This document shows, piece after piece, positions 1-64,000 of a DNA stretch of 64,000 bases. Below the pieces are notes generated by a model. The model worked only from the letters and a program-made list of their open reading frames with translations. It ran no database searches and was not told where the DNA came from. Position numbers and translations under genes: made by a program. This DNA is from an uncultured Planctomycetia bacterium. Lineage in GTDB: Bacteria; Omnitrophota; Gorgyraeia; 2-02-FULL-51-18. Where the stretch lies: assembly GCA_964642015.1 (NCBI GenBank), contig CAZXLF010000004.1, positions 20,738 to 84,737 of the forward strand, in the 5' to 3' direction. How positions within the stretch are numbered: position 1 is the first letter of the stretch; each line of letters opens with the position of its first letter.

Positions 1-782
1 GTATTATCTGGAAAATCATTCATGGCCTCTATCAAGCTGCTGACAATCAGCTCATCTTCCGGAAGTCCTTGTAAAGTAAGAAGAAAATTTCCTTTGGATG
101 GCGATGACGCGCCAGCGTTGAATTTGGGTAAACCCGTGATCATAATCCGGTCAGGCGCAGCGCCTGCTTTTATGAGGCTATTCCTATACCATGAGCCCAA
201 CACCGCGGATCGATCCGCCGCAGAAGGTCCGAGAAAAAGATTTATTTTATCAGCCAATATAGATAGCTGATCCGTATAATGAGGGGCTGCTACCGTTGTT
301 ATCCCTCGAACGGATGCCAAAGCGCAACAGACCCTATCCCAGACCCACTGACCATTAGGTACTAGGACTGCATCCGGCTTGTCCGAGTCTAAAAGCCTCT
401 GGACGGATCGTTCATATTTTAAAATATTAGAAATACTATCGGATAAAAAATATTTTGAAACAGAAGACCTAAAAAAATCGTACAAAGGAATAGTTTTTGG
501 GTAAGAATCTCCTGACTTTGTGTTTTCAACCAACTGCAATAAAGTCTTTTCCATCTGTGCCGAATTTTCGTTCGAATCAAATTCGATCGGAGGTATGACT
601 TTATGAGGCAATTTCCTTTCATGCGCAAAACGGATCGCATTGGCGGTCTCTTGATGCAGTCCCTCGATAAAAATAAACCGACAACGTCCATCTGGACTAT
701 TCAACGCTTTGATGGCAGATTCAATCGGATCTATTTGTGTCCGATAATTGAACCCCATTGCGTATATTTTTTGGAAAGCCAT
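1..782 (-). CDS. hypothetical protein, possibly a GT-B-fold glycosyltransferase-like protein. The gene starts at ATG 780-782 and runs off the window edge, so only the N-terminal ~260 aa are visible (MAFQKIYAMGFNYRTQIDPIESAIKALNSPDGRCRFIFIEGLHQETANAIRFAHERK...)
   Basis: I translated the reverse strand by hand and found no stop in this frame from 782 to 1. The start ATG overlaps the stop of the upstream gene (cTAATGg). It is absent from the supplied ORF track because it has no in-window stop. The family assignment is weak. Confidence 0.45.
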   Translation of the reverse strand, partial: MAFQKIYAMGFNYRTQIDPIESAIKALNSPDGRCRFIFIEGLHQETANAIRFAHERKLPHKVIPPIEFDSNENSAQMEKTLLQLVENTKSGDSYPKTIPLYDFFRSSVSKYFLSDSISNILKYERSVQRLLDSDKPDAVLVPNGQWVWDRVCCALASVRGITTVAAPHYTDQLSILADKINLFLGPSAADRSAVLGSWYRNSLIKAGAAPDRIMITGLPKFNAGASSPSKGNFLLTLQGLPEDELIVSSLIEAMNDFPDN

Positions 783-1354
783 TAGCAGCGTAACGGACTT
801 AAAATATCAGTAATAACAGAAGGTCTATAAATTTGAACCGATAAATTGCGTGAGCGGATCAGCTGAACCACATCCTGCAAAACAAAAGGAGAAGGCTTTT
901 GATGGATAATCTTTACACTTTGGGGGTTTTCAATATTCAACGCCTGATCAATCGTCATGAGATAAGGCATATCATGTATAAGGCGGAAATAAAGGTCATA
1001 TTTTAATTCCTTTTGAATAGGGATATTCTCCTTGTCAGGCAATTCTGCCTTAACCAAGGTTTGGGCGAATCCGATCACCTTATCTATAGATTTTTCAATA
1101 AAATCAGTTGTCATATAATCCTTTAGCATTTTTCTTGGGATCCGGTGTTCACCGATCATAAATGCTTCAAAAAATACAAGATCAATGATAACAACTTCAC
1201 CCAAGTCCCTAAAACAGGGCCTTAAAAGACTGTTGATCTCTTTGATTTGATCAGAGAGGCTCAAATTAAAAACCAAGGTTTTCATGCGTACTTCCTCTAT
1301 GAGGCATTGAAATTTAGCGATCAATGGCTGAAATATCCCTATTATATCAATCAA
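782..1354 (-). CDS. hypothetical protein (190 aa ORF; an alternative start MKTLVFNL lies near 1285)
   Basis: Long ORF with coding-like composition. It is translationally coupled to the downstream gene through a TAATG overlap. No family recognized. Confidence 0.45.
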   Translation of the reverse strand: MIDIIGIFQPLIAKFQCLIEEVRMKTLVFNLSLSDQIKEINSLLRPCFRDLGEVVIIDLVFFEAFMIGEHRIPRKMLKDYMTTDFIEKSIDKVIGFAQTLVKAELPDKENIPIQKELKYDLYFRLIHDMPYLMTIDQALNIENPQSVKIIHQKPSPFVLQDVVQLIRSRNLSVQIYRPSVITDILSPLRC

Positions 1355-1388
1355 AAAGCATTTGAATAGACAATAAAAGGGGGTTTCG

Positions 1389-1417
1389 TTGACTTATGGT
1401 ATTCACATTGCTAGAAT
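1389..1417 (+). promoter_or_regulatory. sigma70-type promoter for tRNA-Pro: TTGACT (1389-1394), 17-nt spacer, TAGAAT (1412-1417)
   Basis: Near-consensus -35 and -10 hexamers with a 17-nt spacer, ending 10 nt before the mature tRNA 5' end. Confidence 0.55.
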
Positions 1418-1427
1418 CAACCCTTCT

Positions 1428-1502
1428 CGGGGTGTAGCTCAGCTTGGCTAGAGCGCTTGCTTTGGGAGCAAGAGGCCGCTGGTTCGAATCCAGTCGCCCC
1501 GA
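1428..1502 (+). tRNA. tRNA-Pro (anticodon UGG)
   Basis: Cloverleaf read by hand. The acceptor stem CGGGGTG pairs with CGCCCCG, followed by discriminator A. D-arm AGCTCAGCTTGGCTAGAGC. Anticodon stem CTTGC/GCAAG with loop TTTGGGA. T-arm GGTTCGAATCC. No encoded CCA. Confidence 0.85.
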
Positions 1503-1515
1503 TAATCTTTAGGGT

Positions 1516-2469
1516 TTATCTTGACTTCCGAGATAGGACTTTTTTGGCGGCTTTGACGATATCATCAGCCGTCAAACCGTATTTTTGAAATAACTCCTCA
1601 GGCGTTCCTGATTCGGCATAAGTATCTTTGACGCCGACAAATTCCACAGGGATAGGAAAGTTCTGCGATACCAGTTGCGATACCGCGCTGCCCAAGCCTC
1701 CGAAAATAAGGTGTTCTTCCGCAATAACGAATGCCTTGGTGTTGTGAGCTTCATTCAGAAGCAGCTCTTCATCTAAAGGTTTTAATGTATGGATATCCAC
1801 TACCGAAGCATCCATACCGTCTTTTTTTAATATTTCAGCGGCTTCCAAAGCCTCGAATACCATTAAGCCATTTGCGATCAAAGAAATATCCTTGCCCTTT
1901 CTAAGAGAGTTTCCCTTGCCGATCTTGAACTGCGATTGCTCATTATAGACCCAAGGGGCTTTTGATCTTCCTGTGCGCACATATACAGGCCCCTGATAAG
2001 AAGCGGCTTGCTTGATAAGCGATTTGGCAGAAAACTCATCTGAAGGTACGATGACCGTAAAATTGGGCAAGGTCAAAGCCAATGCAAAATCCTCGATAGA
2101 CTGTTGAGAAGCGCCGTCCTCACCAACACTGATGCCGCCGTGTGAAGTGACGACTTTGACATTGAGCTTAGGGAAAGCGACTCCCATACGAAGCTGCTCG
2201 TAACCTTTACACATCAGAAAACACGCAAAAGAGCTGATAAAAGGCACTTTTCCGCAGGAGGCAAGACCTGAAGCAATACCGACAAGATTGGATTCCTGAA
2301 TGCCGATATCGATGAAACGGTCCGGGAATGCTTTGCCGAACGTATCGGTGCGCGTCGACTTTGAAAGATCCGCGTCCAACACTAGAACTTGCGGATTTTC
2401 TTTTCCAAGCTCTACAAGTGCTTTGCCATATGCGTCGCGAGTGGCGGCGCCCATTTTTCTTTCGACCAT
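1516..2469 (-). CDS. transketolase, C-terminal subunit (pyrimidine-binding and C-terminal domains of a split transketolase)
   Basis: 317 aa. Motifs typical of the transketolase C-terminal half (…FISSFACFLMCKGYEQLRM…VVTSHGGISVGEDGASQQSIEDFALA…). Immediately downstream of the N-terminal subunit gene, with a start/stop overlap at 2469. Confidence 0.9.
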   Translation of the reverse strand: MVERKMGAATRDAYGKALVELGKENPQVLVLDADLSKSTRTDTFGKAFPDRFIDIGIQESNLVGIASGLASCGKVPFISSFACFLMCKGYEQLRMGVAFPKLNVKVVTSHGGISVGEDGASQQSIEDFALALTLPNFTVIVPSDEFSAKSLIKQAASYQGPVYVRTGRSKAPWVYNEQSQFKIGKGNSLRKGKDISLIANGLMVFEALEAAEILKKDGMDASVVDIHTLKPLDEELLLNEAHNTKAFVIAEEHLIFGGLGSAVSQLVSQNFPIPVEFVGVKDTYAESGTPEELFQKYGLTADDIVKAAKKVLSRKSR

Positions 2470-3362
2470 TAGCGGATCATTCCTAATATTTTTTGGATCT
2501 CAGATTCTTTTTCGCCTAATTCTTTCAAAGCCTTTGCTGTTTCATCTTTAGTCGGTGCGACGCCATGAAAATGGTTGTTATTTTCCATGAAAGACACGCC
2601 TTTGCCCTTTATCGTATGCGCGATGATAGCGCTAGGGCCCGATTCGCGAGCTTTAGCCCATTCGATAGCTTCATAAATTTCTTTGTGCGAGTGGCCATCG
2701 ATCTCTTTGACAGCCCATCCGAACGCGCGCCATTTGTCTGTAACAGGTTCCATATCCAAGATATCTTTGGTGGCGCCAGAAAGCTGATACTTGTTGTAAT
2801 CTAAGATCATGATGAGATTTGAAAGTTTATGGAATGAAGCAAAAGCAGCCGCTTCCCATGTTTGGCCTTCGTTCAGTTCGCCGTCACTCATGATCACATA
2901 GGTAAGAAAATCCTTTTTGTCAAAACGGGCCGCAAGCGCACAGCCGATGCCTATAGACAGGCCTTGCCCCAACGAACCTGTAGAGGCTTCGATCCCGGGG
3001 AGTTTCCGCATATCCGGATGGCCCTGCAACGGACTACCCAATTTTCTTAAAGTCAGCAATAACTCCTCTTTGAAATATCCGGATTGCGCCAAAGCGCTGT
3101 AAAGCGCAGGGCACCCATGTCCTTTGCTGAAGATCAAGCGATCTCGGTCGGGCCATTTGGGATTCTTAGGGTCATGCCTCAAGAAATGAAAATAAAGCAA
3201 TGTCAGAATGTCGGTTACCGACAAAGAACCGCCGGGGTGGCCGGATCCGGCGATACCAAGCATTTTGATGATATTTCGTCGGATCTGAAGTGCGATATCC
3301 GCTAAGTTATTCCAATCTATTTTTTCGTTCACTTTCTTTGCAATCTCGGTTTGGCTAGGCAT
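2469..3362 (-). CDS. transketolase, N-terminal (thiamine-diphosphate-binding) subunit
   Basis: 297 aa. Contains the GSGHPGGSLS TPP-binding motif and the GHG…LSNLIMILDYN region. Confidence 0.9.
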   Translation of the reverse strand: MPSQTEIAKKVNEKIDWNNLADIALQIRRNIIKMLGIAGSGHPGGSLSVTDILTLLYFHFLRHDPKNPKWPDRDRLIFSKGHGCPALYSALAQSGYFKEELLLTLRKLGSPLQGHPDMRKLPGIEASTGSLGQGLSIGIGCALAARFDKKDFLTYVIMSDGELNEGQTWEAAAFASFHKLSNLIMILDYNKYQLSGATKDILDMEPVTDKWRAFGWAVKEIDGHSHKEIYEAIEWAKARESGPSAIIAHTIKGKGVSFMENNNHFHGVAPTKDETAKALKELGEKESEIQKILGMIR

Positions 3363-3438
3363 AAGAACTTAAGAGTGTAGCTGTATTCTTTCCAAGCGTC
3401 AAACAATCTTTTCTGCTTTCAGCTTTGCAAGATGCTGA

Positions 3439-4101
3439 TTACCGATACTCCGAAACTCCTGTACGAAATCTTAAAAAATTCTCAAGCGAATCACACATCA
3501 AATAAGGATTTGTCTTTTTCTGCTCGCCCATCGTTGATGTGGGTTTGTCGGCATAATTATGACCCGGGCAAAGAATCGTTGAATCGTCAAATTTCATCAG
3601 GCGCTGGGTCAATGTCCTATACATTTCTTTGGCGTCACCCCCCGGAAGATCACATCGGCCGCAAGCACCGATAAAAAGCGTATCTCCCGAAACCAAACGA
3701 TCCTGCACGTGAAAACATTGAGACCCTGGGGTATGACCGGGTGTGTGGATTAAATTAATTTCGATGTTCCCAACTTCAATTTTTTGACCGTCATCCACAC
3801 TTTTAATGTTATCGTGACTGTATTCCATGTAAGGAACATCTTTTTTATTGACATAAATCGGGCAATTCACAGACTCCAAAAGCTCTTCTATTCCGTTCGT
3901 GTGATCAAAATGATAGTGACTGATCAAAGCGCCTTTGATCTTAAGATCTTCCTGCTGAACAACCTTTAAAATAGTATCCACCTGCCACGCTGGATCCACG
4001 ATCAGCACCTCACGTGTTTTCTTATCGCCGACGAGATAAACAAAATTCTCCATCGGGCCGATCTCCATCTGCTTTAAATAAAGAGGATTTTCTTCTGGCA
4101 T
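3439..4101 (-). CDS. MBL-fold metallo-hydrolase (hydroxyacylglutathione-hydrolase-like)
   Basis: 220 aa. Contains the HYHFDHTNG metal-binding motif (HxHxDH) and downstream His/Asp ligands (HTPGHTPGS). Confidence 0.8.
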   Translation of the reverse strand: MPEENPLYLKQMEIGPMENFVYLVGDKKTREVLIVDPAWQVDTILKVVQQEDLKIKGALISHYHFDHTNGIEELLESVNCPIYVNKKDVPYMEYSHDNIKSVDDGQKIEVGNIEINLIHTPGHTPGSQCFHVQDRLVSGDTLFIGACGRCDLPGGDAKEMYRTLTQRLMKFDDSTILCPGHNYADKPTSTMGEQKKTNPYLMCDSLENFLRFRTGVSEYR

Positions 4102-4147
4102 ATAAATGCAGGTTAAAAGCTAGGATTCAAAAATTTCTTCTCGATAC

Positions 4148-4621
4148 TCAATGCGATCCGTTAGATCGATCTTCTATATCGATCTTTTCAAGTTCTATTT
4201 TCAATTTTTTTGCTATTTGAAATATGCGGTCATCGCGGTAAAATTCACCGAAGCAAATACGCTTAATGCCCGAATTGGCGATCAATTTAAAACAAGGCCA
4301 ACAAGGACTAGCTGTAGTGTAAATCGTTCCCCCGTCGATACAGACGCCGTTCTTTGCCGCCTGGATAATCGCATTGGCCTCCGCATGGATCGTCGCTACA
4401 CAATGGTTATTCTCCATCATGTGACCGACTTCATTGCAATGCTCTAATTTGCGGATGCTCCCGTTATATCCAGTGGATAAAATAGTCTTATCGCGCACGA
4501 TCACCGCACCCACGTATTTTCTATCACATGTAGAGCGGCTTGAGATCACGCGCGCAATATTCATAAAATACGCATCCCAACCGAGACGCTTGAGAATCTT
4601 AGCGGGCCGAACCTTAACCAT
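4148..4621 (-). CDS. deoxycytidylate (dCMP) deaminase / CMP-dCMP-type deaminase
   Basis: 157 aa. Contains the zinc-binding motifs HAEANAI and PCWPC of the cytidine/deoxycytidylate deaminase family. Confidence 0.85.
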   Translation of the reverse strand: MVKVRPAKILKRLGWDAYFMNIARVISSRSTCDRKYVGAVIVRDKTILSTGYNGSIRKLEHCNEVGHMMENNHCVATIHAEANAIIQAAKNGVCIDGGTIYTTASPCWPCFKLIANSGIKRICFGEFYRDDRIFQIAKKLKIELEKIDIEDRSNGSH

Positions 4622-4683
4622 AGGGGATTATTTTAACCTGTTACACGCTATTTCTCAAGCTTGGAATCGCATGGCAAGAAATG

Positions 4684-4720
4684 AAAAAGCCCTCTGGATA
4701 AAGGATCCAAAGGGCTTTTA
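4684..4720 (-). terminator. intrinsic terminator hairpin downstream of the ElaB-like gene (AAAGCCCTCTGGAT…ATCCAAAGGGCTTT followed by a U-run on the minus strand)
   Basis: Perfect extended inverted repeat. It is flanked by A-run/T-run and sits between the stop at 4735 and the next gene. Confidence 0.55.
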
Positions 4721-4734
4721 TTTACTTTTGATGC

Positions 4735-5010
4735 TTATTTCTTCGTCAATCGACCAACAAAAAAGCCGGTAACCAATGCAGCGACCGCTGCGCCTCCAAT
4801 ATAGGCCCACGCGTTCTTATGCACCGATTTATCAACTTCCGTTGCCGCTTCGATGATGTTTTCTTTGGTGTCTTCTAAAGTCCTCTTAGCGGTTTTCTTC
4901 AACTGATCGAGATTATCTTCGATCTCATGCTTTTTATCCTGCACTGCTTTATTCAATAGATCGATCGCTTTACCCATCTTTTTAGTACCATTCATTGCAA
5001 CTATCGACAT
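4735..5010 (-). CDS. DUF883/ElaB/YqjD-family membrane-anchored protein
   Basis: 91 aa. Charged coiled-coil N-terminus plus a C-terminal TM segment (AYIGGAAVAALVTGFFVGRL), typical of ElaB/YqjD. Confidence 0.65.
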   Translation of the reverse strand: MSIVAMNGTKKMGKAIDLLNKAVQDKKHEIEDNLDQLKKTAKRTLEDTKENIIEAATEVDKSVHKNAWAYIGGAAVAALVTGFFVGRLTKK

Positions 5011-5147
5011 GACCTTTTCCTTTCCTTTTTTTATTACTGTCTTATGTAATTGTATTTATACTACTGCTTAGCTTAGTTAAAATTTACATAATATTATTAA
5101 TAATTACAAGTCTTTATTAAAATATTTTATCTATTAACATAAGAAAC

Positions 5148-5185
5148 AAAAAAACAGCCCTCATTTTTAATAAGGGCTGTTTTTA
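5148..5185 (-). terminator. bidirectional rho-independent terminator (stem ACAGCCCT/AGGGCTGT, 11-nt loop, flanked by A7 and T5)
   Basis: 8-bp perfect GC-rich stem with poly-T on both strands. It lies in an AT-rich 208-nt intergenic region downstream of the 5219..5506 gene. Confidence 0.6.
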
Positions 5186-5218
5186 TACTATTTCTTAACT
5201 AATTCAGCTAATCGATAA

Positions 5219-5506
5219 TTATTTCGCAGCTGGAGAAGAAGCCGGCGACGGAACTGCTGCAGGTGCAGCTACAGGCGCAGGTGGCGGTGGCGGTGGTGGA
5301 GCCACAGGCATCACAGGCGCTGCCGGTGCAGGTGTCGTAACCGAAACTGCCTTCTTACTTGTAGAAACTACGGTCGCTCCACCCTTTCTATTCTTCGGCA
5401 CGAAATTCGTCTTTGTAGGCTTTTTTCCCGTATCTGCCAATGCCACACCCTGGTGGAATAAGCAGGCAATCACTAAGAGAGAAAGAATTGCGCTCAACTT
5501 TTTCAT
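5219..5506 (-). CDS. small secreted Pro/Ala-rich protein (signal peptide, then a PAPAAPVMPVAPPPPPPPAPVAAPAAVP low-complexity tail)
   Basis: 95 aa. N-terminal signal peptide MKKLSAILSLLVIACLFHQGVALA. Confidence 0.55.
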   Translation of the reverse strand: MKKLSAILSLLVIACLFHQGVALADTGKKPTKTNFVPKNRKGGATVVSTSKKAVSVTTPAPAAPVMPVAPPPPPPPAPVAAPAAVPSPASSPAAK

Positions 5507-5609
5507 TTACGATAAGCTCCTTTCAAGAGAATTAAGACGTTTTCTAAAACTCATATAGCATACCACTTTTTAAAAATTCGTCAATTTTCTATTTTAAAGG
5601 CTCTGAGCG

Positions 5610-6029
5610 TTAGCGGCTGTTGAAATCGCTTACTTCCTTGGCCATTTTACTGTCAAATTCCCTTCGCTTCGCTCGAAGATCCGTATTTTCAGGAGGCAAA
5701 CTCCTCAACTTGTCGTTATGTTCCTTGAGCTGCGCTTGACGCTTGGCTATATAAGCATCAGTGGCGGCTTTCTTATCCGCAAAATTAAGATTAGCGGTAT
5801 CTTTTTCAAAGGCTATCTTCTCATCGGCAGTTTGCTTATTGAATCGCGCGATTTCTTCGGCATGTTTATTTGTTCTAGGAGAATGCAATTGACTCTCAAA
5901 ATCCTTTCTTTCCGCCAGCATTTTATCGCTGAACTCCTGCTTTTCTTGTTCGGTCGGTTTAGCATAAACCATAGGTGAAAAGATCAGAAATGCGCATACA
6001 AATAAAAAATATGCACGAAAGGATGCCAT
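5610..6029 (-). CDS. secreted hypothetical protein (signal peptide plus charged coiled-coil)
   Basis: 139 aa. Hydrophobic N-terminus FLFVCAFLIFSPMVYA followed by a K/E-rich helical sequence. Confidence 0.55.
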   Translation of the reverse strand: MASFRAYFLFVCAFLIFSPMVYAKPTEQEKQEFSDKMLAERKDFESQLHSPRTNKHAEEIARFNKQTADEKIAFEKDTANLNFADKKAATDAYIAKRQAQLKEHNDKLRSLPPENTDLRAKRREFDSKMAKEVSDFNSR

Positions 6030-6035
6030 TTTAAA

Positions 6036-6782
6036 TTATTTTTTCAAACCTTTCGATTCGGCGCTGGCTTGCTGGATCTTGCTGGAAAGCACGGATCGCA
6101 ATGCCGGATTCAAACGTACCGCATCTTCAAGGTCAACGAGTGCTCGATGATAATCCGTCTTCAGAAAATAGGATTCGCCTCGCAGCCTTAATGCATCGGC
6201 ATATTGGGGATCAAGCTGGATGGCCTTATCCGCATCCGCTATAGCAGGATCAAGATCGCTTTTCAACATTTCGGCCAAACCCCGCAAAAAATACAACGTA
6301 GGATCCTGCGGAGAAAGCTCGATCGCTTTTGAGCTATCATTGATAGCGCCGCTAAGATCATTTTTAATTATCAGGCAGTTGGCGCGGCTTGAATAATAGT
6401 CCGGCTGTTTGGAATATAGCTCGATCGCCTTTGAAAAATCGGCTACCGCTTCATCGATCTTTTTCAAATGCCTATAAGATAAGCCGCGGTTAAAATAAGC
6501 ATCCGGCGCTTTGGTCTCGCGCTTTATACACTCTGTCAGATCTTTAATGGCCTCGTCATAATCGCCTTTTCCATAATAAGCGGTGCCGCGGTTATAATAA
6601 GCCTTTGCATCGTCAGGGTTCTCTTTGAGAGCTTGGTTGGCCTCCGCAATGGATGCTGCCGGCCCGTTTTTTGGCGTGAAATTGCTTTTCGCGTGAACAC
6701 TGGAATTTAAAGAGAGTGTCAAAATAAACAATAAGGATACCGTGTTAACGATTCTTTTTTTCATCGAATGGTCCTCCGTCAA
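6036..6782 (-). CDS. TPR-repeat protein with signal peptide (possible lipoprotein). The likely start is MKKRIV, about 18 nt inside the ORF.
   Basis: 248 aa. Contains multiple tetratricopeptide repeats (AYYNRGTAYYGKGDYDEAIKDL…, AYFNRGLSYRHLKKIDEAVADF…). Confidence 0.7.
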   Translation of the reverse strand: MTEDHSMKKRIVNTVSLLFILTLSLNSSVHAKSNFTPKNGPAASIAEANQALKENPDDAKAYYNRGTAYYGKGDYDEAIKDLTECIKRETKAPDAYFNRGLSYRHLKKIDEAVADFSKAIELYSKQPDYYSSRANCLIIKNDLSGAINDSSKAIELSPQDPTLYFLRGLAEMLKSDLDPAIADADKAIQLDPQYADALRLRGESYFLKTDYHRALVDLEDAVRLNPALRSVLSSKIQQASAESKGLKK

Positions 6783-6991
6783 TCCCGCAAAATGAATAAT
6801 AAAGAAGTCAATACAGCTCCGATCACTACGATCGTCATTGTGTCGCTGAAAAAATAAGGGTAAACCATCAATCCGCTTCCGATCAGCATTGGTTTCACGA
6901 TCGCCTGCTTTTTTCCATAGATAAAAGCCGCAAACCCCACCGCGCTGAAAATACTGCCGGCGATGATGCTCGCAAAATTCACCCCGCTCAT
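6779..6991 (-). CDS. small integral membrane protein (two predicted TM helices)
   Basis: 70 aa and highly hydrophobic. There is a 4-nt overlap with the downstream TPR gene. Confidence 0.5.
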   Translation of the reverse strand: MSGVNFASIIAGSIFSAVGFAAFIYGKKQAIVKPMLIGSGLMVYPYFFSDTMTIVVIGAVLTSLLFILRD

Positions 6992-7028
6992 GAGAAACCC
7001 TCTAAAAAGAGTATTTCATGAGTGGAGT

Positions 7029-8519
7029 TCATCGAACCCAATCCCGGGAACGTTCCACCGCCATTTTCCAGCGTTCGTACAGTACAGCCGCTTGCGTACG
7101 CCTCATGCGGGGTTTAAAAACATGGTCTACTTGCCGTAACCGATTAAAATCATCCTTACTCTTCCAAAATCCTATAGCAATACCCGCCAGAGCCGCAGCA
7201 CCGAGAGCGGTCGTCTCCAATACCCTCGGACGCTCAACCGGAATGCCCAAGATATCCGCTTGAAATTGCATCAAAAAATCATTGGCGCTTGCGCCGCCGT
7301 CGGCTCTTAAAACCTTAAACGCCTTATGCGTATCTTTTTTCATGACTTCCAAGACATCGCGAGTCTGATAAGCGATCGATTCGAGCGCTGCGCGCACCAA
7401 ATGTTCGCGTTTAGTACCGCGCGTAATCCCCACAATGGTGCCTCTGGCATGCGGATCCCAGTAAGGAGCCCCGAGACCGACAAGCGCGGGTACGAAATAA
7501 ACGCCGTCATTCGACGGCGTGGCATTTGAGATCCTCTCAGTATCACCGGCCGACTTTATTATCTTCAACCCGTCTCTTAACCATTGTACCGCAGCCCCTC
7601 CGATGAAAACACTTCCTTCGACCGCGTATTCGGTATTTTTAACATTTCCTATGGACCAAGCAATTGTTGTCAGCAAATTTTTTGAAAATTTGGGAGTTTT
7701 TTCAGTATTCTCCAGCATAAAGAGTCCGGTACCGTAGGTATTTTTAATAACACCTGCTTTGAAACAGCCTTGGGCAAATGAGGCTGCTTGCTGGTCTCCG
7801 ACAATGCCGCTAATAGGTATCTTTGATGAAAAAATCTTTTTGTCGGTATAACCGATCTTAGCGCTCGAAGGAACAACATACGGCAAAATCTTCATAGGAA
7901 CTTGAAAAATATTGCAAAGTTTGCTATCCCACGCCTTTTGATGAATGTTAAAAAGCATCGTGCGCGAAGCATTCGATGTGTCTGTCACATGAAGCGCGCC
8001 GCCGGATAATTTCCACACGATCCAGCAATCGATCGTTCCGGCCAAAAGCTCGCCTTTTTGCGCGCGTGACATTGCACCTTTTATATTTTTCAAGAGCCAA
8101 TGAATCTTGCTCGCGCTGAAATACGCGTCCAAGAACAAACCTGTGCGTTCGTGGACCAATTTTTCCAGACCCTTTTTCTTTAACCCTTCGCAATATTCCG
8201 CCGTGCGCCGGCACTGCCATACGATCGCGTTATGAATCGGTTTGCCTGTTTTTTTGTCCCATACAAGAACCGTCTCGCGCTGATTCGTGATACCTATCGC
8301 TTTGATGCTCTCCTTCGGGATATTTTTCAGCGTCTTAAGAATGATCTTTTGTGTGCTTTCCCAGATCGCGATCGGATCATGTTCGACCCATCCGGGTTTG
8401 GGATAGATCTGCGGAAATTCCTCATACACTTTCGACAAAACACGCTGGCGCTTATCGAAAACTATCGCGCGATTGCCTGTTGTCCCCAGATCTAAAGCTA
8501 AGATCGCAGACTCTGGCAT
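7029..8519 (-). CDS. glpK: glycerol kinase
   Basis: 496 aa FGGY-family kinase. Contains LALDLGTTGNRAIVFD and the hallmark GWVEHDP motif, and is glycerol-kinase-like throughout. Confidence 0.9.
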   Translation of the reverse strand: MPESAILALDLGTTGNRAIVFDKRQRVLSKVYEEFPQIYPKPGWVEHDPIAIWESTQKIILKTLKNIPKESIKAIGITNQRETVLVWDKKTGKPIHNAIVWQCRRTAEYCEGLKKKGLEKLVHERTGLFLDAYFSASKIHWLLKNIKGAMSRAQKGELLAGTIDCWIVWKLSGGALHVTDTSNASRTMLFNIHQKAWDSKLCNIFQVPMKILPYVVPSSAKIGYTDKKIFSSKIPISGIVGDQQAASFAQGCFKAGVIKNTYGTGLFMLENTEKTPKFSKNLLTTIAWSIGNVKNTEYAVEGSVFIGGAAVQWLRDGLKIIKSAGDTERISNATPSNDGVYFVPALVGLGAPYWDPHARGTIVGITRGTKREHLVRAALESIAYQTRDVLEVMKKDTHKAFKVLRADGGASANDFLMQFQADILGIPVERPRVLETTALGAAALAGIAIGFWKSKDDFNRLRQVDHVFKPRMRRTQAAVLYERWKMAVERSRDWVR

Positions 8520-9070
8520 CAGTAATCGATCCCTTTCTGCGCTTGAACGCCTTTCTGGAAAGGATGTTTGATCTCTCTCATCTCCGTCACAAGGTCCGCA
8601 ATATCGATGATCTCTTTTTTTGCATCACGACCGGTTAAAATAAGATGTGTGTGTTTTGGTTTTTTCTTTATGATCTCTATCAGGTCTTTTAATTCCACAA
8701 GACGGATGTCCAAATAGTCGACCGCATAATTGACTTCATCAAGAACAACGAGGTCGTATTTTCCGGAGTATATCTTCTCCTTCGCAAAATTTATCGCCTC
8801 TGTAGCAGCCGTTTTATGTTCCTTGAACGGCTTTTTATCCCCCATGATCTTGACAAAGCCTTTGCCGAGCTGCAAGATCTCCAAATTAGAATGAAGCTTT
8901 GCACTTTCCATTTCGCCAAACACGACCGGCCAGTCACCTTTAAAAAATTGGATCACAAGCACTTTCCAGCCATGCCCTAAAGCACGGAACACATTGCCCA
9001 GCGCCGCTGACGTCTTACCTTTTCCGTTGCCCGTATAGACGATCACGAGCCCCTTTTTATTCTTGTCCAT
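8519..9070 (-). CDS. cobO: cob(I)yrinic acid a,c-diamide adenosyltransferase (CobO/BtuR family)
   Basis: 183 aa. Contains the P-loop-like GNGKGKTSAALG and is BtuR/CobO-like throughout. There is a 1-nt overlap with glpK at 8519. Confidence 0.8.
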   Translation of the reverse strand: MDKNKKGLVIVYTGNGKGKTSAALGNVFRALGHGWKVLVIQFFKGDWPVVFGEMESAKLHSNLEILQLGKGFVKIMGDKKPFKEHKTAATEAINFAKEKIYSGKYDLVVLDEVNYAVDYLDIRLVELKDLIEIIKKKPKHTHLILTGRDAKKEIIDIADLVTEMREIKHPFQKGVQAQKGIDY

Positions 9071-9470
9071 AATCCTTCAAGAGATTATCGATGACTTTTT
9101 CATTTGCGGGAGGAAAATTATAATTTTTAAGATCCGCTACATCCGTCCATAACACTTTCTGGCATTCGATCGGCTGCGGATCGCCTGAAATGTATGAGCA
9201 AAGGAAAAAATTCAGCCAAATGATCTTATCGTTGTACTCTTTGCGGATCTCCATGAACTTTTTTTCGATCGCAACATCAACGCCGAGCTCTTCTTTGGTC
9301 TCGCGGATCACGCAATCCTCGAAACTTTCTCCGGGATTCCTTTTACCGCCGGGGAATTCCCAAAAGGAACCGAACGTATCATCATCGTTCCTCTGCGCGA
9401 TCAAAAACTGCCTATCACGCCTGATCAAAGCAACACCGCATGGGATCACAGGCATCTTTTTATTCTTCAT
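9057..9470 (-). CDS. NUDIX hydrolase (MutT/NudG-like)
   Basis: 137 aa. Contains the Nudix box GGKRNPGESFEDCVIRETKEELGV. Confidence 0.8.
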   Translation of the reverse strand: MKNKKMPVIPCGVALIRRDRQFLIAQRNDDDTFGSFWEFPGGKRNPGESFEDCVIRETKEELGVDVAIEKKFMEIRKEYNDKIIWLNFFLCSYISGDPQPIECQKVLWTDVADLKNYNFPPANEKVIDNLLKDYGQE

Positions 9471-9838
9471 CCAACCGCCCTCAAACGCTTCTCAGCAACC
9501 TCTGCAAGACGGTCATCATAACCCAAATAGGGGCACAATCTGATCTCGGCTTGTTTGGCGTATCTTTTTTTCGCTCTAGATACAATGCGAGGAATATCGA
9601 TTTTCACATGATTACCCATCAAAAGGAAGTATGGGAGCACTAGCACTTCATCGGCTCCCTTTTTAATACAATGCTCTATCGCATCAACAATAGAAGGTGG
9701 TGTAATTTCAAGATATGCGCACAAAACGATCAAATATTGCTTGCGCTGACGAAGCCGCCGCGCCAATTGTTCCATAGGCCTCTGAAAACCTTTGAGTTTG
9801 CTTCCATGACCAACGATTAAAACCGCTTTTTTTTTCAA
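9467..9838 (-). CDS. cbiX: sirohydrochlorin cobaltochelatase, short form (CbiX-S)
   Basis: 123 aa. N-terminal LIVGHGSK motif and a CbiX-like fold signature. There is a 4-nt overlap with the downstream gene. Confidence 0.7.
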   Translation of the reverse strand: MKKKAVLIVGHGSKLKGFQRPMEQLARRLRQRKQYLIVLCAYLEITPPSIVDAIEHCIKKGADEVLVLPYFLLMGNHVKIDIPRIVSRAKKRYAKQAEIRLCPYLGYDDRLAEVAEKRLRAVG

Positions 9839-9848
9839 ATTAATTTCC

Positions 9849-10601
9849 TTAGACTACTTCGCAGGACTTCTTAGGAACCCACCCTGAGCTTTTATTTTCA
9901 AGCGATAGGTAGAACCAATCTCTGGACTCATCAATCACCCTAGCTTCTGCTCCTTCATGAAGAACGAATGCCTTGGTTTCTCGGTCCGAAGGGCCATAAC
10001 GGGCTTCGACCTCTTTATCAAGAATGATCACTTTGGGATCTTTCACATCGAGCCATTTGAAAATAAAAAGAACCGTGGTTACGACAAAAAAAATCGCGGC
10101 CAAAAAACTAAATCCGCGAGTAAAAGTTTTAACGGCAGGCGCCATAAAACCAATGAATGAAAATAACAGGAATAAAATCAAAAGCCCGCTCAATATCATC
10201 GCTACTTCGTTGACGGCTAATTTATCTGCGATCCTTCTGATAAACATGCGTGTAATATCTTCGTCGGCCGGTTCGATCTTGTCTGTGATCGCGCTTTTGA
10301 CAACATCAATATTCCATCGAACATCTTGGTCCCGCGGAGAAATCTTGAGAGCGCGCTCATAGAACACAATCGCTTTGCCTTTATGGCCTAGCTTAAAATA
10401 AGAATTCCCCAAATTATAATCAAGCGCAGCAGTTTCTTTCCCTGACTTGAAAATGTCTTCGTAAAATTCAATAGCCGATTTAAAAGAGCCTGACTGGTAT
10501 TTATTATTGGCATCTGACCAAGTCGATTGATCAGCGGCAACGGCTGGTTTCACTATCAAGGTCACGAAAAGCAATAAAATAGCGATATCTTGTATCTTCA
10601 T
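9849..10601 (-). CDS. batE: BatE-like protein (signal peptide, TPR repeats, TM segment, C-terminal SH3b-like domain)
   Basis: 250 aa. Last gene of the Bat-type operon. TPR (YNLGNSYFKLGHKGKAIVFYERALKI) plus a C-terminal SH3-like region (…GWVPKKSCEVV). Confidence 0.65.
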   Translation of the reverse strand: MKIQDIAILLLFVTLIVKPAVAADQSTWSDANNKYQSGSFKSAIEFYEDIFKSGKETAALDYNLGNSYFKLGHKGKAIVFYERALKISPRDQDVRWNIDVVKSAITDKIEPADEDITRMFIRRIADKLAVNEVAMILSGLLILFLLFSFIGFMAPAVKTFTRGFSFLAAIFFVVTTVLFIFKWLDVKDPKVIILDKEVEARYGPSDRETKAFVLHEGAEARVIDESRDWFYLSLENKSSGWVPKKSCEVV

Positions 10602-12565
10602 TTTAATTTCACCTTCTCAAAACCGGTGATCACATTATCCGCCATTTGATAAACATGTTTCATTTCTTCGCTGCCTTTCCGCACCGCGGCGAATCGACCC
10701 ATTGAAAGCTCGTCAAATAAAGCTTTGATCTGGTTCAGGATCTCAGGTGATGAGTCTTGAGGCATCTTCTGCTCGATCAATTCGATGTTCACCGCTTGGC
10801 TCGAAATGCCCAGTTTATCTGCAAAATAGCCGTATACCGCTTTGGAGATCTCGCCAAAAAACTCATCTTCTTTGTCTTGTTTCATGAGATTTGAGGCTTT
10901 CTTCAGCTTCGCTTTGGCTACGCGATGGGAGCCCCGCGAACGCGAAAGCAAGCTTTTTTGTGAATCAACACGGCGATTCGAGACGATCATGAGTGCTAAT
11001 GAGGCTAAAAATAATAGCGAGTTAAATAACCAGTATAGAGGCATCTTATAAAGCGGCCGCGTTGCAGTTAAATGAGGATCATTGATGGTTTTGATATAGC
11101 GAATATCCGTTCCGGTCACTGATACCTCTTCTTGCTCGACTGGCTGGACTCCTGCGCTATTATTAGAGGATGTTTCTTCAGGCTCTGCGCCCGGTTTCAC
11201 GGATATTGTATGAGCGCTAGTTTTAATGGTTCTGTAAGTTTTTGCTTTGTAATCGTAATAGGAAAATTCCAGCTCCGGGATCGTGAAGCTCCCTGCTTTC
11301 TTTGGCACAAGAACAGTTTCGGTCACTTTTTCACCTTCAACGATCAAGCGGTTCTTCGAAATGTTCACAGCACTGGAAGAATCATAGACTTTAAAATCAT
11401 CCATTTTAGGAAGCGCCGGAGTTTGAACCGTATTGAGATTACCCTCGCCTAAGATACGCACTTTGTAAGTAATAGGCGTGCCTACCTCTACTTGTCCTTT
11501 ATCTATTGAGCTTTCAATACGGTAATCGCCGACGGCTCCGGTAAAGCTTTTAGGCTTTCCGGATTCAGGAAGCGCTTTGGCTACAATGGTCACTTTATCC
11601 GTGGGGATTATTTTTGAGAAAACTTGGGAAAAAAACGGAGATGGAAAAGGATTTCGACGGCCAAAAATATTGGATGAGAAAAAACTATCAAAGTTCTGTT
11701 CATCGCGGACTTCGACCGTCGTTCCCACCGTTCCGGGATCAACAGTGAATACTCCCGGCTCCGTAGGAAACAGAGCCATCTTGCGGATATCCGCGACAAC
11801 ATACCGGGAACCATTGAATACTTGCTCGGTACGCTTGACCGTCTTATCCGGAGGGAAATCCTCAACCCAAAAACCAGTAGTCACCGGTTCTTTTTCAAAA
11901 CCTTTATAGGTTGCCGACAGCCTTGTGTAAATCGTATAGGTCAGCATCACCGGCTCATTAACATAGGCTTCGTCCTTATCAAGCCATGCTTTGACAAAAA
12001 TATCCTGATTGCTGATCTGATCTCCCGGCATTGCGCGCGGAGGCGGAGCCACAACCGGACCTTGTGTATACATAGTCGAAGACTGCTGTGCAAAAGGAGA
12101 TGGATTATCCGAAGTAACTTCAACTTGAACCGGAGCCACTTTGAAAACTTTATCACCGATCTTAATTTCGAACGGTCCGATCGTTTTTTTGCCGATAGAG
12201 TTAGCGATCAGCACATAGCTGAAGATACTTTGAGAAGAAGACCTGCCGTTAATAATGGATATTTCCTGGGAATGGCCTTGGGAATAGGATGAAAAACCGT
12301 CCATCGGCGGCAGCGTGGGTTGCGAAATTGAGCCAGTCGCATTAGAAACGATAATATCAAGCGTCAATTCCTCGCCAACAGCTAAACGTGAACGGCTTAC
12401 CGATGTCTCAATGGAAACTTCCGCAAAAGCAGGAAAAGATGTTGCGAGCACTAATACACCCACTACTAGCATACTAGCAAAAAACCTGCTTTTTGCCTTC
12501 GGTTTTACGTCTGGATAATCTGATATCCTGATGTTCTGGTACCCTGCCAATCTGACACTCTTCAT
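10598..12565 (-). CDS. batD: BatD-like protein (aerotolerance operon). The start was chosen at MKSVRLAG (12565), immediately after the batC stop. The ORF extends upstream to 12745.
   Basis: About 655 aa. Signal/TM sequence FFASMLVVGVLVLATSFPAFA, a large beta-rich ectodomain and a C-terminal TM. Its position between batC and batE is the basis for the call. Confidence 0.6.
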   Translation of the reverse strand: MKSVRLAGYQNIRISDYPDVKPKAKSRFFASMLVVGVLVLATSFPAFAEVSIETSVSRSRLAVGEELTLDIIVSNATGSISQPTLPPMDGFSSYSQGHSQEISIINGRSSSQSIFSYVLIANSIGKKTIGPFEIKIGDKVFKVAPVQVEVTSDNPSPFAQQSSTMYTQGPVVAPPPRAMPGDQISNQDIFVKAWLDKDEAYVNEPVMLTYTIYTRLSATYKGFEKEPVTTGFWVEDFPPDKTVKRTEQVFNGSRYVVADIRKMALFPTEPGVFTVDPGTVGTTVEVRDEQNFDSFFSSNIFGRRNPFPSPFFSQVFSKIIPTDKVTIVAKALPESGKPKSFTGAVGDYRIESSIDKGQVEVGTPITYKVRILGEGNLNTVQTPALPKMDDFKVYDSSSAVNISKNRLIVEGEKVTETVLVPKKAGSFTIPELEFSYYDYKAKTYRTIKTSAHTISVKPGAEPEETSSNNSAGVQPVEQEEVSVTGTDIRYIKTINDPHLTATRPLYKMPLYWLFNSLLFLASLALMIVSNRRVDSQKSLLSRSRGSHRVAKAKLKKASNLMKQDKEDEFFGEISKAVYGYFADKLGISSQAVNIELIEQKMPQDSSPEILNQIKALFDELSMGRFAAVRKGSEEMKHVYQMADNVITGFEKVKLK

Positions 12566-12572
12566 TATAAAT

Positions 12573-13694
12573 CTACCAATCTTTCTCAACGTATCTTCGA
12601 GCCCTAGAGAAAGCATTCTTGTTACCGCCCTCTTGAACTTTAAAGACTTGCTTTTCCTGGTCTTCCAACGCACCCAGGATCTGCTCGGCACGCATCTGTT
12701 CCGGAGTCTTAGGCTGTTCTTTATCTTCTTCGCCTTCCGCAGCACTCATACCTTGAGACTGCTGCGATTGCTGCTCTTTGTTTTCCTGACCAGATTGACC
12801 TTGTGATTGCTGCTGGCCTTGCTTTTCCTGATCCCCTTGCTGTTCCGAAGCGCTACCGTTCTCATCGCCCTTCTGTTCATCGGGCTTTTGTTCTTCTTTA
12901 TTCTGATCCTGGCCTTCCTCTTTTTGGCTCTGGCCGCCGGAGGGCTGCTTATCCTTATCTTTATCCTGGTTCTTGTCCTGCTGATCCTGTTTATTCTGCT
13001 GAGCTTCTTGCTTATCTTGCCCGCTTTGACCTTGCTGATCTTTTTTATCGCCTTGATTCGACTGACTTTGACCCTGCCCTTGACCCTGTTGATTATCTTT
13101 CTTATTCTGCTGGTCGTTCTGCTGCTGACCTTGTCCGCCTCCGCCGCCCTGATTCTGATCTTTTTGATTCTGGTTCTGGTTTTGTTTCTGGTCCTGTTTT
13201 TTATCCTGTTTTTGGTTGTCCTTTTTCTGCTCTTCCTGCTTTTTGGTCAAAAGCTCAAGATTATACTTTGCATCTTCATCCTTAGGATTCAAACGCAAAG
13301 CTTGTTTATAAAATTCAGCCGCTTTATCCAACTCCTGACGGCGGAACAAACTGTTACCTAAATTATAAAAAGCTTTTGACTGTAGTAAGGGCGAACTTTC
13401 ATCCTGTGCCGCTGCCTTATAGGAATTCAGAGAATCCCCAAATGATTCTTCTTTATAATAAGCGTTGCCAAGATTAAAAGCAATCTCCGGTGACTGAGGC
13501 TGGCCTTTTAGGGCGCTCAAGTAAGCTTCTTTTGCCTTGTTCACCTGCCCTTTTTTATAAAGTTTGTTCCCTTCTTCGTTCTGGACCGTGGAAAAGACAT
13601 TGAAGCCAAACATAAAAGGACACAGCGCCAATAAGATTAGCGTGATCAAATCGCTGCTTTTTATTTTCAAAATATCCGACTTGATCCGCATCAT
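12573..13694 (-). CDS. batC: BatC-like TPR protein with a ~180-aa Q/G/D/K-rich low-complexity region
   Basis: 373 aa. N-terminal TM, TPR repeats (AFNLGNAYYKEESFGDSLNSYKAA…) and a long QDKKQDQKQNQ…GGGGGQGQQQ tract. Confidence 0.6.
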   Translation of the reverse strand: MMRIKSDILKIKSSDLITLILLALCPFMFGFNVFSTVQNEEGNKLYKKGQVNKAKEAYLSALKGQPQSPEIAFNLGNAYYKEESFGDSLNSYKAAAQDESSPLLQSKAFYNLGNSLFRRQELDKAAEFYKQALRLNPKDEDAKYNLELLTKKQEEQKKDNQKQDKKQDQKQNQNQNQKDQNQGGGGGQGQQQNDQQNKKDNQQGQGQGQSQSNQGDKKDQQGQSGQDKQEAQQNKQDQQDKNQDKDKDKQPSGGQSQKEEGQDQNKEEQKPDEQKGDENGSASEQQGDQEKQGQQQSQGQSGQENKEQQSQQSQGMSAAEGEEDKEQPKTPEQMRAEQILGALEDQEKQVFKVQEGGNKNAFSRARRYVEKDW

Positions 13695-14686
13695 GATCTT
13701 TTTCTTTCTGACAAAATCATTTCAATGAATAAAAGAACAAGTGCTATGACCAAAAAATATTGGTAATTTTCATCGTATTCAAATATTTTCTCTTTCTTAA
13801 AACCTTTCTGAGACATATTTTGGATCTGACTTGATAAACTTTCCACTTCGATCTCACCGCTAGTGGACCGGTAATAGTTTCCTCCAGTCTCACCGGCGAT
13901 ATTTTTTAAGAGCTTTTCATCAAGTTTGGATATCACTATCTGCCCCTGGCGGTCTTTTTTTGCACCTTCACCCGCATATTCTCCAGGGATAGTGCTGCCA
14001 TCCGACGTGCCAATGCCTATTGTAAAGATCCGGACCCCCTGATCTTTGGCTTTTTTCACCGCTTGCATGGGGTTTGAACCTTGATCCTCACCATCCGTTA
14101 AAAGCACGATCGCTTTATACTCTTTTTCTTTTTCTGCGAAAGCCTGACTCGCCACATTGATCGCAGCTCCGATCATTGTACCCGGGGTTGGGATCAAATT
14201 GGGGTCCAATGTCGCTAAAAATAATTTAACGGCACTCCTGTCGAACGTCAGCGGGCACTGAATAAAAGCTTCTCCGGCAAACGCCACGATACCGATCCTG
14301 TCCTGTTTTAGACGATCGATCAAAGTGGTCAGCTCGAGCTTCGCCTTGTCTAAACGGCTTGGCTGAACGTCCTTTGCAAGCATACTTCTTGAAACATCCA
14401 CAGCGATCATCACATCGACGCCTTTTCGCTCGACTGTGATCTCTTTCGTCTTAAGATGCGGTTGAGCCAACGCAATGATCATGAATAAAACTGACAGCAA
14501 CAAAAGGATCCGTTTGATCCAACGCTTAGGAGCATCGAAAGAAGCGATCAGCCTTTGCACCAAAACGACGTCACCAAAACGCTGCATTTGATGTTTTTTA
14601 CGCCAGGATGAGAAATAAAAAATAACCGCGATTACCGGTAAGACCCAAAGCCAATAAAAATTGTGCGGGGAACCCCAGTCCGTCAT
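13691..14686 (-). CDS. batB: BatB-like von Willebrand factor A (vWA) domain membrane protein. The ORF extends to 14716; the start at 14686 gives ATGA coupling to batA.
   Basis: N-terminal TM helices. vWA domain with MIDAS-like DVSRSM and TDGED motifs. Confidence 0.75.
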   Translation of the reverse strand: MTDWGSPHNFYWLWVLPVIAVIFYFSSWRKKHQMQRFGDVVLVQRLIASFDAPKRWIKRILLLLSVLFMIIALAQPHLKTKEITVERKGVDVMIAVDVSRSMLAKDVQPSRLDKAKLELTTLIDRLKQDRIGIVAFAGEAFIQCPLTFDRSAVKLFLATLDPNLIPTPGTMIGAAINVASQAFAEKEKEYKAIVLLTDGEDQGSNPMQAVKKAKDQGVRIFTIGIGTSDGSTIPGEYAGEGAKKDRQGQIVISKLDEKLLKNIAGETGGNYYRSTSGEIEVESLSSQIQNMSQKGFKKEKIFEYDENYQYFLVIALVLLFIEMILSERKRS

Positions 14687-15672
14687 GGCAATTTTACCCG
14701 TATGAGATTGAGCCAAAATATCTCAAACAAAATTAAACCTAACGCGGGCCAAAGAAACCAAAAATATTTCTCTTCGTAGTGGGTATATTGTTCGACGGTA
14801 ATTTCCGTCTTCTCCAATCTATCAATCTGATCAAAAATATCTCGGAGAGTTTTGGGATCTTGAGCCCTAAAAAAACGGCCATTAGTCTTTGCGGCGATTT
14901 GCGCAAGAGATCTCTCATCAATTTCATCTTCTATCTTAATGAGCCGTGTCCCGAATTGCGGATCTTGAATCGGCAAAAGGGATTCGCCCTTTTTGCCGAT
15001 ACCAATGGTGTAAACACGTATTCCAAAAGTTTTTGCCAAGTCCGCTGCGGTCAATGGATCGATCACACCGGAATTGTTGATGCCGTCCGTCAACAAAATG
15101 ATCACTTTGCTTTTTGCCTCAGAATTTTTAAGACGACTTACCGCTGTAGCAATGCCTAAGCCGATAGCTGTACCATCTTCGATCATCCCTAAATGCACGC
15201 GGTCCAGCAGTGTCAACATTGCGCTTCGATCCACTGTAAGAGGACACTGCGTGATGCTCTGAGATGCGAACACTACAAGCCCGATCCGGTCGTGCGGGCG
15301 TCCCTCAACAAATCTTCTTGCTTCCTGTTTAGCCACTGTGATCCGGTTATCCGGATAAAAATCAAGAGCCGCCATGCTACCCGATAGATCCAGCGCGATC
15401 ATGATGTCCACGACATGCTCGGTCGTTTTCTCTTCACCGGTACCGGTCTGAGGCCTGGCGAGAGCCAAGATCAAAAAAATACAAACCAAAAATCTGATGA
15501 ACGCGGGCAATAAACGGCCAAGTACGACTCGTTTTGCTCCGGCTTTGCGGACAAGCTGGACGCTGGAAAATTTGAGAGCCGCTTCTTTTCCGATTTTATT
15601 CCACAAATAAAGCAGAAAAAGCAAAGCGGCAGGGATCAAAAATAAAAAATAGACGGGGTTCGCAAACTTCAT
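14683..15672 (-). CDS. batA: BatA-like vWA domain membrane protein
   Basis: 329 aa. vWA motifs (IALDLSGSM, LLTDGINN). Preceded by the DUF58 and MoxR genes. Confidence 0.75.
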   Translation of the reverse strand: MKFANPVYFLFLIPAALLFLLYLWNKIGKEAALKFSSVQLVRKAGAKRVVLGRLLPAFIRFLVCIFLILALARPQTGTGEEKTTEHVVDIMIALDLSGSMAALDFYPDNRITVAKQEARRFVEGRPHDRIGLVVFASQSITQCPLTVDRSAMLTLLDRVHLGMIEDGTAIGLGIATAVSRLKNSEAKSKVIILLTDGINNSGVIDPLTAADLAKTFGIRVYTIGIGKKGESLLPIQDPQFGTRLIKIEDEIDERSLAQIAAKTNGRFFRAQDPKTLRDIFDQIDRLEKTEITVEQYTHYEEKYFWFLWPALGLILFEIFWLNLIRVKLP

Positions 15673-16598
15673 TTTTTCGCTGCCTCTTCTTCCGCAGGCT
15701 TTGTCTTCTCCACAATATTGGACAAGATCCCAGTCAAACGTTCTTCCCAGGACCGTGGAGGAACATATTTTGCGAATTTGACCAAATCCGAACTTTCAAG
15801 CAATTCTTTGATTTTTTCGATCAGATCCGAAGAAAATTCCTTTTCCTTTAAAGTTTTGACAATCTCAAAAGTTGTCAACTCAAGTGTTTCTACTTGAAAT
15901 CTCCTTTCGAGATACCGCCTTAAAATGTCGGCCAGTTCGCTGTAAAACTCCTTCACTTTTCCGTCACTCAAGAGCGCTTTGCCCTGCAAACGGCCAAGCT
16001 CAAGCATTGCGCGCTCATGCGGAGGCTTGAGGCTTTCGAGATCGATCAATTTTTTATTCCGTCGACGTAAGACGATCTTAACAATAAGCCAAATGATCAA
16101 CATCAAATCCAATAAAGCCAAGATCAGCGTTCGCAACGCGGTTAAATCAAACGATATCGGGCCTTTGATCGGACGGATATCTGTTTTTTCTTTAGGATTT
16201 TTTATGACGCTGACGACCTTGATGCTTACAGGTTCAGTCCAAACCTGGCCTGAACGGCCTCCTGGGTCAGTAAAATAAACTGGGAAAGGAGGGATCTGCT
16301 GTTCTCCTAACTGAAAAACGGTCAATTTCAATACAAAAGTCTGCTCGACCATTTCTCCCACATCGCGGGAAGATGCCGCCGCAACGCTTTTTATTTCAAA
16401 TGAGGCAACAGAAGTTTTTGGCGACGGGGTAACAATAGAGAAATTTCTGGGATGGCTGATCTGTACGGATAGTTTGATCTCATCACCGATCGTGATCTTT
16501 GTCGGCCATGCGCGTGTCTTGACCTGAAAAAGACCATCCGCAATCGAAGACTGTTGCAGAGCAAAAATAAAAAATGTAAGTAGAAAAAACTTTTTCAT
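15669..16598 (-). CDS. Bat-operon-associated hypothetical membrane protein (signal peptide plus internal TM). The ORF extends to 16637; the likely start is MKKFFLL.
   Basis: Its position between the DUF58 gene and batA mirrors known Bat/MoxR operons. It has a 4-nt overlap with batA. Confidence 0.55.
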   Translation of the reverse strand: MKKFFLLTFFIFALQQSSIADGLFQVKTRAWPTKITIGDEIKLSVQISHPRNFSIVTPSPKTSVASFEIKSVAAASSRDVGEMVEQTFVLKLTVFQLGEQQIPPFPVYFTDPGGRSGQVWTEPVSIKVVSVIKNPKEKTDIRPIKGPISFDLTALRTLILALLDLMLIIWLIVKIVLRRRNKKLIDLESLKPPHERAMLELGRLQGKALLSDGKVKEFYSELADILRRYLERRFQVETLELTTFEIVKTLKEKEFSSDLIEKIKELLESSDLVKFAKYVPPRSWEERLTGILSNIVEKTKPAEEEAAKK

Positions 16599-16647
16599 GT
16601 TCATAACGCCTGCGTGGTCAATCGACGCGAAGATCAAAAAATTGGAA

Positions 16648-17526
16648 TCAGCGGAATCTTCTTTCGCGCATCTTAAAAAACCGGATCATCGAGTCGATGT
16701 AAGGTGTCCCCGTCTCAATCTCGATATGATCAAGTCCAACGGACGAGAAAACCTTGTCGCGATCTGCCCTGCGCTTCACCCATTCCTGTTTAAATTTATT
16801 CTTAAATCCTTTATTTGACTTTAATGTGAACATTTCTCCGGTCTCGGCATCCTGAAGCTCTACCGATCCTGTTAACGCAGGAAAATCTTTTTCGGTAGGA
16901 TCCTCGACGACCACTGCTATAAGGTCATGTTTTTTGAAAGCTATTTTCAAAAGTTTTTCATAATTCTCTGAGATAAAATCCGAGAACAGAAAAACTGTTG
17001 ATCGTTTTTTAACAGCGTCCGTCAATGTTCTCAAAGCGACGTTAATATCCGTGGCGCGATGCTTCGGTGTGAAATTCAGGATTTCACGGATCACGCGGAG
17101 TACATGAAGCTGACCCTTTTTCGGCGGTATGAATTTCTCCACTTGATCGCTAAAAACGATCAGTCCGACGCGGTCATGATTTTTGACTGCCGAAAATGCT
17201 AAAAGCGCGCAGATCTCGGCGATCAATTCCGATTTGGTCGTGCCGCGAGTGCCATATTGGCCCGAAGAGCTGGCATCGACAAGAAAAATAACGGTTAGCT
17301 CGCGCTCTTCAACGAATTTTTTCGTATAGGGATGGCCCATGCGCGCCGTAACATTCCAGTCGATGTCGCGCATGTCGTCCTGCGGGTCGTATTCGCGGAC
17401 CTCGTCGAATTCCATTCCGCGGCCTTTGAATACACTATGATATTCGCCGGCAAAGACCGTGTTAACTAGCCGCGAGGTCGTGATCTCGATAAAACGGATC
17501 TTTTTTAGAAGCTCTTTGGGAATCAT
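16648..17526 (-). CDS. DUF58 domain protein (MoxR-associated vWA-like)
   Basis: 292 aa. Characteristic DUF58 N-terminal region (…GEYHSVFKGRGMEFDEVREYDPQDDMRDIDWNVTAR…VIFLVDASSS). Confidence 0.8.
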   Translation of the reverse strand: MIPKELLKKIRFIEITTSRLVNTVFAGEYHSVFKGRGMEFDEVREYDPQDDMRDIDWNVTARMGHPYTKKFVEERELTVIFLVDASSSGQYGTRGTTKSELIAEICALLAFSAVKNHDRVGLIVFSDQVEKFIPPKKGQLHVLRVIREILNFTPKHRATDINVALRTLTDAVKKRSTVFLFSDFISENYEKLLKIAFKKHDLIAVVVEDPTEKDFPALTGSVELQDAETGEMFTLKSNKGFKNKFKQEWVKRRADRDKVFSSVGLDHIEIETGTPYIDSMIRFFKMRERRFR

Positions 17527-17629
17527 ATAGACAGCTCAAAACTTAAAAATAAAAAGTCAAAACAGAGATCAAAACAAAGACTATTGATCCGGCTTTTGTT
17601 CTGACTTTTAACTTTTCGGTTTTAACTTT

Positions 17630-18643
17630 TTATGGTACTTCAACCTCATCGAATATTCTTTTTACGATATCTTCGGAATTAAGCTGTTCAGCCTCTGCCT
17701 CATAACTCACGATCACGCGATGCCTCAAAACATCCGTACCAATGGCTTTTACATCGTCCGGGATCACATATCCGCGGCCTTTCATGAACGCATACGCCTT
17801 AGAAGCGATGTTGAGATAGATCGTCGCGCGCGGAGATGCGCCGTACATGATCAGCCCCTTCATGTTCTTGATCTTATATGTCTCGGGTTCACGCGTCGCG
17901 CATATGATGTTGACAATATAATTCCGTATCTTGTCATCAATATAAATATTCCTCACAACCGAACGCGCTCTCAATATATCGTCGGGATGGATCACTGGAT
18001 TGACCTTGATCGCCGCCGCACCGGCCATGCGGTTCATGATCTCGATCTCTTCATTTTTTTTAGGATAAGTGATCTTTAATTTCAGCATGAAGCGGTCCAC
18101 CTGCGCTTCGGGCAAAGGATACGTCCCTTCCTGCTCGATAGGATTCTGCGTCGCCATCACCATGAAAGGGTCTTCGAGCGGATACGTTTGACCGCCAAGC
18201 GTGATCTGTCTTTCCTGCATCGCTTCCAAAAGTGCACTCTGCACTTTAGCGGGAGCACGGTTTATTTCGTCCGCCAGCACGATATTCGAAAAAAGCGGAC
18301 CTTTTTTCGTTGTAAAATCCCCGGTCTTGGGGTTATAGATCAAAGTACCTAAAAGATCTGCCGGCAAAAGATCTGGTGTGAATTGAATGCGCTGAAATTG
18401 TGTATTGATCGCCTGCGCTAAGGTCTTTACGGAAAGAGTTTTTGCAAGACCCGGCACGCCTTCAAGAAGCACGTGTCCGTCCGCCAATAAACTGATCAAC
18501 AATCTCTCGACAAGATAATTCTGGCCTACGATCACTCGGGCGATCTCCGCCTGCAGTCCGCGTATCGACGAACTTTCTTTCGCTACCTGCTCCGATACCT
18601 GCTTCACGTCTACGTTCATCTGGACATTACCTCCCTGACTCAT
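17630..18643 (-). CDS. moxR: MoxR-family AAA+ ATPase. The ORF extends to 18688; the start was chosen at 18643, just after the upstream stop.
   Basis: Walker A motif LEGVPGLAKT. Conserved MoxR segments (IQFTPDLLPADLLGT, VMATQNPIEQEGTYPLPEAQVDRF). Confidence 0.85.
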   Translation of the reverse strand: MSQGGNVQMNVDVKQVSEQVAKESSSIRGLQAEIARVIVGQNYLVERLLISLLADGHVLLEGVPGLAKTLSVKTLAQAINTQFQRIQFTPDLLPADLLGTLIYNPKTGDFTTKKGPLFSNIVLADEINRAPAKVQSALLEAMQERQITLGGQTYPLEDPFMVMATQNPIEQEGTYPLPEAQVDRFMLKLKITYPKKNEEIEIMNRMAGAAAIKVNPVIHPDDILRARSVVRNIYIDDKIRNYIVNIICATREPETYKIKNMKGLIMYGASPRATIYLNIASKAYAFMKGRGYVIPDDVKAIGTDVLRHRVIVSYEAEAEQLNSEDIVKRIFDEVEVP

Positions 18644-18644
18644 G

Positions 18645-19031
18645 TTATTTGAGAACCTTAAACGATTTCTGGCCGAAAACATAATCATTCACATAGATCC
18701 GAAACTCATAATCTCCGGGATGATCAAACTTCACCGACATCAGATTAAAAACAAGCTCACAGTCGCGTGATTTATCCTGCACCCGGAAATCTTTAATCAC
18801 CGCGCGGTTCATTGATTTTTCCTCGGTTAGATCTACAAGCTCCAAAACAAAATCAAAGACCCCCTCGATCTCCCGGAATTGCACATAGACGCTCATGGCC
18901 GGGTGAGTGGTCGGAAAATTGGTGCCCTTGATCCGGTCGAACAATCCAATCAAAGTTCTCTTGTGCGTGCCATCCTCCACGATCGTCTGATCACAGAGGA
19001 GCATCGCTTTCAATATCGGTTTGATCTGCAT
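18645..19031 (-). CDS. hypothetical protein (128 aa)
   Basis: ORF with coding-like composition, directly abutting the downstream moxR and the upstream TPM gene. No family recognized. Confidence 0.45.
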   Translation of the reverse strand: MQIKPILKAMLLCDQTIVEDGTHKRTLIGLFDRIKGTNFPTTHPAMSVYVQFREIEGVFDFVLELVDLTEEKSMNRAVIKDFRVQDKSRDCELVFNLMSVKFDHPGDYEFRIYVNDYVFGQKSFKVLK

Positions 19032-19472
19032 TTAATCCTCCGTGACGTCATTGGAAAGCTGGTTATCATCATTTGTGTTCCTAGGAAAATGATGTTGCAA
19101 TTTCTGAGCCGCGTCCTGAATGCCTGTGATGATACCTTCTTTGAGCTGCCCTTTTGAAAAATAAGAAGCTATTTTATCACGAGTCTGGTTCCAAAATAAA
19201 TCCCCGACATGCCCATGAATACCGCTATCACCCAGGATCGCGAATTTCCTGCTTTCAAGGGCGACAAAGATAAGTACGGCATTTTTATGACGCGTTTTGT
19301 GCATCTTGAGCCGGTGAAAAATCTTTTTGGCTTCATGCATCACGTCTTCCTTGCATTTTTTCTGCAAGTGGACACGAATTTCTCCGCTGGTCATCTTCTC
19401 AGCTTGAACGATCGCCTGTACGATATCCTTTTTGTCCTGCTTCGTTAAATGTTTGTCGAGAAAACCTACCAT
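19032..19472 (-). CDS. TPM-domain protein (short, cytoplasmic-type partner of a YgcG-like protein)
   Basis: 146 aa. TPM-like core (…SGEIRVHL…AVLIFVALESRKFAILGDSGI…). Part of the LemA-TPM-TPM arrangement. Confidence 0.55.
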   Translation of the reverse strand: MVGFLDKHLTKQDKKDIVQAIVQAEKMTSGEIRVHLQKKCKEDVMHEAKKIFHRLKMHKTRHKNAVLIFVALESRKFAILGDSGIHGHVGDLFWNQTRDKIASYFSKGQLKEGIITGIQDAAQKLQHHFPRNTNDDNQLSNDVTED

Positions 19473-20359
19473 CCGCCGCTTGCTCCTCCGCCGCCAAAAC
19501 TTCCGCCGCCCCCACCTCCAAATCCACCGCTAAAACCTCCACCACCAAAACCCCCCGAAGAGAATCCGCCTCCCCAATAGCCTCTGCCTCGGCTCGATAA
19601 AGTCGCGGCAGGTCCCATAACATTCATGATCTGTCTTAATAAGATGAGAAAAATGACGGCAATGACGCCGATGCCGATGCCCGCGGGTACACCAAAAACA
19701 GCAAGACAAAAAAAGAAAACCGCGATGTAACATAATATCGGCAACACAATGAACAAGATCAAAAATACGTAAAAGAATTTGCTGAATTTTGCTATTGGAT
19801 CGACAGTATTGTGACTCTCAGCTTTATACTCTCCCTGCGTTGCCTGAATGATCGCTTGCACGGCGCTGATCACTCCTTGATCATAATTACCCTGCCGAAA
19901 TGCTGGCGCGATCTCATTTCGAATGATCTGATCGGCAAGAATGTCAGGCAAAGCGCCTTCCAAACCGTAACCGACCTCTATCCTGACCTTCCGGTCATTT
20001 TTAAATATCAGTAAAATGACGCCGTTGTTGTTTTTCTTTGAACCGATCTTCCATTTTTCGGCCAGACGTATCGAGAAATCCTCGAGTGATCCGCCATCAA
20101 GGCTTGGGAAAATAGCGACAACCACTTGGTTAGAGGTATTTTTCTCAAAATCCGCCAAAATGCTTTCGATCTGATCGCGAGCGGGCCCAGAAAGAAGGTC
20201 CGCGTAATCATTCACGTAGGACTGAGGTTTTTCAGGGATTTGAAGACAAAAAGCCGAGCTTATGAATAGAAGATTAAGAAAAAATAAAACCGTCGAGAAC
20301 TTTAAATAATCGAAAGAGATCCCGCGACGACGTTTTGCGCTGAACAAAACGGATTTCAT
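19466..20359 (-). CDS. TPM-domain protein (YgcG-like): signal peptide, TPM domain, TM helix and a Gly-rich C-terminal tail
   Basis: 297 aa. TPM hallmark NGVILLIFKNDRKVRIEVGYGLEG. C-terminal GGGFSSGGFGGGGFSGGFGGGGGGSFGGGG. Confidence 0.7.
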   Translation of the reverse strand: MKSVLFSAKRRRGISFDYLKFSTVLFFLNLLFISSAFCLQIPEKPQSYVNDYADLLSGPARDQIESILADFEKNTSNQVVVAIFPSLDGGSLEDFSIRLAEKWKIGSKKNNNGVILLIFKNDRKVRIEVGYGLEGALPDILADQIIRNEIAPAFRQGNYDQGVISAVQAIIQATQGEYKAESHNTVDPIAKFSKFFYVFLILFIVLPILCYIAVFFFCLAVFGVPAGIGIGVIAVIFLILLRQIMNVMGPAATLSSRGRGYWGGGFSSGGFGGGGFSGGFGGGGGGSFGGGGASGGW

Positions 20360-20364
20360 TTAGA

Positions 20365-20955
20365 TCAAAACGTCACTTTGGGAGCTTTATTTGCTTCGGC
20401 TTCAGCTTTAAAATATTCCTTCGTCTTGAATCCGAACATTCCGCCGACCATATTCGTCGGAAATTGGCGAAACATCGTGTTGAATGCCTGCGCCGCTTCG
20501 TTGAAACGCCCTCTTTCGACGGAAATACGATTTTCAGTCCCTTCAAGCTGTGCCTGAAGCGACAGGAAATTTTGATTCGCCTTGAGATCAGGATATTTCT
20601 CGACGACCACCATCAACCGGCTAAGGGCGGAACTCAAAGCGCCCTGCGATTCCTGAAATTGCGCAAATTTCTGCGGATCATTGATCAGTCCCGGGCTGAT
20701 GGATCCGGCGGCTTTTGAGCGGGCCTCCGTCACTTCTACAAAAGTAGACTTTTCATGAGCGGCATAGCCTTTGACCGTTTCCACAAGATTGGGTATCAGA
20801 TCCAATCTCCTTTGATAGACATTCTCGACCTGTGCCCACGCTTGGTTCACCTGCTCGTCAGCTTTGACAAGACCATTGTAAGTCCCGCCGAACATCGCGA
20901 AACCCAGGACAACGACACCCAGAATCACTAAAAGTACGATCAAACCTTTTTTCAC
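20365..20955 (-). CDS. lemA: LemA family protein
   Basis: 196 aa. N-terminal TM plus the conserved LemA sequence (NGLVKADEQVNQAWAQVENVYQRRLDLIPNLVETVKGYAAHEK). Confidence 0.8.
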   Translation of the reverse strand: MKKGLIVLLVILGVVVLGFAMFGGTYNGLVKADEQVNQAWAQVENVYQRRLDLIPNLVETVKGYAAHEKSTFVEVTEARSKAAGSISPGLINDPQKFAQFQESQGALSSALSRLMVVVEKYPDLKANQNFLSLQAQLEGTENRISVERGRFNEAAQAFNTMFRQFPTNMVGGMFGFKTKEYFKAEAEANKAPKVTF

Positions 20956-20982
20956 GACCGATGCCCTCCGTATTTAAAAATC

Positions 20983-21216
20983 TTACATTTCTTTTATGGC
21001 TTCTTGGATAAAAGGCAGAATAGCTTCGGCCTCATCCTTGGTCAATCTGCCAAGCTTTGAAAACCTCGGTTCGCCTTCCGGCCCGACATTTTCTCTGGAG
21101 ATCTGAAGTTTTTTCTGTCCGTTATTATATGAGTAAACGCTCACCGAAATCTTCGTGCCCTCGCCTTCCCAAGATTTCGTGAACAACTGCTTATCCAAAC
21201 TGCTATCGTATGGCAT
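20983..21216 (-). CDS. small PC4/YdbC-like putative ssDNA-binding protein
   Basis: 77 aa. The pattern SWEGEGTKISVSVYSYNNGQKKLQISRE…RFSKLGRLTKDEA resembles bacterial PC4-like proteins. Weak call. Confidence 0.35.
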   Translation of the reverse strand: MPYDSSLDKQLFTKSWEGEGTKISVSVYSYNNGQKKLQISRENVGPEGEPRFSKLGRLTKDEAEAILPFIQEAIKEM

Positions 21217-21225
21217 GCGCCTCTC

Positions 21226-21696
21226 CTATCGTTTTTTCAAGAACATCCGAGCGGCTTCGCGTCTTTTCCGCCCATCTTCATAACGCCGCTTCTCCTCATC
21301 GGTCTGCGGAATAAGCCGTGGAACTTCTTTGGGCTTACCCCTGTCATCCAGACAGACCATCGTAAAATAACAAGAATTGGTATGCACTTTTTGTCCTGTC
21401 CTTAGATCTTCGGCCAACATCTTGATGCCGACCTCCATCGAGCTGCGACCGACAAAATTGACCGACGCCATGAACGTCACAAGCTCCCCGATCCTTATCG
21501 GCTCATGAAAATCCACGCGGTCTACCGAAACGGTGACGCAATTGGGCCCGGCGTGACGCGCAGCACAAACATAGGCGACACTGTCAGCGATCGACAAGAT
21601 CGTGCCTCCATAAACAACACCCGCAAAATTCGCGTGCTGAGGCATCATAAGCTGACTGATTTCGGTCTTGGAATCACTGACTTTCTTTTCGGCCAT
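21226..21696 (-). CDS. acyl-CoA thioesterase (hotdog fold, YciA-like)
   Basis: 156 aa. MPQHANFAGVVYGGTILSIAD…VTVSVDRVDFHEPIRIGELV is typical of YciA/4HBT thioesterases. Confidence 0.75.
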   Translation of the reverse strand: MAEKKVSDSKTEISQLMMPQHANFAGVVYGGTILSIADSVAYVCAARHAGPNCVTVSVDRVDFHEPIRIGELVTFMASVNFVGRSSMEVGIKMLAEDLRTGQKVHTNSCYFTMVCLDDRGKPKEVPRLIPQTDEEKRRYEDGRKRREAARMFLKKR

Positions 21697-21740
21697 TTTC
21701 TAAATCCTTAAAGTAGAGCTTATTATAATACACTAACTGC

Positions 21741-22682
21741 TTAAAATTTACTGATAAAAGAAATGATCCTTCCGGCTTCTTCTTTTTCCTTACGGAACGA
21801 ATAAAAATCATGGTTCTCGGATACAGTGCAAATGTGCAGATTCAAGATACGGTCCTTTGAAGCGCCGGCTTCAATAAGCTGTTTTTTATTTTCTCCGGCA
21901 AGATCGAAATAGAGTTTGCCGTTCTTACGCCGCAATGAAGAGCGACGCCCAGATCCTGATAAGCCGAAATAATTCACGAATTCCTCACCTACTTCATAGT
22001 GATCGGTGCCTATGCGCGGGCCGAAGATCGCGCGTACATCTGACGCGCTGCAGCCTGATCGTTGCCGGATAAGATCAAAGGCTTTCTTAACGATCATTTT
22101 TTGAGTGCCTCTCCAACCCGCATGCACGATACCTATCCATTGATTGTCGCCTCTTCCCCCTGACAAAAATATAGAAAGACAATCCGCTGTAAAAACAAGC
22201 AGGGTAACATTTTGTAGGTTCGTAACCACGCCATCCGCGTTTGGAATATGGACGAAATTCCCTCCGCTAAATTGGTTTTCGTCTAAAACAGCTACATAAT
22301 CTCCGTGAATCTGATTTAAAAAAACGAACTTATCTGAAAAGATCTTAAAACGTTCGTTCACAGAGGACTCATGAACAAGCTTTACGAATTGATCTTGAGC
22401 GGAATTACCCAAAAGCTCGTCTGTCTTATGCAATACCATTGGGAAGTGTCTTGTGGTGAATCCGATGTGTATACCAGACCTTTTCCAGTCATCAAGATAA
22501 ACAATATCTTTTTTTGAGAACTTCCTCAAAAGTTTTAATTTTAAACGTGCTGAAAATTCAGGAGCGATAAATGAAAGTCCCAGTAAGACGAATGGCCATC
22601 CGGGCATCACCGGCAGGATCCATCCGATAATACCGATAATTATAAGAACGACGCCCGAAAAAGTTAGAACGATCTTTTTCAC
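21741..22682 (-). CDS. fusion protein: N-terminal DUF454/YbaN-like membrane domain plus a PgeF/YfiH (DUF152, 'laccase-domain') purine nucleoside phosphorylase-like enzyme
   Basis: 313 aa. N-terminus IGIIGWILPVMPGWPFVLLGLSF is DUF454-like. C-terminal half carries the YfiH motifs (NQIHGDYVAV, FTADCLSIFL, HAGWRGT). Confidence 0.7.
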   Translation of the reverse strand: MKKIVLTFSGVVLIIIGIIGWILPVMPGWPFVLLGLSFIAPEFSARLKLKLLRKFSKKDIVYLDDWKRSGIHIGFTTRHFPMVLHKTDELLGNSAQDQFVKLVHESSVNERFKIFSDKFVFLNQIHGDYVAVLDENQFSGGNFVHIPNADGVVTNLQNVTLLVFTADCLSIFLSGGRGDNQWIGIVHAGWRGTQKMIVKKAFDLIRQRSGCSASDVRAIFGPRIGTDHYEVGEEFVNYFGLSGSGRRSSLRRKNGKLYFDLAGENKKQLIEAGASKDRILNLHICTVSENHDFYSFRKEKEEAGRIISFISKF

Positions 22683-22685
22683 TTT

Positions 22686-23321
22686 TTATTTATTTTCAAC
22701 GGATGAAAACGGCAGATCAAGCACGGGATGGGACTTGGCATCTTTGTAGTCAAAATGCCACCATTCGGTCGTAAGTCCATGAAAACCTTCCTTTACCATT
22801 TCATCTTCGAGCGTTTGCCTGTTCTTTTTCTCTTCTTCGGTGCCTCCGGCATAGTCGCGGTGAGCACGCTCGGAAAATTCATCATAAGCCGACGGCATAG
22901 GCAGTTCTTTGCCGGCAGAATCAACAAGCGTCAGATCCACAGCTGCGCCGCGATTGTGATTCGAGCCTTTAGCGGGATTGGCCACATAACCCTCCACAGG
23001 AAACTTTGCCCACATTTTCTTTTGGGCCGACAATGGCCGATAACCATCAAATATCTTCAAACCCAATCCTTTCTTCTCCAGCCTCTCTTGGATTTTGGAA
23101 AGTTTTTCCGCAACTTCCTTCAGCAAAAGGCACCGCGCTTCGGGATACAACGTTTCATGCGTAAAATTATTTGATGTTGCGTAGCGTATATCGATACGGA
23201 TACGCGGATTGACCTTCTGTATATCGACCAACGGATTATCTCCGGAAATACAAAACCCTTGCGGGACTAGAACAAATATCGCCGCAAGGGTGATGAGTTT
23301 AAAATATTTTCGCAATACCAC
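22686..23321 (-). CDS. D-alanyl-D-alanine dipeptidase (VanX/DdpX-like, peptidase M15D) with signal peptide
   Basis: 211 aa. Contains the zinc-ligand motifs SNHNRGAAVDLTL and EWWHFDY. Confidence 0.8.
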   Translation of the reverse strand: MVLRKYFKLITLAAIFVLVPQGFCISGDNPLVDIQKVNPRIRIDIRYATSNNFTHETLYPEARCLLLKEVAEKLSKIQERLEKKGLGLKIFDGYRPLSAQKKMWAKFPVEGYVANPAKGSNHNRGAAVDLTLVDSAGKELPMPSAYDEFSERAHRDYAGGTEEEKKNRQTLEDEMVKEGFHGLTTEWWHFDYKDAKSHPVLDLPFSSVENK

Positions 23322-23330
23322 AAATCACTA

Positions 23331-23660
23331 TTATTTGATCGTACCTGCCTTCCGCGCATCGTAGCGTTCCTGCTGTTCTTTAAAGAAAGGTACCGGATTT
23401 AAATTCTTGAAAAAATTGCCCATGCGGGAACTCGTTCCACCGAGACCCGAGCGCTCCCCTTCCTTTTCCCAAAAACCCGGGACATTGCTTTTCGGAGATG
23501 GATTCTTCTTTTCGATAGCCCGCTCTTGACGTTGTTTGTCTTTGATCTCTTTCATTTCTTTAAAATGAGCTTCTCTGGCTTCTTCCGGGGTTAAAGCAAA
23601 CGACGTTCCATAAAACACAAAACACATTAAAAATAAGATCCCAGCTACTATTTTCTTCAT
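23331..23660 (-). CDS. secreted hypothetical protein (signal peptide, charged)
   Basis: 109 aa. Signal peptide MKKIVAGILFLMCFVFYGTSFA. Confidence 0.5.
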   Translation of the reverse strand: MKKIVAGILFLMCFVFYGTSFALTPEEAREAHFKEMKEIKDKQRQERAIEKKNPSPKSNVPGFWEKEGERSGLGGTSSRMGNFFKNLNPVPFFKEQQERYDARKAGTIK

Positions 23661-23707
23661 ATTGCATCCTTTCGGTTAATTATGATGACTTTAATAGATA
23701 AGCTACT

Positions 23708-24022
23708 TTATTTGAAAAAATCCCGGGCATTCTGCTTGCCGGTAATCTCCTTATAATCTTCGTAATCAATGAACGTCAGGTCCGGCCTCCTGTCTTTGAT
23801 CCTTTTTACTGTCGCTCCACGGCCTTTATCGAGCTTGCCAGTACTCCTTGAGGCAATAAAACGAAAATCAGTACCGCATTTAGGACAGTTACGCACTTGA
23901 GTGTAATCAATGCCAAGCTCGCGGCAATTCGCACAATCCGCCGTCACATCCCCCACGATCATCAAGTGCTTGGTGATACCCTCGACATCGCAGTTTTGCC
24001 AAACACGGATGTAGAATGACAT
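23708..24022 (-). CDS. hypothetical protein with a Cys4 zinc-ribbon (CANCRELGIDYTQVRNCPKCG)
   Basis: 104 aa ORF. Its stop overlaps the start of the downstream exonuclease gene. Confidence 0.5.
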   Translation of the reverse strand: MSFYIRVWQNCDVEGITKHLMIVGDVTADCANCRELGIDYTQVRNCPKCGTDFRFIASRSTGKLDKGRGATVKRIKDRRPDLTFIDYEDYKEITGKQNARDFFK

Positions 24023-24633
24023 CAGAATAGGCTCGTCGGAAAAGAGCTCTCTTCTTTTTTCTGTTGTTTTAATTCTTTGACCGCATTACCCCAATTCACA
24101 GACACATCGTGGGTCTGATAATCGCGGTTTGAAATAAAGCGGATATTACCGTGTTTCAGACCATATTCATAAATATCTTTCGTGATCCGGACATCATCCA
24201 TGCAATACTTTTTCAATTCCTCTATCTTACCGTCTTTGTAAAGTTGGATCGCATCCCAGCCAGTGCCCGATTTTGATGTCTGAAGCGTCGCTTGGGCCAA
24301 ACTTTGAAGACTGATCCGGTGGCCGCGTACTTTTTCAAACTCAACTAATAAGTCAAGAACGGGGAAATTTTTTATCGGCGTCATGAAATAAGGTGCCAGC
24401 ACTTCCATGTCAAAATCACGAATATTGAAACCCACGATCAGATCCGCCTGTTTCATGATCTCTTCGAGCTTCAGGATCTCTTTTTCTTCAAATGCTGTAT
24501 AAGAATCCGTTTTAGAATCATAGATGCAAGCAACTGAAACTTTCAAAAGATGAAGCTTTTTGCGGTCTATCTCGTTAAAACCTTTTTGAGTTTCGATATC
24601 AAGAACAATATATCGGTCTTTGTGTTCAACCAT
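24022..24633 (-). CDS. 3'-5' exonuclease, DEDD (DnaQ-like) superfamily
   Basis: 203 aa. Exo I motif LDIETQ near the N-terminus and an RNase-H-like fold pattern. There is an 8-nt overlap with ilvD. Confidence 0.55.
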
Positions 24634-26326
24634 GATTCACCAATTCCACTGAAGTGACTGCGCCATGAGCCGCTGAAGCCACGAGTTTTGAATATTTGGC
24701 CAGAATTCCGGTATCGATCTTGGGTTTATAGGCTTTTAGTTTTTTGAGACGCGATTTGATCTCTTTTGCGCTAAGCTCAACGTTCAAATGTTTTTTGTCA
24801 GCATCGATGGAAATAATATCGCCATTTCTAAGCGCGGCGAGCGGACCGCGCGCAGCCGCCTCAGGTGCCACGTGACCAACCATAAAACCATGAGAACCGC
24901 CAGAAAATCTTCCGTCAGTAATCAGCGCCACCGAATCGCCCAATCCCTCGCCGATCAAAGCCGCCGTCACCGAAAGCATCTCGCGCATACCGGGACCGCC
25001 TTTTGGTCCCTCATAACGGATGATGATCACATCGTTCTTCCTGATCTTTTTGCTGATGATGGCGTGGAATGCCTCTTCTTCGGAATTGAACACCTTTGCC
25101 GGACCGCGATGATAAAAAACTTTGAGTCCGCTTATTTTTGCCACAGCACCCTCGGGCGCAAGATTGCCTTTCAATATTACCATTGGCGCGCTTGGATAAA
25201 GTGGCCTCGAGATCGGACGGATAATATCTTCGTTCGAGCAAGGTGCTACATTTTTAAGATTTTCGCCGACTGTTTTTCCTGTAACCGTCAAGGACTCAGG
25301 ATGGATCAAGCCGGCATTCAGCAAGATTTTCATCACACTAGGAATTCCGCCGGCTTTATTCAAATCCGACATCACATATTTGCCGCTTGGCTTTAGATTT
25401 GCCAAGTGCGGCACTCTTTTCCCTATCCGGTTAAAATCATCGATCGTGAGATTCACACGGGCTTCTTTGGCGATCGCAATAAGATGAAGCACCGCATTCG
25501 TTGATCCGCCGAGCGCCATCACAAGCGTAATCGCATTTTCAAAAGCTTTTTTGGTCAAAATATCACGCGGGCGGATATTTTTTTCAATAAGATGAACGAC
25601 TGTTTCCCCGGCTTTTCTCGTATCGTCTTTTTTCTCGATACTCTCAGCGTCTCTTGAAGAGCTATAAGGCAAGCTCATCCCAAGCGCTTCTATCGCCGAA
25701 GCCATTGTATTCGCGGTATACATTCCTCCGCAGGAACCGGCACCCGGACAAGCGTTGCATTCAATGCCTTTGAATTGCTCGGCGTTTATCTTATTGGCAT
25801 CGTACTGGCCCACCGCTTCAAAGATACTGACAATATCGATATCTTTTCCCTCAAAGTTTCCGGGCTTGATCGTACCGCCGTACACAAAAACGGCTGGGAT
25901 ATTCATTCTCGCCATGGCCATCAGACATCCGGGCATATTTTTGTCGCAGCCGCCGATGCCGACCACTCCGTCAAAACGCTGTCCATTGCAAACTGTTTCA
26001 ATCGAATCAGCAATAACTTCACGGCTAACCAAAGAATATTTCATCCCTTCGGTGCCCATGGAAATCCCGTCCGCCACTGTGATCGTGCCAAAAGTCAAAG
26101 GAACGCCGTTTGAAGCTCTGACGCCTTTATCGGCTTGACGAGCAAGCTCATCGATATGCATATTGCAAGGCGTAAGATTGCTCCAAGTGCTTGCAATGCC
26201 AATGATAGGCTTCTCAAAATCTTCGTCCTTGAAACCCACGGCACGCAACATAGCCCTATTTGGAGCGCGTCTGTCGCCTTCTGTAATAATGGAGCTGCGT
26301 TTATTTAATTTGCCATTATCTAACAT
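24626..26326 (-). CDS. ilvD: dihydroxy-acid dehydratase
   Basis: 566 aa. IlvD/EDD family throughout (Fe-S ligands in the CNMHIDE…CDKNMPGC region, SGGSHG…). Confidence 0.92.
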
Positions 26327-26412
26327 GATAACCCTATTTTATATAAGAGTTTATAAACTTGAAATTATAGCACGGCTTGATGGTAAATAGAAAGAAAAGC
26401 GTTTGGGAAAAA

Positions 26413-29400
26413 TTAAGCGGCTTGTTCGATCATTTTCTTCATAAGCCGGAAGAATTTGACCGTCTGATCGATGGGGGCTTTTGTGATGGCTTTTAAAGCA
26501 AAATGTAAAACTGTCTCTATAGTTGCTTTTCCTTCCAATATCTGTTTCAACGTTTGCGTATCGGGCCTTTCGCCAGCCAACGTGGCATAAGCGTCATGGA
26601 ACCCTTCAGGAATATTCGCGAGGTCTATTCTTCCAGAATAGATCGAGACTTTCAGCAAGGCCCTGAAAGCAGGCACTTCGCCTTCTGCCAATAAATTCAC
26701 CGGCATATTGACGAAACCCTGCGTCAAACCTTTCTGAGCTACATCGATCTTGACATACGCCGCGTCTTTTAAGTTTTCCGGTATTTCAGTTATGAAAAGC
26801 TCCTTGGCTCCGGGGTAATTTAACGCCTGTTGGACCAAATGATCCTTACCACTCACCTTGAAGAAAACATTCTTGCCGTAATTTGATGTTTGAGCTTTCT
26901 TGATCTCGACGATCAGATTATCCAGATAAAACTGGAATGAAGGATTGTCCATCAGATCAAGATCGATTTCAGCGATTACGGCTTTATCGATCGAATTGGC
27001 CACGCCTTCCAGATCGGCATCCACTTTATTGTTCACAGCATCGACCATCGAACGAAGATCCTGAATGGTCAGTGCGGAATTAAATTTATCTGACTGTGGA
27101 ATTTGCGTATTTACCGCTTTCTTTGAAAGTTCAAGTTCGATCGGACTGATTCCTTTCGCTTCGGCGATCAATTTTGCACCGCTCCGTGACAACGTAAATA
27201 TATATGGCTCGTTTGTTTCCTCATTGAGCTGGAGAGATAATTTCCTACCGTCCACTTGCGGGAATGCGAATGCCACGCCCGAGAAAAATCCTTCAAGCTG
27301 AGAATGAATGTCCTGCTTCAAACCTGGTTTGAAATCCACGGTCGGCGTGCTGGCCAAGGGGATCGCATGAACAGTTGCCGGTTTTTGTTCCGCGAGCCTG
27401 GCCCCGCTGGTCGCATCTATATAATCCCTTTCTATCTCATAAAAAGCGGTGGAGTTTCTTTCGACCAAACTCCTGTAATCATCGATGATTTGATGACCAA
27501 AAGCTATTAATTCCCCTGTTTTACGGTAAAGCGATCTTCTGAGATAAAACCGAATAAGCCCGTTCAATCCGCTTAGACTGAAATCCGCCTCTTCTTCAGC
27601 GCGATCTCGCATGATCACAAATGTTCCGCGCAAGATCCTTTCGGCTGCGACAGGTTTTTCCGCCCAAACAGCGACATGCACAAAATCATTACGGCGTACG
27701 ATCAAATGGTGCAGATCTTCGCCAATACGCGGGTAAAGTCGGTCAACTTTAGCCGATCCGTCCAAAGCCTTCTCTGCGCTGACAAGAAGACTTCCCGCCT
27801 CAATAAAAAGATCCGGTGAAGTTGATGCTGATTTGCCTCTCACGATCACCCGCGCGCGATCGGCATATCCCTTAGCCACAAGATTATTTCCCTTGATCAT
27901 AAGAGAGGCTATTTGATCTTTATGAATTTCGCTGACTACATTTCTATCCAAAAATTCCATACCAAAACCTAAAAGCTCCTCAGCGTGCATTAAGTCATGA
28001 GTACCCTCAGATACGGGAATATCGATGCCGACATGCGCAGCCGCGACCGCTTGTGCGGCAAACTTAATGATCACCTGTTCAGATTCAGCTTTGACACCAT
28101 TTAAAGAATGATGCTCCTGTTCTAGCTGTAACAAATGTGAGAAAGTTTCTTCGGCTAAATGTAAACGATCATGAGCAACAAGATCAATGACCAAGTCACG
28201 TTGCCCGATGATCTGACGGCGCAATTCGTCTTCAGAAATTACCGGAGCTGCGGGCAGAGCTGAGACAACTGAGACAGGTTCAAGCGAAACCGTTTTTTCT
28301 ACTCGCGGTTTTTGCACAGCAGCTCTCTGACGAGGCGCGCCCGCTCTCAACTCCGCAAATTCTTGGCGCAATCGCTCGACCGTTGCGCTGACTTGAGCAG
28401 CGCGCTCATTACCTTTGGTGCCTAAAACTTTCCATACCTGATCGGGAGACAATGCCTTATCAGCCATCTCTTGTTTCATGATCCTGCTGATCACAGGATG
28501 ACTAACTTCTACACGGGGTCCGGAAAGAATTTCCCGGATCTTTGGATAAACAGGCGGCTGCTGATTTTTTATTGCTTGGATTTCCTGCTCTATTTTAGAA
28601 AGTGCTTCTTCAATAGCATCCAAACGATTCGCGATGATCTCAGATTGCCGCTCTTTCGAAATGCGGCCTGTTGATCCTTCCGTAATACCGGCTGCTTTGC
28701 GTGCCGTCTGGCCCATGCGCCAAAGTACTGCTTCCGTAAGCGTACCGCCCTGCGCAGCGGAACGGTCCGCGACGTTGATAATCGTCGGTTCGCCGCCTTC
28801 CGCCAAAATTTCTCTCACTAAACGTTCGGTTTCCAAACGATATTCTTCTTTTTTGGATATCGCAAGTCTTGCGCCCTTCACAGGCAATACTTCCTGTATT
28901 TTACTTACCGTCTTATTCGCATCGTTAATGGCTTGTTGATTGATAGATCTCAACACAGAAAAATTACGCAAGAAAACACGGCGTGACTCACGAAGTGCAA
29001 CCGACTCAGGTGATAACTCGAAAGAAGGGCTGAAAACCAGTCCTTCTTCGGAAAGCTGCCAGGAACCGGAAATATCGGAAACCGGGAATAGCACCTGAGA
29101 AACAAGCTCCGAAAGAAATTCAAAAGTCCCAAAATTCAGCTCATAAACATGCAGTAATTGATTGACCAAAATACGGAACGCTTCGGCAGTGATCTTAGAT
29201 GCGGTAAAATGCTCGATGGACCTTTTTTCGTCGTTCGGTAAAATATCAAATGTTCTTTGAAAATATTCATGCGCGATCACAAGCCGAAGAGCGTTGGGCA
29301 AGCTTCTCAGCACGTCCGAAGCGATATTTCTATCTATGACAATATTGGGTTCACGGAATATGCCCGGCAACAGCGCTTCTATCGAAGCAACGTGCGCTTT

Positions 29401-32400
29401 CACAAAATCTGTTATCGGGAAGACATTATTTCTCATAAGATTAAACAAAACATTCAAGCTGTCTTGAACTTCATCACTACTGACAGTGACCGCTTGAGTA
29501 CGAGGTACCTGACGCTCAAGCCAAAGCCGGTAATAGCTTTCAATCCTTTGATTAAGGGTCTCTGCGGGGAACTTTGTCAGATCGATCACGCTGGCTGCAA
29601 ATTCCATCAAAGCGATCATCCACATCAAGCCTTGATCGATCAGATAAACATCCTGCCAGATCAGATTTCCTATATCCGGCGGGATGGAAGGATTTTCCGA
29701 TAACCTGGCACCCGCAGGCATCTGCTCGGAAGATGGGCGTAAACGGTCCGTGTTCGCGTAAGGGAAGAAATCCGGTATCACGCCATTTTTAAGGTCTTCT
29801 TTGATGCCGTTCCAATAAGTATCTTTCAATAAATCCGCATGAACTTGTTTAAACGCTTCGACCAAATAAGGCGGAACGAATTTCATGGTTTCCGTCTCAA
29901 GAAAATCAGGCACAAACCAGTCGCTATCAGGAACATAGAACCAATCATCCAAATTCATCAGCTGGTCCGGATCATAAGAAGGCCACGGCGGTATGGACTT
30001 GAAGTTCATTTCAGGCAGGTCTTTCAGATGATCAAAATCATACAGCACAACTATCCCGGAAGGTGTGATGCCGAAATTCTTAAAATCAAATTCGCCTGTC
30101 CAAACACCGGCCGCCGCCAAATCCTTCAACGCATATCCAAAATCAATAAGGGCTTTTTTTCTGTCCTCATCTGTTCTGCCCGGAGCCTCCCAAAACACAT
30201 CGAACGGCGTGACCTGCCTTTGAACATAAACACGCTTCAATAAGACAACATCGCCGTTGACTATGACCATTCTAGGAGCCTTGCGGACCAAGTAGTCCAA
30301 TAGATCCGGCGGGAAGTTGGTTCGCGGGATCGAGAGATTTTGAAAAGACATCGCGTCAAGCATCCTTCCTACCCGATCCATATCATGGACTTTTTGATAC
30401 TGCTGCATAGTGAATGTGTGATCCTGGCGGAATGGATCTATCTTTTCTGATTCGTCTTTCATGATCTTGAAAACATAGGGAAAATGATCAATAGCCAGCA
30501 CTTCCATGACTCTGCCTCGAGTTCCGGGAGCAAATTTGAATTGCGTGCCGGGCACCTCTAAACGTTCATTCAAAGCCTTCCTGAATTCTGTTTTAGCCAG
30601 AGTCTCAAAACCTATGGATGAATAAATATCAGAAAGCGACCGCTTGGGAAGGATGGATTCCAAGAATTTGGCAAGCTCGCGGTGATGTTCCGCTTCCACA
30701 TGGAAATTGGAACGCACGTAGCTGAACAAACGGCCGACTTCCCCTTCTCCAACAAGCACCGTATCCGCTTCAACGCCGGTCTCTGTATTCAAGAAAGGAA
30801 TTGCCAATGCAATATAACCGTTTTGTGTCACGATCCTCCCGACAAGATACGCGCCTTTGTTTCTGTAGAAAATATTCGGAAAAAATTCTACCTTATATTC
30901 TCCGGGAATATTGTAACTCTGTAATTTCGATTCCAATTTGCGCGAAGCCAGCTGAACGTCTGAATTAAGATCGAAAAATAGGCCTTTGAATGGCAAGCCA
31001 TTGAAAATATCATGAAACAATTGATCAGTGGTTCCGCCAGCGGTTTTTTCATACGTGCGGTAAAAACCTGCCGGCTCGATAACATCGGGAAGTTCACCGT
31101 TACTCAAATATTCAATAGGTATATTTTCTTCAGAAAATACGCGCCTCATAACAGAATACAAGAAAATAAGTGCCAAATCGCTGTCGTAGCGACCTTTTAT
31201 CAGTGATGAATAAGATTTTTTAACGTCCTGCCACGAATCGTAATCCTTCACACGATCTGACAACAAGGTTCGCACCTCCCCTTCAACCCGATTCAAAGTT
31301 TCCCGATAAAACCGAAGTCTTTCATTGGCATCGCTTAACACTCCGTTCCATTCACGTTTTTCAAAACGTAATGCTGAACGGCCAGTGATCCACTTGAATC
31401 GCGAATAATAAGCTTCATAATCTTCGAGTAGTTTTTTAGCGACTTCATCGGAGTTTGCGGCGAGTCTGGCTCCATAAAACTTTTGTCGGAGATCCTTCCA
31501 ATACTGAGGATTAAGCAATGTAGTGCGGAATGTCTCACTGAAAACTGGTTTATACTTATCGGGGGCTAGCGCCAAGATGATATGTTCGGGAACAAAATCA
31601 TTCGGAGACGCTGATATCCAATCTTGATCCGGCACATAAAGGTCTGCGCCCTGACGCACAGGAATAGAAACAATTTCTTTGGGTAAAGATTCAACACCGT
31701 CCTCATGGTCATAATAGACCACTCGTCCGCTCGGAAGGATTCCGTAATTGAACAATTCAAGACCTCTTGGAAGATAACCGCTCTGCGCCAATTCCTCCAA
31801 TGCCCGGCCCAAATCAATAACAGCTTGCTGTTGTTTTTCTTCTGAAATTTGGGAATCATAAAGATAAAGATTTAATGGCGTCGCATACGGCTGAACGAAC
31901 ACATCCTTTAAGATCACCTTGTCACCGCTGACAAATACACTATTCGGCGCAAATTGTTCCAGTTCATTCAACAATTGCTCGGAAAAATGATCCCGTTCGA
32001 GCGGCAGTTGGGTAATGTGGAGCGTAGGCAAAAAACGAGGGTGATTGATCTTTTCGGCTTCCGTATATCTTGCGAGCACGCCATTGCGGCCGATAAAATA
32101 TTTTTTATCTGACAGATCTCTCGGCACTTTAAAAACATATGGCAATGAAGGCAACACGAAATCTATCATTGCCTTACCACGCACACCAGGAGCAGGCAAA
32201 AATCGTTCGGATAGATTAGACAATAAATGATCATACAAAGCCGGTATAAATATATTTTCTTTCAACTGACCAGGCTCTAACTTCACAAACCCCGGTTCGG
32301 CAAGCCTTGCGCCGCTCCGCCCCTGCTCTGCGATGATATGTTCAACGATATCATTTCTTGTCTCATGGATCTGATCGACCAGCAATTTGCCGTACGCGAT

Positions 32401-35400
32401 CGATAACCGTATCTCAAAACCTCCATCGATCAGCCCTGTAAAAATATTTGAAAGAATATTCAAATTTAAGCGAAGCTGATTCCCCCGCAATTCGGTCAAA
32501 GTTAACTGGTTCAGAACCTGAACAAGTCTATAAATATCCCTTGGGTTGACCGCTAAGTTAATAAGCCAGCTACGCGCTTTGTCCAATTCTAAACTGAGAT
32601 TTGTTAACACCTGAGCAGTTTCATTTGGAATAAAAGGATGCTGTAACAATATTCGTATCGTTCTAAAGTAATTTGAAGCCAAACTCAAACGCTGTCTTGG
32701 GCCGCTTAGAGGTTCTTCAGCCAGTCTTGCGCCTACAGATAAAGTACCTGCCAGCACCGGTAAACGATAAAAATCGTCGTCACTACGCAAGTTTAGACGC
32801 GACGATGCGATCTTTTCAGCGAGAATATTTCCAGTCTCAACGGTTGGTTCCGAGCTAGCCCGCACGATCTGTGTTTTTACCCTGCGCCCGCTGTCTGTTT
32901 TATTAAAAATGATCGTAATAATTACCTGCTCAGAATTACCCGGGATCCTTTCCCTGATAAGCTCCACTGTAATCGGAGAATTAGGTATCTTTTTGTCTAT
33001 CGCTAACCGAGCACCTTTAGAAGACGCTTCAAGTCTTACCTGTTTATATGCTCTCTCAAATACATCCGCCAGACCACTTCCAAGCGCAGAGCGGACTTTT
33101 TGAAATTCTTCCTCATATTTCCCTTCAGCGTGCGCAATACTCGAATGTTCAAAATCGATGAAGCTTACAACCGGCATTGTATTAGCATCGCGATGTACAA
33201 AGATATGATCTTTTTTGAGCTCAAAAATATCGCGTTTCGCTTTTCTGATCAGGTCCTGGTGTACTACACCATAATTGTGTAGTCTGCCCAATGCCAGACC
33301 AAGCGCTTCAACTTCATCAGCTGTGATCTGCACCGTACCTATACTAAAACCATCAACCTGATCTAGAATGATGGCTTCTTGATCACCGGGCAACCTAATC
33401 CGATCGACTCTTGGGCCTATGCTTTCAATACCCTGATGATAAGCGCGGTGAGAAGCTAGAAATTCGGTCTTTAATTTTTCTTCGAGACCCGTCCCGTAGG
33501 TTTTTATGTAAAAGACAATCTGGCCTTCGCGTCCTTCTATTCGGATCCTGTATTCCCAAACGGCATCATCGATGCGCCGTTCGGACAATTCCGTAATATT
33601 TTCCAGATCCGTCAAACCCAAAAATTCAAACACTCTTTGATTTCCGGCTCCGAACCGGAGTTTGAATAGATCCTTCGCTTCTTCCCCTTTAAGTAACGCC
33701 AAGCGCGCACCTGAGGTCATTTCGTCTAAAGATTGAAGCTGTGCCAAAGCGTTATACAGCAATCCATTTTCCTGAAGCAAAACCCTGGCATTAGGGTTTA
33801 CCAATCCGATGGTTGCGTCACTGGCAATATTCCCGATCAATTCGTTCAATTGCTGAATCCATTCACCGAGGCGCATGGATCTCTTCAATGTTGAACGGTA
33901 ATTTACGGCAAACTGTTTATAAGAGCGTCCTATATCACCGGCCAAAACATCGATCTGGTTCTCCGTCTTGACCAATTGAGGCTTCCCCTGGAGTCTAGTA
34001 AAAAGATATTTAGCTTCCTTCAGCCAATACGAGGCAACATCCAAGCGGACAGTATAAGCAAACTTGTTATTAGATTTTGATGCCACATCGGACCAAGCGG
34101 TAAAGACACCTGCGAAATCGGAAACAACATCAGCTTCAGAAGTTTTGGAGATGGATGAAACCCGCGTTCTCAGCAAATCCCATGAAGTTTTTAAATAGTC
34201 ATAGGCTTTTTGTTGGTCATTTTCATCGATAGCGTCTGCGGCTAAAATAATGTTTTGCCGGGCCGATCGCAGATCGCGGATGATCTCCTGATTATCGGTC
34301 TGTTTTATCAGTATCTGCGTAATCGCTGAATCGATCCTGGGCGAGATCCAAACAACGAGTCCGTACTTTACCTGATCAAATTCGTGTTCGCTTGAAAGCC
34401 GCGCGCCGACAGTGTCGTTAAATAGTTGGCCGGAAAAACCCGGAACAAAATCCGAAGGAATCCTGTAATTATGAATCGTCGGCGTCTGGAAAGGATTATG
34501 AGTTTCATTCATGATCGCAAGATTAGCCTGCCGGCGTAATATTGAGGCGACATCCGCCTCAAGTTTGGTGCGGACATCTAAATACTGCCTGGACCATTTA
34601 AAAGCGTGTAAAAATGTAAAATCTTCGACTCTTTTCCGATCGAACGAATCCACGAACGAGATGTGCGTGCCGCCTCTGAGATATTTCCAATAATTGGATA
34701 CATATCTTCTTGATTCCGCGGTCAAAGAAGCGAGCGCCTCTTTTTGATGTCTGGCCTCCGGAGATTCGCCGTTCGGGCCGGCTTCCTGTATTTTTTCTTG
34801 CAGTTCCGTAAGGCGGCCCATGATTTCATCCCGCGACAAAACATCAGGCCCTTTTCCGATCTGCGAAAGCCTCCACAGTACACGGTAGTAATTCACGACC
34901 ACGAGCGCCTTTAAATCCAAAGACGCCGCCAACCCATAAAGATCTAAAAAGATATCCAGATCGCTTGAGACACTACTGATATCACCAAAAAAAGCGATCA
35001 GTTTGTATTGCACAAGCATGTCTAGCTCTTTCCAATACAACGCGGAAGTCACCTGATCACGGTCCTTATGCGAACTGATACTTTCAAGGTCTCTAATGAA
35101 CTCTGCCAGGTCCTGTCGGTCATACGGTGTCGTGAACCGTGCGTCAGGAGCTCCGACAAGACGAACCAATTTTCTTTTGAAATCGTCAAAACGCTTTTGA
35201 TACCAGCTGACGATAAAAAGTCTTCCGGCCACTTCCGTATAAAGCAGATCTTCAGATGCCTGGATGATCTGCCTTTTAACATCGGAAGGTACAGAATCGC
35301 TAAATTGACGGGATTTTAGATATTGGTTCAATCTTGGTTTGATGAATTCATCAAGAGATTTGCGCACGGTTTCTTCTGTGTCCCAATTCCTAGCGTCCAT

Positions 35401-38400
35401 GGCAACAATAAGAACCGGCAATTCAAGCTTCAGAAATCCAATGAACGGTGAATCCGTCTGACTGATGCCCAAAATTAAATACAAACGAAGCCTTCCCAAT
35501 TGGGACGCCAAACGAGGTTCAGTGTCTTTAAAATACTCTTTTGCCTGCTGGATTTGCTGTTCGGTCGCAAAAAGTTGATTGTATGCAGGAATATTCCGAA
35601 GACGAGCCGGATCAACCTTTCTGACTCCCAGATAAACTTTGGCATCAGATTCTATCTTCCTGGCTTTCTGTGCTTTAAACGCATCAAAATGGTCCACGGC
35701 GTCCGCCCACTGACGGTAATAAGCCTCAAATTCTTGTAACCATGCCTCGACTTCCGTCAGCGCAGAACCATTATTTTGAAAGCGGATAAGCCGTCCTTTA
35801 AGCTCAGCGATATCGGGAACATTGCCGGCATCATATCCGGCTGTGATAAGAGCTATTCTGACGCGCTTTTCATTGGCTTCGATCTTTTCCATCTTCTGCA
35901 TCGTCTGCTCGAGGGACAAGCGCAACCATTCAGGGTATAGAGCACTTTCAGAAAAATGTTCAGTCGTTGATAGCCGCGCGCCTGACGCTGGAACATTTGC
36001 GCTCTTGCTGATCTTCAAACCTTTCTCTTCTAAAAATCTCCTTAATTCTTCCGGCTTTGATGTATTAAAGAAAAGAAAGAAATGATTTCGTCCCACTTCT
36101 TCCATGTTCTCAAGGCCGACGCGATCCATACTCACCGCACCGATCAGACCTTTTAACTGCATTTCAGGGATATTTCTTCTAAGGAATGACCGAAAAGCCC
36201 TGAATCTCATATGGGCATCGGTCACTTCAAAAGCAACATTCTCATTCTTGAAATAATGCAGCGCATCTTCCAGTTCATAATCAAGCTTCGCAAGATCCGA
36301 TTCTTTAAAACCGCCGGCGAATTGTCCCTGTCCGGATAGCTCGACATATTTTCTCGACGCATTCACAAGCCTTCTCCAATAATCGCCTTTGTTGATCCTT
36401 TCAAATATATTCTTTCCGTTTTCGGGATCATAAATCTTCCAAACAGCAACTTGCAGTTGCTCTGAAGCAACTAAACCTGAAACAGTTTTATAAGAGATGA
36501 CCTGTTTCCTATTCGGGTCATAACCTATCCGATAGATCAAACGCATCGCAGAATCGAATGAGCCGACTCCGTGAAGTTTTCTTCCGTTCTCTTCGACGGA
36601 ATTCTGATCGTCAACAATGATCGATTGCAACACCAATTGTTCGGCACCTACTCCGGTAAGGCCGGTGTAACGTTTTTTGTAGGGATCGATTCGTTGTAAA
36701 ACTTTTTTCAGCAGAACAATATCATCGGTGATCTGATGAGGACTCCCGCCCAATTTCCTGATCTGGCTCATCTGATCCTTAAATAAATCGGAATACAACG
36801 TCCGGTTCTTGCCTATGGTCAACTGGATTTTAAGCGGCTTCTGAGCAGAATTCTTAAGCTTGATCGTGACCATCCGACCCAACGCATTAGCTTCTTCATT
36901 TTTTTGGATCATATCCACGTGATAACCTAAATTTCCGAATGACTCTGTCAATTTTAGAATGAAAAGAGGCAGATTATGCTCATAAACAGACCAGAACCTC
37001 TCGATATCCTGATCATGATCAAAAAGCAACGCAAAATCAAAATCCGCGTTATCATCGATGAACGTGCTACGTCCCCTGGATCCTGTCTGAATAAAGCGAT
37101 GACTGCCTGCCACGATCGATCTTAATGACTGATCTAGCGCCCGAACAACGTGCCTATTCTTTTGGCGATAATCCGCTGCAAGTCGAGCTCCGGAAGCGAC
37201 CAAAGTAACTGCGCCTTCAAAATCCTTACCCAATCCTCTTAAAGGCACTTGAATGCCATTATCCAGAATGATCACACCATATTTTTCTGAACCGATTGCT
37301 CTGACTTCATATCTAAAGAAAACACCTTCTGTTTCGAATGTTTTGCTGTCATTTTTAAAAGATATCTCGATCTTTATCCGTTGACCTTTTTCCAACAAAC
37401 CGGAATTTTGGACAACAGCGGAAAGATTGAGCGTCGGATTCGTTTCTGCTAAACGTGCGCCGTTAGCTTGAGGGCCGGTTTCAACAATGTGCTTCATTTC
37501 TGCTAAAAACCATTCTAATTCGTCGAGCTGCTGGTAGTTTGACGCGATAACAACCGTGTTTTCTCTGGCGTCTAAAACCAGATCATGCGCTCTATACAAA
37601 TAAGCCTTGGCCTCTATGATCAGTTGGTCAGCTTTTTTGACATCTTGAACTTCAATAGCTTCTCTTAAAACGGGAATGATCGACTGGAATGCTTTTAACG
37701 GTTCAAGATAGTCTTGCGATGAAACACTAGCAGAAGCTGGTTCATCCAAATTTTTTTCTTCCTCTGGCTTTGGTAAATACCCTAAACTCCTGAGTTCCTT
37801 CTCGTATTTTGTTTTTTGCGAAGGAGTTAATTCTGCCAAAGACGTAGAACCGACCCACTCAAAATTTCCTTCAGCAGTTTCATAACCGCGGCGAAGGATC
37901 GCTTGGGGCATAAAAGAATTGTCGAGAACAACTATTTCAAGTCCTGGCCGTGGTATAGAATCATGTTCGACGTTCACAAACCGAATCAGCAATGGTTTTT
38001 CATGATAAGACAAAGGTGTGCCCACATGAACTCTTTGTCCGTTACGGTCATTCAGAACGTGCGTCGGCACGCTATCTTGTCTGCGGCTGCGACTCGAGAC
38101 CTCAAGAACAGACTGTTGTTTTGCCTTGGATACAGCAAAACTTCTAAAACGTCTGGTCGCTTCTTCCCAAGGGCGCTCAAGCTCATGGGTTTCGGGATTG
38201 TAATATTTGCTTGAGATGAATGCCCTATTCTCTTTTTCTTTGGATGTAAACTTGCCGCGATTGGCGTCGTCATCTTTGGTCCGATAAATATCAATGCGGG
38301 ACACTTCGGCCTGAGAGTTGACAATGATCACTTCCGAGGGTATCTCATCCAGTTTTGCGCGAAATTCATCTCCCAATCGCAGTGCGATACCTCGCGTCAA

Positions 38401-41400
38401 AAGCGCTTCACCTTTATCATCCAATTTGACTTTGTGAAAATATGGCTGCGCGGCTTTACCATCGACAAGATTTTTGTAAAACCAAATCATTGTGCCCGGA
38501 ACTAAAAAGTAGATCGGGTCATAACGCTTGGTTCTGGTGTTCCATTTCCATTTTCCTACCGCTTGTTTCACATCGGTCTCATCGGGACTTAAAAATCCGT
38601 AAGCATAGATCTCCTTTTTGATACCTTCTTCTCTTTGACGGATATAGATAAAAGCCGTGTCGGCGCCTTTGGTGACTTCTTCGGATCGCAATTCCATAGG
38701 GCGATGAAAATTAACTGTCCTGTCTCCGATCCGGAACGCATAAAAGTTCGCCGTTTGGTTTTGTTGCCGCTCGACCTTCACCGCTCCGTCAAGAACAGGT
38801 ACGTCCTGTATTTTGAGGGTAGCCAATTTCAAGTGAACATGGCTGTTGCCTATAATAAAGCCCTTATCTTTTGAATAATAAAATGCTTTATATGCCATTG
38901 ATTGAGTGCTTGAATCAAAAATATGAACCCATAAGAAGCCTTTCGCATCTTGGCTGAATCGAAGAATAACCGGTCCTTGACCGGGTAGGCCGGGCTTAGG
39001 AACAATGATTCTGCGTTTGTCAGCTTTATTAGTTTCAAGCCGGAACAAAATCACAGTGCCTCGGACGTTTAACGCTTTTGAATATCCCGGCTGATCGAGG
39101 CCAAAATTTTTAACCAAATACGCGGCCGCTTCCTGATCCTTGTCGACAAAAGCTTTTTTCATTTTTTCTGTCAAAACGCGCCATTGAGAATCAGATATGC
39201 CTTCAGCTTCTTCACTTAATCTTGCGCCCGAAGTAGATTCGCTCAACATGACGACCAATTCATTTTGCAGATCACTTAATCTTTTATAGTGGGAAGCGAT
39301 ATAAGCCAGATCCCTTTTCTCGTTCTGGGCGATCTGCGATGCCTCATCGAGAAGTCTTTCGGCCTCGATCGAAATACTTAAAGCTTGATCTAATTTTCCG
39401 CGGTTAACCAATTCTTCCGCTTTTTCTATTGCTAGATCAAATTCCGACAGGAATCTATCGTGAGAACTTATGCCCTCAACATTTAAAGTTTCCAGCGGAA
39501 CAGTCTGGTTTAATGATTGTTTGATCCTTTCGAGCCGTATCCTGAACTCGGCGGATTCAGAAACCGGCTTGGAAGCAGCGGGCAATTGATTTTGAAGGCG
39601 AAGTGCCGCGTCTTTTCTCAAGTGTCTAACTGTATCAATAGTGACCGCACCGAATCTGCCTAAAATTTTTCGATGTTCAAGCTCATAAGCGATCGTCGCA
39701 TCATCGGCCTGTTTGGACCCGCCAATACCGTAAGTCATGAACATCACTTCCGCTTCAAGGAATGATAGTTTGCCAAAGCGTTCGATCACTCTGTCTTTTC
39801 TCACACCGATCTCCTTGGATAACCAATCAATGCCGCTGGGATAGAGATGGATCTTCTGACGTGCTTGCGCAACCAGACGTTTGAGATTGCCCGGCGAGAC
39901 AGGTCCTTTAGACCTGGCGTCTTTATAACCCAGGTCCCAAAGTTGACGGGCGATCTGAACCAGTGAAAGCTTTTCATCACCAAGAACATAAAAAAGCTCT
40001 ACGGCTTTTCTTTCCCGCAAGGTCAAGATATTCATACGGGTTTCCGTCAACTGCTCTCTTTTTAATTTGATATCATGGGCCAATACGTACCAGCCATCCC
40101 TTAAGGGAGGCCTGTTCTTTGTCAAACGCAGAGGCAATCTCAAATAATCGGCGCCAACACCTCCTGCGAGAAGATAATTGCGGAGCGTTTGGAGTGAGAT
40201 CCTATGAAGATGGGACAAAGAATTATCGTTGAATTCTTTGTCGCGATATTCTCTTACTTTCTTTTTTACTTCCTGGCCGATAGAACTAGCCAATAATCTG
40301 AAAACGACCCGGTGAGTGCCGATCCCATAGTAATTCTTAAGCAAGATCTGTACTCTTTCGGGCAATTGAGACAGCACCTGATCCGTGATCTTTTCAGATT
40401 CTACGCCGATCTTCGTAGCCAAAACCTCGCGGCCTGTTTTAACATCTTTAAGCTGCTTGACGGTTAAATAGCGTCGAAGTTGAAGTTGGGCTGGCGAAGT
40501 ATAATAACGATTACCCTCACCTTTGATGGCTTCGAACATCTTTTTGTAATCCCTGATAACCGGTCTGCTTATTCCATAATAATAAGAAAGAACCTGCCAT
40601 TGCTCGACAGGTATGGCGTAGATCAATTCTGAAGTGAGCTTCTCAACTGAGATTTTGGCATCAGCGGCCAAACGATTTAGAGCAACGGCATTTTCCTGGA
40701 AAAACCTGTCATCATACTTAGAAAGCCGTGCACCTAAGATGGATTCCATGCCTGATCCATAAGTCCGTGCAAATCCGGCCTTTATTTGATCATCGTTCAG
40801 GCTCGGCACTCTCCCCAAGAAAGCTGCCTGTATCAGATCGTATTCGGACCTTAATACAGATCGATCAGCATCTGCTTTGGCATATTCGAAATCGATGAAC
40901 GAAACTTGATTACTCTGCTCGTCCCAAAATATATTTTCGTTCGTGAGCTCGATCCTTCCCTTCATCTTGTTCTCAAAGCAGAGATCTCTATGTGTGATGC
41001 CTAAAGCATGTAAACGTCCCAAAGCAAACGCAACGGCGCCCATCAAATCCCGGCTTTTTTGTTTCATATCAGAATCTGTCAGTCGGCGGCCTTTGCTTAA
41101 CGTCGTTAAAAGCATGCCTGAAGCCGGTAGAAAATAGATCGGAGGCGCTAAATGATACCGGCCTGCCGACCGCGTTGTCTCATATTCATTAAAACGCTTG
41201 GCAGAATATTCCGGCGAATACAACTTCGTGTAAAAAACGATCTCGCCTTTATCGCGCAACGTCAGCTGGTGACGATAAACTGTTCTGCCGCTGACTGTTT
41301 TCAATTGAGTGAAATCATAATTTACGATATCAACCGGATCTGAAACGCGCGCGACGTGCATCAACGCCTCAGGTTCATCGTTGCCAAAAAATGCTTTGAA

Positions 41401-44400
41401 TTTTTCCTGCGCCAGCCGCGCGCCCGGCGGGTTACGTAAAACTAATTTCCATTTCTGTCCCTCTTCTTTACGAAAACCAAGAGTCTGCGCGATCTTGGAA
41501 GTTTGACCGTCCAAAGAAAGATCTTCCACTATAATATAGGCGACGTTGGGAGATTTCTTTAACGATTCCAGTGCTGCTTCGAATAATTTCCTTCCCAGGC
41601 CTCTTTGCCGATAATTGCGGTCTACCGCGATCTGAGTAATCTCACCCTCTTCGTTCCCCATATCAATGAATGTTCTGGCAAATCCCACGACTTTTCGTTC
41701 TTCATTGCGGACAACAAAAACCTCTCCCTCCACTTCTTCGTTCTCCTGCAAAATACCCTGCATGAAAAGCCACAACCGGCGCCTGTATTCTTTAACATCA
41801 CCGATCAATGGCCGATTCAGGAACGGCATATATTCGTTCTTCCACAGTTCTGCGATCTCATCAACGTCGTCCAATCTCGCCCGTTCAACGCGAGATCGCG
41901 AATCCGCTAGCCGGGCGCCAGACGAGACTGAGATGCCTGTCACAAAGTTTTCCGCCACTAGCCTCAATGGGTCTTGACGATAACTTTCCAAGAGCGGTGC
42001 AGCGGCCGGATTCATCCGTTCCAATAAATGCCATGTGACCTCAACAAAAAGTTTGACCATGGCTCCGTCCAAATAATAATGGCCTTGTGTATCATCTTTT
42101 ATCAGTTTGGCGTTCTTTGTACGAGCCAAACGAATGGATAAATTTGTATCAGACGTGGCAATAAGCGGGTCTTTTCCGCCTATTACAATGAGCGCGTTCT
42201 CCAGGCTTTTCAATCGATTGATATCTCTCCGCGGGATCGCAAGCAAAGGCATTTTTCTGACTATTTGCCAGAATGTTCCATTAAAAATATCTTGGAGCTC
42301 TCTGCGCATGACAATGATATTCATAGGATTCCAAAATGTACCGATAAGCGGAGTGTGCATGATTACTTGGGCAGCGGTTTTGATATTGCTATTCAGTAAA
42401 TGCAGGAAAATCGTATAACCGCCAAAACTAAAACCGGCCATTCCTATGCGTTTTGCATCTATACGCTGATCTTGGGCAAGAAATCTCAGAGAAGCATCGA
42501 CCGTCTCAGTGAGGTCCTGCGACGAATTCATTGGCGCCCCATTTTCGCCATGATGAGGCAGGTCGATACGCAACACGGCAAAACCCGTCCAAACCAAAAG
42601 TTTTTCCAATAAATTGAGATAAGGCTGCTCTTTGCTGTGCGTTAAGCCATGCAATAGAATGACCGCAGGCACCGGATGATCTTTCGATGCGTTTTCAGGC
42701 AGCACATAAAAACCGGGAATATCAGGTTTTTCGGGAAGCGGGATCCGCTGGTCAGGCAGGATCACGGGATTCATTCCGCTGCGGCGGTAATCCTCTTGCC
42801 GGCCGCTGACAAATAGCTCTCTCAATTCTCTCATTAAGCGCCGGCTGCGATTGGGCGAAAGAAGGTAGGTTGAAGCGATATACGCCATATTGGCTTTGAC
42901 CAAAGGATTTTGTTCGACCATCGCATGATAAGCCCATTCGCGTTTCCAAGCGTCATACCAGCCAAATCCGCTGCGGTTCAGGATCTCGATCAAAACCCTC
43001 CGTGCAGTAGCTCCATCAATACCATTGGCATGCGCCATTACATATTCATGTTTCGAGAACGCCAATTTCAGGCGCAATATAAAGCTTTCTTTTTCTGTTC
43101 TATAGTTGCCGGGTCTGACAACTTTTCGGGACTTTTCGGTAGTCACAAAGAAACCATCTTCTTCCAAGCTCTTGAACATGCGCTCGGAAAGAAGTGTGCG
43201 ACCCAAACTCGAACGAAATTCCTTGATCGTGCCGGAATCGAACAGTAACTTGACGGCACGCCGCATGAAACCTTCTTTTCCGACCCCGATCTTCATATAA
43301 TCCACTTGCATGGTACGACGGAAAAAACCTTTCAGGTCTGCTTTTGCCCACGCGACAACAACCGGATTCTTCGGATCAGTGATGTCAAAAACCAGCAACA
43401 GATCATGCCTTTTCTTCTCGCGCCTGAAATCGATCCCTTTTAAGATCACAACTTGAATATTGCTACCCAAATCCCTAAGGTCCCGAGCAACACGGTAATG
43501 TTTTGAAGAGGTAAGGCTTTTTATCTTGGCAAAATAAGGCCTGACATCCATCCTTTCTTTTCTTGGTGTTTTGTAGATGTTGGCCAGCCGCGCGCCTTCT
43601 GTTATAAGTCCGCCTTTGACACCGATAATGCTGTCTTGGATATACCGGAACGATCCCCGCAAGGATCGGTCTTCTATAAGATGCACTGTATTCAAAGAAT
43701 AAACTGCGCCGGCCGCTTTGATCAGTTCTTTTTGCACAGCTTCGGTCATTTCGCGATTCTCTTGCCCTTTATAACCGGCAAGTCTGGCTCCGCCTACGAG
43801 AGAATTTATACTGCCGTCTAGGTAACCTCCTTCAAAAACTTCCTCTACTTGAGACCGGGCCAGTTCAGGTGCAGCTTCTTTTACCACTAGCAGCAGATCA
43901 CGATATTCATCTTCCCTTCTAAGATTCGTCAATCTTTTTGCGCCGCCAAAATCAATGAACTTAATATTTCTTCCGTCCCAATAAAAATGATCCCTCCGGA
44001 GAAAAAGCCTAGGTACAAATGCAAAAGCGCCCTTGTTCAATGCATCGCTATAATCAGCACCGATCAAATCGTTATGCACAAATCCGGCTTCATAATGCAA
44101 GCGGCCTAGCGCAAAACCGATCGCTCTCACGATCGGGAGCGTGATCTGAACCAAAGGAGCTGATGGGGGCAAAGTCTGCGTTTCATCCGGACCCAATAAA
44201 ACTCCGTCGGATTCCTCTTGGGACAGAAAAACAATTTTGTTTTCGGTATCGATCAACAGGCTTTTTGGAGCAAGCCCATATTGATGGATCACGTTTGTAA
44301 TCTCGGCTTCGCGTTTCAAAGAGAATTCAGACCAGGTCTTTGCCAGCCATCCTATGACAGGTATGTCGTATAAAAGACCGTAATATTCTTTCGAATAAAA

Positions 44401-47400
44401 TTTGAATGTTCTTATTGCTCCGCTCTGATCGCGGACCGCCAATTGGTGCTCATTGACCGATCTAACAGCAAGCCATGCTCTTCTTTTGGATTGAGCTGCG
44501 ATGCCGTAATCAACAACGGATAACATCTGATCCGAATCTGTTAAAAATCGAAGCACATCCGATGAACGCTCACCAAATATCCTATAGAATCTGATATCAG
44601 ATACTTGTTCGTTATACATAGCAAGCCGTGCGCCACTGTCTTTTTCAAAATCAAAAACTTGCTGAACTGATTTTTGTTCAGGCATTTGAGTTGAGCGATT
44701 AAGATCAGCGATAATCTGAATAATATCGATCAGTTCTTGCCGAAGATCTCTCAAAGCACGTCTCTGATTCCAGCGAATATTCCAACGAAGCACCGTCTCC
44801 ACCGCACGGCCTAAATTTTGCAGATCACTAATGCGGATTTGTTGACCTGATCTGATTCTTTGACGGAGTGCTCCGGCGGCATTTCTCAGTTTGTAGGAAT
44901 TCAAAGTGAAATTAGATGCTCTTCTGACTACTGCTCTGATCCGTGATTCAATTTCCGTTTGACCCGCTAGGCGAGCGCCCTGCTGTTCTTTGCGGGCTCG
45001 AATCCGTTCATTCACAGTTTTCATAAAAACAGGCAGTTTGGATTTTGCGATGACTCCAATTTCGCGTTTTATCGCTTCTCCGATACCAAGCTGCTCTGCA
45101 TCGGCTGTAAGTGATCGCGCGCGGTCCATGAATTCAGCTCTATCGTCAATCCGGCGCAGGGCATTAACATTTTGCCGTAAGATCTTGGCGGGGTCAGGAA
45201 CTGCAACCGGCTCCAGTTTCTTTGGACGTTTTTCTGTCAAAGCGGCAGATGGCTGGGGCGACACTTCCTTAGCGGTGTGGGGCTTCGCTCTTTCCTCGGC
45301 AACAAACTGCGCAAGATCAAATTGATGTTTGCTCTTCCAACTGAAATAACGAGCCCGGGACTGTTTAGAGTCAGCAAGCCCAAGGCCTTTTAAGACCATT
45401 TCTTCCGTGACTTGCTGATCGGCTGGTACACTTGTAATGATCGCGCGGATGCGATTGTAACGCTGCGTTTTTTCAATCATTACCATCATGTCCCGCACTT
45501 CGGGACGGTCCTTATGAACTTCAAACCATCTCCACAATTCTGTCTGAGAAACTTTATCCGAGGCCTGAATAGTAATGGTTCGTGCAAGATTTCCCATGTT
45601 GATCTCTTCTGTCGGCTGTGTAGTCAGCAAATAAATGATCGCACTCCGCGCAGCTTCAAGTCTCATCTGATAACCGCTACTATGTTTCTTCTCCAAACTT
45701 TTCCGCATGATATCAATAGGCTGAGTCCACTGAATACCCAACGCTTCAAGAGAAGCCGGCTTCAAACTATAGACCTGGCTCATCGTAAGACCTGATCTTT
45801 CGGACAAAGATTTTGGATCAATAGGAATAGATGCTGCCTTCATTTCGGCAACAATAGGTGTTAATATTCGAAGTTTCTGTTCGTCTTTCAGTCTTTCGGA
45901 AGCGAGCCGTGCGCCAGACTTGTCTTCAGCATTTCCGTTGGACACTTGAGAGGCTTGATCTCTGGCAAAAAGGACCGATTTCAATGCCAAAATATCCGCA
46001 GCCGTTCTCCAGTCCGTGTCGTATTGTTTTCGTACATCGTCGACGTTGTTCACAGCGTTCGTCAAACTATCTTTGAGCTTTTCGATAACGATCTCTCTCG
46101 GCCACCTTTCGTTAAAAAGATTCTGCTGCCATTCATAAAATGATACGGTAACACCTCCGGCATTAGCGATAGAATCAGGAATCACGATGCTACCGGCCTG
46201 AAGTAATTTTTCATAAGCCTCATTTGAAATAGCCCCATTAGCGCCTTCGATCACAATATCCGCGTTCAACTTTTGAACATTTTCTTTGGTAATGGAATTT
46301 TCTTTAGCGTTGGCATACATGATAAATGTCTTAAGGTCTAAGAACTCATCTCTAGAATTTAAAAGGCGCGCGTTGTGTATTGTATATTCCGGCTTTGAAT
46401 TCAAGCTCGCAAATCCATTCGGGGCTGCCTTTAGACGAAGTAACGTTTCGATGTCTTTCTGATTGAAACCAGATTCCAAATAAATAATGCCTGACATTTC
46501 GGCGATCGCCTGAAGCTTGATCCCGTCTTTGATGGCTTCAAGCGCGGCAGGGATGCCCACTCCGCCAAGGCCTTCCATCTTTGCCGTCATTCCTTCCAGA
46601 CGATTCCATCCCAATTCCAGACCAACGATCGTTTTTAATACATGTTCAACGCCAAATCCCGTTGATTCAGGACGAAAATGCGATCCCGCATGATCAACAT
46701 CAATGACCTCGGCGCCTGTGACATCCTTTTTAACCAACAATGTTTTTGATGTAAATGTGGCCAGGCTGATCGCTAATTGACCCAAAACCGAATTTTCCTG
46801 AACAGGGTACCCTGTTTGTCTCAGAGACGTAAAATATTTAGCGACAACAGTCAGATAGGGGGTCTGCGTCATTGCCTGCATTCTTTTGCTACGATAATCG
46901 CTTTCGACCTGGTCCAAAAGTTGCTGTAGATCTCTGGGATACGCTTGAAATTCTGTTCTCTTCCCATCGGGCATCGGCGTTTCTCTGGCTTTTTGGATAT
47001 GCAGTTTAAGGTATTCATCCGTCATGATATCCATATCCGCCGCCGTGCTTCCCATGTCGGGCGCCGGAATATCGGTGCGCGGTCCTACTCTGCCGGCCTC
47101 AAAGAGGGCTTGTATGAATCGCCTGATGAAATCTGCTCTCAACCGACCGCTTGTCTCCCTGTCTAATCCCTGACTATAATCTCTGATCACAAAAGATCCG
47201 TTTTCTTGCTCAACATCGGCAAATAAAATAACTCCTTTAGCTCCTCCATAGGGTAATTTAGCAGCAGCCGACTTGATCGTCATGCCTACTGCAAGCGCTT
47301 GGGTTTCTTCTCTGACCCATTTGCGCAAAAAATACCTCAATTCGTAAATATTCATTCTCGCGCGGAATTGATTGAATAATTCCATGAACCCCTCATCGGA

Positions 47401-50400
47401 TCCTAACATCCATGCGTATATAAAACGGATCCCGCCCTTGCCGGGCCCGCGTGCAATATTATGAACATCGCGAATGAAAAGAGGGTGGACATCAGTCCCT
47501 AAAATGTTGATCTTTATCTCAGGCTGGAAGTGATTGTAGAAACTTCTAATATAAGCATCGTCATCTTTCGAAAAGTTCCCGACATCGATCGCTTTTTCAA
47601 TACGGCTTTGGGCCGGGGTCGCACCTCTGGTAACACTGGACTCTCCGAGAAAAGTATGCAGGAACGGGTTTTGGTACCTGGGATCCAACTTTAAAGCTGC
47701 AAAATTTTCTTCACGGATCCCAAGTTCATTGAGCTTCCCACGGGCCTCATTGATCAGAAGGATTGTTTCTTGTGTATCGCGAACGGATAAAAACCCTCGG
47801 CCCTGTTGATTTGGAACGACGCGCTTTCTATAACCGGGAGGGAAAAGATGAGTAAGATCGTTCTTTTTTAATTGAATATCAGACAATAGGTCCAGAAGGC
47901 CCCGTTCTATGCGGACATGATGCATCTCCTGCTCGACCCCTTGTCTGTCATTAATACTTATATAAAATACGTCGCCGCCATAGAGCGCGCTCAAAAGCGC
48001 GTCGATCAGCACATATTGATCCGAACCTTTTTCAGGAAAATGTCTAACAATCTTGTCGATACGTTGGACCTCAAAATGCGGACTCTTCCTAGCCGCCAGA
48101 CGTGCGCCGTTGCTGGGCGCTTGAAAAATCCTGGGCGGATTAACTGATCTGTCCAATTCATCATAGATCCTAAGCGCTTCAGATCTGACTTGGCGGATGA
48201 CCTTTTTGTTTTCCAAGTGATCTGTACTGATCTCGTGCAGTTCAAGCATTTCTTCCATCCAATCACGGAAATGGTCCCCACGGGCGAGACCATTTACAAA
48301 AAGCGCCTGCTCATCAGCGGAAAGCAGTACCTTTCTGCCTTTTGCCAGCGGAAGCATGCCGTGTCTCAGATCATAAAGCGCTTTGATAAACTCGTTGTAA
48401 CGTGTCTCACGCAAAAGCGTTTTCAAAAAAACCAAGTAGCGGTGTGTAATGATCATGCCTGAATCGACGCCGCGCAGCTCGGACAATAATTTATTGATAT
48501 CCCGATTGATCCTGATCGCCAGCATAAAATCGCCGAAAGCAAGCGCGCGGTTCACCAAAGCGCTGGCTTGCTTGTCAAGATCAACGATCCTGACGCGGTC
48601 TGTACGGAGCGTTTCGTCGCTGGCGATATCTTTTTCCAGCTTTTTGAAATCCCGACGGAGTTCCGATCTTAATTTAAATAATTTCCATTCCTCGGATATG
48701 AGAAGAGGGATCTGTTTCTTCCAGAAGAGCCATCGGAAATACGGCACCTTCAATTCATCAGGTTTTTTGGCTTCCCAATTCCGGTCAAAATCATCCAAAC
48801 GCTTCTGGATCTCATTTGGTTGAAGACCTTGACGCATCAGCAAATCATGGTAGTTGTGCCACTCTAGAGAATAACGCAGTACAGACCCGGCAATCTTCGC
48901 TTCCACCTCATTTTCCATGTTGAGTTTTGCAAAGTAAGGTACGGGTATATAAGTCAAACGACGAAGCTGGCTGTTCCTGACAATGCCGGCCTGATAAGCC
49001 GTCGAAAGTGTCGGACCCAAAAGATCGGTCTGTGTGAAAACACCCATGATCATCAATGTCTTGCGCGCGTCCGGCGGAAAATATCTTTCGATCAGATAAT
49101 CCACATTGCGTTTGGCTCTGAGGTATAAAGCTTCTTCTTCGGCTGTTAAACGGGTGAGGGGCTCATTTTCATTGAAACGAATGCTGTATTGATTCAGATC
49201 ATCAACGATCAGGGCTTTATCAAGACGCCGTATGATACTTTCGATCTGACGGTAAGTCTGGAGATTCCATTCAAAATAAAGATTCGGATAAAGATAACTG
49301 ATAAAATCAAAACCTGCCTCAAAACGCGCCGTGAGAGATCTTGTCGATTCATTTGCAGGCTTAATGGCCGGCAGCGAAATGATCTCGTATTCTTTCCAGT
49401 CATCATTTTCAGTCAATTGGCGAATGCCTACCGCATAACGGCGCCGTGCTAACCCAAAACTTCCAAAAAATAAAACAGCGTTGATCACGTTGTTATTGTA
49501 TGGGGACATTCCGTTGGTCTTGAACCGGATCTTCTCGTACGGAGTTGAGGTCAATCCAAACATGAGCAATCTGCTATACATTCTAAGTTTGGAAAAATAT
49601 TGGACCATCCATGACTCTTGAGACCGGCCATTAGGATTTGGTTGATTAGGCGCCGATCCGGAAGCCAACCGTGCACCAGCCGAGGAACTGATTTCTCCTT
49701 CAAATATTTTAGCGAATTCTCGTCCTTCAAGTGTCAATACATAAAGATTAGAAGACCTGTCGGCTTTTTTTCGGTCTCTTGCCTGCTCAATCCGCACAAA
49801 AAGTTCCGCGCGGGCCCGTTTCAGCAAACTTTCTATTCCACGCTCGCCAACCCCCGCCAAAAAGGGAGCGGTATTTAAATCCTGTAAAGTGAATACGCCC
49901 TCTCCATGCTGTTGTCTCATCCACACCAGCAGCCGTTTAAAATTTTCGCTAAAAGTCGGTGGTACATTGACAGCGCGAGGAAATGAAGCTGCGATTCGCT
50001 TGCCTTCCTCTGTCAGCACATATCGATCTTCGCCTGTTAAGGGATCCGATTGAACCGCGGCGGTCAGATTTTGTTTTCCGGTCCTCTCGAACCATCTGAA
50101 GCTCGGACTGATCCCTTGTTCATACAAAGCTCGTCGTGTGAATGGTAAATCCGAAAAACGGTTTGCGACCGCATGAAGCCAGTGATCAAATCTTCCTACA
50201 TATTGCTTCTCGACGGATACCCTTTGTTTTCTAACACCCAAATCTTCATAGTCAAAATTCGAGTTCGCCAGAAGATCATAAAGCGCGGTTACTGTAAATG
50301 TTCCTTGCGAAGCATCGGCTACTTCCTGCAACGTCGGTTTATATTCCGCTTCGCCGTGCGCGGTAGCGATATTCTCTGAGATCGCTTTGACTTGTTTAGC

Positions 50401-53400
50401 CATCGCATCATATCTTCTGGGATCTCGAATACCTAAAACAGCATAAGTAACAGAATGGGCCCGCCCATACGGCCCATTAACAAGCGTATAAATATTTTTT
50501 ACCGTGATGCGTCCACTAGATGCTTCGGCAACTTCGCGCACCGAAGGCAAATAACCGGGATCATTTTTTTCTGAAACAAGCTGCGCAGTGATCCTTTGAA
50601 TATCGACGACCCATTGCTCGGGAGCTTTCGCCATTCTAATTCCCAAATCTTCTTCAGGATCGATATGAACGCCTTTTGCGCGGTAACGGTACAGCAAAGT
50701 ACTGAGACTGCCCGTCGTGATTTCTCCTTCTGATGCTTCTTCGATTTCGACCGGCGTCGGGCGGTAATTGGGGTCACCTTTTTCCACGGCTATTTTCCTG
50801 GCTATTTCCCTGACACGCTCAACGATCTCGGCTGCCTGGACTCCTCGCATGCCGACAGAACTATAGGTGATCCCTGCTGGTTTAAGGCGATTGAAGAGCC
50901 TCCAGATGAATTTTGTATTCACTTTATTATCGGATGCTTGCACGATCTCATCGATAGTAGGCCGATAATCAGGTTTGGATCTCTCATGTCGGATCTGATC
51001 AACCAGCGTTTTCAAATAGTCGATCCATTCAACATCATCATGCATAATCCCAGAGGGCCCCGTATTTGGAGCGTAACCGTAAGGAATTTTGTTATCCGAC
51101 ATCGCCAGGATTATCCGCCGTTCCGTAAGAGGATGAGCATAACGCTTGGAAACCTCTACAACACGGCCGGGCGTAGCGTTTACACCTTGCGGCACTTGAG
51201 ATGCAAGCGCATTGAACAATCTGATCCACTCTTCACGGCTTTTATTCGCTTGAGCCAATACCGCATCGACGGCTTGATCATCGCTGTTGAATTTATACTC
51301 CAATTTCTGCGCTTCTTTTCTGAATTCACCGCGCGCCGCATCAAAACCCTCTCTGTCAACCTTCGCAATAGCTTTCGAACCCAGGTCAATATACTTTCTC
51401 AAAGAAGCATTTTCTTGCGTAGCACCCCCGACATTATGCTCCGAAGCCCAATGAAGAATATCGGCGAGCCTTAATTCGTCCTCGATCATGGTGTCATACA
51501 TGATCTTTCGGGATTCATATTCGGACACGATGAACTGAAAATTCCTCAATTGGGCAAGATCAAACAAGAGATCAATGACTTCCGTTTCTTGCGCATTGAA
51601 TGATGCATCAGGGCCCGTCTGACGTTCATGCCGCACTGAAAGGAATTCGGCCAATTCATCAGGAACAAAGCGCTCCAAAAAGGTATTTCCTTCCAAATGA
51701 TCCATGCCCTGGAAAACGCCGGGAAAACTTCTCCTTGCCGTGCGTGCCTTGACTTGCTCTTCTACGGCGCTAAGCCTGTTGCGATAGGTGCTCAAGATGA
51801 CCAAGCCCGCGACGCTCTTATTTTCATTGAAAACCTGAACCTCCTTTTGGGCAGCAAGAGATTCATCCAATTTGATATCGTACCCGCGGGTTCCTACTTG
51901 CGCGACTATGGTGATCGTGAACGGTTCGCCGGTCCTGTGTAAGTTTTGCTGATCAGCTTTATTATTGAGACCTGTCACAGTTCTGACGGACGCTTTAGTT
52001 TTTAAAAACGGTTTCTGTTCGTCCAGCTGCAGCAATAAACCCACGATTTCTTTGGCTTCTTTCGGTGTTTGGCAATTCACGATGATCGGTTGCCCTGTTC
52101 CATAGATCGCCGAAACAGCCGATACAAGATCGTTGATCTTTTTATCCCGCGTAAGATAATACCGATTCGGCCAATTTTGGCGGTTATCCTCGTGTATACG
52201 CTTGAAGTCTATGAGCTTAAGTCCGTAATATTGGATCAGGAAACCTCTCGTGAGATCATCAGCAACTCCCGTCACTCCGCTTACGAAACCAAAACGGTTA
52301 TAGGCATAAGCCATTGTGATCAAAGATAGTGGCCGGCTTTCTAAGCGGACGCGGACCGCTTCATTTCTCTTTAAGCTTTCTTTGGCCTCGATAAAACTCT
52401 GAATGCCCAGCTGAAGACGCACTTCATTCTCCAGTTCTCCGGTAATTCGATTACGCAGTATGACTAAACCGTCCTTGACGACATAATTCACGTCATCGTT
52501 GTAAATTGCATAAGCAACCATGGCCGCTTGAAGCAGTTCCGCCACATTGGCATGACTCAGAAAATCATTCGCTTTTCCATTTCCCATGTGAGACTTGAGC
52601 GCAGGTTCGGAAGTCCGAAGCAGATTTTCGAAAGCGGCCATAAGTTCGGTATTCTTACGAGGAGTCAACACAACGCTTTCGCCTTTGATAACGTAATCTT
52701 TCGGCGTAATATTTGCTTCGAGAAGTTGATAAGCTGTTTTATAGAATTTTTCAATTTCAGGATGTGCCGGCCCCCAATATTCGGATGAGATCTGCGGTTG
52801 ATTTAGAACGCCGAAAAGAGGTGTATCCGCCTCTTCTATGAATATCGCCGGCTGAGAAGGATGGATCTTGTTTTTCCGGGCCTCGAACCAATCCTCTCTC
52901 CAATAGTGAGTAAGCTCCGAAAAAGGCCCGCATACGATATCTCCGTCATGGAATGCCTTTGAAATCGATTCAAATCTATCGGTAGTTGCATCGCCGTTTT
53001 TTACACTTTCTAAATGCGGATAATGAAGTGTCCCATTCTTCTTGGCCACAGTCCCTTCAAAAGGACGCTTATTCAGGATCGCGAAAACCCGCAAACCAAG
53101 CGGAACCATAATCACGGACATTAGCTGAGAATCTCTGGCGGTAAGACCGTTGTCCCAATCATGTACTTCTACTTTCGTGTCGTTCAAAGCTTTAAGATAA
53201 GAAGCGAGCGCTACGGTAAGAGTTTTACCTTCGGATGTCGGCATGATCACCAATTGATGGTTCTTCAGCAAAAGGATCGCGGCCGCTATCTGATTCTCAG
53301 TCGGCGAACCCCCAATATGGGCGGCGATCAATGAATTAACGTTCGGATCATGCGAAAAAGATTCTTTTTTGGAATCAAATTTTACTTCGTTCATATCAGG

Positions 53401-56400
53401 GCCTCGCAGATCTAATGATTCGCCCCCATTCTGAACAGTCACAGAATAATTCTTAGGAAGATCCGAGTAGACTATTTTTCCTTCTTTAAGGATCACGGTG
53501 GCGCTGATCTTTTCCGGCAACTTCAGCAAAAATCGGGTGTGAGGAGAAGTGATCCTGGACGTCCGTTCACTGAATAAAGCAATGGCCTCGGCCAACCCGT
53601 CCTCATCCGGTTCTTTGCCTCTCCAAATTGCCCTCAAAGCGACTCCTTTATCCAGCAACGCTTTGTCTGTTTGCCCATGTAGGGCTTTCTCATAGGTCTT
53701 CGCTTTTTGAATGATACGCTGTACATCTTCTTTCTCCGCCGGAGCTAAAAAAACTTTTTCGGGAGCAGCATGGCCAGTCTTCATTTCTCTTGCTATGTCC
53801 GCTTTCAATTTTTTAGATAAAACTGAAATGCCGTCTTGTGTCAAATGCTCTTCGGATATCTTTCTTGGTGCATTTTTTGCTAGTCTTGCACCCTCATTTT
53901 TAGCGACCAGCCGGTCGAGTTGATTTTGAATAGACTGGATATCATTAAGGAGGCGCTGTTTCAATTTTTCCTTGGACGTCGGCGAGTTAAATAACCGCCC
54001 GGCTTTGACCATTAACTCCAGCCGGGAAACAAGAAGAGGGTTTCCGGAAGAATAAACTTTCGTGTTCGTTTCATTAGGCAGATCAACATTGAATAAGCCT
54101 AATTTAACGGTGCTTTCGGTCACTTCGTTCGTCTGATCATCGAAACGATAAAGATAATAAACATCAGAGTCTGGTCTGCGTTTGACAACAACAGCAATCC
54201 CTTGAGGAAGCCTGCCGAACGCCACAAACTCGGCCTGATTCATATCTTCCACATCTTTTTTCAGAAATGCATAATTTTCTCCGATATTGATCGAGCCCTT
54301 TTGCTCTATTTCCGACCGTTTATTGACATGAGAGATCAGGAATTGAGCCGCTTTCTTTTGATGGGCCAATTGCTTTTCAAATGTATCGAATGGATTGAAT
54401 GGAGAAGCATTTTCTTCCTCATGAGCTATTGTCGCAGTAGCTCTCCAGATGATAAGCTGTTCGAAACCGCCATGCGAAAGCCACCAATACGCTCCGCCGG
54501 CGGCTAATACAAAAACACTGATCGATATCAAAAAAACGCGCTTAACAGTATTCCTAGCCAACCGAGCGCCGAGATATCTTTCAAATTTTATTACCAAATC
54601 GAGTGTCAAAGATTTCCCCTGCAATTGAAATAAGTGATCCTGGGCTTGATTCAGTTGTTGATCCGCGTGACCGATCCATGCTTTGACTAGAGCAAACGTA
54701 TCCAATCCTTGAATATCGGGAAAGATCTCGATTAACGTTTTAAAAAGATTGGGCAAGAGAATGGTCATTAGCTGGATCGAGTGAATATCATGGGATAAAT
54801 TCATCAGAGATCGGCTGAATACATCGAACGCTACTGTCGCAGGCAGTTCGGTCTTCTTCTCACTCAGTGTTTTCAGAACGGACTGAATGTCGTTGTTGAT
54901 GCGATCGATGCTTTCAAAATAATGATGAACCAGTCCTCGCGAGCTAAGTTTATAAACTAAATCCATGAAACTAAATGCGCTACCCACATGCAACGTGAGA
55001 TTCCCTTGCAACATGTCACGCATTTCTTTTTCATTTAAGAAAGATCTGGCCTGGCTCAAATATACAGCAGCAGAATCCACAGAAATTCTTATATTGTCGA
55101 TAAGCTTACCGGCTTGGCTTAGTAATTGTTCTTTATTGAATTCTCCGCCCGCTAAACGCGCGCCGGAGGAAAAATCATTGTTCTTAACTATAATGTTGTA
55201 CCCCAGCCATGCGGGCTCTGAGCCGCCGGCCTGCGCGTTGACTGTGTACTCATTAACACCTTTAGGAAGTCGGTATTTAAATCGGATGCTGGGATGATCT
55301 TCATAGGCTTCCACAAACGTAGCGGGATATGACCCCCATTCACCGGGCAATTGATTGCCGGTATTATCAACTCTTGGATGATAAAACGTAAAAGCGACTT
55401 TATGCGCATCCATCTTTCTATCAAGATTGACGGTCCAATAAACTTCTCCGTTCTGATCGGGAGTTTGCGCACCATTTTCCAGTTCGGGCCAAGGGTTTCC
55501 AAAACTTCTGATCTCAGCGACGTCCACGACCCCGCGCAAGTTGGTCAAAGCCCTCGCCAAACGCGACAGCGGTCCATGCAACCTGAGCAATAGATTCCGA
55601 TCGTCCATGGAAAGAGAAGCGTCTTTGTTGATTTGCTCTACCACCTGGTCAATCATGGTCCTAGAGTCATGAATAAGATAGGCGTATTTGTCCCTGAAGT
55701 ATTTGTCCGTGAATTTGGCATCCTGCGGTTGGGCCTCAATATCTTTGGCCAAGTCATCCAATTGGTCCCAGGTCTTCAAAATGGGCATTGTGATATAAGG
55801 GACGTCGAAAATTTCGGCGGTCGCATTTTTTCTGGTTTTTAATATGGATTCTATTTCTTCATAAGCGCCCTTCAATATTTCTCTGGCATAAGAAGCCTTC
55901 TGCTGCAGCGATCTCGGCTGCTTGAAAAAACGCCGGATATCCAGGCCTTTTCCAGGAAAGGTCACTTGGATAAAAATAAACCGCTCGGTATCCTTTTTGT
56001 AAAAGACAAGCCACGATCGGCGGGTCATATTCAGCGGCGCTTCTTTGGATAAAGAGAATCTCGAAGCGACTGATTCCGGGATCTCGAATATCAAACCAGG
56101 CCTGTTGCGATAGTTTGTCGCGTCATGGTGAACCAACGCATCAGACAACGGCCTCCAAACAGAACTTTCCGCTGAAAGAACACGGTGATTTTGGAGAATG
56201 CTGTTCAAATTTTTTGATTCGCGATCAAGAGAGATCCCCATGTATAGATTTTCGGACCGATTGGAGGGATCTAGATATTCTGAATGTTCATATTCTTCGT
56301 AATGACGGATCAGATTGTTCACTGATTCCTGTGAATCGATCACGGGAGGAGGAGCAAGCTCCTCGTCACTTTCTGCTGCTGCCAAACGCGCACCGGACAA

Positions 56401-59400
56401 AACCGGCAGGATTTGATGAGAACGGCGAATAATGATTTGTTTTAAAAATTCTTCATCGCCGGGCTTGATCCGGTCTTCCAATCGTCGCTCTACAGTTTTT
56501 AATTCAGCCTCGTTCTCGAAATAAAATGGCTCATAGCCATTCCGAATCAGAAGGAAATTCGCCAACAACCAAGCCAAACGATGATGTCCGCTCGCCGCGT
56601 TGCTGAGCGTGTCATTTCCGCTGGATTCTATGATCTGATTAAATCCGGGCCTTCTGAAAAAAATCTGATACGCGGCGATATAAGCATATAGTTCTGCCGC
56701 CATATTTGGCGCACGATCAGGCTCTTTAGAAGTTTCGTTGACCAGATAAACGAGTGAATTATAGGGCCAAGCCATCCTGAGCTGTCTTTGATTGCTCTGA
56801 AGATAATCAGGGTTGGTGTCATCACCGCGAAGCTTTTCATACAATGTCACTATCTCCGGCCAGGTTATGTCTTGGATCTTTTGATCCGCATTGGTTCTAA
56901 CTAAAAGAGAGTTTAAATAGTTCACGGCTTCCAGAAAATGCGGATTGCGGTTGTAAATTTTCTCGGCATCGACCGTAACCTGCCCGTTTGCCAAACGAGT
57001 GCCTTGTGCAATGATCCGGTTTGATGCGAATTCAAAACCTTTTTGAGTCAAAGCATATGTGCGGATCGGTACCGTTTTCATATGCTGATCCACTGAAGGA
57101 ACAGCCCTGATCGCTTTATGCGTGACATCCACGAGATCGATCCATTCGTTTTTCAGTGCTTGCGATAATGCCTCCTCAAAACTCAAAGTAATCAAAATAA
57201 GGTTAGGCTGGAACAGCGTCCCTACGACAGCACTTTGCCGCACTAAACTGATCACAAGTTTTTCGGCGGTCCACTGTGTTTCTGTCAACCTAGCGCCTGA
57301 CTGACCAGCCGATGCACCGTTTTCGGATTGGCTCCTGTCCTGTGTCGTTTCCGCAAGTGTCAGAAGGTCACGAAGCTGCTGTTCACTGAAAGGCGTGATC
57401 TGTATGTCCCTATTTTCCAAGAGGCGTTTTATATCTTGGAAAGCCGCGCGATTCAAATCTTCTTGCCTGGGTAAAAGATAGAAATGCACATTGAAATCTT
57501 TTTGCAGCTTGTGCAAACGAGACAGCGCTTCTTCATTTGCGAAAAAATTCCTCAAATCGTTCAAATCTCGGTAAACCAGTTCCACAAAACCGGCTTTTTC
57601 CGGGATTTGAGCTGTGGACCATTCATGTATATACACGCGTGTGCGTAATTCGTGTGTTGGTTCCAATTCTTTGACCGGAGACAATCGGTCAGGAGTGATC
57701 GAATGCAATACAGCCAGATCAAGCGGATTTGCGCGATGGATATCGTCCAATAACTGCAGGATATGTCTGTAATTTAAATTTTCTTTTAGTTGTTCGGCAT
57801 TATAGTAAATATAGTGGCCGTTATTTGAGCCTGTGTTCGGTCCTCGGATAATTAAAAACGGTTTTTCTTGAGAGCCGATCTCGAAGGTCTCGCCCAAATC
57901 GCCAAATTTATAGGTAACGGAATTATCGGATACAGCTATAGCTCTCACCTCTCCTGTTGCCTTCGCTCGTTCAAGATGAGCAACCAAATTTTCGATTGGT
58001 TCCGCCGATTCCGCCAGCCGAGCGCCATTCCTTTGCAAGAATGAATTCAGTTGATCAAGCGCTTTTCTCAGATAACCATCGTCACCGATCAAAACTAGAT
58101 GTTCTTTTTTTAGAGCATGCGCATACTCATCTGTCATCAGACGTTCGACAATGAAGTTAACCTGATAGTGAATACCTTGCGCCATATCGTCATACATAGA
58201 TTCGGTGGCTCTGTGTTCTTCGTAGTCATCGATCAACTCCTGAAGCTGATGGCGCAATGTTTCCAATTCAGCCGCGATGGGCGCCGTCACCTGAACGCCG
58301 GACCGTTTAAACGCCACAAGAGCCGCGGATAATTGATCTTCTGCCGATTCCAAATTCGACAAGGGAGGATTTTCTGCAAACCGCGCTCCGGTCGGTTTTA
58401 AGTTCAACGCGCCAAATTCATTTTTAAGCATCTCCACAACATTTAATCTCACGCCATCTACCAAGGCTGTCGCTTCGGCGGCCGGCAGAACACCCCATTG
58501 ATCACGAGGATGCTCTGTGGAGGCCGATTTTGTACTGTCTGGCTGATTTAACAAAATATCTTCGTACTTCTTTATGTTAGTTTCCTGAAGAACTTGCGGG
58601 ACAATCGAAACATATGAGACGTTCCGTTCTTTAAGCAACGATTTCAGATGCTCGGTATGATAGCCGCCGGCGACTAGGACGGCTTTCTCGATTTTTTCCT
58701 CATCCATTTTTTTAAAAAGATTTTTCAGGAATGCTTCGTCTCTTTGCCTTGTGAGAGCATAAAATTCGGTGGCTTTTTGGAACGCCTCATCGTAGCCGGC
58801 ATCCAGGAAAAGAGCGTCTTCATAATGAGATGCCAGATCCATGATCTTTTTATTCAAGAAACCGCTGATTTGAATGATATTAAAGCTCTGCGGATCTTGG
58901 TCCAGTGCTCCGAAGTCCTGTGTGGTGAGGTTTAGATTAAATAGGCGCTTTAAAATTTCACAGCAGCCGTCAACCTGATGAAGTCTTTTTTCATCCGCGG
59001 TCCTCGCCAATGATTCATAAATCAATGATTCTAGGTTTTCTTTCTCTATGATGACTTTCTCGGGATTTACTTTTTCAGCTTCTTTCAGATAATCGAAATA
59101 TTTAAAGAGTTCGGGATATTCGTGAGCATTCTTGAGCTTCTCTTCCAAAAGCGCATAGAACGCCTTGGCTTCTTTGTGCTGGAACGCATCGATCGCAAAC
59201 GGATTATTGAGACCCTTCAGGTTTTGTTCGGTGAGTTCGACTTGATCTGTCTGAGAAAGTGATGAAAACGCTTTGATCTGTTCTTCGTTGGCTTTGCTAA
59301 AATCGATCGCAGCTTCTTTTTCTTTGATCTTCTTAAGCGCCGCCAAATAAGGGAAAGATTCAACAACATTCAGACCCATCTTCCTTGCTTCGTCGTTCAG

Positions 59401-64000: not shown

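Follow-up and report, generated by a model that had tools for sequence, protein, structure and literature searches.

The window, the whole 64,000-nt stretch of DNA analysed here, contains one open reading frame of 33,711 nt on the reverse strand. It begins with TTG, has its only stop at its end and encodes a giant protein of 11,236 aa. The GC content along the gene is 0.42-0.48, and the longest ORF in its other frames is 178 aa. With ~5.5% of random codons being stops, an open frame of 11,236 codons has a chance of ~e^-630, which excludes a chance origin and confirms the single long ORF of the original prediction. The product had been described there as a membrane-anchored mosaic of enzyme domains, and HMM, PDB, paralogy or fold evidence bears out 13 of the 15 domains together with their order (Table 1).

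The DNA of the giant gene has repeats of at most 31 nt, and none is long enough to collapse or mis-join an assembly. In the Logan assemblies of runs SRR12313480 and SRR12313478, window positions 17796-36326 are matched at 100% identity over 18,531 nt by a contig that includes the final 4,185 codons. Other contigs of the two runs contain panE and the first 769 codons, with the identical start called. Both ends are thus reproduced exactly, and this independent support applies to the ends of the gene only, the middle (~aa 770-7050) being uncovered.

Table 1. Features of the giant gene and its product. Nucleotide positions are those of the window; a junction with its Gly at aa s occupies the 15 nt (60112-3s)..(60126-3s).
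Feature	Residues (aa)	Window positions	Strand	Basis or remark
Giant ORF, 11,236 codons + stop		26413..60123	(-)	ORF listing; translation
Shine-Dalgarno-like GGGGGA		60127..60132	(-)	4 nt upstream of the TTG start (60121-60123)
Signal-peptide-like N-terminus	1-44	59992..60123	(-)	hydropathy, homologs; putative cleavage
Family head	45-578	58390..59991	(-)	TIKI/TraB/EreA/ChaN-like
30 junction motifs G-A-R-[L/F]-[A/S/T]	Gly at 579, 700, 943, 1244, 1654, 1852, 2078, 3483, 4006, 4737, 5049, 5164, 5445, 5510, 6069, 6234, 6464, 6966, 7555, 7645, 8048, 8573, 8805, 9037, 9131, 9271, 9551, 10138, 10417, 10907	27391..58389	(-)	motif enrichment over expectation
Internal TM helix VFLISISVFVLAAGGAYWWL	1862-1884	54472..54540	(-)	hydropathy scan
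SecA-like motor (NBD1, PPXD, NBD2)	2265-2819	51667..53331	(-)	Pfam, PDB
Four tandem ~68-aa HTH-like units	3028-3300	50224..51042	(-)	Smith-Waterman windows
Glutamate dehydrogenase (GDH)-type domain	4217-4721	45961..47475	(-)	Pfam 2.5e-45; PDB 2tmg 2e-36
Kinase-like cassette 1	5164-5444	43792..44634	(-)	paralog of cassettes 2 and 3; GARLA on each side
Alpha/beta-hydrolase domain	5793-6015	42079..42747	(-)	Pfam, PDB
GNAT acetyltransferase	6080-6218	41470..41886	(-)	Acetyltransf_1 2.4e-11; occupies the 165-aa cassette 6069-6233
Kinase-like cassette 2	6234-6463	40735..41424	(-)	NCBIfam Bud32 4.9e-8
NTase-like-motif cassette	7645-8047	35983..37191	(-)	motif TGSRGRSTFIDDNADFDFALLF (~aa 7680-7701) only
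Kinase-like cassette 3	8805-9036	33016..33711	(-)	Bud32-type matches 2e-4; paralogy
AceK kinase-domain-only copy	9306-9549	31477..32208	(-)	Pfam AceK_kinase 2.6e-41
Complete AceK unit (regulatory + kinase/phosphatase)	9561-10128	29740..31443	(-)	Pfam 2e-66 / 1e-64
Family tail	10907-11236	26416..27405	(-)	C-terminus ...KKMIEQAA-COOH

The N-terminus comprises a basic stretch, a hydrophobic helix (aa 23-41) and S-Y-A|N-P-D, where cleavage is predicted, and its small-aromatic-Ala pattern is kept in homologs. The head consists of an alpha/beta core with a ~300-aa helical insert. Its conserved residues are Q89-D90-A-H92, E120, G171-V-E173 and G486-G-x-H489, so the signature QDAH.N ... E ... GVE ... 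GG[YF]H is present in the giant protein; D90-x-H92, E120 and H489 vary little or not at all across the head alignment. E120 lies 28 residues past the His, the same spacing as from H3902 to E3930 in RRSP. The head fits the 2His/2Glu catalytic motif of the TIKI/TraB/EreA/ChaN superfamily (reference motif from PMC6254334), except that the first acid is Asp. It also differs from TIKI/TraB/PrgY, erythromycin esterase and ChaN proteins (RRSP, HopBA1, EreC) in the extra helical insert, and it has no Pfam match to TraB, Tiki or EreA. At the other end of the chain, the tail has 28 disordered residues past the last GARLA and then a compact alpha/beta domain.

Hydropathy shows an N-terminal signal or anchor and one clear internal helix instead of numerous TM helices, in agreement with the two membrane segments originally proposed. 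The internal helix is directly downstream of the GARLA at 1852 and of the basic stretch R-N-T-V-K-R (GARLA-RNTVKR-VFLISISVFVLAAGG). Because basic residues stand ahead of the helix, a simple stop-transfer reading is disfavoured and the topology is ambiguous.

The SecA-like motor, GDH, alpha/beta-hydrolase, GNAT, AceK copy and full AceK unit named beforehand all have HMM or PDB matches, and catalytic motifs are retained in the SecA-like, GDH and AceK units according to the alignments. The SecA-like motor matches Pfam at 1e-18, 2e-6 and 1e-7 and PDB SecA at 2e-21, and contains the Walker A MPTSEGKT, the Walker B-like IEEAD and the motif VI GTRGYDI / ARTARRSFPG. The helical scaffold, wing and C-terminal domains of SecA were undetected, and the PDB and Pfam alignments stop at NBD2 (~SecA residue 550-587). 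The '~260-aa repeat block' predicted downstream is real and resolves into four tandem units with a Smith-Waterman score of 156 against a null of 34±5 and the pattern Y-x-P-[TS]-x-x-E-[IV]-x-x-A-S-x-G; the other HTH repeats, placed between kinase 2 and the NTase, found no support in profile and Smith-Waterman searches. The GDH domain has all signatures (RGPGKGGIRF, LPYGGAKG, DIPAPDMGS, GLGGVG, EGANG and NAGGVTVSFYEWQQN), which include the catalytic Lys motifs and dinucleotide-binding domain of Glu/Leu/Phe/Val dehydrogenases, plus two insertions. The hydrolase domain matches Abhydrolase_1 (2e-9), FrsA-like (5e-6) and MHETase-like PDB entries (3e-9).

The three kinases predicted as APH-like are kinase-like indeed (Bud32 at 5e-8 and 2e-4) and mutual paralogs, 25-31% identical, but their affinity is Bud32/RIO/Kdo-like and not specifically to APH. 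Cassette 2 is the most canonical of the three (FYxKxY, ALGRLH..G..HRDLxxxN, FIDFE) and also has weak Kdo, Choline_kinase, APH and Pkinase matches. The motif of the proposed NTase is present, with TGSRGRSTFIDDNADFDF as the sole basis, whereas no HMM or PDB match was obtained for this cassette. The kinase-only AceK copy shares 31% identity with the kinase half of the complete unit and is probably degenerate, because the equivalents of D371, K461 and D477 are substituted. The window contains no ICDH gene. An NRPS/PKS megasynthase was considered and rejected, since condensation, adenylation, carrier, ketosynthase and acyltransferase domains are absent from whole-protein Pfam scans.

The recognised domains are bracketed exactly by a short junction motif, G-A-R-[L/F]-[A/S/T], which occurs 30 times against 0.8 expected. 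The exact string GARL is found 29 times (0.40±0.61 expected) and is the most enriched 4-mer (P ~1e-43), and GARLA is found 23 times (0.04 expected). None of the 30 sites falls within an independently defined domain (P ~3e-5 to 3e-4), the flanks are disorder-prone (z=5.3), and pLDDT is <50 beside a junction site in both AF2 models. The motif is absent from the other ORFs of the window (11,318 aa). Its codons are diverse, with all Arg and Leu codons used, which indicates selection on the peptide and not on the DNA; an origin of the motif from a DNA repeat or a site of recombination was rejected on account of this diversity and the lack of long DNA repeats. The junctions set 31 segments of 65-1,405 aa. 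The GNAT (165 aa), the kinases (230-281 aa), AceK (587 aa) and the GDH segment (731 aa) each take up one segment, and the SecA-like motor and HTH repeats together occupy one of 1,405 aa. Roughly 70% of the chain is as yet without annotation. A motif thus recurs between folded units, as in a polyprotein, and with ~30 enzyme-sized cassettes divided in this way the giant protein may be cut into separate enzymes. The original prediction had left out the junctions with their motif, the conservation of head and tail, and the cysteine scarcity described below.

More than 40 relatives carry the junction motif, and the top 4-mer of 22 out of 27 relatives is this motif or one of its lineage variants (GARM, GTRL, [AG]SRLA, AARL). 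The logo pooled over 245 sites reads [S/A/N]-G-A-R-[L/M]-[A/S/T], and some relatives have a GARLA-like string within the folded tail. The idea that all proteins with the head share a junction motif was rejected, as the distant GTDB relatives (22-27% head identity) lack any enriched 4-mer. The head occurs at 22 GTDB loci, where it nearly always opens an ORF running off the locus, and all 17 named loci belong to Omnitrophota/Omnitrophica MAGs, including Ca. Taenariivivens. The NCBI names of closer head matches are also Omnitrophica, with one MAG labelled Planctomycetota. The Omnitrophota assignment is indirect; it agrees with the origin suspected at first and rests on these names of head relatives. 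In JGI data, 70 loci have heads, which are ≤70% identical.

An exhaustive HMMER search found the tail in 68 cluster representatives, C-terminal every time. Among 20 full-length tail-bearing proteins, the head motif is present in 13, and all 20 have 5-29 junction motifs and 0-0.5% Cys. The giant protein carries the same family marks, namely a tail ending in -[A/S]-A, [GA]-[AGST]-R-[LM]-[AST] junctions and Cys below ~0.2%. Family sizes range from ~1,500 to 11,236 aa, so that the giant protein is the longest found among the members examined. It can be said with high confidence that the members share a signal-peptide-like N-terminus, a TIKI/TraB/EreA-like head with a 2His/2-acid site, variable cassettes, the tail and near-zero Cys. 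Homology with relatives begins at junctions: the AceK segment matches relative L026 from residue 1 with 66-72% identity, and segments 6966 and 3483 have their matches at other places in relatives L026 and L031. Judged from these alignments, the cassettes are evolutionary units that are shuffled among relatives between head and tail. The cargo of other members differs and includes RmlD, NAGPA, amylase and HATPase, and five small complete members have zero Pfam matches.

An artefact, either a chimeric or collapsed assembly or several independent genes with internal starts whose stops were lost to errors, would be compatible with the uncovered middle third of the gene. In addition, the head is on its own ORF in relatives P0002 and P0003, and the frame breaks soon past a junction in L034 and L038. 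This explanation is very improbable in view of the 33.7 kb without a stop and with all other frames closed, the lack of long repeats, the identical ends in other assemblies, and the position of the family head and tail exactly at the two ends of one ORF. Homologs of 4,000-7,836 aa have the same layout, and the composition and Cys depletion are uniform throughout. The locus is therefore very probably one intact gene, from an Omnitrophota bacterium, that encodes a member of a giant head, cassettes and tail protein family.

Cysteine accounts for 6 of the 11,236 residues (0.05%) of the giant protein compared with 0.90% in the flanking genes, a 17-fold depletion that extends along the whole length of a chain of uniform composition. 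All seven alignment-visible Cys positions of E. coli AceK are replaced in its AceK unit. Since only six Cys remain and none of them is conserved, an in-cis cysteine protease of the C39 or CPD type was considered and rejected.

The best overall explanation is a head-and-tail cargo-carrier polyprotein that is cut at the GARLA junctions, for which the chances are about even; the mechanism taken as a whole is slightly less secure than that. One chain would be made and targeted to the membrane by the signal peptide and by the TM helix directly past junction 1852. The chain would then be cut at the junctions in disordered linkers, and each cassette could work as an enzyme of its own. The only in-cis protease candidate would be the conserved head, with catalytic residues like those of TIKI-type endopeptidases (RRSP) and a putatively similar fold, and the SecA-like ATPase beside the TM helix may handle the chain at the membrane. 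No protease domain is detected by HMM in the giant protein, and next to its gene the window has no gene for a secretion system or a protease. The GARLA-like strings within the folded tail of some relatives also speak against cutting. Moreover, the head is kept in distant relatives without the junction motif, which implies that its role is not limited to cutting GARLA.

The chain may instead remain unprocessed, as beads on a string tethered to the producer's inner membrane with the enzymes at its cytoplasmic side and GARLA serving as a hinge or docking motif. The kinases, AceK, GDH and GNAT need cytoplasmic ATP, NAD(P) and acetyl-CoA, the protein has just a signal or anchor and one TM helix, and no protease was found; the same topology has been read for TM-only giants (10.64898/2026.06.07.730766). 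This reading is nevertheless rather unlikely, because a motif of five residues, kept with lineage-specific variants in so many relatives, is more than a plain hinge would call for. It also leaves the Cys purge of cytoplasmic-type enzymes unexplained, and the conserved terminal modules with shuffled cassettes between them resemble a carrier-and-cargo design. Alternatively, the junction may be a targeting or handling signal, such that GARLA and the -AA C-terminus are recognised by the SecA-like motor or an unfoldase for stepwise threading across the membrane. GARLA is found immediately ahead of the signal-anchor-like TM helix, the SecA-like unit retains the preprotein-binding domain and ATPase motifs, and the family C-termini are stereotyped (...QAA/SA), with GARLA sometimes ~13 residues from the end. 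Against this, most members, including the five small complete ones, have junction motifs without a detectable SecA-like module, and no Sec signal is known to resemble GARLA. A signal role of this kind is thus quite improbable.

For the cargo-carrier polyprotein, the site of action is a separate matter. The uniform Cys purge, signal peptide, conserved termini, effector-like cargo and rapid cassette shuffling give a leaning, and only a leaning, towards a MARTX-like logic, with the cargo exported or delivered to a partner or prey cell, which should still be regarded as rather doubtful. The effector-like cargo comprises the kinases, the acetyltransferase, the NTase-like cassette, the hydrolase and AceK. 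An alternative is that the cargo acts at the producer cell's cytoplasmic side. The need of the cargo for ATP, NAD(P) and acetyl-CoA fits the cytoplasm and delivery into another cell equally. The most elaborate version is a true polyprotein of up to ~30 enzymes that would be cut by the TIKI-type head or by a co-evolving protease in trans, with Cys-free cassettes, GDH among them, exported via the SecA-like motor and the -AA tail to act as effectors in host or prey; in this full form it is unlikely.

Giant genes form a sizeable share of the very small Omnitrophota genomes, and domain catalogues alone gave no testable mechanism for them. A boundary motif between a hydrolase head and a tail makes it testable whether giants are cut, at which bond and by what. 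In addition, giant proteins can be segmented simply at the junction motif before structure prediction. Together with the cargo of AceK and kinases, the Cys purge suggests that central metabolism may be interfered with at the regulatory level, either in the cell itself or in a partner. Even if the proteins are uncut, head, tail and junction define a coherent family within an otherwise unannotated length.

Among known systems, the AceK unit resembles E. coli AceK (PDB 3eps/3lc6). The unit fills the 587-aa cassette 9551-10137 and aligns end-to-end with residues 9-569 of 3eps (7e-75), including the substrate-recognition-loop region, and it conserves the P-loop, K336, D371, N377, K461, N462, D475 and D477. 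In contrast to E. coli AceK, it is a cassette of a giant protein with an extra kinase-only copy ahead, and D457 is replaced by Glu. The SecA-like motor has NBD1, PPXD and NBD2 in the order of SecA, together with Walker A, a Walker B-like motif that is acidic and the arginines of motif VI. However, it is only ~22% identical to SecA, the Walker A Gly is replaced by Ser, DEVD is replaced by EEAD with a shortened adjacent stretch, and the module is inside a larger protein 400 aa past a TM helix.

MARTX toxins (PMC2900308, PMC6254334) are likewise giant chains with conserved terminal regions and variable, shuffled effector-type enzymes, and both include an alpha/beta hydrolase and a TIKI-fold domain (here TIKI-like). 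The unstructured linkers of MARTX contain a recurring Leu-containing site that is cut to release domains, whereas cleavage and delivery are only predicted here. The two are not homologous, and Pfam finds neither RTX repeats nor an InsP6-activated cysteine protease domain in the giant protein. The R-L-A of the junction differs from the small-Leu-small site of MARTX, and an N-terminal signal peptide with an in-cis SecA-like motor is present instead of type I secretion.

The closest likeness is to the giant, membrane-anchored, SecA-bearing multi-enzyme proteins of Omnitrophota (bioRxiv 10.1101/2023.11.21.568195; 10.64898/2026.06.07.730766), and the novelty first attributed to the protein was overstated in view of these comparable giants. 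West-Roberts et al. 2023 emphasise a class of at least 30,000 aa (bioRxiv 10.1101/2023.11.21.568195), whereas Nielsen & Lui 2026 give a catalogue of at least 10 kaa with a 'multi-enzyme' class and a SecA_DEAD architecture cluster, and read TM-only giants as membrane-anchored cytoplasmic domains (10.64898/2026.06.07.730766). Shared features are a single ORF of great length, a TM anchor and/or signal peptide, a GNAT, many tiled enzyme domains, the lack of Pfam matches over most of the chain, and a divergent SecA_DEAD+PPXD without scaffold or wing, here beside a TM helix; the divergent SecA, GNATs and tiled enzymes are described for the giants in both preprints (10.1101/2023.11.21.568195; 10.64898/2026.06.07.730766). 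In contrast to those giants, which reach 85,804 and 147,155 aa (10.1101/2023.11.21.568195; 10.64898/2026.06.07.730766), 11,236 aa is small for the class, though above 10,000 aa, and is not exceptional in itself. Moreover, one internal TM helix is present instead of 'numerous', and the cargo belongs to regulation and central metabolism (AceK x1.5, GDH, three Bud32-like kinases) instead of glycosyl-transfer and dockerin. In a term search, AceK, glutamate dehydrogenase, TraB, polyprotein, linker and cysteine were absent from 10.1101/2023.11.21.568195 and 10.64898/2026.06.07.730766, so neither the junction motif nor the definition by head and tail nor the Cys purge appears to have been described. 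The protein is thus of a kind already known, the giant Omnitrophota proteins, and its junction motif, head and tail, cassette shuffling and Cys scarcity appear to be new.

In the 11,236-aa giant protein, cassettes alternate with flexible linkers that carry a conserved junction peptide. Its gene is real. The single 33.7-kb reverse-strand frame of the original prediction was confirmed, with a TTG start codon, GGGGGA 4 nt 5' of it, and a GC content of 0.42-0.48 along the full length. By our own calculation, with stops making up ~5.5% of random codons, so long a frame would stay open by chance with a probability of ~e^-630, and the longest ORF in the other frames inside the gene is 178 codons. DNA repeats longer than 31 nt are absent from the gene, which makes a collapsed or chimeric assembly unlikely, and independent assembly support covers its two ends. 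Logan contigs from two sequencing runs contain ilvD and the last 4,185 codons (18,531 nt, 100% identical to the window), while other contigs of the same runs contain panE and the first 769 codons with an identical start call.

Housekeeping genes surround the giant gene: ilvD, panE, korA, a split transketolase, glycerol kinase, a Bat/MoxR cluster, D-Ala-D-Ala dipeptidase and PgeF. The earlier calls of the Bat-like cluster, the transketolase and korA thus hold, and the window has no protease or secretion-system gene next to the giant gene. A weak promoter-like site lies upstream of the giant gene and no minus-strand terminator-like site was found past its stop, which is separated from the ilvD start by 86 nt (window 26327-26412); a transcript shared with ilvD and the downstream genes is possible. 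A 286-aa minus-strand ORF (window 61337-62197) lies wholly inside the korA-like gene, has no family match and is probably spurious.

Features of the window and of the giant protein (aa, residues of the giant protein)
Feature	Position	Strand	Evidence or remark
tRNA-Pro (TGG)	window 1427-1503	plus	sole RNA gene by ARAGORN and Rfam in the window
Split transketolase	window 1516-3362		
Glycerol kinase	window 7029-8519		
Bat-like cluster	window 10598-18688	minus	BatD (3.9e-39), TPR proteins, MoxR/ChlD-type AAA ATPase
Giant ORF	window 60123 down to 26413	minus	11,236 codons, sole stop terminal (ORF listing and translation)
korA-like gene	window 61391-63154	plus	2-oxoacid:acceptor oxidoreductase alpha, 1e-201
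Site 1852	aa 1852		immediately precedes TM helix
SecA-like motor	aa 2265-2819		SecA_DEAD 1e-18, PPXD 2e-6, NBD2 1e-7; PDB SecA 2e-21
Four tandem HTH-like units	aa 3028-3300		~68 aa each
GDH-type domain	aa 4217-4721		2.5e-45; every signature motif aligns with Thermotoga GDH
Site 4737	aa 4737		16 aa past GDH end
Kinase-like modules 1, 2, 3	aa 5164-5444, 6234-6463, 8805-9036		mutual paralogs, 25-31% identity
Alpha/beta hydrolase	aa 5793-6015		profile / PDB sequence searches
Sites 6069 / 6234	aa 6069, 6234		enclose GNAT, 165 aa
GNAT	aa 6080-6218		profile / PDB sequence searches
Sites 9271 / 9551	aa 9271, 9551		enclose AceK kinase copy, 280 aa
AceK kinase-only copy	aa 9306-9549		2.6e-41
Sites 9551 / 10138	aa 9551, 10138		enclose AceK, 587 aa (E. 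coli AceK, 578 aa)
Full AceK unit	aa 9561-10128		aligns with E. coli AceK residues 9-569, 7e-75

Of the enzyme domains named in the original prediction, the SecA-like motor, the GDH-like domain, the hydrolase, the GNAT and both AceK-type units were recovered by profile and PDB sequence searches. In the SecA-like unit Walker A reads MPTSEGKT, DEVD is replaced by EEAD, and the motif VI arginines are present; its Pfam and PDB alignments end at NBD2, so that scaffold and wing are undetected. The full AceK unit retains the P-loop, K336, D371, N377, K461, N462, D475 and D477, with D457 changed to Glu. The kinase-only copy shares 31% identity with the kinase half of this unit and has three of its conserved residues substituted. 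Judged by sequence, catalytic motifs are retained in the SecA-like, GDH and AceK units. FYxKxY, ALGRLH..G..HxDL and FIDF are common to the three kinase-like modules, two of which are matched by Bud32 models (4.9e-8 and 2e-4). The claimed ~260-aa repeat block resolves into the tandem HTH-like units, a second HTH-repeat region gained no support from the searches, and the NTase call consists of the motif TGSRGRSTFIDDNADFDF near aa 7680 and nothing beyond it. About 70% of the protein is without a family match in profile searches.

The junction motif, G-A-R-[L/F]-[A/S/T], was first spotted as GARLA at both ends of each kinase-like module during their alignment. The giant protein has 30 copies, where 0.8 would be expected; the counts are 29 for exact GARL (0.40+-0.61 in shuffles) and 23 for GARLA (0.04 expected), and no other 4-mer comes near the enrichment of GARL (P ~1e-43). 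Six Arg and six Leu codons are used, the other ORFs of the window (11,318 aa) have no occurrence, and all 30 sites fall outside the independently defined domains (P ~3e-5 to 3e-4), which they bracket closely. Disorder-promoting residues are over-represented in the flanks (z=5.3), and pLDDT is below 50 beside the sites in both AF2 models. These findings indicate that the motif works at the peptide level and marks boundaries. Among relatives of at least 2,500 aa, the top 4-mer is the junction motif or a lineage variant (GARM, GTRL, [AG]SRLA, AARL) in 22 of 27, and all 20 full-length tail-bearing proteins carry 5-29 copies, with [S/A/N]-G-A-R-[L/M]-[A/S/T] as the pooled logo. Distant relatives (head identity 22-27%) have no such motif. 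Homology of single segments to relatives starts at junctions, at differing positions in those proteins, and the segments thus behave as shuffled cassettes.

The giant protein belongs to an Omnitrophota family defined by a head (aa 45-578) and a tail (the last 330 aa). In GTDB species genomes the head was found at 22 loci; 17 of these are named, and all 17 are Omnitrophota. At 20 of the 22 loci the head is the first part of an ORF that runs off the locus, with at least 3,860 aa wherever 10 kb of sequence is present. Closer heads, up to 70% identical, occur at 70 JGI metagenome loci. Some JGI contigs hold three head-bearing genes; on the 143-kb Ga0247727_10000187 these are separate and large (L031, L055, L058), and genomes can therefore hold several paralogous carriers. 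Exhaustive HMMER searching located the tail in 68 cluster representatives of up to 7,836 aa, in every case at the very C-terminus. Complete members span ~1,570 aa to 11,236 aa, the giant protein being the longest seen; the small ones have no Pfam match. Cargo differs in other members (RmlD/epimerase, NAGPA, alpha-amylase, HATPase). The tail also occurs without the head, in P0083 (2,769 aa), P0028 (7,836 aa), P0027, P0036 and P0033. P0083 starts with a signal peptide, and its AceK-like module immediately follows an AAARLA junction; AceK cassettes are thus found repeatedly in the family. In the close relatives P0002 (ERZ1426835) and P0003 (ERZ1426824) the head is a separate ORF of 701-885 aa, followed or overlapped by an incomplete ORF of at least 6,417 aa with Laminin_G_3, PGM_PMM, FHA, Glyco_transf_5 and ROK domains in P0002 and of at least 3,116 aa in P0003; the split is either natural or due to a frameshift. 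The identical relatives L034:11146-11236 and L038:4354-4444 end 25 codons past a GARLA, and a 1,210-aa ORF that continues in another frame overlaps by 90 nt, which may reflect a programmed frameshift or one introduced by sequencing.

Both ends of the protein are stereotyped. The N-terminus runs from a basic stretch through a hydrophobic helix to a conserved small-aromatic-Ala and N/A-P-D/E, and looks like a signal peptide that would be cleavable. In the head, Q89-D90-A-H92, E120, G171-V-E173 and G486-G-x-H489 are invariant or nearly so. They reproduce the acid-x-His ... Glu ... His motif of the TIKI/TraB/EreA/ChaN superfamily, with the same His-to-Glu spacing of 28 residues as in RRSP, a TIKI-type endopeptidase. 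Membership of this superfamily is moderately supported, as Pfam and Foldseek detected no such link. C-termini across the family end in -[A/S]-A and could serve as a tag that a protease, an unfoldase or a secretion system recognises. The last 15 codons of the giant gene (window 26416-26460) end in EQAA; in the family (L029-L085, P0026-P0089) a helix precedes [Q/R/G][A/S]A-COOH, and several members have a GARLA-like string ~13 or ~31 residues before the C-terminus.

The giant protein is nearly free of cysteine, with 6 residues (0.053%) against 0.90% in 25 flanking genes; relatives (L026-L087, P0026-P0089) have 0-0.18%. All seven E. coli AceK cysteines visible in the alignment are substituted in the AceK cassette, and the purge is therefore a trait of the giant proteins and not of the enzyme families represented in them.

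Earlier studies already report TM anchors, GNATs and divergent SecA_DEAD+PPXD without scaffold and wing in giant proteins of Omnitrophota; they also raise C39 domains as possible processing proteases and describe an architectural class called 'multi-enzyme' (West-Roberts et al. 2023, bioRxiv 10.1101/2023.11.21.568195; Nielsen & Lui 2026, bioRxiv 10.64898/2026.06.07.730766). The kind is thus known and 11 kaa is modest; the original prediction was largely right in its interpretation and overstated the novelty. In a term search, the texts of these two studies gave no match for AceK, glutamate dehydrogenase, TraB, polyprotein, linker or cysteine, and a literature search of limited reach found no published description of the junction motif.

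The main interest lies in the architecture set by the junction motif and in the processing hypothesis that it raises, which can be tested directly and in which the junctions would be processing sites and the giant protein a polyprotein. The TIKI-type head is the sole conserved hydrolase candidate in cis; its presence in relatives without the junction motif means that cutting at this motif cannot be its whole role. As for destination, the cargo may act in the producer or in a partner cell: its cofactor needs fit any cytoplasm, and the single TM helix with the basic residues N-terminal of it gives no consistent topology. The cysteine purge and the signal peptide speak for export, as do the stereotyped termini, the effector-like cargo and the turnover of cassettes. 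The giant protein has no homology to MARTX toxins, no RTX repeat and no cysteine protease, but these toxins are its closest functional analogy: their effector domains, held between conserved termini, are freed by cleavage after Leu in unstructured inter-domain segments (PMC2900308).

Follow-up and report, generated by a model that had tools for sequence, protein, structure and literature searches.

A lineage-specific tag at module boundaries of a giant, nearly cysteine-free Omnitrophota protein points to a probable cellular polyprotein

The window (the whole 64,000-nucleotide stretch of DNA that was analysed) contains a giant open reading frame (ORF) along which one pentapeptide recurs, raising the question of whether it marks points at which a single chain is divided into many proteins. 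A regular-expression scan of the translation returned exactly 30 GAR[LF][AST] sites (29 GARL and one GARF, with Ala, Ser and Thr at position 5 in 24, 5 and 1 copies, respectively) from aa 579 to 10907 (window 58389 down to 27391), compared to 0.10 expected from composition and a maximum of 2 in 2,000 shuffles. The original prediction of about 30 instances, well above chance, is borne out by this recount; its flanking residues agree and its nucleotide coordinates are right to within a few bases. All 30 copies of the tripeptide GAR in the ORF fall within motifs, and no other 5-mer comes close to the over-representation of GARLA (23 versus 0.03 expected). Synonymous third positions of the motif codons each show all four bases, and both codon families are used for Arg (CGN 20, AGR 10) and Leu (CTN 19, TTR 10), with GGC and CGG mildly in excess. 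Since synonymous codons vary freely across motifs, conservation lies at the peptide level, as first proposed, and not in a recent DNA repeat.

The proposed placement of motifs at module boundaries holds wherever it is testable, namely for AceK, the GNAT and dehydrogenase modules, three kinases and a transmembrane (TM) helix (Table 1). A conserved head is followed by ~30 cargo modules, many of which correspond to entire, self-contained enzymes. For instance, AceK, whose Pfam models are covered over 1–296/302 and 2–255/256, fills the interval from motif 27 (9551) to motif 28 (10138), leaving fewer than 15 residues free per end, and the dehydrogenase model stops at aa 4721, before motif 10 (4737). 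All three kinase-like modules are paralogues, each with motifs on both sides, of a family with a protein-kinase-like fold that is specific to these giant proteins. The SecA-like ATPase module lacks the scaffold/wing domain, and ordinary SecA is only 23–27% identical to it. Overall, the 30 sites split the chain into 31 segments, only 4 of which have a paralogue, and motif flanks are unrelated to one another, being hydrophilic, Ser/Pro-rich and otherwise unconserved.

Table 1 Positions of the giant ORF, its modules and its junction motifs within the window
Feature	aa	Window coordinates	Strand	Remarks
Giant ORF	11,236 aa	26413..60123	(-)	TTG start as listed; uninterrupted
Signal-peptide-like/anchor-like N-terminal region	1-45	59989..60123	(-)	K/R-rich n-region, short hydrophobic core, ...LSYA|NP
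Conserved head domain	~46-546	58486..59988	(-)	large helical insert; invariant D-A-H, E, R, H
Motif 1, T-GARFA-E	579	58375..58389	(-)	head/cargo junction; model tail pLDDT<50
Motif 2, GARLA	700	58012..58026	(-)	regex
Motif 3, GARLT	943	57283..57297	(-)	regex
Motif 4, GARLA	1244	56380..56394	(-)	regex
Motif 5, GARLA	1654	55150..55164	(-)	regex
Motif 6, GARLA	1852	54556..54570	(-)	then RNTVKR, then TM helix
Internal TM helix	1863-1881	54481..54537	(-)	starts 6 residues past motif 6
Motif 7, GARLA	2078	53878..53892	(-)	regex
Divergent SecA-like ATPase module	2265-2802	51718..53331	(-)	SecA_DEAD, PP_bind, P-loop
Motif 8, GARLA	3483	49663..49677	(-)	regex
Motif 9, GARLA	4006	48094..48108	(-)	regex
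Glu/Leu/Phe/Val dehydrogenase module	4217-4721	45961..47475	(-)	domain model
Motif 10, GARLA	4737	45901..45915	(-)	16 aa past dehydrogenase model end
Motif 11, GARLA	5049	44965..44979	(-)	regex
Motif 12, GARLA	5164	44620..44634	(-)	regex
Kinase-like module 1	5168-5444	43792..44622	(-)	protein-kinase-like fold
Motif 13, GARLA	5445	43777..43791	(-)	regex
Motif 14, GARLA	5510	43582..43596	(-)	regex
Alpha/beta-hydrolase module	about 5793-6015	42079..42747	(-)	
Motif 15, GARLA	6069	41905..41919	(-)	regex
GNAT acetyltransferase module	6080-6218	41470..41886	(-)	domain model; motifs at 6069 and 6234
Motif 16, GARLA	6234	41410..41424	(-)	regex
Kinase-like module 2	6238-6463	40735..41412	(-)	
Motif 17, GARLS	6464	40720..40734	(-)	regex
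Motif 18, GARLS	6966	39214..39228	(-)	regex
Motif 19, GARLA	7555	37447..37461	(-)	regex
Motif 20, GARLA	7645	37177..37191	(-)	regex
Motif 21, GARLS	8048	35968..35982	(-)	regex
Motif 22, GARLS	8573	34393..34407	(-)	regex
Motif 23, GARLA	8805	33697..33711	(-)	regex
Kinase-like module 3	8809-9036	33016..33699	(-)	
Motif 24, GARLA	9037	33001..33015	(-)	regex
Motif 25, GARLA	9131	32719..32733	(-)	regex
Motif 26, GARLA	9271	32299..32313	(-)	regex
AceK-kinase-domain-only module	~9306-9548	31480..32208	(-)	
Motif 27, GARLA	9551	31459..31473	(-)	regex
Complete AceK (regulatory + kinase/phosphatase domains)	9562-10123	29755..31440	(-)	Pfam
Motif 28, GARLS	10138	29698..29712	(-)	regex
Motif 29, GARLA	10417	28861..28875	(-)	regex
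Motif 30, GARLA	10907	27391..27405	(-)	regex

Conservation in other giants, raised as a check on the motif, is evident in relatives. Of 1.84 billion proteins searched exhaustively with the kinase-module profile, only 52 matched; the majority are giants of 2–7.6 kaa, and 7 of the 52 contain GAR[LM]A repeats, numbering as many as 21 in one protein. A scan of GTDB species-representative genomes yielded 63 head-bearing loci, mostly in Omnitrophota metagenome-assembled genomes, with up to 18 GAR[LM]A sites per about 3.8 kaa; together, profile search and genome scan identify dozens of Omnitrophota-type giants sharing the N-terminal head and the punctuation. At one syntenic locus (L002), the head is kept at 59–66% identity along with five GAR[LM]A sites, while no similarity to the cargo of the present ORF is detectable. 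In flanking DNA, each additional GAR[LM][AS] falls within another giant cysteine-free ORF and none in ordinary genes. GAR itself is not avoided in ordinary flanking proteins (35 observed versus 41 expected), which counts against processing.

The tag, in extended form [S/P/A]-[S/A]-G-A-R-[L/M]-[A/S], sits at each junction in a short hydrophilic linker. Across 305 sites in 35 related proteins, hydrophobic content falls from 0.32 to 0.16–0.25 over positions -5 to +4, with an excess of Ser/Pro at -2/-1. The fourth residue is L in 239 sites, M in 56, F in 6, V in 2 and I in 2; position 5 is A in 232, S in 52, G in 11 and T in 10. Of 67 internal TM segments, 10 begin no more than 10 aa past a motif, compared to 3.1% expected at random (P = 4e-5), a placement resembling that of N-terminal signal or anchor sequences; aa 1863–1881 is the sole strong internal TM helix of the present ORF.

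Tags also differ among lineages. Ahead of the kinase module, homologous junctions carry GARLA in some lineages and the chemically unrelated RSE[VML]R, SSP[VA] or D.AM (D-x-A-M) in others, and all paralogues of one genome share a tag variant (GARL, GARM or GARA) despite heads from different orthologous lineages. Because tags are replaced per lineage, the variant tracks the genome and the cargo is unrelated, these patterns argue for a recognition site and against a structural clasp. The original suggestion of two roles, processing site or clasp, is thus partly supported: the comparative data favour a recognition site, with cleavage there putative, and disfavour the clasp.

The head stands at the N-terminus of every member with an intact N-terminus, catalytic residues kept, and is the sole module common to them all. 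Its modelled fold is TIKI/erythromycin-esterase (Ere)/TraB/ChaN-like, of the peptidase (TIKI) type, and it shares fold and catalytic pattern with TIKI-family hydrolases, a group to which the site-specific endopeptidases TIKI and RRSP belong. Relative to the TIKI/RRSP/Ere/TraB-PrgY/ChaN superfamily, some members of which are no peptidases (esterases and haem binders are included), it carries a ~300-residue helical insertion and an Asp in place of Glu as first acid.

We favour, with moderate confidence, reading the giant ORF as a cellular polyprotein cut at the tag by a site-specific endopeptidase, for which the head is the best candidate, being the sole module common to intact-N-terminus members and having a TIKI-type fold and catalytic pattern. 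The layout would run from a signal- or anchor-like N-terminus (aa 1–45, a role suggested by its sequence; relatives show the consensus A-x-A-NPEL) through the head to the ~30 modules. The tag would serve as recognition site at which the chain is cut into separate proteins, with the head probably processing other chains in trans in addition to its own. Endopeptidase specificity would be set per genome, because one genome's paralogous polyproteins all share a tag variant; that tags follow genomes whatever the lineage of the head argues against a private cis specificity for each head. The favoured, putative scissile bond follows position 4 (Leu/Met), leaving Ala, Ser, Gly or Thr N-termini. Whole free-standing enzymes, signal- or anchor-like segments after motifs and a peptidase-type head all fit with processing. 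Cysteine is nearly absent (6 in 11,236 aa), which suggests that the giant chain, or the proteins derived from it, either pass through a membrane in unfolded form or function beyond the reducing cytoplasm.

Several observations count against this proposal. The head gave no sequence-profile match to TIKI-clan Pfam families or PDB chains, and in Foldseek searches Ere proteins rank first only at non-significant E-values of 0.2–0.4. Heads with intact catalytic residues occur on giants without detectable punctuation (P0129, P0144, P0148, P0123 and P0124) or as stand-alone proteins of 580–840 aa. Moreover, a cleaved signal peptide at the N-terminus would put the head across the membrane from ATP- and NAD-dependent cargo.

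It is possible, though rather unlikely, that the tag is recognised but left uncut, the intact chain binding at each junction a partner such as a chaperone, a translocation checkpoint (perhaps together with the embedded SecA-like motor), a mega-enzyme docking protein or an enzyme that modifies the invariant Arg. Lineage-specific tags, genome-wide variants and exposed hydrophilic linkers show a co-evolving recognition factor and not proteolysis specifically, a SecA-like module lies within the chain, and a 2026 preprint (10.64898/2026.06.07.730766) interprets such proteins as membrane-anchored multi-enzyme clusters, with no cleavage invoked. Recognition without cutting sits poorly with segments that are complete enzymes with natural-looking termini, with hydrophobic segments that follow motifs as if they were N-termini, with the peptidase-type fold of the one universal module and with a position 5 confined to small residues typical of P1′ or a mature N-terminus; furthermore, no candidate partner is known.

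Improbable too is cleavage by a trans-acting protease encoded elsewhere in the producer, or by one encountered only after delivery into a prey or host cell, with the head doing another job (for example as effector or esterase). Genome-tracking tag variants are equally compatible with such a protease, which would also account for heads without punctuation, for stand-alone head genes (one lies in a McrBC/STAND-type island) and for the head of another kind on D.AM and SSPV giants. Against it stand the head's consistent N-terminal position with retained catalytic residues and the window's lack of any protease gene linked to the locus. In addition, C39 or S8 peptidase domains occupy the same N-terminal position in other Omnitrophota giants, suggesting that an N-terminal peptidase is the rule.

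That the motif is a clasp or helix cap kept for folding appears very unlikely, its strict placement at boundaries notwithstanding: the modules flanked have unrelated folds, unrelated tags replace it at the same kinase module's junctions, its flanks are hydrophilic and unconserved, and the first copy lies within the low-confidence tail of the head model. Despite the mild GGC and CGG excess, a by-product of recent duplication or a DNA/RNA signal (recombination site, internal start codon or RNA processing) is largely excluded by the codon-family variation, the unrelated flanks, the scarcity of segment paralogues and a Leu-4 that is freely CTT, CTC, CTA or TTA, none a start codon.

Under the polyprotein proposal, viruses offer a close parallel. 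Polyproteins of potyviruses (NIa/TEV), picornaviruses (3C) and nidoviruses (Mpro) yield many mature enzymes from one ORF, and carry at every junction a short, lineage-specific consensus (a cleavage heptad) that co-evolves with a protease encoded in the same chain. The giant ORF likewise combines one reading frame, many enzymes, a lineage-specific junction consensus and a candidate protease in the chain. Unlike them, it lies on the chromosome of a cellular organism among ordinary metabolic genes, with several paralogous polyproteins per genome, rapid cargo turnover and a candidate protease of TIKI instead of chymotrypsin-like or papain-like fold. Gingipain/HagA polyproteins of Porphyromonas, Kex2-processed repeat proteins and multi-core RiPP precursors (cyanobactins) are cellular precursors also cut at a recognition sequence per unit boundary, but release adhesin domains or short peptides from few units or one repeated unit and not ~30 different full-size enzymes, and their recognition sequences bear no relation to the tag described here.

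The comparison originally drawn with multi-effector toxins autoprocessed after Leu stands as an analogy only, because domain searches found neither RTX repeats nor a C80 cysteine protease domain in the giant ORF. MARTX toxins, autoprocessed by an InsP6-activated C80 domain, are likewise very large secreted proteins (secretion being putative here) of independent enzymatic domains and unstructured linkers with many cleavage sites per chain (again putative here); their site consensus is ‘small-Leu-small’ (PMC2900308), our tag has Leu followed by a small residue, and the TIKI fold of the head recurs in one of their effectors, RRSP. In contrast, the giant ORF has almost no cysteine, ~30 junctions compared to 3–5, a strict 5–6 residue motif with invariant G-A-R beyond a lone Leu, housekeeping-type cargo (AceK, glutamate dehydrogenase) and no adjoining T1SS genes.

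We found no prior description of the GARLA junction motif, and word searches of two preprints on Omnitrophota giants (bioRxiv 10.1101/2023.11.21.568195 and 10.64898/2026.06.07.730766) returned no junction motif, polyprotein processing, TIKI-type domain or cysteine depletion. Possible cleavage of such giants had already been speculated on, their cleavage points being described as unknown (West-Roberts et al. 2023, bioRxiv 10.1101/2023.11.21.568195). The present ORF is smaller (11 kaa) than the published giants and has one or two hydrophobic segments only; in common with them it has its phylum, TM segments, numerous enzyme families of unrelated kinds along the chain (GNAT, kinases and sugar enzymes), a SecA DEAD/preprotein-binding module that is divergent and lacks scaffold/wing, and peptidase domains (the candidate head here) close to an N-terminal signal peptide (putative here).

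Recurrence of the pentapeptide was confirmed in full, and the pattern reaches across a whole family of giant proteins. The giant ORF is single and uninterrupted (11,236 aa), and a regular-expression scan of its translation returned exactly 30 matches to G-A-R-[L/F]-[A/S/T] between aa 579 and 10907 (29 GARL and one GARFA, the latter at the first junction), where the original prediction had counted about 30 with the same flanking residues. Position 5 is Ala in 24 motifs, Ser in five and Thr in one. Composition alone predicts 0.10 sites (maximum of 2 in 2,000 shuffles), and GARLA, with 23 copies against 0.03 expected, stands far above every other 5-mer of the protein. All GAR tripeptides lie inside motifs (0 off-motif copies vs 3.2 expected); across related giants, off-motif GAR is modestly depleted (27 vs 46.7 expected, the lowest of all six orderings of the three residues). 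Proteome-wide avoidance of GAR, which a count of 0 vs 2.4 expected in the window had made look plausible, was rejected on a larger sample of flanking ORFs (35 vs 41). The varied codon usage that had been described likewise held: Arg is encoded by CGN in 20 motifs and AGR in 10, Leu by CTN in 19 and TTR in 10, every synonymous third position takes all four bases, and only GGC and CGG are mildly over-used. Since the codons vary at synonymous sites, conservation acts at the peptide level.

As had been proposed, the motifs fall at module boundaries. Pfam scans of the giant protein, run on three chunks and then segment by segment, assigned the modules listed in the table and left most remaining segments without a family; no protease family was found by sequence in the segment-by-segment scans. 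The complete AceK is flanked by motifs at aa 9551 and 10138 with at most 15 residues to spare, the GNAT domain is flanked by motifs at aa 6069 and 6234, and the motif at aa 4737 comes 16 residues after the end of the dehydrogenase model. Self-comparison further revealed three paralogous protein-kinase-like modules (segments S13, S17 and S24), each with a motif at both ends. The SecA-like module matched SecA_DEAD, SecA_PP_bind and P-loop_SecA, not SecA_SW, and shares just 23–27% identity with ordinary SecA proteins, which flooded a homology search with this segment and rendered it uninformative. The hydropathy scan picked out only a hydrophobic stretch at the N-terminus and a single strong helix inside the chain; this helix (aa 1863–1881) does follow a motif, as noted originally, starting six residues past the one at aa 1852 with RNTVKR between, an arrangement resembling a signal or anchor sequence at an N-terminus. 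Two other segments drew attention by eye: S21 carries a Pol-beta-type nucleotidyltransferase motif, GSRGRSTFIDDNADFDFALLF (weak TIGR03671 match, E 0.079), and S04 has a Fic-like helix, HHRLAWLLANFLLIRNGYEP, that lacks the canonical catalytic motif.

Features of the giant protein, its relatives and their loci, with positions or copy numbers
Feature	Protein, genome or locus	Position or copies	Remark
Giant ORF	window	26413..60123 (-)	
Divergent SecA-like ATPase	giant protein	aa 2265-2802	Pfam
Glu/Leu dehydrogenase	giant protein	aa 4217-4721	Pfam
Alpha/beta-hydrolase	giant protein		Pfam
GNAT	giant protein	aa 6080-6218	Pfam
AceK kinase-domain copy	giant protein		Pfam
Complete AceK	giant protein	aa 9562-10123	both Pfam models covered end to end
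Segment S21	window	35983-37179 (-)	
Segment S04	window	56395-57285 (-)	
Tag RSE[VM]R	P0122	17 copies	over-represented as strongly as GAR tag
Tag RSELR	P0125	11 copies	over-represented as strongly as GAR tag
Tag D-x-A-M	P0143	12 copies	over-represented as strongly as GAR tag
Tag SSPV or SSPA	P0153, P0146, P0162		over-represented as strongly as GAR tag
GARL	CAYODQ01	53/57 sites	five genes
GARA; GARM	CAYJVC01	14; 9	four genes
GARM; GARL	CAZBAY01	18; 10	
No GARxA	JBLINS01		five genes; weak PRM/RMT-type enrichment (5-6 copies each), candidate tag only
Tandem giant ORF ending just upstream	L017, L025, L027, L031, L034, L037, L043, L063, L064, L066, L067		same strand; cysteine-free, GARLA-punctuated; 10 kb searched
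Stand-alone head, 580 aa	L003/L004	10001-11743	
Stand-alone head, 840 aa	L005	10001-12523	
Insertion with stop	L002	8050-8200	
Aerotolerance-type cluster	window	9849-18688 (-)	
286-aa ORF	window	61337-62197 (-)	
Pyruvate:ferredoxin oxidoreductase gene	window	61391-63154 (+)	

The search of other giant ORFs for the same junction motif, which the original prediction had called for, recovered GAR-type punctuation in related giants. No relatives emerged when aa 6238–9274 were used in a word-index search or when genome and metagenome collections were scanned for loci sharing exact 8-mers with aa 5168–10141, and a profile of the 30 junction windows alone was dropped after planted-motif tests showed 10–30 copies to be undetectable at library scale. 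Relatives were instead sought exhaustively among 1.84 billion representative proteins with a HMMER profile of the three kinase modules, which matched only 52 proteins, most of them 2–7.6 kaa long. GAR-type punctuation is present in 7 of the 52: P0127 carries 21 GAR[LF][AST] sites in 6,920 aa and zero Cys, the tag of P0166, P0130 and P0168 is GAR[ML]A, and P0126 and P0135 are punctuated likewise. Other relatives carry the different tags listed in the table. When all matches were mapped, the differing tags occupied one place, a few residues ahead of the conserved F..F(G) that opens the kinase module and just past its C-terminal Y-x-x-G; judged from these positions, the junction is homologous across relatives and its tag lineage-specific.

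Scanning GTDB species-representative genomes with a narrower alignment of the conserved N-terminal domain (the head) identified 63 loci, with up to five paralogues per genome and mostly in metagenome-assembled genomes (MAGs) whose titles read Candidatus Omnitrophota or ‘uncultured Planctomycetia’, the closest heads included. In translation, GAR[LM]A recurs downstream of most of these heads (up to 18 times in 3.8 kaa) with Cys near zero. At many loci a second giant, cysteine-free, motif-bearing ORF lies directly upstream on the same strand, and every copy of GAR[LM][AS] in the flanking DNA falls in giant cysteine-free ORFs, none in ordinary genes. One locus, L002 on a groundwater contig, is syntenic with the window (pyruvate:ferredoxin oxidoreductase, head gene, IlvD, exonuclease, two small ORFs, M15); its head is 59–66% identical to that of the window, and its whole protein of ~2.5 kaa holds four GARLA and one GARMA, with no detectable similarity between the two cargoes. 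The architecture therefore consists of a conserved head, fast-changing cargo and conserved punctuation. In L002, a short insertion with a stop splits the orthologous head gene into ORFs of 323 and 2,191 aa; the insertion resembles a small repeat or a MITE-like element, and the heads of P0123 and P0164 are also broken up by odd peptide stretches of a similar kind.

Pooling 305 sites from 35 proteins refined the consensus. G-A-R is invariant and position 4 variable (L 239, M 56, F 6, V 2, I 2), followed by A (232), S (52), G (11) or T (10) at position 5; position -1 is S in 23% and A in 17% of sites, position -2 is rich in S/P and positions +1 to +3 in A/E. The hydrophobic fraction drops from 0.32 to 0.16–0.25 between -5 and +4, and the tag therefore lies in a short exposed linker. 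In addition, 10 of 67 internal TM-like segments start within 10 residues after a motif, compared to 3.1% at random positions (P = 4e-5), often with a K/R-rich stretch in between; the stretches between motifs thus behave like chains with N-termini of their own. Paralogues within one genome share a common variant profile (table). The four heads of CAYJVC01 represent at least three lineages, whose nearest relatives in other genomes use GARL, and the head of locus L013, a GARL user, has its nearest relatives among GARM users. On these head comparisons, the tag variant is not explained by head phylogeny. Because the variant follows the genome and not the head lineage, the recognising factor is apparently genome-wide, which favours action in trans and weakens a private cis specificity for each head.

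The head (~540 N-terminal residues) recurs at 22–34% identity at the N-terminus of 16 kinase-module giants, including the RSE.R class (P0168 is N-terminally truncated), and in 24 further database proteins at 25–66% identity, two annotated as Candidatus Omnitrophica and one as Planctomycetota; in several of these 24, GARLA directly follows it. Ten heads gave no Pfam match at E<=1 to the clan members TraB_PrgY_gumN, Cofac_haem_bdg or Erythro_esteras, and the head profile retrieved nothing relevant from PDB sequences. An AlphaFold2 model from 25 sequences (pLDDT 80.9, pTM 0.74, with low confidence in the first-motif tail) predicts an alpha/beta fold with a parallel beta-sheet core as in the TIKI/Ere/TraB/ChaN superfamily, which also holds esterases and a haem-binding protein. 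Alignment of ten divergent heads revealed the invariant polar residues D50-A-H52, E80, E133, R421-D422 and H449 (numbered on the sequence from aa 41, not on the full protein). Their order matches that of RRSP, for which the TIKI-family catalytic set E3900, H3902, E3930 and H4030 and a conserved basic R4001 have been described (PMC6254334); the spacing from H to E is 28 in both and that from R to H is 28 compared to 29 in RRSP, while the first acid is Asp in the head and Glu in RRSP. Model and alignment together indicate that the head is probably a TIKI-superfamily hydrolase with an intact active site, and we infer that it may be the peptidase that cuts the punctuation. The head also occurs on giants without detectable punctuation and as stand-alone proteins, one of which adjoins AAA_16 STAND-type NTPase, nSTAND3 and McrBC genes in what looks like a defence island.

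Giants with D.AM and SSPV tags bear a different conserved head. This second head comprises the N-terminal ~340 aa of P0143, P0153, P0155, P0159, P0167 and P0171 (‘LPxPG...LKGIKVHPDNP...PRKYFSGG’), is unrelated to the first, has no match in Pfam and is followed directly by the first tag (D.AM or SSP[VA]). C39 and S8 peptidase domains occupy the same N-terminal position in other Omnitrophota giants (West-Roberts et al., 10.1101/2023.11.21.568195). The occurrence of different heads with their own tags, taken with these peptidases at other N-termini, suggests a general rule in which an N-terminal peptidase would be paired with its own punctuation.

Based on these data, we propose that the giant protein is a polyprotein whose tag is recognised by a site-specific endopeptidase; the TIKI-like head would be the leading candidate for this enzyme and would work on other chains in trans in addition to its own. 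The predicted cut after position 4 would generate Ala, Ser, Gly or Thr N-termini. A cut after Arg would alternatively leave Leu or Phe, which are destabilising N-termini in bacteria by the N-end rule, and the bond after position 4 is favoured. Recurring polyprotein processing sites were what the original prediction had envisaged; this remains the best-supported reading, and we consider cleavage at the tags somewhat probable. Its main rival is that the tag is recognised without proteolysis, a reading that shares the genome-wide recognising factor with ours and differs at the cut itself. Neither a structural clasp nor an origin at the DNA level is likely, and the codon diversity rules out a DNA-level repeat or recombination site. 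Two further candidates were rejected: internal translation starts at position 4, as the Leu codons there include CTT, CTC, CTA and TTA, and a signal peptidase I site (S-G-A|R), as the residue before the motif Gly (-3 for this enzyme) is not consistently small.

The giant protein contains six Cys in 11,236 aa (0.05%, compared to 0.96% in 31 neighbouring ORFs), and depletion is family-wide (0.09% over 106 kaa of related giants at L006–L068, compared to 0.98% in 96 kaa of flanking ORFs). Read alongside the signal-like N-terminus and the SecA-like motor within the chain, this depletion suggests that the chain is exported unfolded. Delivery into another cell would, speculatively, reconcile export with ATP- and NAD-dependent cargo. 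A broader scheme, which we put forward tentatively, is a virus-like mode of expression in which dozens of unrelated enzymes are made as one cysteine-free chain, often from several tandem genes per genome, and cut at genome-specific punctuation by an N-terminal TIKI-fold endopeptidase or, in other lineages, by other head peptidases with their own tags; cutting might occur during export, releasing kinases, acetyltransferases and metabolic enzymes outside or into a host or prey cell.

Polyprotein processing is a known kind of system, here best read as occurring in a cellular organism, where both the tag and the candidate protease are new. Viral polyproteins likewise combine a strict lineage-specific junction consensus with an in-chain protease (here a candidate), and the giant ORF, too, strings together units that correspond to independent proteins (full AceK, GNAT, dehydrogenase, alpha/beta-hydrolase and kinase modules). 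The likeness to autoprocessing multi-effector toxins drawn originally is an analogy. MARTX toxins also array effectors with unstructured linkers and are cut at a ‘small-Leu-small’ inter-effector site (PMC2900308); the tag places Leu/Met before a small residue in a hydrophilic linker, but an invariant Arg precedes the Leu. The features that define MARTX are absent, however: Pfam detected no RTX or RtxA repeat family in the whole protein or by segment and no Peptidase C80, and none of the six Cys has a protease-like context. Omnitrophota giant multi-enzyme proteins have been described before, with cleavage points stated to be unknown (10.1101/2023.11.21.568195). They share divergent SecA DEAD and preprotein-binding domains without scaffold/wing, whereas they carry numerous transmembrane regions that the giant protein lacks. 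Word searches for a junction motif, for polyprotein processing, for a TIKI-like head and for cysteine depletion came up empty in both this 2023 preprint and one from 2026 (10.64898/2026.06.07.730766), and no description of a GARLA/GARL tag was found in the literature searched.

Whether Omnitrophota giants act as single chains or cut pieces is an explicitly open question, and a lack of cleavage-point information blocked further analysis of giant genes in the 2023 study (10.1101/2023.11.21.568195). A strict recurrent motif that varies by lineage and genome makes the question directly testable, with concrete cut points and a named candidate enzyme, and provides a rule for dividing giants into units whose structure and function can be predicted. 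Cleavage at the sites, if it occurs, would mean that cells run a polyprotein system of a size hitherto linked with RNA viruses: each gene would give ~30 products, a genome would hold several such genes, and cargo would turn over fast behind a conserved head. In that case, the cysteine loss seen across the family would suggest that the enzyme set is exported as a whole, bearing on how these ultra-small, probably host-dependent bacteria interact with other cells, and motif–protease pairs could double as orthogonal processing tools.

In the window, the giant ORF is surrounded by ordinary chromosomal genes: IlvD, a 3'-5' exonuclease, an M15 dipeptidase, a MoxR/DUF58/BatA-D aerotolerance cluster, a glycerol-kinase-like FGGY protein, transketolase, PanE and pyruvate:ferredoxin oxidoreductase. 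The aerotolerance-type cluster is complete (MoxR AAA_3, DUF58, an unknown ORF, BatA-VWA, BatB-VWA, TPR, BatD and TPR). A 286-aa ORF with no family match lies wholly inside the pyruvate:ferredoxin oxidoreductase gene and is probably spurious.

Follow-up and report, generated by a model that had tools for sequence, protein, structure and literature searches.

Bacterial protein phosphorylation has AceK, the kinase/phosphatase of isocitrate dehydrogenase (IDH), as its founding example, and AceK is regarded as a dedicated, single-substrate regulator. In its classical form it is a stand-alone protein of ~570-610 aa that is encoded with aceBA and acts on IDH. Roles in catalysis have been assigned to Asp457, Asn462 and Asp475, as well as to Lys461 and Asp477 (PMC3747045, PMC6591243), and residues 484-510 form its IDH-recognition loop (PMC9138534).

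In MARTX and clostridial toxins, cysteine protease domains (CPD) cut after Leu and before Ala or Ser at interdomain boundaries (PMC3153235). Giant Omnitrophota proteins are also suspected of being cleaved, with 'information about cleavage points' lacking (10.1101/2023.11.21.568195), and a topology analysis favours inner-membrane-anchored, cytoplasm-facing giants for many proteins of this phylum (10.64898/2026.06.07.730766). On our best reading, AceK is an occasional cargo, one of ~30 units in a junction-delimited polyprotein of Omnitrophota type that is probably processed and exported, a point that the initial annotation of this DNA had missed.

A giant gene in a chromosomal setting

The window (the whole stretch of DNA that was analysed, 64,000 nucleotides) contains a giant ORF flanked by ilvD and panE. 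It is a cellular, chromosomal gene.

26413 to 60123, minus strand: giant ORF, 11,236 aa plus stop, with a TTG start, GGGGGA ahead of the start and ~30 modules

The nearest IlvD (82%) comes from a MAG labelled Planctomycetia, and the ilvD neighbourhoods of 80 other genomes hold no comparable gene and no junction motif. Pfam searches of 20 of the 23 other window ORFs of at least 150 aa, a set that leaves out three ORFs of the Bat-operon region (13691-16637), found no stand-alone aceK, icd, aceA or aceB.

Unusual length is the one feature that might suggest an artefact, in which chimeric assembly or chance would have produced the open frame and a fused neighbouring gene would have brought in the AceK similarity. 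This explanation is effectively refuted: the ORF is free of stops over 33.7 kb at 45% G+C, its Pfam-positive modules all share the same frame, 18.5 kb of its sequence is identical in an independent Logan assembly, and the same architecture and motif recur in dozens of unrelated metagenomes.

Besides the AceK-derived units treated below, several parts of the giant protein can be named.

59992 to 60123, minus strand: signal-peptide-like N-terminus, read from sequence, with a basic n-region, a hydrophobic stretch SISTALVICFLF and then SYA|NP
58384 to 60060, minus strand: conserved N-terminal domain (N-domain), aa 22-580, with a TIKI/TraB/Ere/ChaN-type hydrolase fold; candidate processing enzyme
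49678 to 53892, minus strand: module 6, a divergent SecA-like motor with SecA_DEAD, a preprotein-binding domain and a second P-loop domain
43792-44634 and 40735-41424: modules 11 and 15, paralogues of module 22
33016 to 33711, minus strand: module 22, a small Bud32/Kdo-like kinase-fold unit paralogous to modules 11 and 15
26416 to 27405, minus strand: module 29, a conserved C-terminal module ending in ...MKKMIEQAA-COOH, common to the metagenomic protein P0191 and the ORF upstream of it

With the two AceK domains, modules 11, 15 and 22 bring the kinase-fold units to five. No scaffold/wing domain was detected in module 6. The cargo resembles housekeeping enzymes (SecA-like, Glu/Leu-dehydrogenase-like, GNAT, AceK). 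Modules 27-29 had no homologues among 5.8 billion proteins, a weak negative given that this database is without truncated giant-gene products.

AceK-derived units of the giant protein

Two adjacent modules carry AceK domains, both at 82-90% of the length of the giant ORF and hence near the C-terminus, as the initial annotation had placed them.

31474 to 32313, minus strand: module 25, AceK kinase-domain-only unit, giant aa 9271-9550, 280 aa; PF06315, 145.8 bits
29713 to 31473, minus strand: module 26, complete AceK unit, giant aa 9551-10137, 587 aa; begins with GARLA and stops just before the next GARLS
30565 to 31440, minus strand: AceK regulatory domain PF20423 of module 26, aa 9562-9853; 228.7 bits
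29755 to 30543, minus strand: AceK kinase/phosphatase domain PF06315 of module 26, aa 9861-10123; 219.6 bits

The initial annotation had proposed a full AceK-like unit on the strength of short motifs and had suggested a Pfam search. All the peptides it quoted (FYRNKGAYLVGRIVT, FPYVFKIMKD, MDRVGRM, FKNFGITPSGIVVLYDFDH and HADLLKDTYW) are present in the minus-strand frame where it had located them, and the Pfam search recovers both AceK-specific models far above their cut-offs (25 bits for PF20423, 29.3 bits for PF06315). The similarity is thus not that of a generic kinase motif, the regulatory domain being unique to AceK. In a phmmer search against the PDB, residues 11-578 of module 26 align to residues 9-569 of the 578 of E. 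coli AceK (3EPS/3LC6; E = 4e-75). Run without filters, the regulatory-domain profile finds a single match in the giant protein and the kinase-domain profile exactly two. The embedding of AceK is indeed non-canonical, as had been claimed: the best 120 matches to module 26 among 5.8 billion proteins are all stand-alone and 539-615 aa long, and module 26 is at most 40% identical to any stand-alone AceK in that collection.

Module 26 retains most of the catalytic apparatus. The ATP loop (APGTRGRVM...YVFK) keeps G317, G320 and K336 (E. coli numbering), and K461, N462, D475, D477 and the DRVGR motif are also present. At position 457 (aa 10011), the catalytic base, Asp has been exchanged conservatively for Glu. 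The substitution D457A abolishes AceK activity. Other changes are E478H, R467P, R488K and E503D, with W505 kept. In total, module 26 differs at 14 of the 79 positions that are invariant in the family, whereas stand-alone AceKs differ at a median of 0. It has no cysteines; at four positions where 63-78% of AceKs have Cys, another residue is found.

The additional kinase-only copy reported earlier also stands. Module 25 matches profile positions 1-242 of the 256 of PF06315, with neither a regulatory domain nor a C-terminal tail beyond approximately E. coli residue 553. Its Gly-rich loop reads APGVRGKAM...YVFK, and N462 and D475 are kept. It differs at 28 of 55 invariant kinase-domain positions, D457, K461 and D477 among them; D371 is Pro, and in the recognition loop R488 has become Val and E503 Gln. 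Because of D457G, K461F and D477E and the destruction of DRVGR (now NH-PR), module 25 is probably an inactive pseudokinase. The description of AceK as present 'in duplicate' is therefore overstated.

Modules 25 and 26 are only 29-31% identical to each other, no nearer than either is to stand-alone AceKs, and a recent tandem duplication of the kinase domain is therefore rejected. Modules 23-24, upstream of module 25, likewise gave no sign of a second, hidden regulatory domain in an unfiltered profile search. Module 25 is an old, decayed relative having the kinase domain only. No close relatives of the AceK pair were found among GTDB representative genomes or JGI metagenomes.

A junction peptide that delimits the modules

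A short peptide brackets each AceK unit exactly, a feature absent from the initial annotation.

32299 to 32313, minus strand: junction GARLA, aa 9271-9275, at the start of module 25
31459 to 31473, minus strand: junction GARLA, aa 9551-9555, between modules 25 and 26
29698 to 29712, minus strand: junction GARLS, aa 10138-10142, at the end of module 26

For module 26, GARLA stands at the place of the native AceK N-terminus and the next GARLS at that of the native C-terminus; in our best explanation, the entire product of an aceK gene has been captured as a single unit of the polyprotein. The same word recurs along the giant protein, where G-A-R-L-[A/S/T] occurs 29 times against 0.38 expected. 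GARL is the sole over-represented 4-mer in the protein, and the other real ORFs of the window lack it. At the junctions, each of the six Arg codons and each of the six Leu codons is in use, and the constraint therefore acts on the peptide and not on the DNA; with synonymous codons so free to vary, a repeat or a recombination site at the DNA level is rejected. The motifs are followed by no conserved Met or Shine-Dalgarno sequence, which makes it unlikely that translation starts internally at these points.

The five residues past the motif are strongly polar (hydropathy z = -4.8). Across related proteins, the junction takes the form [GAS][AS]R[LM][AST], and in one of them, P0131, it is also found 9 residues from the C-terminus. 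In the literature, the motif word matched only a surname. The junction peptide is likely to be the code by which bacterial polyproteins of a large and so far undescribed family are cut.

A family of related long proteins

At least 524 relatives occur in JGI metagenomes, and the N-domain is common to P0131 (43% identity, E = 1e-109), P0198, P0213, P0143 and P0259. At least 36 related long metagenome ORFs, a set not ascertained through AceK, share the N-domain, the junction motif and cysteine depletion; their motif is enriched a median 25-fold, with a median spacing of 228 aa, and their median Cys content is 0.085%. Members are built from a signal-like N-terminus, the TIKI-fold domain and a variable series of complete, enzyme-sized units, with the C-terminal module present in at least three. 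Named N-domain homologues come from Omnitrophota (4), Planctomycetota (1) and Elusimicrobia (1).

The N-domain has an alpha/beta fold with a parallel beta-sheet core, as in the TIKI/TraB/Ere/ChaN superfamily. QDAH, E99, E152, E260, R440 and GGxH are invariant in it; across 22 sequences, H71, H468, E99, E152 and E260 are invariant or nearly so and are candidates for the 2His/2Glu catalytic constellation of the superfamily. The TIKI superfamily also includes esterases and a heme-binding protein. A possible lead is that Tiki may cleave Wnt3a at a site between Leu and Ala. In 35 stand-alone N-domain proteins, the motif is missing and Cys stands at 0.77%; the N-domain thus occurs without a polyprotein and need not be the junction protease. 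In P0191, junctions are present and the N-domain is absent from the same polypeptide. Sequence searches for a protease recognised none, either with Pfam/NCBIfam on the unannotated modules at E up to 1, with phmmer against the PDB (giant aa 1-9270 and the full AceK unit) or with the N-domain profile against the PDB.

Junction-bounded AceK units recur in other long proteins. In P0131, the unit (aa 796-1379) has GARLS on both sides; in P0191 (aa 81-688), AARLA and GARLA stand at its ends, and in P0201 (aa 396-964), AMLA and AMLV. The unit of P0143 is bounded at aa 3209 and 3795 by the sole two xGRL in 4,574 aa. Boundary motifs in P0198 and P0259 were set aside, being post hoc and too loosely defined to serve as evidence. 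No AceK occurs in the analysed part of the 36 related long ORFs, at most their first ~3,900 aa. That AceK units are cargo in a junction-delimited, modular family of giant proteins is a description in which we place high confidence.

Conserved catalytic residues and diverged recognition residues

The unit in the window was compared with 15 AceK units of long or mid-length proteins. In the tree, 14 of the 15 group with the window unit and one (M_P0159) groups with stand-alone AceKs; we do not claim that the embedded units arose once, as the bootstrap support for this is only 39/100. Across these 16 deeply diverged units, G317, G320, K336, D364, N462, D475 and D477 are almost always kept, which points to purifying selection on catalysis.

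This conservation bears on the idea that both AceK-type units of the window are dead relics, retained only as structural or binding parts. The decay of module 25 (28 of 55 invariant positions) and the changes D457E and E478H in module 26 would fit such an idea. Nevertheless, the full unit keeps every one of the core residues that are preserved across the 16, and Glu at position 457 still gives a carboxylate. We therefore find it improbable that both units are pseudoenzymes.

Residues involved in recognition tell a different story from those of the core. R467 and R488 are 98-100% conserved in stand-alone AceKs (R488 in 100%) and are replaced in module 26 and most AceK units of long proteins, while W505 is kept in module 26 and lost in about half of the long-protein units; R488 and W505 lie inside the IDH-recognition loop. 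The repurposing proposed in the initial annotation is plausible on these grounds, the catalytic core being kept and recognition residues replaced in the embedded units; kinase/phosphatase activity is itself something we infer from the sequence.

The alternative is that the full unit, released or in chain, keeps its canonical function and regulates the producer's own IDH where the TCA cycle and the glyoxylate bypass diverge, the giant gene being an unusual means of expression. In favour of this, the regulatory and kinase domains are complete, the catalytic residues are largely intact and the recognition loop is near native length. Against it stand the lack of icd, aceA or aceB among the scanned window ORFs, the replacement of R467 and R488, the 14 changed family-invariant positions, the removal of all cysteines and the export-type N-terminus of the carrier. 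Moreover, a housekeeping regulator would not be expected to be missing from the sampled parts of relatives. Canonical function is accordingly given little credence here, and the best reading is that the full AceK unit may have been retargeted away from IDH.

Cysteine depletion, export and topology

MARTX toxins are poor in cysteine, as is the giant protein, in which 6 of the 11,236 residues are Cys (0.05%), against 0.9% in neighbouring proteins (P about 2e-35). Because of this depletion and the signal-like N-terminus, the carrier protein looks exported. A crude hydropathy scan shows only the N-terminal segment and three weak internal hydrophobic segments; the most hydrophobic segment of the protein starts 7 residues past a junction. 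Likewise, the only strong Tat-type signal of P0131 starts 11 residues past a junction. It is difficult to fit both a Sec-type signal and a Tat-type signal past an internal junction into one topology; the internal ones may be left over from gene capture. The term 'effector' used in the initial annotation, with its sense of delivery into another cell, goes beyond these observations, no secretion or delivery apparatus having been identified.

A different architecture would be an uncleaved multi-enzyme scaffold, anchored by its N-terminal helix, in which GARLA serves as a linker or docking peptide and the AceK units and three small kinases regulate neighbouring modules in cis (e.g. the Glu/Leu-dehydrogenase-like and SecA-like ones). 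Five kinase-fold units do lie beside metabolic-type enzymes on one chain, the modules require cytoplasmic cofactors, no protease is recognised by sequence, and a 'multi-enzyme metabolic cluster' class as well as an anchored, cytoplasm-facing topology have been put forward for many giants (10.64898/2026.06.07.730766). However, passive linkers seldom keep four invariant residues over 29 copies and in homologues 30-60% identical. A scaffold would also leave the extreme cysteine depletion of a cytoplasmic protein unexplained, and it sits poorly with a canonical Tat signal directly past a junction, with module boundaries that match native AceK termini and with the terminal junction of P0131, which has nothing to link. 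On balance, we consider a scaffold unlikely, though less so than canonical AceK function.

Proposed mechanism

If the junctions are processing sites, the polyprotein would be cut at them, most simply after Leu, by its own TIKI-like domain or by a separately supplied protease, releasing ~30 separate proteins. The released full AceK unit would be an ATP-dependent Ser/Thr protein kinase/phosphatase. Its target would probably not be the producer's own IDH, because the substrate-recognition surface has diverged even though the chemistry is conserved. The kinase-only unit, as a pseudokinase, would serve in binding or scaffolding. The units would most likely act in the cytoplasm of another cell (prey or host), since the units need ATP, acetyl-CoA or NAD(P) and the carrier is virtually cysteine-free and signal-bearing; the next likeliest place would be the producer's own cytoplasmic face.

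As a whole, this mechanism (junction cutting, released units, a retargeted AceK and action in another cell) seems to us evenly balanced between being right and being wrong. A broader proposition is more tentative, and we hold it to be possible rather than probable: that the motif is the cleavage code of unrecognised, widespread polyproteins of 2,000 to >11,000 codons, cut, possibly by their own TIKI-fold head, into dozens of separate cysteine-free enzymes, and that their AceK-derived products, with altered substrate recognition, act on the proteins of another cell and not on the producer's IDH.

Comparison with known systems

Compared with E. coli AceK (PDB 3EPS, 3LCB), the full unit shares a two-domain layout that is collinear over residues 9-569, together with the Gly-rich loop, K336, K461, N462, D475, D477 and DRVGR. 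It departs from it in being embedded in an 11,236-aa protein rather than being a stand-alone protein of ~578 aa, in D457E, E478H, R467P, R488K and the lack of cysteine, and in having a degenerate kinase-only copy as its companion with neither icd nor aceBA nearby. AceK as a recurring cargo, with a conserved active site and a diverged recognition loop, points to unknown substrates and to a second life for this kinase fold.

MARTX toxins are likewise very large modular proteins with conserved ends and swappable enzyme cargo, and they also bear a TIKI-fold unit (RRSP) and an alpha/beta-hydrolase. L-[A/S/T] stands at module boundaries 29 times here, and MARTX cargo is cut after Leu (PMC3153235); the corresponding cleavage here is one that we infer. 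In contrast, the junction of the window protein is a strict five-residue word, whereas MARTX needs only the P1 Leu, and there are ~30 units here versus 3-5 in MARTX. The TIKI-fold domain is a conserved N-terminal head rather than cargo, and the cargo of the window protein looks like housekeeping enzymes. No RTX or hemolysin-type repeats were found in Pfam scans of all giant-protein modules, and the InsP6-activated cysteine protease domain (Peptidase_C80) gave no hit there at E up to 1.

In size and content, the window protein resembles giant Omnitrophota proteins, which exceed 10,000 aa, carry a divergent SecA_DEAD and preprotein-binding module without scaffold/wing, have GNAT and kinase content and are suspected of cleavage (10.1101/2023.11.21.568195). 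Named homologues of the window protein's N-domain are also mostly from Omnitrophota MAGs. Those giants are reported to have numerous TM helices as well as peptidase domains of the C39 or S8 type, unlike the window protein, which has no C39 or S8 domain. AceK, the junction motif, cysteine depletion and a TIKI-like head are unmentioned in either study of them (10.1101/2023.11.21.568195, 10.64898/2026.06.07.730766). The junction peptide matters more than AceK: it offers a concrete, testable answer on whether and where giant proteins are cut, and it allows giants to be split computationally into units that can be annotated and have their structures predicted. It also marks out a family with several hundred members or more and points to a candidate processing enzyme.

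Viral polyproteins provide a further parallel, with one ORF, many mature proteins (proposed, in the present case) and a short conserved inter-unit site that varies by lineage. Among the bacterial giants, the lineage sites would be GARLA, GARM and SRLA, and possibly AMLA or RSELR. Here, by contrast, the gene is cellular and chromosomal, its units are enzymes of metabolism or regulation, and the protease is a putative one. Should cleavage be confirmed, cells would have in this family their own equivalent of the polyprotein strategy of viruses.

Two AceK units within a giant protein

The AceK similarity falls within one minus-strand reading frame, whose TTG start is preceded by GGGGGA, and occupies two adjacent units, numbered as modules from the N-terminus:

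26413-60123 (-): giant ORF, 11,236 codons, TTG start
29713-31473 (-): full AceK unit, module 26 (giant-protein aa 9551-10137)
31474-32313 (-): AceK kinase-only unit, module 25 (aa 9271-9550)

All peptides quoted in the initial annotation are found in this frame, the coordinates given there hold, and a Pfam search of the translation recovers AceK in both copies. The proposed complete AceK is borne out by matches to AceK_regulatory (228.7 bits) and AceK_kinase (219.6 bits) and by collinearity with residues 9-569 of the 578 in E. coli AceK (E = 4e-75). The second copy is, as described, kinase-domain-only (AceK_kinase, 145.8 bits), with no regulatory domain found by Pfam. An unfiltered profile search of the whole giant protein gives one AceK regulatory domain and exactly two kinase domains; these are 29-31% identical, a similarity no higher than either shows to other AceKs. 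The identification as AceK is secure, and an artefactual ORF or similarity is effectively excluded. The claim that the window holds no stand-alone aceK agrees with Pfam, which finds none, and no icd, aceA or aceB, in 20 of the 23 other ORFs of at least 150 aa (all but three in the Bat-operon region, 13691-16637).

Active site and substrate recognition

AceK has a D457/N462/D475 triad and further needs K336, K461 and D477; phosphatase activity is lost in the D457A and D477A mutants (PMC3747045, PMC6591243). Of the two active-site features singled out in the initial annotation, the ATP-binding loop is present in both units; at the catalytic base D457 the full unit has a conservative change to Glu and the kinase-only unit has Gly.

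Key positions in the full unit and the kinase-only unit, compared with 41 stand-alone AceKs (E. coli numbering)
Gly loop (G317, G320): kept; kept
K336: kept; kept
DRVGR motif: kept; NH-PR
D371: kept; Pro
D457: Glu; Gly
K461: kept; Phe
N462: kept; kept
D475: kept; kept
D477: kept; Glu
E478: His; Asp
R467: Pro; Pro
R488: Lys; Val

Fourteen of 79 invariant columns are changed in the full unit (stand-alone AceKs: median 0, maximum 17). The kinase-only unit departs from 28 of 55 invariant kinase-domain columns, lacks the C-terminal tail and, judged from its sequence, is probably a pseudokinase. That the AceK units are dead relics is likely for the kinase-only unit and unlikely for the full one.

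Across 16 AceK units of long or mid-length proteins the catalytic core is almost always kept, and R467 is variable, as are R488 and W505 of the IDH-recognition loop (residues 484-510; PMC9138534). This pattern, the main evidence here, predicts conserved chemistry with a changed substrate. Canonical control of isocitrate dehydrogenase (IDH), the classical AceK substrate, is unlikely for the full unit.

A junction peptide delimits the modules

GARL occurs 29 times in the giant protein (0.38 expected), is its sole over-represented 4-mer and is absent from real ORFs elsewhere in the window. It is followed by Ala (23 times), Ser (five) or Thr (once) and nothing else, is often preceded by Ser, and leads into five strongly polar residues (hydropathy z = -4.8). 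All six Arg and all six Leu codons are used in the motif, indicating that the peptide sequence is what is selected. Near-cognate words also occur: GARFA (aa 579), GTRLA (aa 1041) and GRRLT (aa 6345).

Between them the motifs mark out about 30 units, 65-1,405 aa long. One of these, the full AceK unit, runs from motif to motif, and its ends fall within a few residues of where E. coli AceK natively starts and stops. About 20 other units have no family match; further cargo includes alpha/beta-hydrolase and GNAT units, together with:

49678-53892 (-): SecA-like motor, 1,405 aa (SecA_DEAD, preprotein cross-linking domain, second P-loop domain)
45916-48108 (-): Glu/Leu/Phe/Val-dehydrogenase-like module, 731 aa
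43792-44634, 40735-41424, 33016-33711 (-): small kinase-fold modules 11, 15 and 22, weakly Bud32/Kdo-type and mutually paralogous

No scaffold/wing domain was found in the SecA-like module. The dehydrogenase-like module is extended N-terminally by about 200 aa, and its dimerisation-domain match contains a gap. The three small modules and two AceK domains bring the kinase-fold units to five.

Cysteine makes up 6 of 11,236 residues, versus 0.9% in other window proteins (P about 2e-35); nucleotide composition was ruled out as the source of this depletion. Both AceK units are Cys-free, whereas none of 120 stand-alone AceKs has less than 0.33%, and other residues stand at four positions where 63-78% of AceKs carry Cys. 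The N-terminus resembles a Sec signal, with a basic n-region, SISTALVICFLF and then SYA|NP; the remainder of the protein has at most three weak hydrophobic segments.

AceK units in other long proteins

In a database without truncated giant products, the 120 best hits of word-indexed searches with the full unit were all stand-alone AceKs (at most 40% identity), and the C-terminal modules had no match. When exhaustive phmmer was run with the kinase-only unit, AceK domains turned up within 14 long proteins, including P0131 (6,037 aa), P0198, P0143, P0201, P0213, P0241, P0191 and P0209. Most long AceK-containing proteins have 0.04-0.16% Cys. GARL[AST] occurs 11 times in P0131 (0.2 expected) and six times in P0191 (0.1 expected). 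The TIKI-like head is missing from P0201 and P0209, which carry other recurrent words: D-x-[AS]-M-[LI]-x in about 14 copies in P0201 (locus L085, 10001-23611), and RSELR in five copies (0.08 expected) in P0209. These words share a Leu/Ile at the same relative position. A SurA/Rotamase_2 gene adjoins P0201.

AceK units and their flanking words (left; right)
P0131, aa 796-1379: GARLS; GARLS
P0191, aa 81-688: AARLA; GARLA
P0201, aa 396-964: AMLA; AMLV
P0143, aa about 3209-3795: AGRL; PGRL

The words flanking the P0143 unit are the only two of their kind in 4,574 aa. P0130 (1,228 aa) consists of two full AceK units in tandem. In P0127 (810 aa, 0.12% Cys) the AceK unit follows an N-terminal signal/TM region and precedes a TM helix at the C-terminus, a layout indicating that exported or membrane-bound AceK-like proteins exist outside giant genes too. 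Neighbour-joining places 15 of the 16 AceK units of long or mid-length proteins in a cluster free of stand-alone AceKs; the sole exception (M_P0159) sits with the stand-alone enzymes. Because bootstrap support for this cluster is only 39/100, a single origin of embedded AceK units is not claimed.

A family sharing terminal domains

58384-60060 (-): conserved N-terminal domain, TIKI/TraB/Ere/ChaN-type hydrolase fold
26416-27405 (-): conserved C-terminal module, common to the window protein, P0191 and another GARLA polyprotein whose ORF lies directly upstream of P0191

Residues 22-527 of the window protein are homologous to the P0131 N-terminus (43% identity, E = 1e-109), and likewise to the N-termini of P0198, P0213, P0143 and P0259. 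An N-domain search found 30 proteins, mostly fragments ending at contig ends; named homologues belong to Omnitrophota (4), Planctomycetota (1) and Elusimicrobia (1), and in seven fragments GARLA immediately follows the domain. Scanning JGI metagenomes with the alignment of this domain, independently of AceK, gave at least 524 relatives, either as heads of long ORFs or as stand-alone proteins of about 520 aa; 79 loci were fetched. The motif was counted as [GAS][AS]R[LM][ASTG]. ORFs were classed as long from 1,400 aa upward, and most of these are truncated by the 10-kb flank.

Junction motif and Cys content of N-domain ORFs
Long (n = 36): motif median 25-fold enriched, at least five copies in 24; median Cys 0.085%
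Stand-alone, about 520 aa (n = 35): motif 2 versus 0.7 expected; median Cys 0.77%

In the long ORFs successive motifs lie a median of 228 aa apart, and no AceK unit is present in the first ~3,900 aa or less of any of the 36, suggesting that AceK is occasional cargo rather than a core component.

In all three proteins the C-terminal module ends ...M.KM[VI].QAA-COOH and may be a sorting or secretion signal. Locus L083 carries two tandem GARLA polyprotein genes (1-4699, 4793-13102).

An AlphaFold2 model of the N-domain (22 sequences) reached pLDDT 81.8 and pTM 0.74; QDAH, E99, E152, E260, R440 and GGxH are invariant or nearly so. Proteins of the TIKI/TraB/Ere/ChaN type make up the TIKI superfamily, which shares a 2His/2Glu catalytic motif and includes sequence-specific endopeptidases such as RRSP and Tiki (PMC6254334). 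The N-domain is a candidate junction protease, a role kept tentative because the superfamily also holds esterases and stand-alone copies exist.

Genomic neighbourhood

The giant ORF is flanked by core genes: ilvD, panE, transketolase, glycerol kinase, cobO, 2-oxoacid:ferredoxin oxidoreductase and a MoxR/Bat operon. The last is of MoxR-BatA-D type with TPR proteins (~9.8-18.7 kb), and transketolase is split into separate N- and C-terminal genes (1516-3362). Nearly all window genes (1-26400, 60200-64000) are minus-strand, with a monotonic fall in cumulative GC skew. A 286-aa ORF without Pfam match at 61337-62197 (-) overlaps the oxidoreductase gene (61391-63154, +) and is probably spurious.

Processing, export and comparison with known systems

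On the likeliest account, one unit of this junction-delimited polyprotein would be an entire captured AceK gene product, lying beside an apparently decayed kinase-only relative. To judge from its sequence features, the polyprotein is probably processed and exported. Given their cofactor needs (ATP, acetyl-CoA, NAD(P)), the units must work in a cytoplasm. Omnitrophota are reported to have predatory or host-dependent lifestyles; together with the Cys-free, signal-bearing carrier, this makes another cell's cytoplasm a reasonable guess, and the term 'effector' used in the initial annotation is plausible.

Cleavage is favoured by a short word strictly conserved between complete enzyme-sized units, and by its lineage-specific variants. 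In P0131 one junction sits 9 residues before the C-terminus and the only strong Tat-type signal starts 11 residues past another; in the window protein the strongest hydrophobic segment starts 7 residues past a junction. The post-junction signals of P0131 (aa 3864-3900 and 5437-5475) are a Tat-like GARLAGEHMMSRRNFLKGVTAGILFLPALLSA and a weaker SRRDFLRRG, and the window carries a targeting-signal-like GARLARNTVKRVFLISISVFVLAAGG immediately past a junction (54469-54570, -). Conversely, the giant protein contains no protease recognisable by sequence, and the internal signals may be left over from gene capture. An uncleaved regulatory scaffold is a less likely but credible alternative.

The MARTX/CGT precedent, by analogy, also favours a processed polyprotein: there, the interdomain boundaries are cut between Leu and a following Ala or Ser (PMC3153235). 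For giant Omnitrophota proteins, cleavage has been suspected, with cleavage-point information stated as lacking (West-Roberts et al., 10.1101/2023.11.21.568195). Neither that work nor a 2026 Omnitrophota preprint (10.64898/2026.06.07.730766) mentions AceK, a linker motif or Cys depletion, and the junction code appears undescribed so far. The SecA-like module of the window protein, for its part, matches the divergent SecA-like type described from giant Omnitrophota proteins.

Follow-up and report, generated by a model that had tools for sequence, protein, structure and literature searches.

The closest described counterparts of the locus studied here are the giant "multi-enzyme" proteins of Omnitrophota (West-Roberts et al. 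2023 preprint; 10.64898/2026.06.07.730766). In the portions of these two sources that could be searched, giant Omnitrophota proteins, the tiling of many enzymes along one chain and the repetition of diverged domains are already reported, and one of the two states that the cleavage points of the giant proteins are unknown. The kinase module, the conserved N-terminal domain and the junction motifs dealt with below are undescribed in those same portions. The window, the whole 64,000-nucleotide stretch of DNA that was analysed, carries a gene of this kind:

26413..60123, minus strand: giant ORF of 11,236 aa, continuous, in 32 segments, host of three kinase-like modules.
58390..60123, minus strand: conserved N-terminal domain (segment S01, aa 1-578), in which a hydrophobic anchor or signal precedes an alpha/beta core interrupted by a helical insert.

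As far as the published proteins are described in the text available, the ORF resembles them in exceeding 10,000 aa, in its tiling of many unrelated enzyme domains, in the presence of a SecA DEAD-like domain, and in intra-chain domain repeats whose DNA sequences have diverged. Its Pfam modules are SecA-like, Glu/Leu/Phe/Val dehydrogenase, alpha/beta hydrolase, GNAT and two AceK units. The N-terminal domain, likewise, leads to Omnitrophota MAGs: of 77 loci kept, the majority carry the title Candidatus Omnitrophota or "uncultured Planctomycetia". This domain of ~530 aa, whose invariant D-A-H, Glu, R-D and G-G-x-H positions are all found in the ORF, matches 14 giant proteins (jackhmmer E 1e-96 to 1e-192) and has 236 relatives in GTDB genomes, with multiple copies per genome. 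Since S01 is shared with the giant-protein family, we place the gene among the Omnitrophota giant genes. Orthologues of the gene with which purifying selection could be tested copy by copy were not found.

The segments are delimited by junctions of the GARL[A/S/T] type. GARL occurs 29 times in the ORF against 0.38 expected by chance and, together with the two variants GARFA and GTRLA, yields the 32 segments. The GARLA junction is a strict five-residue motif with unconserved flanks that uses all synonymous codons and is interdomain in every case, with none of the junctions falling inside a Pfam envelope. In related giant proteins, the same motif or lineage-specific alternatives mark equivalent boundaries. 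The segments are as long as free-standing proteins, with 587 aa for AceK, 165 aa for GNAT and 230 aa for the kinase. Three of these segments are the kinase-like modules, here termed K1, K2 and K3:

43792..44634, minus strand: K1 (segment S14, aa 5164-5444, 281 aa), identified by the family HMM (E=7e-52), with no Pfam match.
44620..44634, minus strand: GARLA opening K1 (aa 5164-5168).
43777..43791, minus strand: GARLA closing K1 (aa 5445-5449).
40735..41424, minus strand: K2 (segment S18, aa 6234-6463, 230 aa), kinase fold by AF2 model and Foldseek.
41410..41424, minus strand: GARLA opening K2 (aa 6234-6238), with G as coil and ARLA as the first turn of the N-terminal helix in the AF2 model.
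40720..40734, minus strand: GARLS closing K2 (aa 6464-6468).
33016..33711, minus strand: K3 (segment S25, aa 8805-9036, 232 aa), identified by BLASTP and the family HMM.
33697..33711, minus strand: GARLA opening K3 (aa 8805-8809).
33001..33015, minus strand: GARLA closing K3 (aa 9037-9041).

An earlier note on this DNA had described three paralogous kinase-fold domains between 33030 and 44430, each bracketed by GARLA junctions. We recover the same three modules, and each does start with GARLA and end at the next GARLA or GARLS; the range itself is too narrow, as it cuts ~68 aa off the N-terminus of K1 and 5 aa off the C-terminus of K3. The organisation proposed for all three is likewise shared, with slightly corrected motifs: TFKFYSK / ALGRLHYEAGFVHNDL / IKFIDFG in K1, with three residues and not two before the Gly, VFYTK / ALGRLHALGITHRDL / VSFIDFE in K2, and VFYIK / ALGRLHNYGVVHQDL / VSFIDFE in K3. 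Pairwise BLASTP bears out the paralogy and the common architecture, with E=3e-11 for K1 and K2 (26% identity over 279 columns), E=3e-11 for K2 and K3 (28% over 161 columns) and E=3e-7 for K1 and K3 (38% over 77 columns); 40 columns are invariant in the three-way alignment. The family HMM detected no fourth copy in the 11,236-aa ORF.

At the DNA level, no significant similarity was found among the three modules (best blastn match 21 nt, E=0.053), and the copies are therefore not recent DNA duplicates, just as the earlier note had argued. In fact, K2 is 34% identical to the module of P0008 and only 23-26% identical to K1 and K3, the neighbor-joining tree of modules is star-like, and the three are no closer to one another than to modules of other giant proteins. 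Taken together, these comparisons point to an ancient or independent origin of the three copies.

The assignment of the three segments to the protein-kinase-like fold holds up in the structure prediction. An AF2 model of K2, built on a 33-sequence alignment, reached a pLDDT of 96.9 and a pTM of 0.91; a Foldseek search of the PDB with this model gave 389 matches at E<=1e-3, and among the matches listed almost all are kinases, the leading ones (probability 1.0) being Cdc7, Kae1-Bud32 (3en9), RIO1/2 and Bud32-Cgi121 (4ww9). The bilobal fold thus rests on the model for K2 and on homology to K2 for K1 and K3. In the predicted fold, an N-terminal helix is followed by an N-lobe of three strands with the beta3 Lys, and by an alphaC helix with its Glu; after the hinge follow the alphaE helix (LGRLH), the HxD catalytic loop, DF(G/E), and just two more helices.

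With elements assigned from the K2 model, each of the three modules has the beta3 Lys, the alphaC Glu, the HxD Asp and the DFG Asp, so that the catalytic and the metal-binding Asp, which the earlier note had marked for checking, are kept throughout. The residues are K5245, E5272, H5350-x-D5352 and D5391 (IDFG) in K1, K6300, E6313, H6378-R-D6380 and D6411 (IDFE) in K2, and K8874, E8887, H8955-Q-D8957 and D8990 (IDFE) in K3; DFE thus replaces DFG in K2 and K3. The HRDxxxxN pattern, in contrast, is not preserved. The catalytic-loop Asn is found only in K2 (N6397) and is a His in K1 (H5379) and K3 (H8973), and the spacing is 15-26 residues instead of four, owing to inserts of 26 residues in K1 (between D5352 and H5379), 16 in K2 (a predicted beta-hairpin) and 15 in K3. 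A canonical Gly-rich loop is absent, the beta1-beta2 turn of the K2 model being S-G.

The loop His recurs across the family. Over 44 very divergent modules with a mean column identity of 23%, the Lys is conserved in 84% (with Arg in another 9%), the Glu in 89%, the HxD His in 98%, the Asp in 91%, the DFG Asp in 95% and Gly112 in 100%, while the loop position is His in 80% and Asn in 18%. That the His sits at the Asn position of HRDLKPEN is shown by two members, P0049 (NEDWKPDHVYL) and P0041, which have it there with the canonical four-residue spacing. Across the family the catalytic-loop insert ranges from 4 to 26 residues. The module is almost confined to giant proteins (1,000-7,656 aa) and recurs in more than 40 of them besides ours, flanked by the junction motif of its own lineage, and no conserved neighbour module was found among 50+ relatives. 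It thus appears to behave as a cassette.

Two further units of the same ORF contain a kinase domain:

31474..32313, minus strand: AceK kinase-domain-only module (segment S28, aa 9271-9550), PF06315 2.2e-42, 145.8 bits.
29713..31473, minus strand: full-length AceK-like module (segment S29, aa 9551-10137), PF20423 1.2e-67, PF06315 6.8e-65.

Both belong to AceK by the Pfam gathering scores (29.3 bits for PF06315, 25 for PF20423), S29 scoring 219.6 bits for the kinase and 228.7 for the regulatory domain, and S28 and the kinase half of S29 share 31% identity. The proposed total of five phosphotransferase-type modules is therefore correct, with K1-K3 and these two units. The AceK units share with K1-K3 an atypical kinase fold and occur, like them, as whole GARLA-bounded units, two in the same ORF; in sequence, however, they are unrelated (family HMM on S29, E=0.15).

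The earlier note's label of APH/Kdo-like domains, on the other hand, finds no support, since these Pfam models remain below threshold or silent and a profile of 33 family sequences ranks Bud32/PRPK first. APH (PF01636) gave 13.3 bits for K2 against a cut-off of 23.2 and nothing for K1 or K3; Kdo (PF06293) gave 17.9 bits for K2 and 14.5 for K3 against 21.3, and nothing for K1; RIO1 (PF01163) did not match any of the three and matched 1/33 family members (E=0.0018). Searched against the PDB, the family profile finds Bud32/PRPK chains first (E 3.7e-13 to 4e-7), about five orders of magnitude ahead of any other kinase, Hanks-type kinases following at E 1e-6 or worse, and no RIO, APH, choline-kinase or WaaP chain is among the best 60 matches. 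The commonest NCBIfam match is TIGR03724 (arch_bud32), seen in 27/33 members with a best E of 1.2e-12, all far below the cut-off. When 1.84 billion representatives were searched, just one match outside the family was shown to belong to a named family: P0048, a true Bud32 (233.7 bits against the cut-off of 125).

On sequence profiles, then, the nearest known relative of the modules is Bud32/PRPK (TP53RK), the small archaeal and eukaryotic KEOPS ATPase-kinase, which is also among the top fold matches. To our knowledge, Bud32 is not a bacterial protein. Shared with it are the minimal size (~200-230 aa), the truncated C-lobe without activation segment, and the succession of LGxLH, HxDL and IDFG motifs, a Glu-containing helix and a C-terminal F..GY-type helix. 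Nevertheless, we reject membership in Bud32 itself, given scores far under the cut-off (K2, 23.9 bits against 125), the catalytic-loop insert and the change from Asn to His. Identity to Bud32 is only ~20-25%, the N-lobe of the modules is not alignable and an extra N-terminal helix carries an F..FG motif; moreover, the modules are bacterial, reside within giant proteins and are without Kae1, the Peptidase_M22/Kae1 domain having been found neither in the giant ORF nor in neighbouring genes. RIO1/RIO2 resemble the modules in their atypical minimal kinase fold without activation loop (Foldseek E ~3e-6, TMq ~0.5), but neither the N-terminal helices nor the flexible loop specific to RIO are seen in the modules. 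By their sequences, the modules form part of a family for which Pfam and NCBIfam have no model that matches at its curated threshold.

We consider it fairly probable that K1-K3 are complete, separately folding, minimal kinase-like beads of this uncovered family, nearest to Bud32/PRPK and GARLA-bounded within a giant multi-enzyme protein of the Omnitrophota type. In a rather unlikely alternative, they would be kinases of small molecules, of the Kdo/WaaP or APH/choline-kinase type (PF06293; PF01636, PF01633), acting on a sugar, a lipid or a similar metabolite in a metabolic assembly line. Like the modules, these families combine a protein-kinase-like fold with an active site of the HxD...N...D type. 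With its GDH, AceK and alpha/beta hydrolase modules, the giant protein falls into the "multi-enzyme metabolic cluster" class of Omnitrophota, and weak Kdo matches occur in 14/33 family members, while K2 reaches 20 bits for Choline_kinase besides its Kdo and APH scores; these matches cover the catalytic-loop region. The true Bud32 also gives a secondary Kdo kinase match, which makes these families hard to separate. All of the matches of the modules, however, lie under the curated cut-offs and are absent for K1. The profile search ranks the small-molecule families below both Bud32 and Hanks-type kinases. In APH and choline kinases, the substrate is bound by a larger helical subdomain, of which the K2 model, with its two helices after the DFG motif, shows no counterpart. 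That the modules are pseudokinases, serving as nucleotide-binding or purely structural scaffolds after loss of phosphotransfer, seems quite unlikely to us: the absent Gly-rich loop, the His in K1 and K3, the interrupted catalytic loop and DFE for DFG would fit such a loss, but all catalytic positions are kept in K1-K3 and in 84-98% of the 44 divergent modules, and modules lacking the Asp are a small minority in the domain table of the A1 profile. The replacement His is itself conserved (His and Asn together 98%), pointing to a selected active-site role.

The junctions allow for a further reading, in which the modules are polyprotein cargo that is cut at GARLA and the freed kinases target a host or prey cell, for instance as mimics or disruptors of archaeal Bud32/KEOPS. 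Consistent with it are the strictness and interdomain position of the motif, its equivalents in related giant proteins, the stand-alone segment sizes, and the fact that the nearest family is archaeal and eukaryotic while certain Omnitrophota prey on archaea; published work, in the text available, also suspects cleavage and a predatory lifestyle. We nonetheless regard it as very unlikely, since there is no evidence of cleavage, no protease was identified and no secretion signal is shown for the cargo, ARLA opens the module as a helical turn in the AF2 model and not as an extended linker, the modules are distant from Bud32, and a Kae1-like partner is missing. A broader version, which we hold to be distinctly improbable, takes the GARLA motifs as polyprotein cleavage sites that release Bud32-like kinase-ATPases, a bacterial offshoot, with which a predatory or parasitic Omnitrophota cell might act on archaeal prey (for instance KEOPS/t6A) or regulate co-released enzymes; if it were true, the conserved loop His and the insert would mark a catalytically new variant of the kinase fold.

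We read K1-K3, the minimal kinase-like beads, as predicted active ATP-dependent kinases or ATPases. Each would bind ATP and a divalent metal and transfer or hydrolyse the gamma-phosphate. Because they have neither an activation segment nor C-lobe substrate-binding helices and carry a variable catalytic-loop insert, they probably work in the manner of Bud32 or RIO, either serving as ATPase switches or phosphorylating a single, tightly bound partner, and the insert may confer on each copy its own specificity. The loop His of K1, K3 and most of the family, together with the interrupted catalytic loop, suggests that the chemistry may differ from that of standard kinases. As a crude hydropathy scan of the giant ORF gave only two hydrophobic segments (aa 20-38 and 1860-1878), the modules would lie on the cytoplasmic side with other cofactor-dependent modules, where they may act tethered in the chain, or released if the GARLA sites are cut.

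Omnitrophota giant proteins are mostly unannotated, and K1-K3 themselves have no Pfam match at threshold. The family is unusual in having Bud32 as nearest relative, in the systematic replacement of the metal-binding Asn by His and in its catalytic-loop inserts. With ends marked exactly by a strict junction of five residues, the modules are convenient test pieces for giant-protein processing. Confident kinase folds with intact active sites turn ~740 residues of the giant protein from unknown sequence into a testable enzyme family, and the same gain extends to the recurring cassette in the other giant proteins.

The giant ORF runs without interruption over 11,236 aa on the minus strand (window 26413-60123). 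The tetrapeptide GARL occurs 29 times in it, against 0.38 occurrences expected from composition, and these sites, together with two variants (GARFA and GTRLA), cut the protein into 32 segments. No Pfam envelope in the ORF is interrupted by a junction, and several segments are the size of stand-alone proteins. The segments and neighboring features discussed here are as follows.

Window 58390-60123 (-), aa 1-578: conserved N-terminal domain
Window 43792-44634 (-), aa 5164-5444: S14, kinase-like module
Window 40735-41424 (-), aa 6234-6463: S18, kinase-like module
Window 33016-33711 (-), aa 8805-9036: S25, kinase-like module
S09: SecA-like motor
S11: Glu/Leu/Phe/Val dehydrogenase
S16: alpha/beta hydrolase
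S17: GNAT
S28: AceK kinase domain
S29: full AceK
Window 1427-1503 (+): tRNA-Pro(TGG)
Window 9849-18688 (-): complete Bat/MoxR-type operon

We note that in segment S22 (window 37192-35983 region, minus strand, aa 7645-8047) the stretch GSRGRSTFIDDNADFDFALLF resembles the G[GS]...D.D nucleotidyltransferase motif, with no Pfam match at E<=0.01.

When all 32 segments were compared with one another, the only internal paralogues were S14/S18/S25 and the two AceK units. The earlier note had described the three modules as paralogous, GARLA-bracketed and too diverged to be recent DNA duplicates. Paralogy is borne out by BLASTP (S14/S18 and S18/S25, E=3e-11 each; S14/S25, E=3e-7; identity 26-38%), with E values that rule out a chance likeness, and by 40 invariant columns in the three-way alignment. 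The bracketing also holds, each module opening with GARLA and running to the next GARLA or GARLS. The motif strings reported for the modules were approximately right and needed correction in places. No significant DNA-level repeat was found among the three, the best match being 21 nt (E=0.053).

Pfam offers little guidance to the fold. S18 gives sub-threshold matches only (Choline_kinase, 20 bits; Kdo, 17.9; Pkinase, 16.6; APH, 13.3), S25 a sub-threshold Kdo match of 14.5 bits, and S14 matches nothing. The AlphaFold2 model of S18, built on a 33-sequence family alignment (A2), is confident (pLDDT 96.9, pTM 0.91). It begins with an N-terminal helix (residues 2-25) and three long strands, with K67 (FYTK) at the end of the third, followed by an alphaC helix (71-88) containing E80, two short strands, a hinge with an invariant Gly, and the alphaD and alphaE helices (LGRLH). 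The catalytic loop, H145-R-D147, leads into a beta-hairpin (149-160) and N164; after this residue come a strand, another strand, D178-F-E, and then only two more helices. Foldseek returned 389 PDB matches at E<=1e-3, and among the matches listed almost all are kinases, the best being Cdc7, the Kae1-Bud32 fusion 3en9, RIO1/RIO2 and Bud32-Cgi121, each with probability 1.0. On the strength of this model and its structural matches, the modules almost certainly have a protein-kinase-like fold, in agreement with that part of the earlier interpretation.

The family label proposed with it, APH/Kdo, fares less well. In a search of PDB sequences with the A2 profile, the leading matches are Bud32/PRPK chains (9x4g_B, 3.7e-13; 8unk_B, 2.3e-8; 8k20_B, 2.7e-8; 2vwb/3en9, 1.7e-7; TP53RK, 4e-7). 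Hanks-type kinases enter at about 1e-6, and the top 60 contain no RIO, APH or WaaP chain. Similarly, 27 of the 33 family members match the NCBIfam model TIGR03724 (arch_bud32; best E 1.2e-12), all scoring far below its 125-bit cut-off, while over the same members Pfam gives a weak Kdo match in 14 and Pkinase in 5. A bona fide Bud32 (P0048, 233.7 bits) is itself a weak match of our search of representative proteins. Together, the PDB ranking, the TIGR03724 matches and P0048 indicate that Bud32 is the closest known family, yet the modules are not members of it. They should be labeled "Bud32-like, unclassified".

All three copies retain the beta3 Lys, the alphaC Glu, the HxD Asp and the DF(G/E) Asp. 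These positions are strongly conserved over an alignment of 44 modules with a mean column identity of only 23%.

Conservation of catalytic positions across 44 modules
beta3 Lys: 84% (+ 9% Arg)
alphaC Glu: 89%
HxD His: 98%
HxD Asp: 91%
DFG Asp: 95%

Immediately ahead of the strand after the catalytic loop, 80% of modules (S14 and S25 among them) have His and 18% (including S18) have Asn. Across the family this residue is separated from the catalytic Asp by 4-26 residues (S14, 26; S18, 16; S25, 15). Two members, P0049 (NEDWKPDHVYL; cf. canonical HRDLKPENILL) and P0041, have the canonical four-residue spacing. This fixes the register and puts the loop His in the place of the metal-binding Asn of other kinases. 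A Gly-rich loop is absent from the modules, and their chemistry may not be that of a standard kinase. The strong residue conservation nonetheless argues for a working active site, and we consider S14, S18 and S25 to be, on balance, probably catalytically competent ATP-dependent enzymes. They may phosphorylate a protein partner or a small molecule, or act as an ATPase switch like Bud32/RIO; given the truncated C-lobe and variable loop insert, a dedicated bound partner seems likelier.

Relatives of the module came from a search of 1.84 billion representative proteins that used the profile of the three copies (A1) and no word index. This exhaustive search gave 52 matches, 21 of them at E below 1e-10 and most within proteins of 1,000-7,656 aa, from which both the 44-module and A2 alignments were made. 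Word-indexed protein searches with A1 and with A2 found nothing, and A1 pattern scans of GTDB genomes and JGI metagenomes did not yield a confirmed relative, and with that no orthologue of the giant gene. No conserved neighbor of the kinase was found when different proteins were compared. The same kinase module is carried by a second family of large proteins (P0013, P0014, P0016, P0021, P0034, P0043), whose conserved N-terminal region is different (…FWVNLRPD.P.N.ID…TLKVMLEEDY…), so the cassette has moved between two or more types of large protein.

In a neighbor-joining tree of the modules, S14, S18 and S25 do not group together, while P0001 and P0002 each carry two copies that form a pair within the protein. 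S18 is 34% identical to the P0008 module versus only 23-26% to S14 and S25. The three copies are thus either ancient paralogues or separately recruited cassettes. Either origin agrees with what has been reported for Omnitrophota long proteins, whose domain repeats are old and have dissolved in the nucleotide sequence.

The junction itself is a strict (S)-G-A-R-L-(A/S) peptide whose flanking residues show no conservation, and its 31 sites (window 26413-60123, minus strand; e.g., 44620-44634, 41410-41424 and 33697-33711) always fall between domains. Every synonymous codon of Gly (four), Ala (four), Arg (six) and Leu (six) is used at these sites, by which a DNA- or RNA-level role is rejected; selection acts on the peptide. 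GARL/GARM outnumbers any other 4-mer in most related giant ORFs; in other lineages RSE[VM]R, RSELR, SSSP[AV], RSSP or DAAM stand at equivalent module boundaries, the kinase module included, and PIRDEL is a further substitute. Such a pattern would be expected of a site-specific protease, making the junction a candidate processing site. In the S18 model, ARLA forms the first turn of the N-terminal helix.

The flanks of the giant gene are ordinary chromosomal (IlvD, PanE, transketolase, an FGGY-family carbohydrate kinase, the Bat/MoxR operon and 2-oxoacid:ferredoxin oxidoreductase), and these neighboring housekeeping genes include no protease. The Bat/MoxR-type operon, on the same strand and ~7.7 kb past the 3′ end of the giant gene, comprises a MoxR AAA ATPase, DUF58, an unannotated ORF, BatA-/BatB-like VWA proteins, TPR proteins and BatD.

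Over its first ~530 aa the giant protein has a domain in common with 14 of the giant matches; D90-A91-H92, Q98, E120, E173, R461-D462 and G486-G487-x-H489 are invariant in 13 proteins. It has no significant match in PDB sequences or Pfam. The best enzyme-like Foldseek matches of its AF2 model (pLDDT 75), erythromycin esterase EreC and BcR135, are not significant (E 0.2-0.7). TIKI and TraB hydrolases belong to the erythromycin-esterase superfamily, and it is a weak possibility that the domain is a processing enzyme.

A pattern from a 4-sequence alignment of this domain (a 13-sequence alignment being too diverse) found 236 relatives in GTDB species genomes. The majority of the 77 retained loci come from MAGs titled Candidatus Omnitrophota or "uncultured Planctomycetia", and the giant gene is thus probably of Omnitrophota origin. 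Within the first ~3,900 aa of the giant ORFs at the 77 loci there were only two kinase-module matches, both weak. Many genomes carry several copies: in MAG CAYODQ01, loci L011, L025, L032, L040, L056 and L077 start with the shared domain, as do L029, L031, L037, L039, L043 and L071 in JBLINS01. Single Omnitrophota-type MAGs can thus hold six or more such genes, which form a multi-copy giant-gene family within genomes. Many giant proteins (P0002, P0005, P0010, P0015, P0017, P0018, P0025, P0027 and P0049) also share a C-terminal tail consisting of a strand, (P/K)(I/V/M)D and an amphipathic helix, with the end ...Q(S/A)A(A)-COOH. Here it is the last ~40 aa (window 26416-26540, minus strand), ending ...APIDQTVKFFRLMKKMIEQAA, and might serve as a signal for sorting, secretion or degradation.

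Published work on Omnitrophota giant genes (West-Roberts et al. 2023 preprint; 2026 preprint 10.64898/2026.06.07.730766) describes a "multi-enzyme" class and a SecA-containing group, suspects proteolytic processing and states that the cleavage points are unknown; in the text searched, we came across neither the kinase module nor the conserved N-terminal domain or the junction motif. A literature search found nothing relevant on GARLA, or on Bud32 with Omnitrophota, giant protein or polyprotein. Our finding is a Bud32-like module in giant proteins of a class that had been described before. A Kyte-Doolittle scan of the giant ORF has four peaks, of which we take aa 20-38 and aa 1860-1878 (window 54571-54500, minus strand) to be likely membrane segments. 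Were both to cross the membrane, S01-S07 and S08-S32 would lie on opposite sides, and the three kinases would share one side with all other modules that depend on ATP, NAD or acetyl-CoA.

What the first reader, a model, noticed from the sequence alone, without database searches (positions are those of the whole stretch)
46020..47500. Complete glutamate/leucine/phenylalanine/valine-dehydrogenase-like domain inside the giant protein
Both halves of the ELFV dehydrogenase fold are present. These are the substrate domain (GPGKGGIRF, catalytic K in PYGGAKG) and the NAD(P) Rossmann domain (GLGGVG…). A central-metabolism oxidoreductase embedded in a >10-kaa protein is highly atypical. It may be a recruited NAD(P)-binding or ADP-ribose-binding module rather than a metabolic GDH.
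Basis: partly seen in the sequence, partly recalled or inferred. Interest (0 to 1): 0.7.

Follow-up and report, generated by a model that had tools for sequence, protein, structure and literature searches.

The report
Glutamate dehydrogenase module in a giant polyprotein
A complete glutamate dehydrogenase that looks catalytically intact sits inside an 11,236-residue bacterial protein as one of about 31 enzyme-sized modules, each bounded by the same five-residue motif (G-A-R-L-A), which suggests the giant protein is cut into separate enzymes.

Summary
Window 45940-47616 (-) encodes a full ELFV/glutamate dehydrogenase fold (Pfam E 5e-46 and 1e-19; AF2 pLDDT 93; TM 0.81-0.86 to hexameric GDHs) inside one 11,236-aa ORF. 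All catalytic and glutamate-specifying residues are present. They are near-invariant in 61 related modules embedded in large proteins, so the "cofactor-binding only" reading is not supported. The embedded modules separate from free-standing GDHs in a tree, share three domain-I insertions and are almost free of cysteine.

The context matters more. The motif G-A-R-[L/F]-[A/S/T] occurs 30 times in the ORF (about 0.3 expected) with varied codons. It never falls inside a recognised domain, and it brackets GDH (aa 4006-4737), GNAT, AceK and others. Related proteins carry different motifs (RSESR, ASSLG, RFAE, GLEE) at equivalent positions. The proteins share a signal-peptide-like N-terminus and a TIKI/ChaN-fold head domain with a conserved His/Glu constellation.

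Best reading: an active GDH module of an exported, polyprotein-like precursor that is probably released by proteolysis. Cleavage, export and activity are inferred, not shown. Metabolic enzymes in giant Omnitrophota proteins are known. I found no report of this GDH clade or the junction motifs in the two preprints read or in my literature searches.

The parts
26413..60123 (-). Giant ORF of 11,236 aa (stop codon included in the coordinates). It holds only 6 Cys, and 30 junction motifs split it into 31 modules.
45901..48108 (-). The GDH module as delimited by two junction motifs (aa 4006-4741). It consists of an N-terminal extension, the GDH core and a short tail.
   Evidence: The BLAST homology blocks to P0001 and to the Omnitrophota ORF L002 start and end at these limits.
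48094..48108 (-). Upstream junction motif GARLA (aa 4006-4010).
47617..48093 (-). N-terminal extension of the module (aa 4011-4169). It is conserved with the module in homologues and has no family match.
45940..47616 (-). Complete glutamate dehydrogenase fold (aa 4170-4728): substrate/oligomerisation domain I, Rossmann domain II and the C-terminal helices.
47422..47448 (-). GPGKGGIRF. K4229 is the equivalent of K89, which binds the glutamate gamma-carboxylate.
47233..47283 (-). MTIK...PYGGAKG. K4284 is the K113 equivalent and K4296 is the equivalent of the catalytic K125.
47056..47067 (-). PAPD. D4356 is the equivalent of the catalytic D165.
46555..46572 (-). GLGGVG dinucleotide-binding motif. 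The acidic residue E4542 at the end of beta-2 lies at 46498-46500.
46141..46167 (-). ANAGGVTVS. N4654 and S4661 are the N373 and S380 equivalents; S380 specifies glutamate.
47314..47406 (-). Insertion 1 (aa 4240-4270, helical), shared by the embedded clade.
47161..47217 (-). Insertion 2 (aa 4303-4321, beta-hairpin), shared by the embedded clade.
46762..46983 (-). Insertion 3 (aa 4381-4454, helical bundle), shared by the embedded clade. An extra hairpin at aa 4462-4475 (46699-46740) is nearly unique to the window protein (about 3% column occupancy in the other embedded modules).
45901..45915 (-). Downstream junction motif GARLA (aa 4737-4741), 9 residues after the last GDH helix.
59992..60123 (-). 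Signal-peptide-like N-terminus (aa 1-44). It has a basic n-region, a hydrophobic core and the sequence SYA|N. It was judged by eye and by a hydropathy heuristic only.
58486..59946 (-). Conserved head domain (aa ~60-546) with a TIKI/TraB/ChaN/EreA-like fold. Invariant residues are H92, E120, E173, R461 and H489. It is followed by the variant junction GARFA at aa 579 (58375-58389).
51634..53331 (-). SecA-like motor (DEAD, preprotein-binding and second P-loop domains) with no scaffold/wing domain detected. It lies inside module 2078-3483.
41464..41886 (-). GNAT acetyltransferase, bracketed by junctions at aa 6069 and 6234. An alpha/beta hydrolase at 42304-42747 lies in module 5510-6069.
29755..31440 (-). 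Full-length AceK (isocitrate dehydrogenase kinase/phosphatase), bracketed by junctions at aa 9551 and 10138. A second AceK-kinase-like module lies at 31699-32223.

Best explanation
The region encodes a complete NAD(P)-dependent glutamate dehydrogenase that is very probably active (L-glutamate <-> 2-oxoglutarate + NH4+). It belongs to a distinct GDH clade that occurs almost only inside large proteins. These proteins are nearly free of cysteine, and many carry a signal-peptide-like N-terminus. In this protein the GDH is module 10 of 31. The modules are separated by a strictly conserved short motif, G-A-R-[L/F]-[A/S/T]. The module (aa 4006-4741) consists of a ~160-aa extension, a GDH core with three clade-specific insertions in domain I, and a short tail.

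I infer that the motifs are proteolytic junctions, probably cut after Leu/Phe. The giant chain would then be a polyprotein precursor from which GDH, AceK, GNAT, a hydrolase, a SecA-like motor and other modules are released as separate enzymes. The conserved N-terminal TIKI-fold head domain is the most obvious candidate protease. I further infer, more weakly, that the precursor is exported from the producer's cytoplasm.

Shown here: the fold, residue conservation, clade structure, motif statistics and motif positions. Inferred: enzymatic activity, cleavage, the identity of the protease, and localisation.
For: GDH identity: Pfam, PDB and NCBIfam all point to the GDH superfamily. The AF2 model has pLDDT 93 and matches whole GDH chains at TM 0.81-0.86.

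Active site: K89, K113, K125, D165, R205 and S380 equivalents are kept in 55-61 of 61 embedded modules; N373 in 47 (Ser in 11) and the third GxGxxG glycine in 50 (Ala in 11).

Distinct clade:
- One NJ bipartition puts 59 of 61 embedded modules on one side. Across bootstraps the best split places 115.6 of 121 sequences correctly on average.
- The window's 14-member subclade is recovered in 98 of 100 bootstraps.
- Shared insertions change the spacing between catalytic residues: K89-K113 is 56 vs 24 aa, K125-D165 is 60 vs 40, and D165-R205 is ~108 vs 40.
- The embedded modules have a median of 0% Cys against 0.97% in free GDHs (p = 4e-15).

Junction motif:
- It occurs 29 times as GARL[AST], plus one GARFA, against 0.35 expected and a maximum of 2 in 200 shuffles. 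It is encoded by many synonymous codons.
- It occurs 0 times in 7,950 aa of neighbouring ORFs, and no site lies inside any Pfam domain.
- It brackets GDH, GNAT, AceK, the SecA-like region and the head domain.
- Its flanks are more polar and disorder-prone than random positions (z = -3.1 and +5.2).
- Only 5 of 31 modules are paralogous, so the motif is not part of a repeated domain.

Equivalent junctions elsewhere:
- In a 65% GC Omnitrophota ORF (L002) the GDH homology block 164-846 lies between GARLA sites at 164 and 840.
- Other lineages use RSE[SV]R, [AS]SLG, [RH]FAE or GLEE at the same relative positions. Both GDH copies of P0135 are bracketed this way.
- The joint chance of a site lying within 15 aa of the GDH C-terminus in 12 cases is about 1e-15.

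Head domain:
- It is conserved at the N-terminus of many of these proteins.
- D90-x-H92, E120 (28 residues after H92) and H489 are consistent with, though not structurally aligned to, the 2His/2Glu catalytic motif of that family. H92, E120 and H489 are invariant; position 90 is D in 9 of 12 sequences (PMC6254334).

Export:
- 28 of 52 embedded-clade proteins that start with Met have signal-peptide-like N-termini, against 0 of 58 free GDHs.
- The giant protein has 0.05% Cys against 0.90% in its neighbours. Cysteine exclusion is a known trait of exported proteins (PMC2823432).
Against: There is no biochemical or proteomic evidence for activity, cleavage or export.
- The module scores far below every NCBIfam GDH equivalog cut-off (163 vs 620 bits), so it is not an orthologue of a characterised GDH.
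- The three insertions lie in domain I, which builds the hexamer in canonical GDHs. Their effect on assembly is unknown.
- The deep single-origin split is only moderately supported. The exact bipartition is recovered in 20 of 100 NJ bootstraps, and long-branch attraction is possible.
- Some relatives (P0127, P0130, P0200, P0224) show no over-represented motif.
- NAD(P), ATP and acetyl-CoA enzymes would be useless in a periplasm, which argues against simple export. The signal-peptide call is a hydropathy heuristic, not SignalP.
Confidence: 0.6

Rival explanations
1. Uncleaved, membrane-tethered metabolic scaffold. The giant chain stays intact, anchored by its N-terminal hydrophobic segment with the bulk in the producer's cytoplasm. 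The GDH works in cis next to AceK, GNAT and the other modules, as a fixed-stoichiometry metabolon. The GARLA motifs would be structural linkers or docking motifs rather than cleavage sites.
For: All recognisable modules use cytoplasmic cofactors: NAD(P), ATP and acetyl-CoA. The 2026 preprint reads many long Omnitrophota proteins as inner-membrane-anchored with cytoplasmic enzyme content. Only 2-3 hydrophobic segments occur in 11,236 aa.
Against: Basic residues precede the hydrophobic segment and acidic residues follow it, which favours an N-in/C-out topology. A 17-fold cysteine depletion relative to neighbouring cytoplasmic enzymes is unexplained by a cytoplasmic location. A strictly conserved 5-residue motif that changes identity between lineages yet keeps its position is typical of a recognition site, not of a passive linker. 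Short proteins made of a signal peptide plus a GDH of the same clade exist (P0139, P0150).
Confidence: 0.25
2. Non-catalytic recruited module. The GDH fold is kept only as an NAD(P)- or ADP-ribose-binding, sensing or scaffolding domain.
For: The sequence is divergent and falls below all GDH equivalog cut-offs. There are large insertions in domain I. GLGGVG replaces the usual GFGNVG.
Against: The substrate-side residues (K89, K113, K125, D165, R205, S380) have no role in dinucleotide binding, yet they are kept in 55-61 of 61 embedded modules. The model retains both domains and the cleft.
Confidence: 0.08
3. Amino-acid dehydrogenase with another substrate (Leu, Val, Phe, Trp or similar) rather than glutamate.
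For: ELFV family members are hard to tell apart from a profile alone. There is a weak NCBIfam hit to tryptophan dehydrogenase ScyB (E 5e-8, far below cut-off).
Against: The Lys and Ser that bind the glutamate gamma-carboxylate (K89 and S380 equivalents) are present. To my knowledge they are replaced by hydrophobic residues in Leu/Phe/Val dehydrogenases. The best PDB and NCBIfam matches are all GDHs, whereas PheDH matches only at E 4e-6.
Confidence: 0.05
4. Artefact: the giant ORF is a mis-assembly or a run of separate genes fused by sequencing errors, and the GDH is really a free-standing gene.
For: The window derives from a metagenome assembly, and only the two ends of the gene are independently confirmed.
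Against: The ORF runs 33.7 kb without a stop codon, and composition is even across it. Independent Logan contigs match both ends at 100% identity. Dozens of unrelated assemblies carry the same module inside ORFs of 1,500-5,900 aa. No start codon or SD-like spacing is conserved at the junctions, since their codons vary.
Confidence: 0.02

Closest known systems
Small hexameric glutamate dehydrogenases (e.g. Thermotoga maritima 1b26/2tmg, Thermococcus profundus 1euz, Arabidopsis GDH1 6yeh)
   Same: The whole two-domain fold matches (TM 0.81-0.86 normalised to the target). All catalytic and glutamate-binding residues, the GxGxxG motif and the acidic residue after beta-2 are shared.
   Different: Identity is 23-26% in the structural superposition and about 30-39% in local sequence alignments. 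Three insertions (31, ~19 and ~74 aa) in domain I and a ~160-aa N-terminal extension are added. There are no cysteines. The domain is embedded in a signal-peptide-bearing giant protein between junction motifs. It scores below all NCBIfam GDH cut-offs.
Large GDHs of the 115/180-kDa classes (Pfam PF05088 Bac_GDH; known to me from Streptomyces, Mycobacterium and Pseudomonas)
   Same: They are a precedent for a GDH catalytic core flanked by long extra sequence within one polypeptide.
   Different: They are a different family: PF05088 does not match here. They are ~1,000-1,600 aa cytoplasmic enzymes, with no junction motifs, no other enzyme modules and no signal peptide. I did not compare them directly.
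Giant proteins of Omnitrophota (West-Roberts et al. 2023, bioRxiv 10.1101/2023.11.21.568195; 'multi-enzyme metabolic clusters' in bioRxiv 10.64898/2026.06.07.730766)
   Same: It is a very long ORF tiled with unrelated enzyme domains. It has divergent SecA DEAD and preprotein-binding domains without the scaffold/wing domain, a GNAT domain and N-terminal targeting features. The named relatives of its head domain and GDH module include Omnitrophota MAGs.
   Different: Neither paper mentions GDH or AceK domains, cysteine depletion, a TIKI-like head or recurrent junction motifs. West-Roberts et al. state that cleavage points are unknown. This protein (11 kaa, ~2 TM-like segments) is small and TM-poor by their standards. 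The window's own taxon could not be established.
MARTX toxins and large clostridial toxins
   Same: They are giant exported proteins carrying an array of unrelated effector enzymes that are released by cleavage after Leu in inter-domain linkers (PMC2900308). MARTX arrays include an alpha/beta-hydrolase effector and a TIKI-family endopeptidase, RRSP (PMC6254334).
   Different: No RTX repeats and no C80 cysteine-protease domain are detected, and the protein has almost no Cys. It has an N-terminal signal-peptide-like segment rather than a C-terminal T1SS signal. Its junction motif is far stricter. Its cargo consists of central-metabolism enzymes (GDH, AceK). This is a resemblance in mechanism only, not membership.
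Viral polyproteins with protease-specific junction motifs
   Same: Many unrelated functional units are encoded as one chain. They are separated by a short recognition motif that differs between lineages together with the protease.
   Different: This is a cellular, chromosomal gene among housekeeping genes. The protease has not been identified.

Membership tests
ELFV (Glu/Leu/Phe/Val) dehydrogenase superfamily | Both Pfam domains (PF02812 N-terminal/dimerisation and PF00208 NAD(P)-binding) score above their gathering cut-offs | tested here: met
   70.6 bits against a cut-off of 25.3, and 157.9 bits against 23.4.
ELFV (Glu/Leu/Phe/Val) dehydrogenase superfamily | Two-domain fold with a cleft between domain I and the Rossmann domain | tested here: met
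   AF2 pLDDT 93.1. Foldseek against the PDB gives E ~1e-29 and TM 0.81-0.86 over whole GDH chains.
Glutamate-specific dehydrogenase (EC 1.4.1.2-4) | Catalytic Lys and Asp (K125, D165) plus glutamate-binding K89, K113, R205, N373 and S380 (C. symbiosum numbering, from memory) | tested here: met
   K4229, K4284, K4296, D4356, R4484, N4654 and S4661 are all present. Each is kept in 55-61 of 61 embedded modules, except N373, which is kept in 47 of 61 (Ser in 11).
Glutamate-specific dehydrogenase (EC 1.4.1.2-4) | Measured glutamate/2-oxoglutarate activity and cofactor preference | not testable with these tools
E4542 after beta-2 is compatible with NAD(H), but I did not try to predict specificity.
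Orthologue of characterised GdhA/GdhB (NCBIfam equivalogs) | Score above the curated equivalog cut-off | tested here: not met
   The best matches are NF041398 at 162.8 bits (cut-off 620) and NF040817 at 158.7 bits (cut-off 750).
Hexameric GDH quaternary structure | Domain-I surfaces able to form the 32-symmetric hexamer | not testable with these tools
   Only single-chain prediction was available. Three insertions lie in domain I.
Large GDH (PF05088 Bac_GDH) | Match to the Bac_GDH profile | tested here: not met
   No PF05088 hit at E <= 0.01 on aa 3900-5000.
SecA-domain giant proteins of Omnitrophota (West-Roberts 2023) | Very long ORF with SecA_DEAD and SecA preprotein-binding domains but no scaffold/wing domain | tested here: met
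   PF07517, PF01043 and PF21090 match at aa ~2265-2830. No SecA_SW hit is reported. The ORF is 11,236 aa.
SecA-domain giant proteins of Omnitrophota (West-Roberts 2023) | Encoded by an Omnitrophota genome | tested here: inconclusive
   The window's contig (218 kb, NCBI) carries no name in the look-ups. Named relatives come from Omnitrophota, Planctomycetota, Eisenbacteria and Elusimicrobia MAGs.
MARTX / CPD-processed toxins | RTX repeats and an InsP6-activated C80 cysteine protease domain | tested here: not met
   No such Pfam hits anywhere in the ORF. The whole protein has only 6 Cys.
Polyprotein precursor | Recurrent short recognition motif located at the boundaries of independently folding units | tested here: met
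   30 sites against ~0.3 expected. None lies inside a domain. They bracket GDH, GNAT, AceK, the SecA-like region and the head domain. Lineage-specific motifs sit at equivalent positions in relatives.
Polyprotein precursor | Demonstrated proteolytic cleavage at those sites | not testable with these tools
   This needs proteomics or in-vitro processing.
TIKI/TraB/ChaN/EreA superfamily (head domain, aa ~60-546) | Parallel beta-sheet core fold shared by the superfamily | tested here: met
TIKI/TraB/ChaN/EreA superfamily (head domain, aa ~60-546) | 2His/2Glu catalytic constellation (PMC6254334) | tested here: inconclusive
   H92, E120 and H489 are invariant, D90 is mostly conserved, and the H92-to-E120 spacing of 28 equals H3902-to-E3930 in RRSP. 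I could not make a residue-level structural superposition, and there is no sequence-level PDB hit.

The most novel reading that the evidence does not exclude
The giant gene encodes an exported effector polyprotein. A Sec-type signal and an in-built SecA-like motor take a cysteine-free chain of 31 modules out of the cytoplasm. A TIKI-fold head protease, or a partner enzyme, then cuts it at G-A-R-L|A junctions. The released whole enzymes, including an active glutamate dehydrogenase and an isocitrate-dehydrogenase kinase/phosphatase, act inside a host or prey cell to rewire its 2-oxoglutarate, glutamate and NAD(P)H metabolism. Related lineages would use the same design with co-evolved cleavage motifs (RSESR, ASSLG, RFAE, GLEE). 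This would be a previously unrecognised, widespread bacterial polyprotein and effector-delivery system.
Probability: 0.2. Interest if true: 0.9.

Novelty: new variant of a known kind. Interest (0 to 1): 0.74.

Why it matters
Giant bacterial genes are a recognised puzzle. The key paper states that it is unknown whether their products act as one chain or are cut up, and that the lack of known cleavage points blocks analysis. This protein offers explicit candidate junctions: 30 copies of one pentapeptide placed exactly between whole enzymes, with different but positionally equivalent motifs in relatives, plus a candidate protease domain. That makes the question testable by proteomics or a simple in-vitro assay, and it gives a rule for splitting such giants into units for structure prediction. 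For enzymology, it defines a clade of glutamate dehydrogenases that keep a full active site, have lost their cysteines, have gained three insertions, and travel with signal peptides. That implies GDH chemistry is used outside the producer's cytoplasm, possibly against another cell.

Tried and rejected
- Taxonomy of the window. Exact look-ups of neighbouring proteins returned unnamed NCBI/Logan records only. The single genome-contig scan found relatives but not the source genome.
- Word-indexed homology search with an alignment of embedded modules. It was swamped by free-standing GDHs and returned only two embedded fragments. The exhaustive representative search was the informative one.
- Head-domain profile search. 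It gave only 25 proteins, mostly contig fragments.
- PDB sequence searches of aa 1-2300 and of the head-domain profile. Neither gave a relevant hit.
- Literature searches for GDH, AceK or SecA in giant proteins and for 'GARLA'. Nothing relevant turned up. No supplement was held for the 2023 preprint, and the single held supplement file of the 2026 preprint had no hit.
- The afdb50 fold library was unavailable.
- Promoter and terminator scans at both ends of the ORF were no better than chance.
- Motif as a DNA repeat: rejected, because the codons differ.
- Motif as part of a duplicated domain: rejected, because only 5 of 31 modules are paralogous.
- Lipoprotein signal: rejected, because there is no lipobox.
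- CPD-type autoprocessing: rejected, because there is no C80 domain and almost no Cys.
- P0273 (614 aa) as a free-standing version of the embedded module: rejected. It is an ordinary cytoplasmic-type GDH with an insertion in the Rossmann domain.

Full report
**1.

The window contains one open reading frame on the minus strand, 26413..60123, of 11,236 codons. Its TTG start is preceded by AGGGGGA. The three quoted motifs are at aa 4226 (GPGKGGIRF), 4291 (PYGGAKG) and 4518 (GLGGVG).

- Pfam places ELFV_dehydrog_N at aa ~4217-4371 (E 1.3e-19) and ELFV_dehydrog at aa ~4480-4721 (E 4.7e-46).
- The nearest solved proteins are ordinary hexameric glutamate dehydrogenases (T. maritima 2tmg, E 3e-36).
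- An AlphaFold2 model of aa 4190-4730, built on an alignment of 15 related modules, has mean pLDDT 93.1 and pTM 0.90.
- The model superposes on entire GDH chains with target-normalised TM-scores of 0.81-0.86.

The domain is therefore complete and real.

**2. The active site is intact and under selection**

I aligned 61 GDH modules taken from proteins longer than 600 aa with 60 free-standing GDHs. The equivalents of K89, K113, K125, D165, R205 and S380 (C. symbiosum numbering, from my memory) are each kept in 55-61 of the 61 embedded modules. The Rossmann glycines and N373 are slightly less strict: the third GxGxxG glycine is kept in 50 of 61 and N373 in 47 of 61. The free enzymes keep all of these in 56-60 of 60.

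The window protein has all of them: K4229, K4284, K4296, D4356, R4484, N4654, S4661, GLGGVG, and E4542 after beta-2. The substrate-side residues play no part in dinucleotide binding.

The module is nevertheless not an orthologue of any characterised GDH. Its NCBIfam scores are about a quarter of the equivalog cut-offs.

**3. It belongs to a clade of GDHs that live inside large proteins**

An exhaustive HMMER search of 1.84 billion representative proteins returned long proteins as its best hits. These were P0121 (5,841 aa, 57% identity, a complete ORF on its contig), followed by proteins of 2,571, 4,070, 3,478 and 2,717 aa. In all, 58 of the best 148 hits exceed 600 aa.

Genome hits include MAGs labelled Omnitrophota, Eisenbacteria and Elusimicrobia, all with the module inside ORFs cut by contig ends.

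In a neighbour-joining tree, one bipartition holds 59 of the 61 embedded modules. The exact split is recovered in only 20 of 100 bootstraps, but the best split averages 115.6 of 121 sequences correctly divided. The window's own 14-member subclade is recovered in 98 of 100.

Shared insertions support the grouping independently of the tree:

| Segment | Embedded clade | Free GDH |
|---|---|---|
| K89 to K113 | ~56 aa | 24 aa |
| K125 to D165 | ~60 aa | 40 aa |
| D165 to R205 | ~108 aa | 40 aa |

The model folds these insertions confidently as helices and a hairpin. All three are in domain I, which builds the hexamer in canonical GDHs. I could not test what they do to assembly.

**4. The surroundings change the picture**

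Besides GDH, the giant protein carries several other recognisable domains:
- a SecA-like motor without the scaffold/wing domain (aa ~2265-2830);
- an alpha/beta hydrolase (aa ~5793-5940);
- a GNAT (aa ~6080-6220);
- weak, below-cut-off kinase-like matches;
- a partial and a full-length AceK (aa 9301-9475 and 9562-10123).

While inspecting the sequence just after the GDH C-terminal helix in homologues, I noticed a recurring ...GARLA... In the window protein, G-A-R-L-[A/S/T] occurs 29 times, against 0.35 expected and a maximum of 2 in 200 shuffles. One GARFA variant lies directly after the head domain.

Several properties mark this as a functional junction motif:
- The sites use many different synonymous codons, so selection acts on the peptide rather than the DNA.
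- The motif is absent from 7,950 aa of neighbouring ORFs.
- No site lies inside any recognised domain.
- Its flanks are more polar and disorder-prone than random positions (z = -3.1 and +5.2).
- Only five of the 31 inter-motif segments are paralogous, so the motif is not part of a repeated domain.

The sites bracket whole enzymes closely:

| Unit | Flanking junctions (aa) |
|---|---|
| Head domain | start to 579 |
| SecA-like region | 2078 to 3483 |
| GDH | 4006 to 4737 |
| GNAT | 6069 to 6234 |
| AceK | 9551 to 10138 |

The limits 4006 and 4737-4743 are also where BLAST homology to P0001 and to the Omnitrophota ORF L002 begins and ends.

**5. The junctions are conserved in position but not in sequence**

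In L002, from a 65% GC genome, the GDH block 164-846 lies between GARLA sites at 164 and 840. P0121, P0123, P0124, P0126 and P0129 also use GARL-type sites.

Other lineages have their own over-represented motif:
- RSE[SV]R in P0122 and P0128;
- [AS]SLG in P0135, P0186, P0234 and P0264;
- [RH]FAE, 17 times, in P0166;
- GLEE in P0174 and P0151.

In these proteins the motif again sits 60-180 aa upstream of the GDH core. In 11 of the 15 motif-bearing homologues the next site lies within about 18 aa of the GDH C-terminus. Exceptions are P0123 (+280), P0264, P0166, P0174 and P0151 (322-433 aa downstream). Both tandem GDH copies of P0135 are bracketed. The chance of a site falling within 15 aa of the GDH C-terminus in all 12 cases examined is about 1e-15.

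A short motif that keeps its position while changing identity between lineages is what one expects of a recognition site that co-evolves with its enzyme. The simplest such reading is a polyprotein cleavage site. A hydrophobic residue before a small one (L|A, F|A, L|G) recalls the after-Leu processing of MARTX and clostridial toxins (PMC2900308). There is no C80 protease here, however, and almost no cysteine.

**6. A shared head domain is the candidate protease**

Residues ~24-546 are homologous to the N-termini of many of these large proteins. Invariant positions are H92 (in LIQDAHxNxxAQ), E120, E173, R461 and H489 (in GG[FY]H).

That family uses a 2His/2Glu constellation (PMC6254334). The D90-x-H92 ... 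E120 ... H489 pattern matches it, including the 28-residue His-to-Glu spacing. This is suggestive, not proof. The fold also occurs in esterases and haem-binding proteins, and I could not superpose residues.

**7. Evidence for export**

- The window protein and its relatives begin with a basic stretch, a hydrophobic core and an AxA-like site.
- By a simple hydropathy rule, 28 of 52 embedded-clade proteins that start with Met have such N-termini, against 0 of 58 free GDHs. Two short proteins (P0139, P0150) consist of little more than a signal peptide and this type of GDH.
- The giant protein has 6 Cys in 11,236 residues (0.05%), against 0.90% in 25 neighbouring ORFs.
- The embedded GDH modules have a median of 0% Cys, against 0.97% in free GDHs (p = 4e-15).
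- Cysteine exclusion is a documented trait of exported proteins (PMC2823432).

One thing argues against simple export: GDH, AceK and GNAT need NAD(P), ATP and acetyl-CoA. If the chain leaves the cytoplasm, the enzymes would make sense mainly inside another cell. That is speculation at this point.

**8. Comparison with what is known**

Giant Omnitrophota genes with divergent SecA domains, and 'multi-enzyme metabolic cluster' giants, have been described. A metabolic enzyme inside a giant protein is therefore not new in kind.

Neither paper's main text mentions GDH, AceK, cysteine depletion, a TIKI-like head or junction motifs, and the one held supplement file had no GDH/AceK hits. West-Roberts et al. 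state explicitly that cleavage points are unknown and that whether the products are cleaved is an open question.

The genomic context is ordinary housekeeping: PanE, IlvD, a PFOR-like gene, a Bat/MoxR operon, glycerol kinase and a split transketolase. The window's taxon could not be determined.

**9. Verdict**

The 'binding module' interpretation is not supported.

The best-supported reading is an active glutamate dehydrogenase of a distinct, cysteine-free, insertion-bearing clade. It is carried as one motif-delimited module of an exported, polyprotein-like giant precursor.

- Shown: fold, residue conservation, clade structure, motif statistics and motif positions.
- Inferred: activity (likely), cleavage (about even odds), the head domain as protease, and action outside the producer (both less likely than not).

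Noticed in passing
window 26413-60123 (-), 30 sites; e.g. 48094-48108 and 45901-45915: The pentapeptide G-A-R-[L/F]-[A/S/T] recurs 30 times in the giant ORF (about 0.3 expected) with varied codons. It always falls between recognisable domains. Relatives carry other motifs (RSESR, ASSLG, RFAE, GLEE) at equivalent positions.
   Followed up: yes
window 26413-60123 (-): Extreme cysteine depletion: 6 Cys in 11,236 aa (positions 35, 387, 388, 2398, 2684, 6382), against 0.90% in the neighbouring ORFs. The same holds for nearly all large proteins that carry this GDH clade.
   Followed up: yes
   Followed up: partly
window 54481-54570 (-), aa 1852-1881: One junction motif is followed directly by a basic stretch and a hydrophobic helix (GARLA-RNTVKR-VFLISISVFVLAAGGAYWW). 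If cut there, that module would start with its own signal or anchor-like segment, just upstream of the SecA-like module.
   Followed up: no
window 29755-32223 (-), aa 9301-10123: A full-length AceK (isocitrate dehydrogenase kinase/phosphatase, E 4e-107) is preceded by a separate module that is a paralogue of its kinase half. The 2026 preprint reports no glyoxylate shunt in 176 Omnitrophota genomes. If this organism is an Omnitrophota, which is not established, AceK's canonical role would not apply.
   Followed up: partly
window aa 5164-5444, 6234-6463 and 8805-9036 of the giant ORF (about 43792-44634, 40735-41424 and 33016-33711): Three modules are paralogues of each other. Two of them (aa 6234-6463 and 8805-9036) show weak Bud32/RIO-like kinase matches, far below the cut-offs.
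   Followed up: no
P0135 (aa 735-1266 and 1435-1984) and P0225: Some relatives carry two GDH modules in one chain, each bracketed by that lineage's own motif. Other relatives carry hexokinase, malate synthase, glycogen phosphorylase or GHMP kinase domains.
   Followed up: partly
window 9849-18688 (-): A complete Bat/MoxR-type operon: MoxR AAA+ ATPase, DUF58, an unannotated ORF, two BatA/VWA proteins, a TPR protein, BatD and a further TPR protein. These envelope proteins are also Cys-poor (0-0.6%), in contrast to the cytoplasmic enzymes in the window.
   Followed up: no
window 1516-3362 (-): Transketolase is encoded as two separate adjacent genes, one for the N-terminal TPP-binding part and one for the pyrimidine-binding and C-terminal part.
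   Followed up: no
window 61337-62197 (-) versus 61391-63154 (+): A 286-aa ORF with no family match lies antisense within the PFOR-like gene. It is probably not a gene.
   Followed up: no
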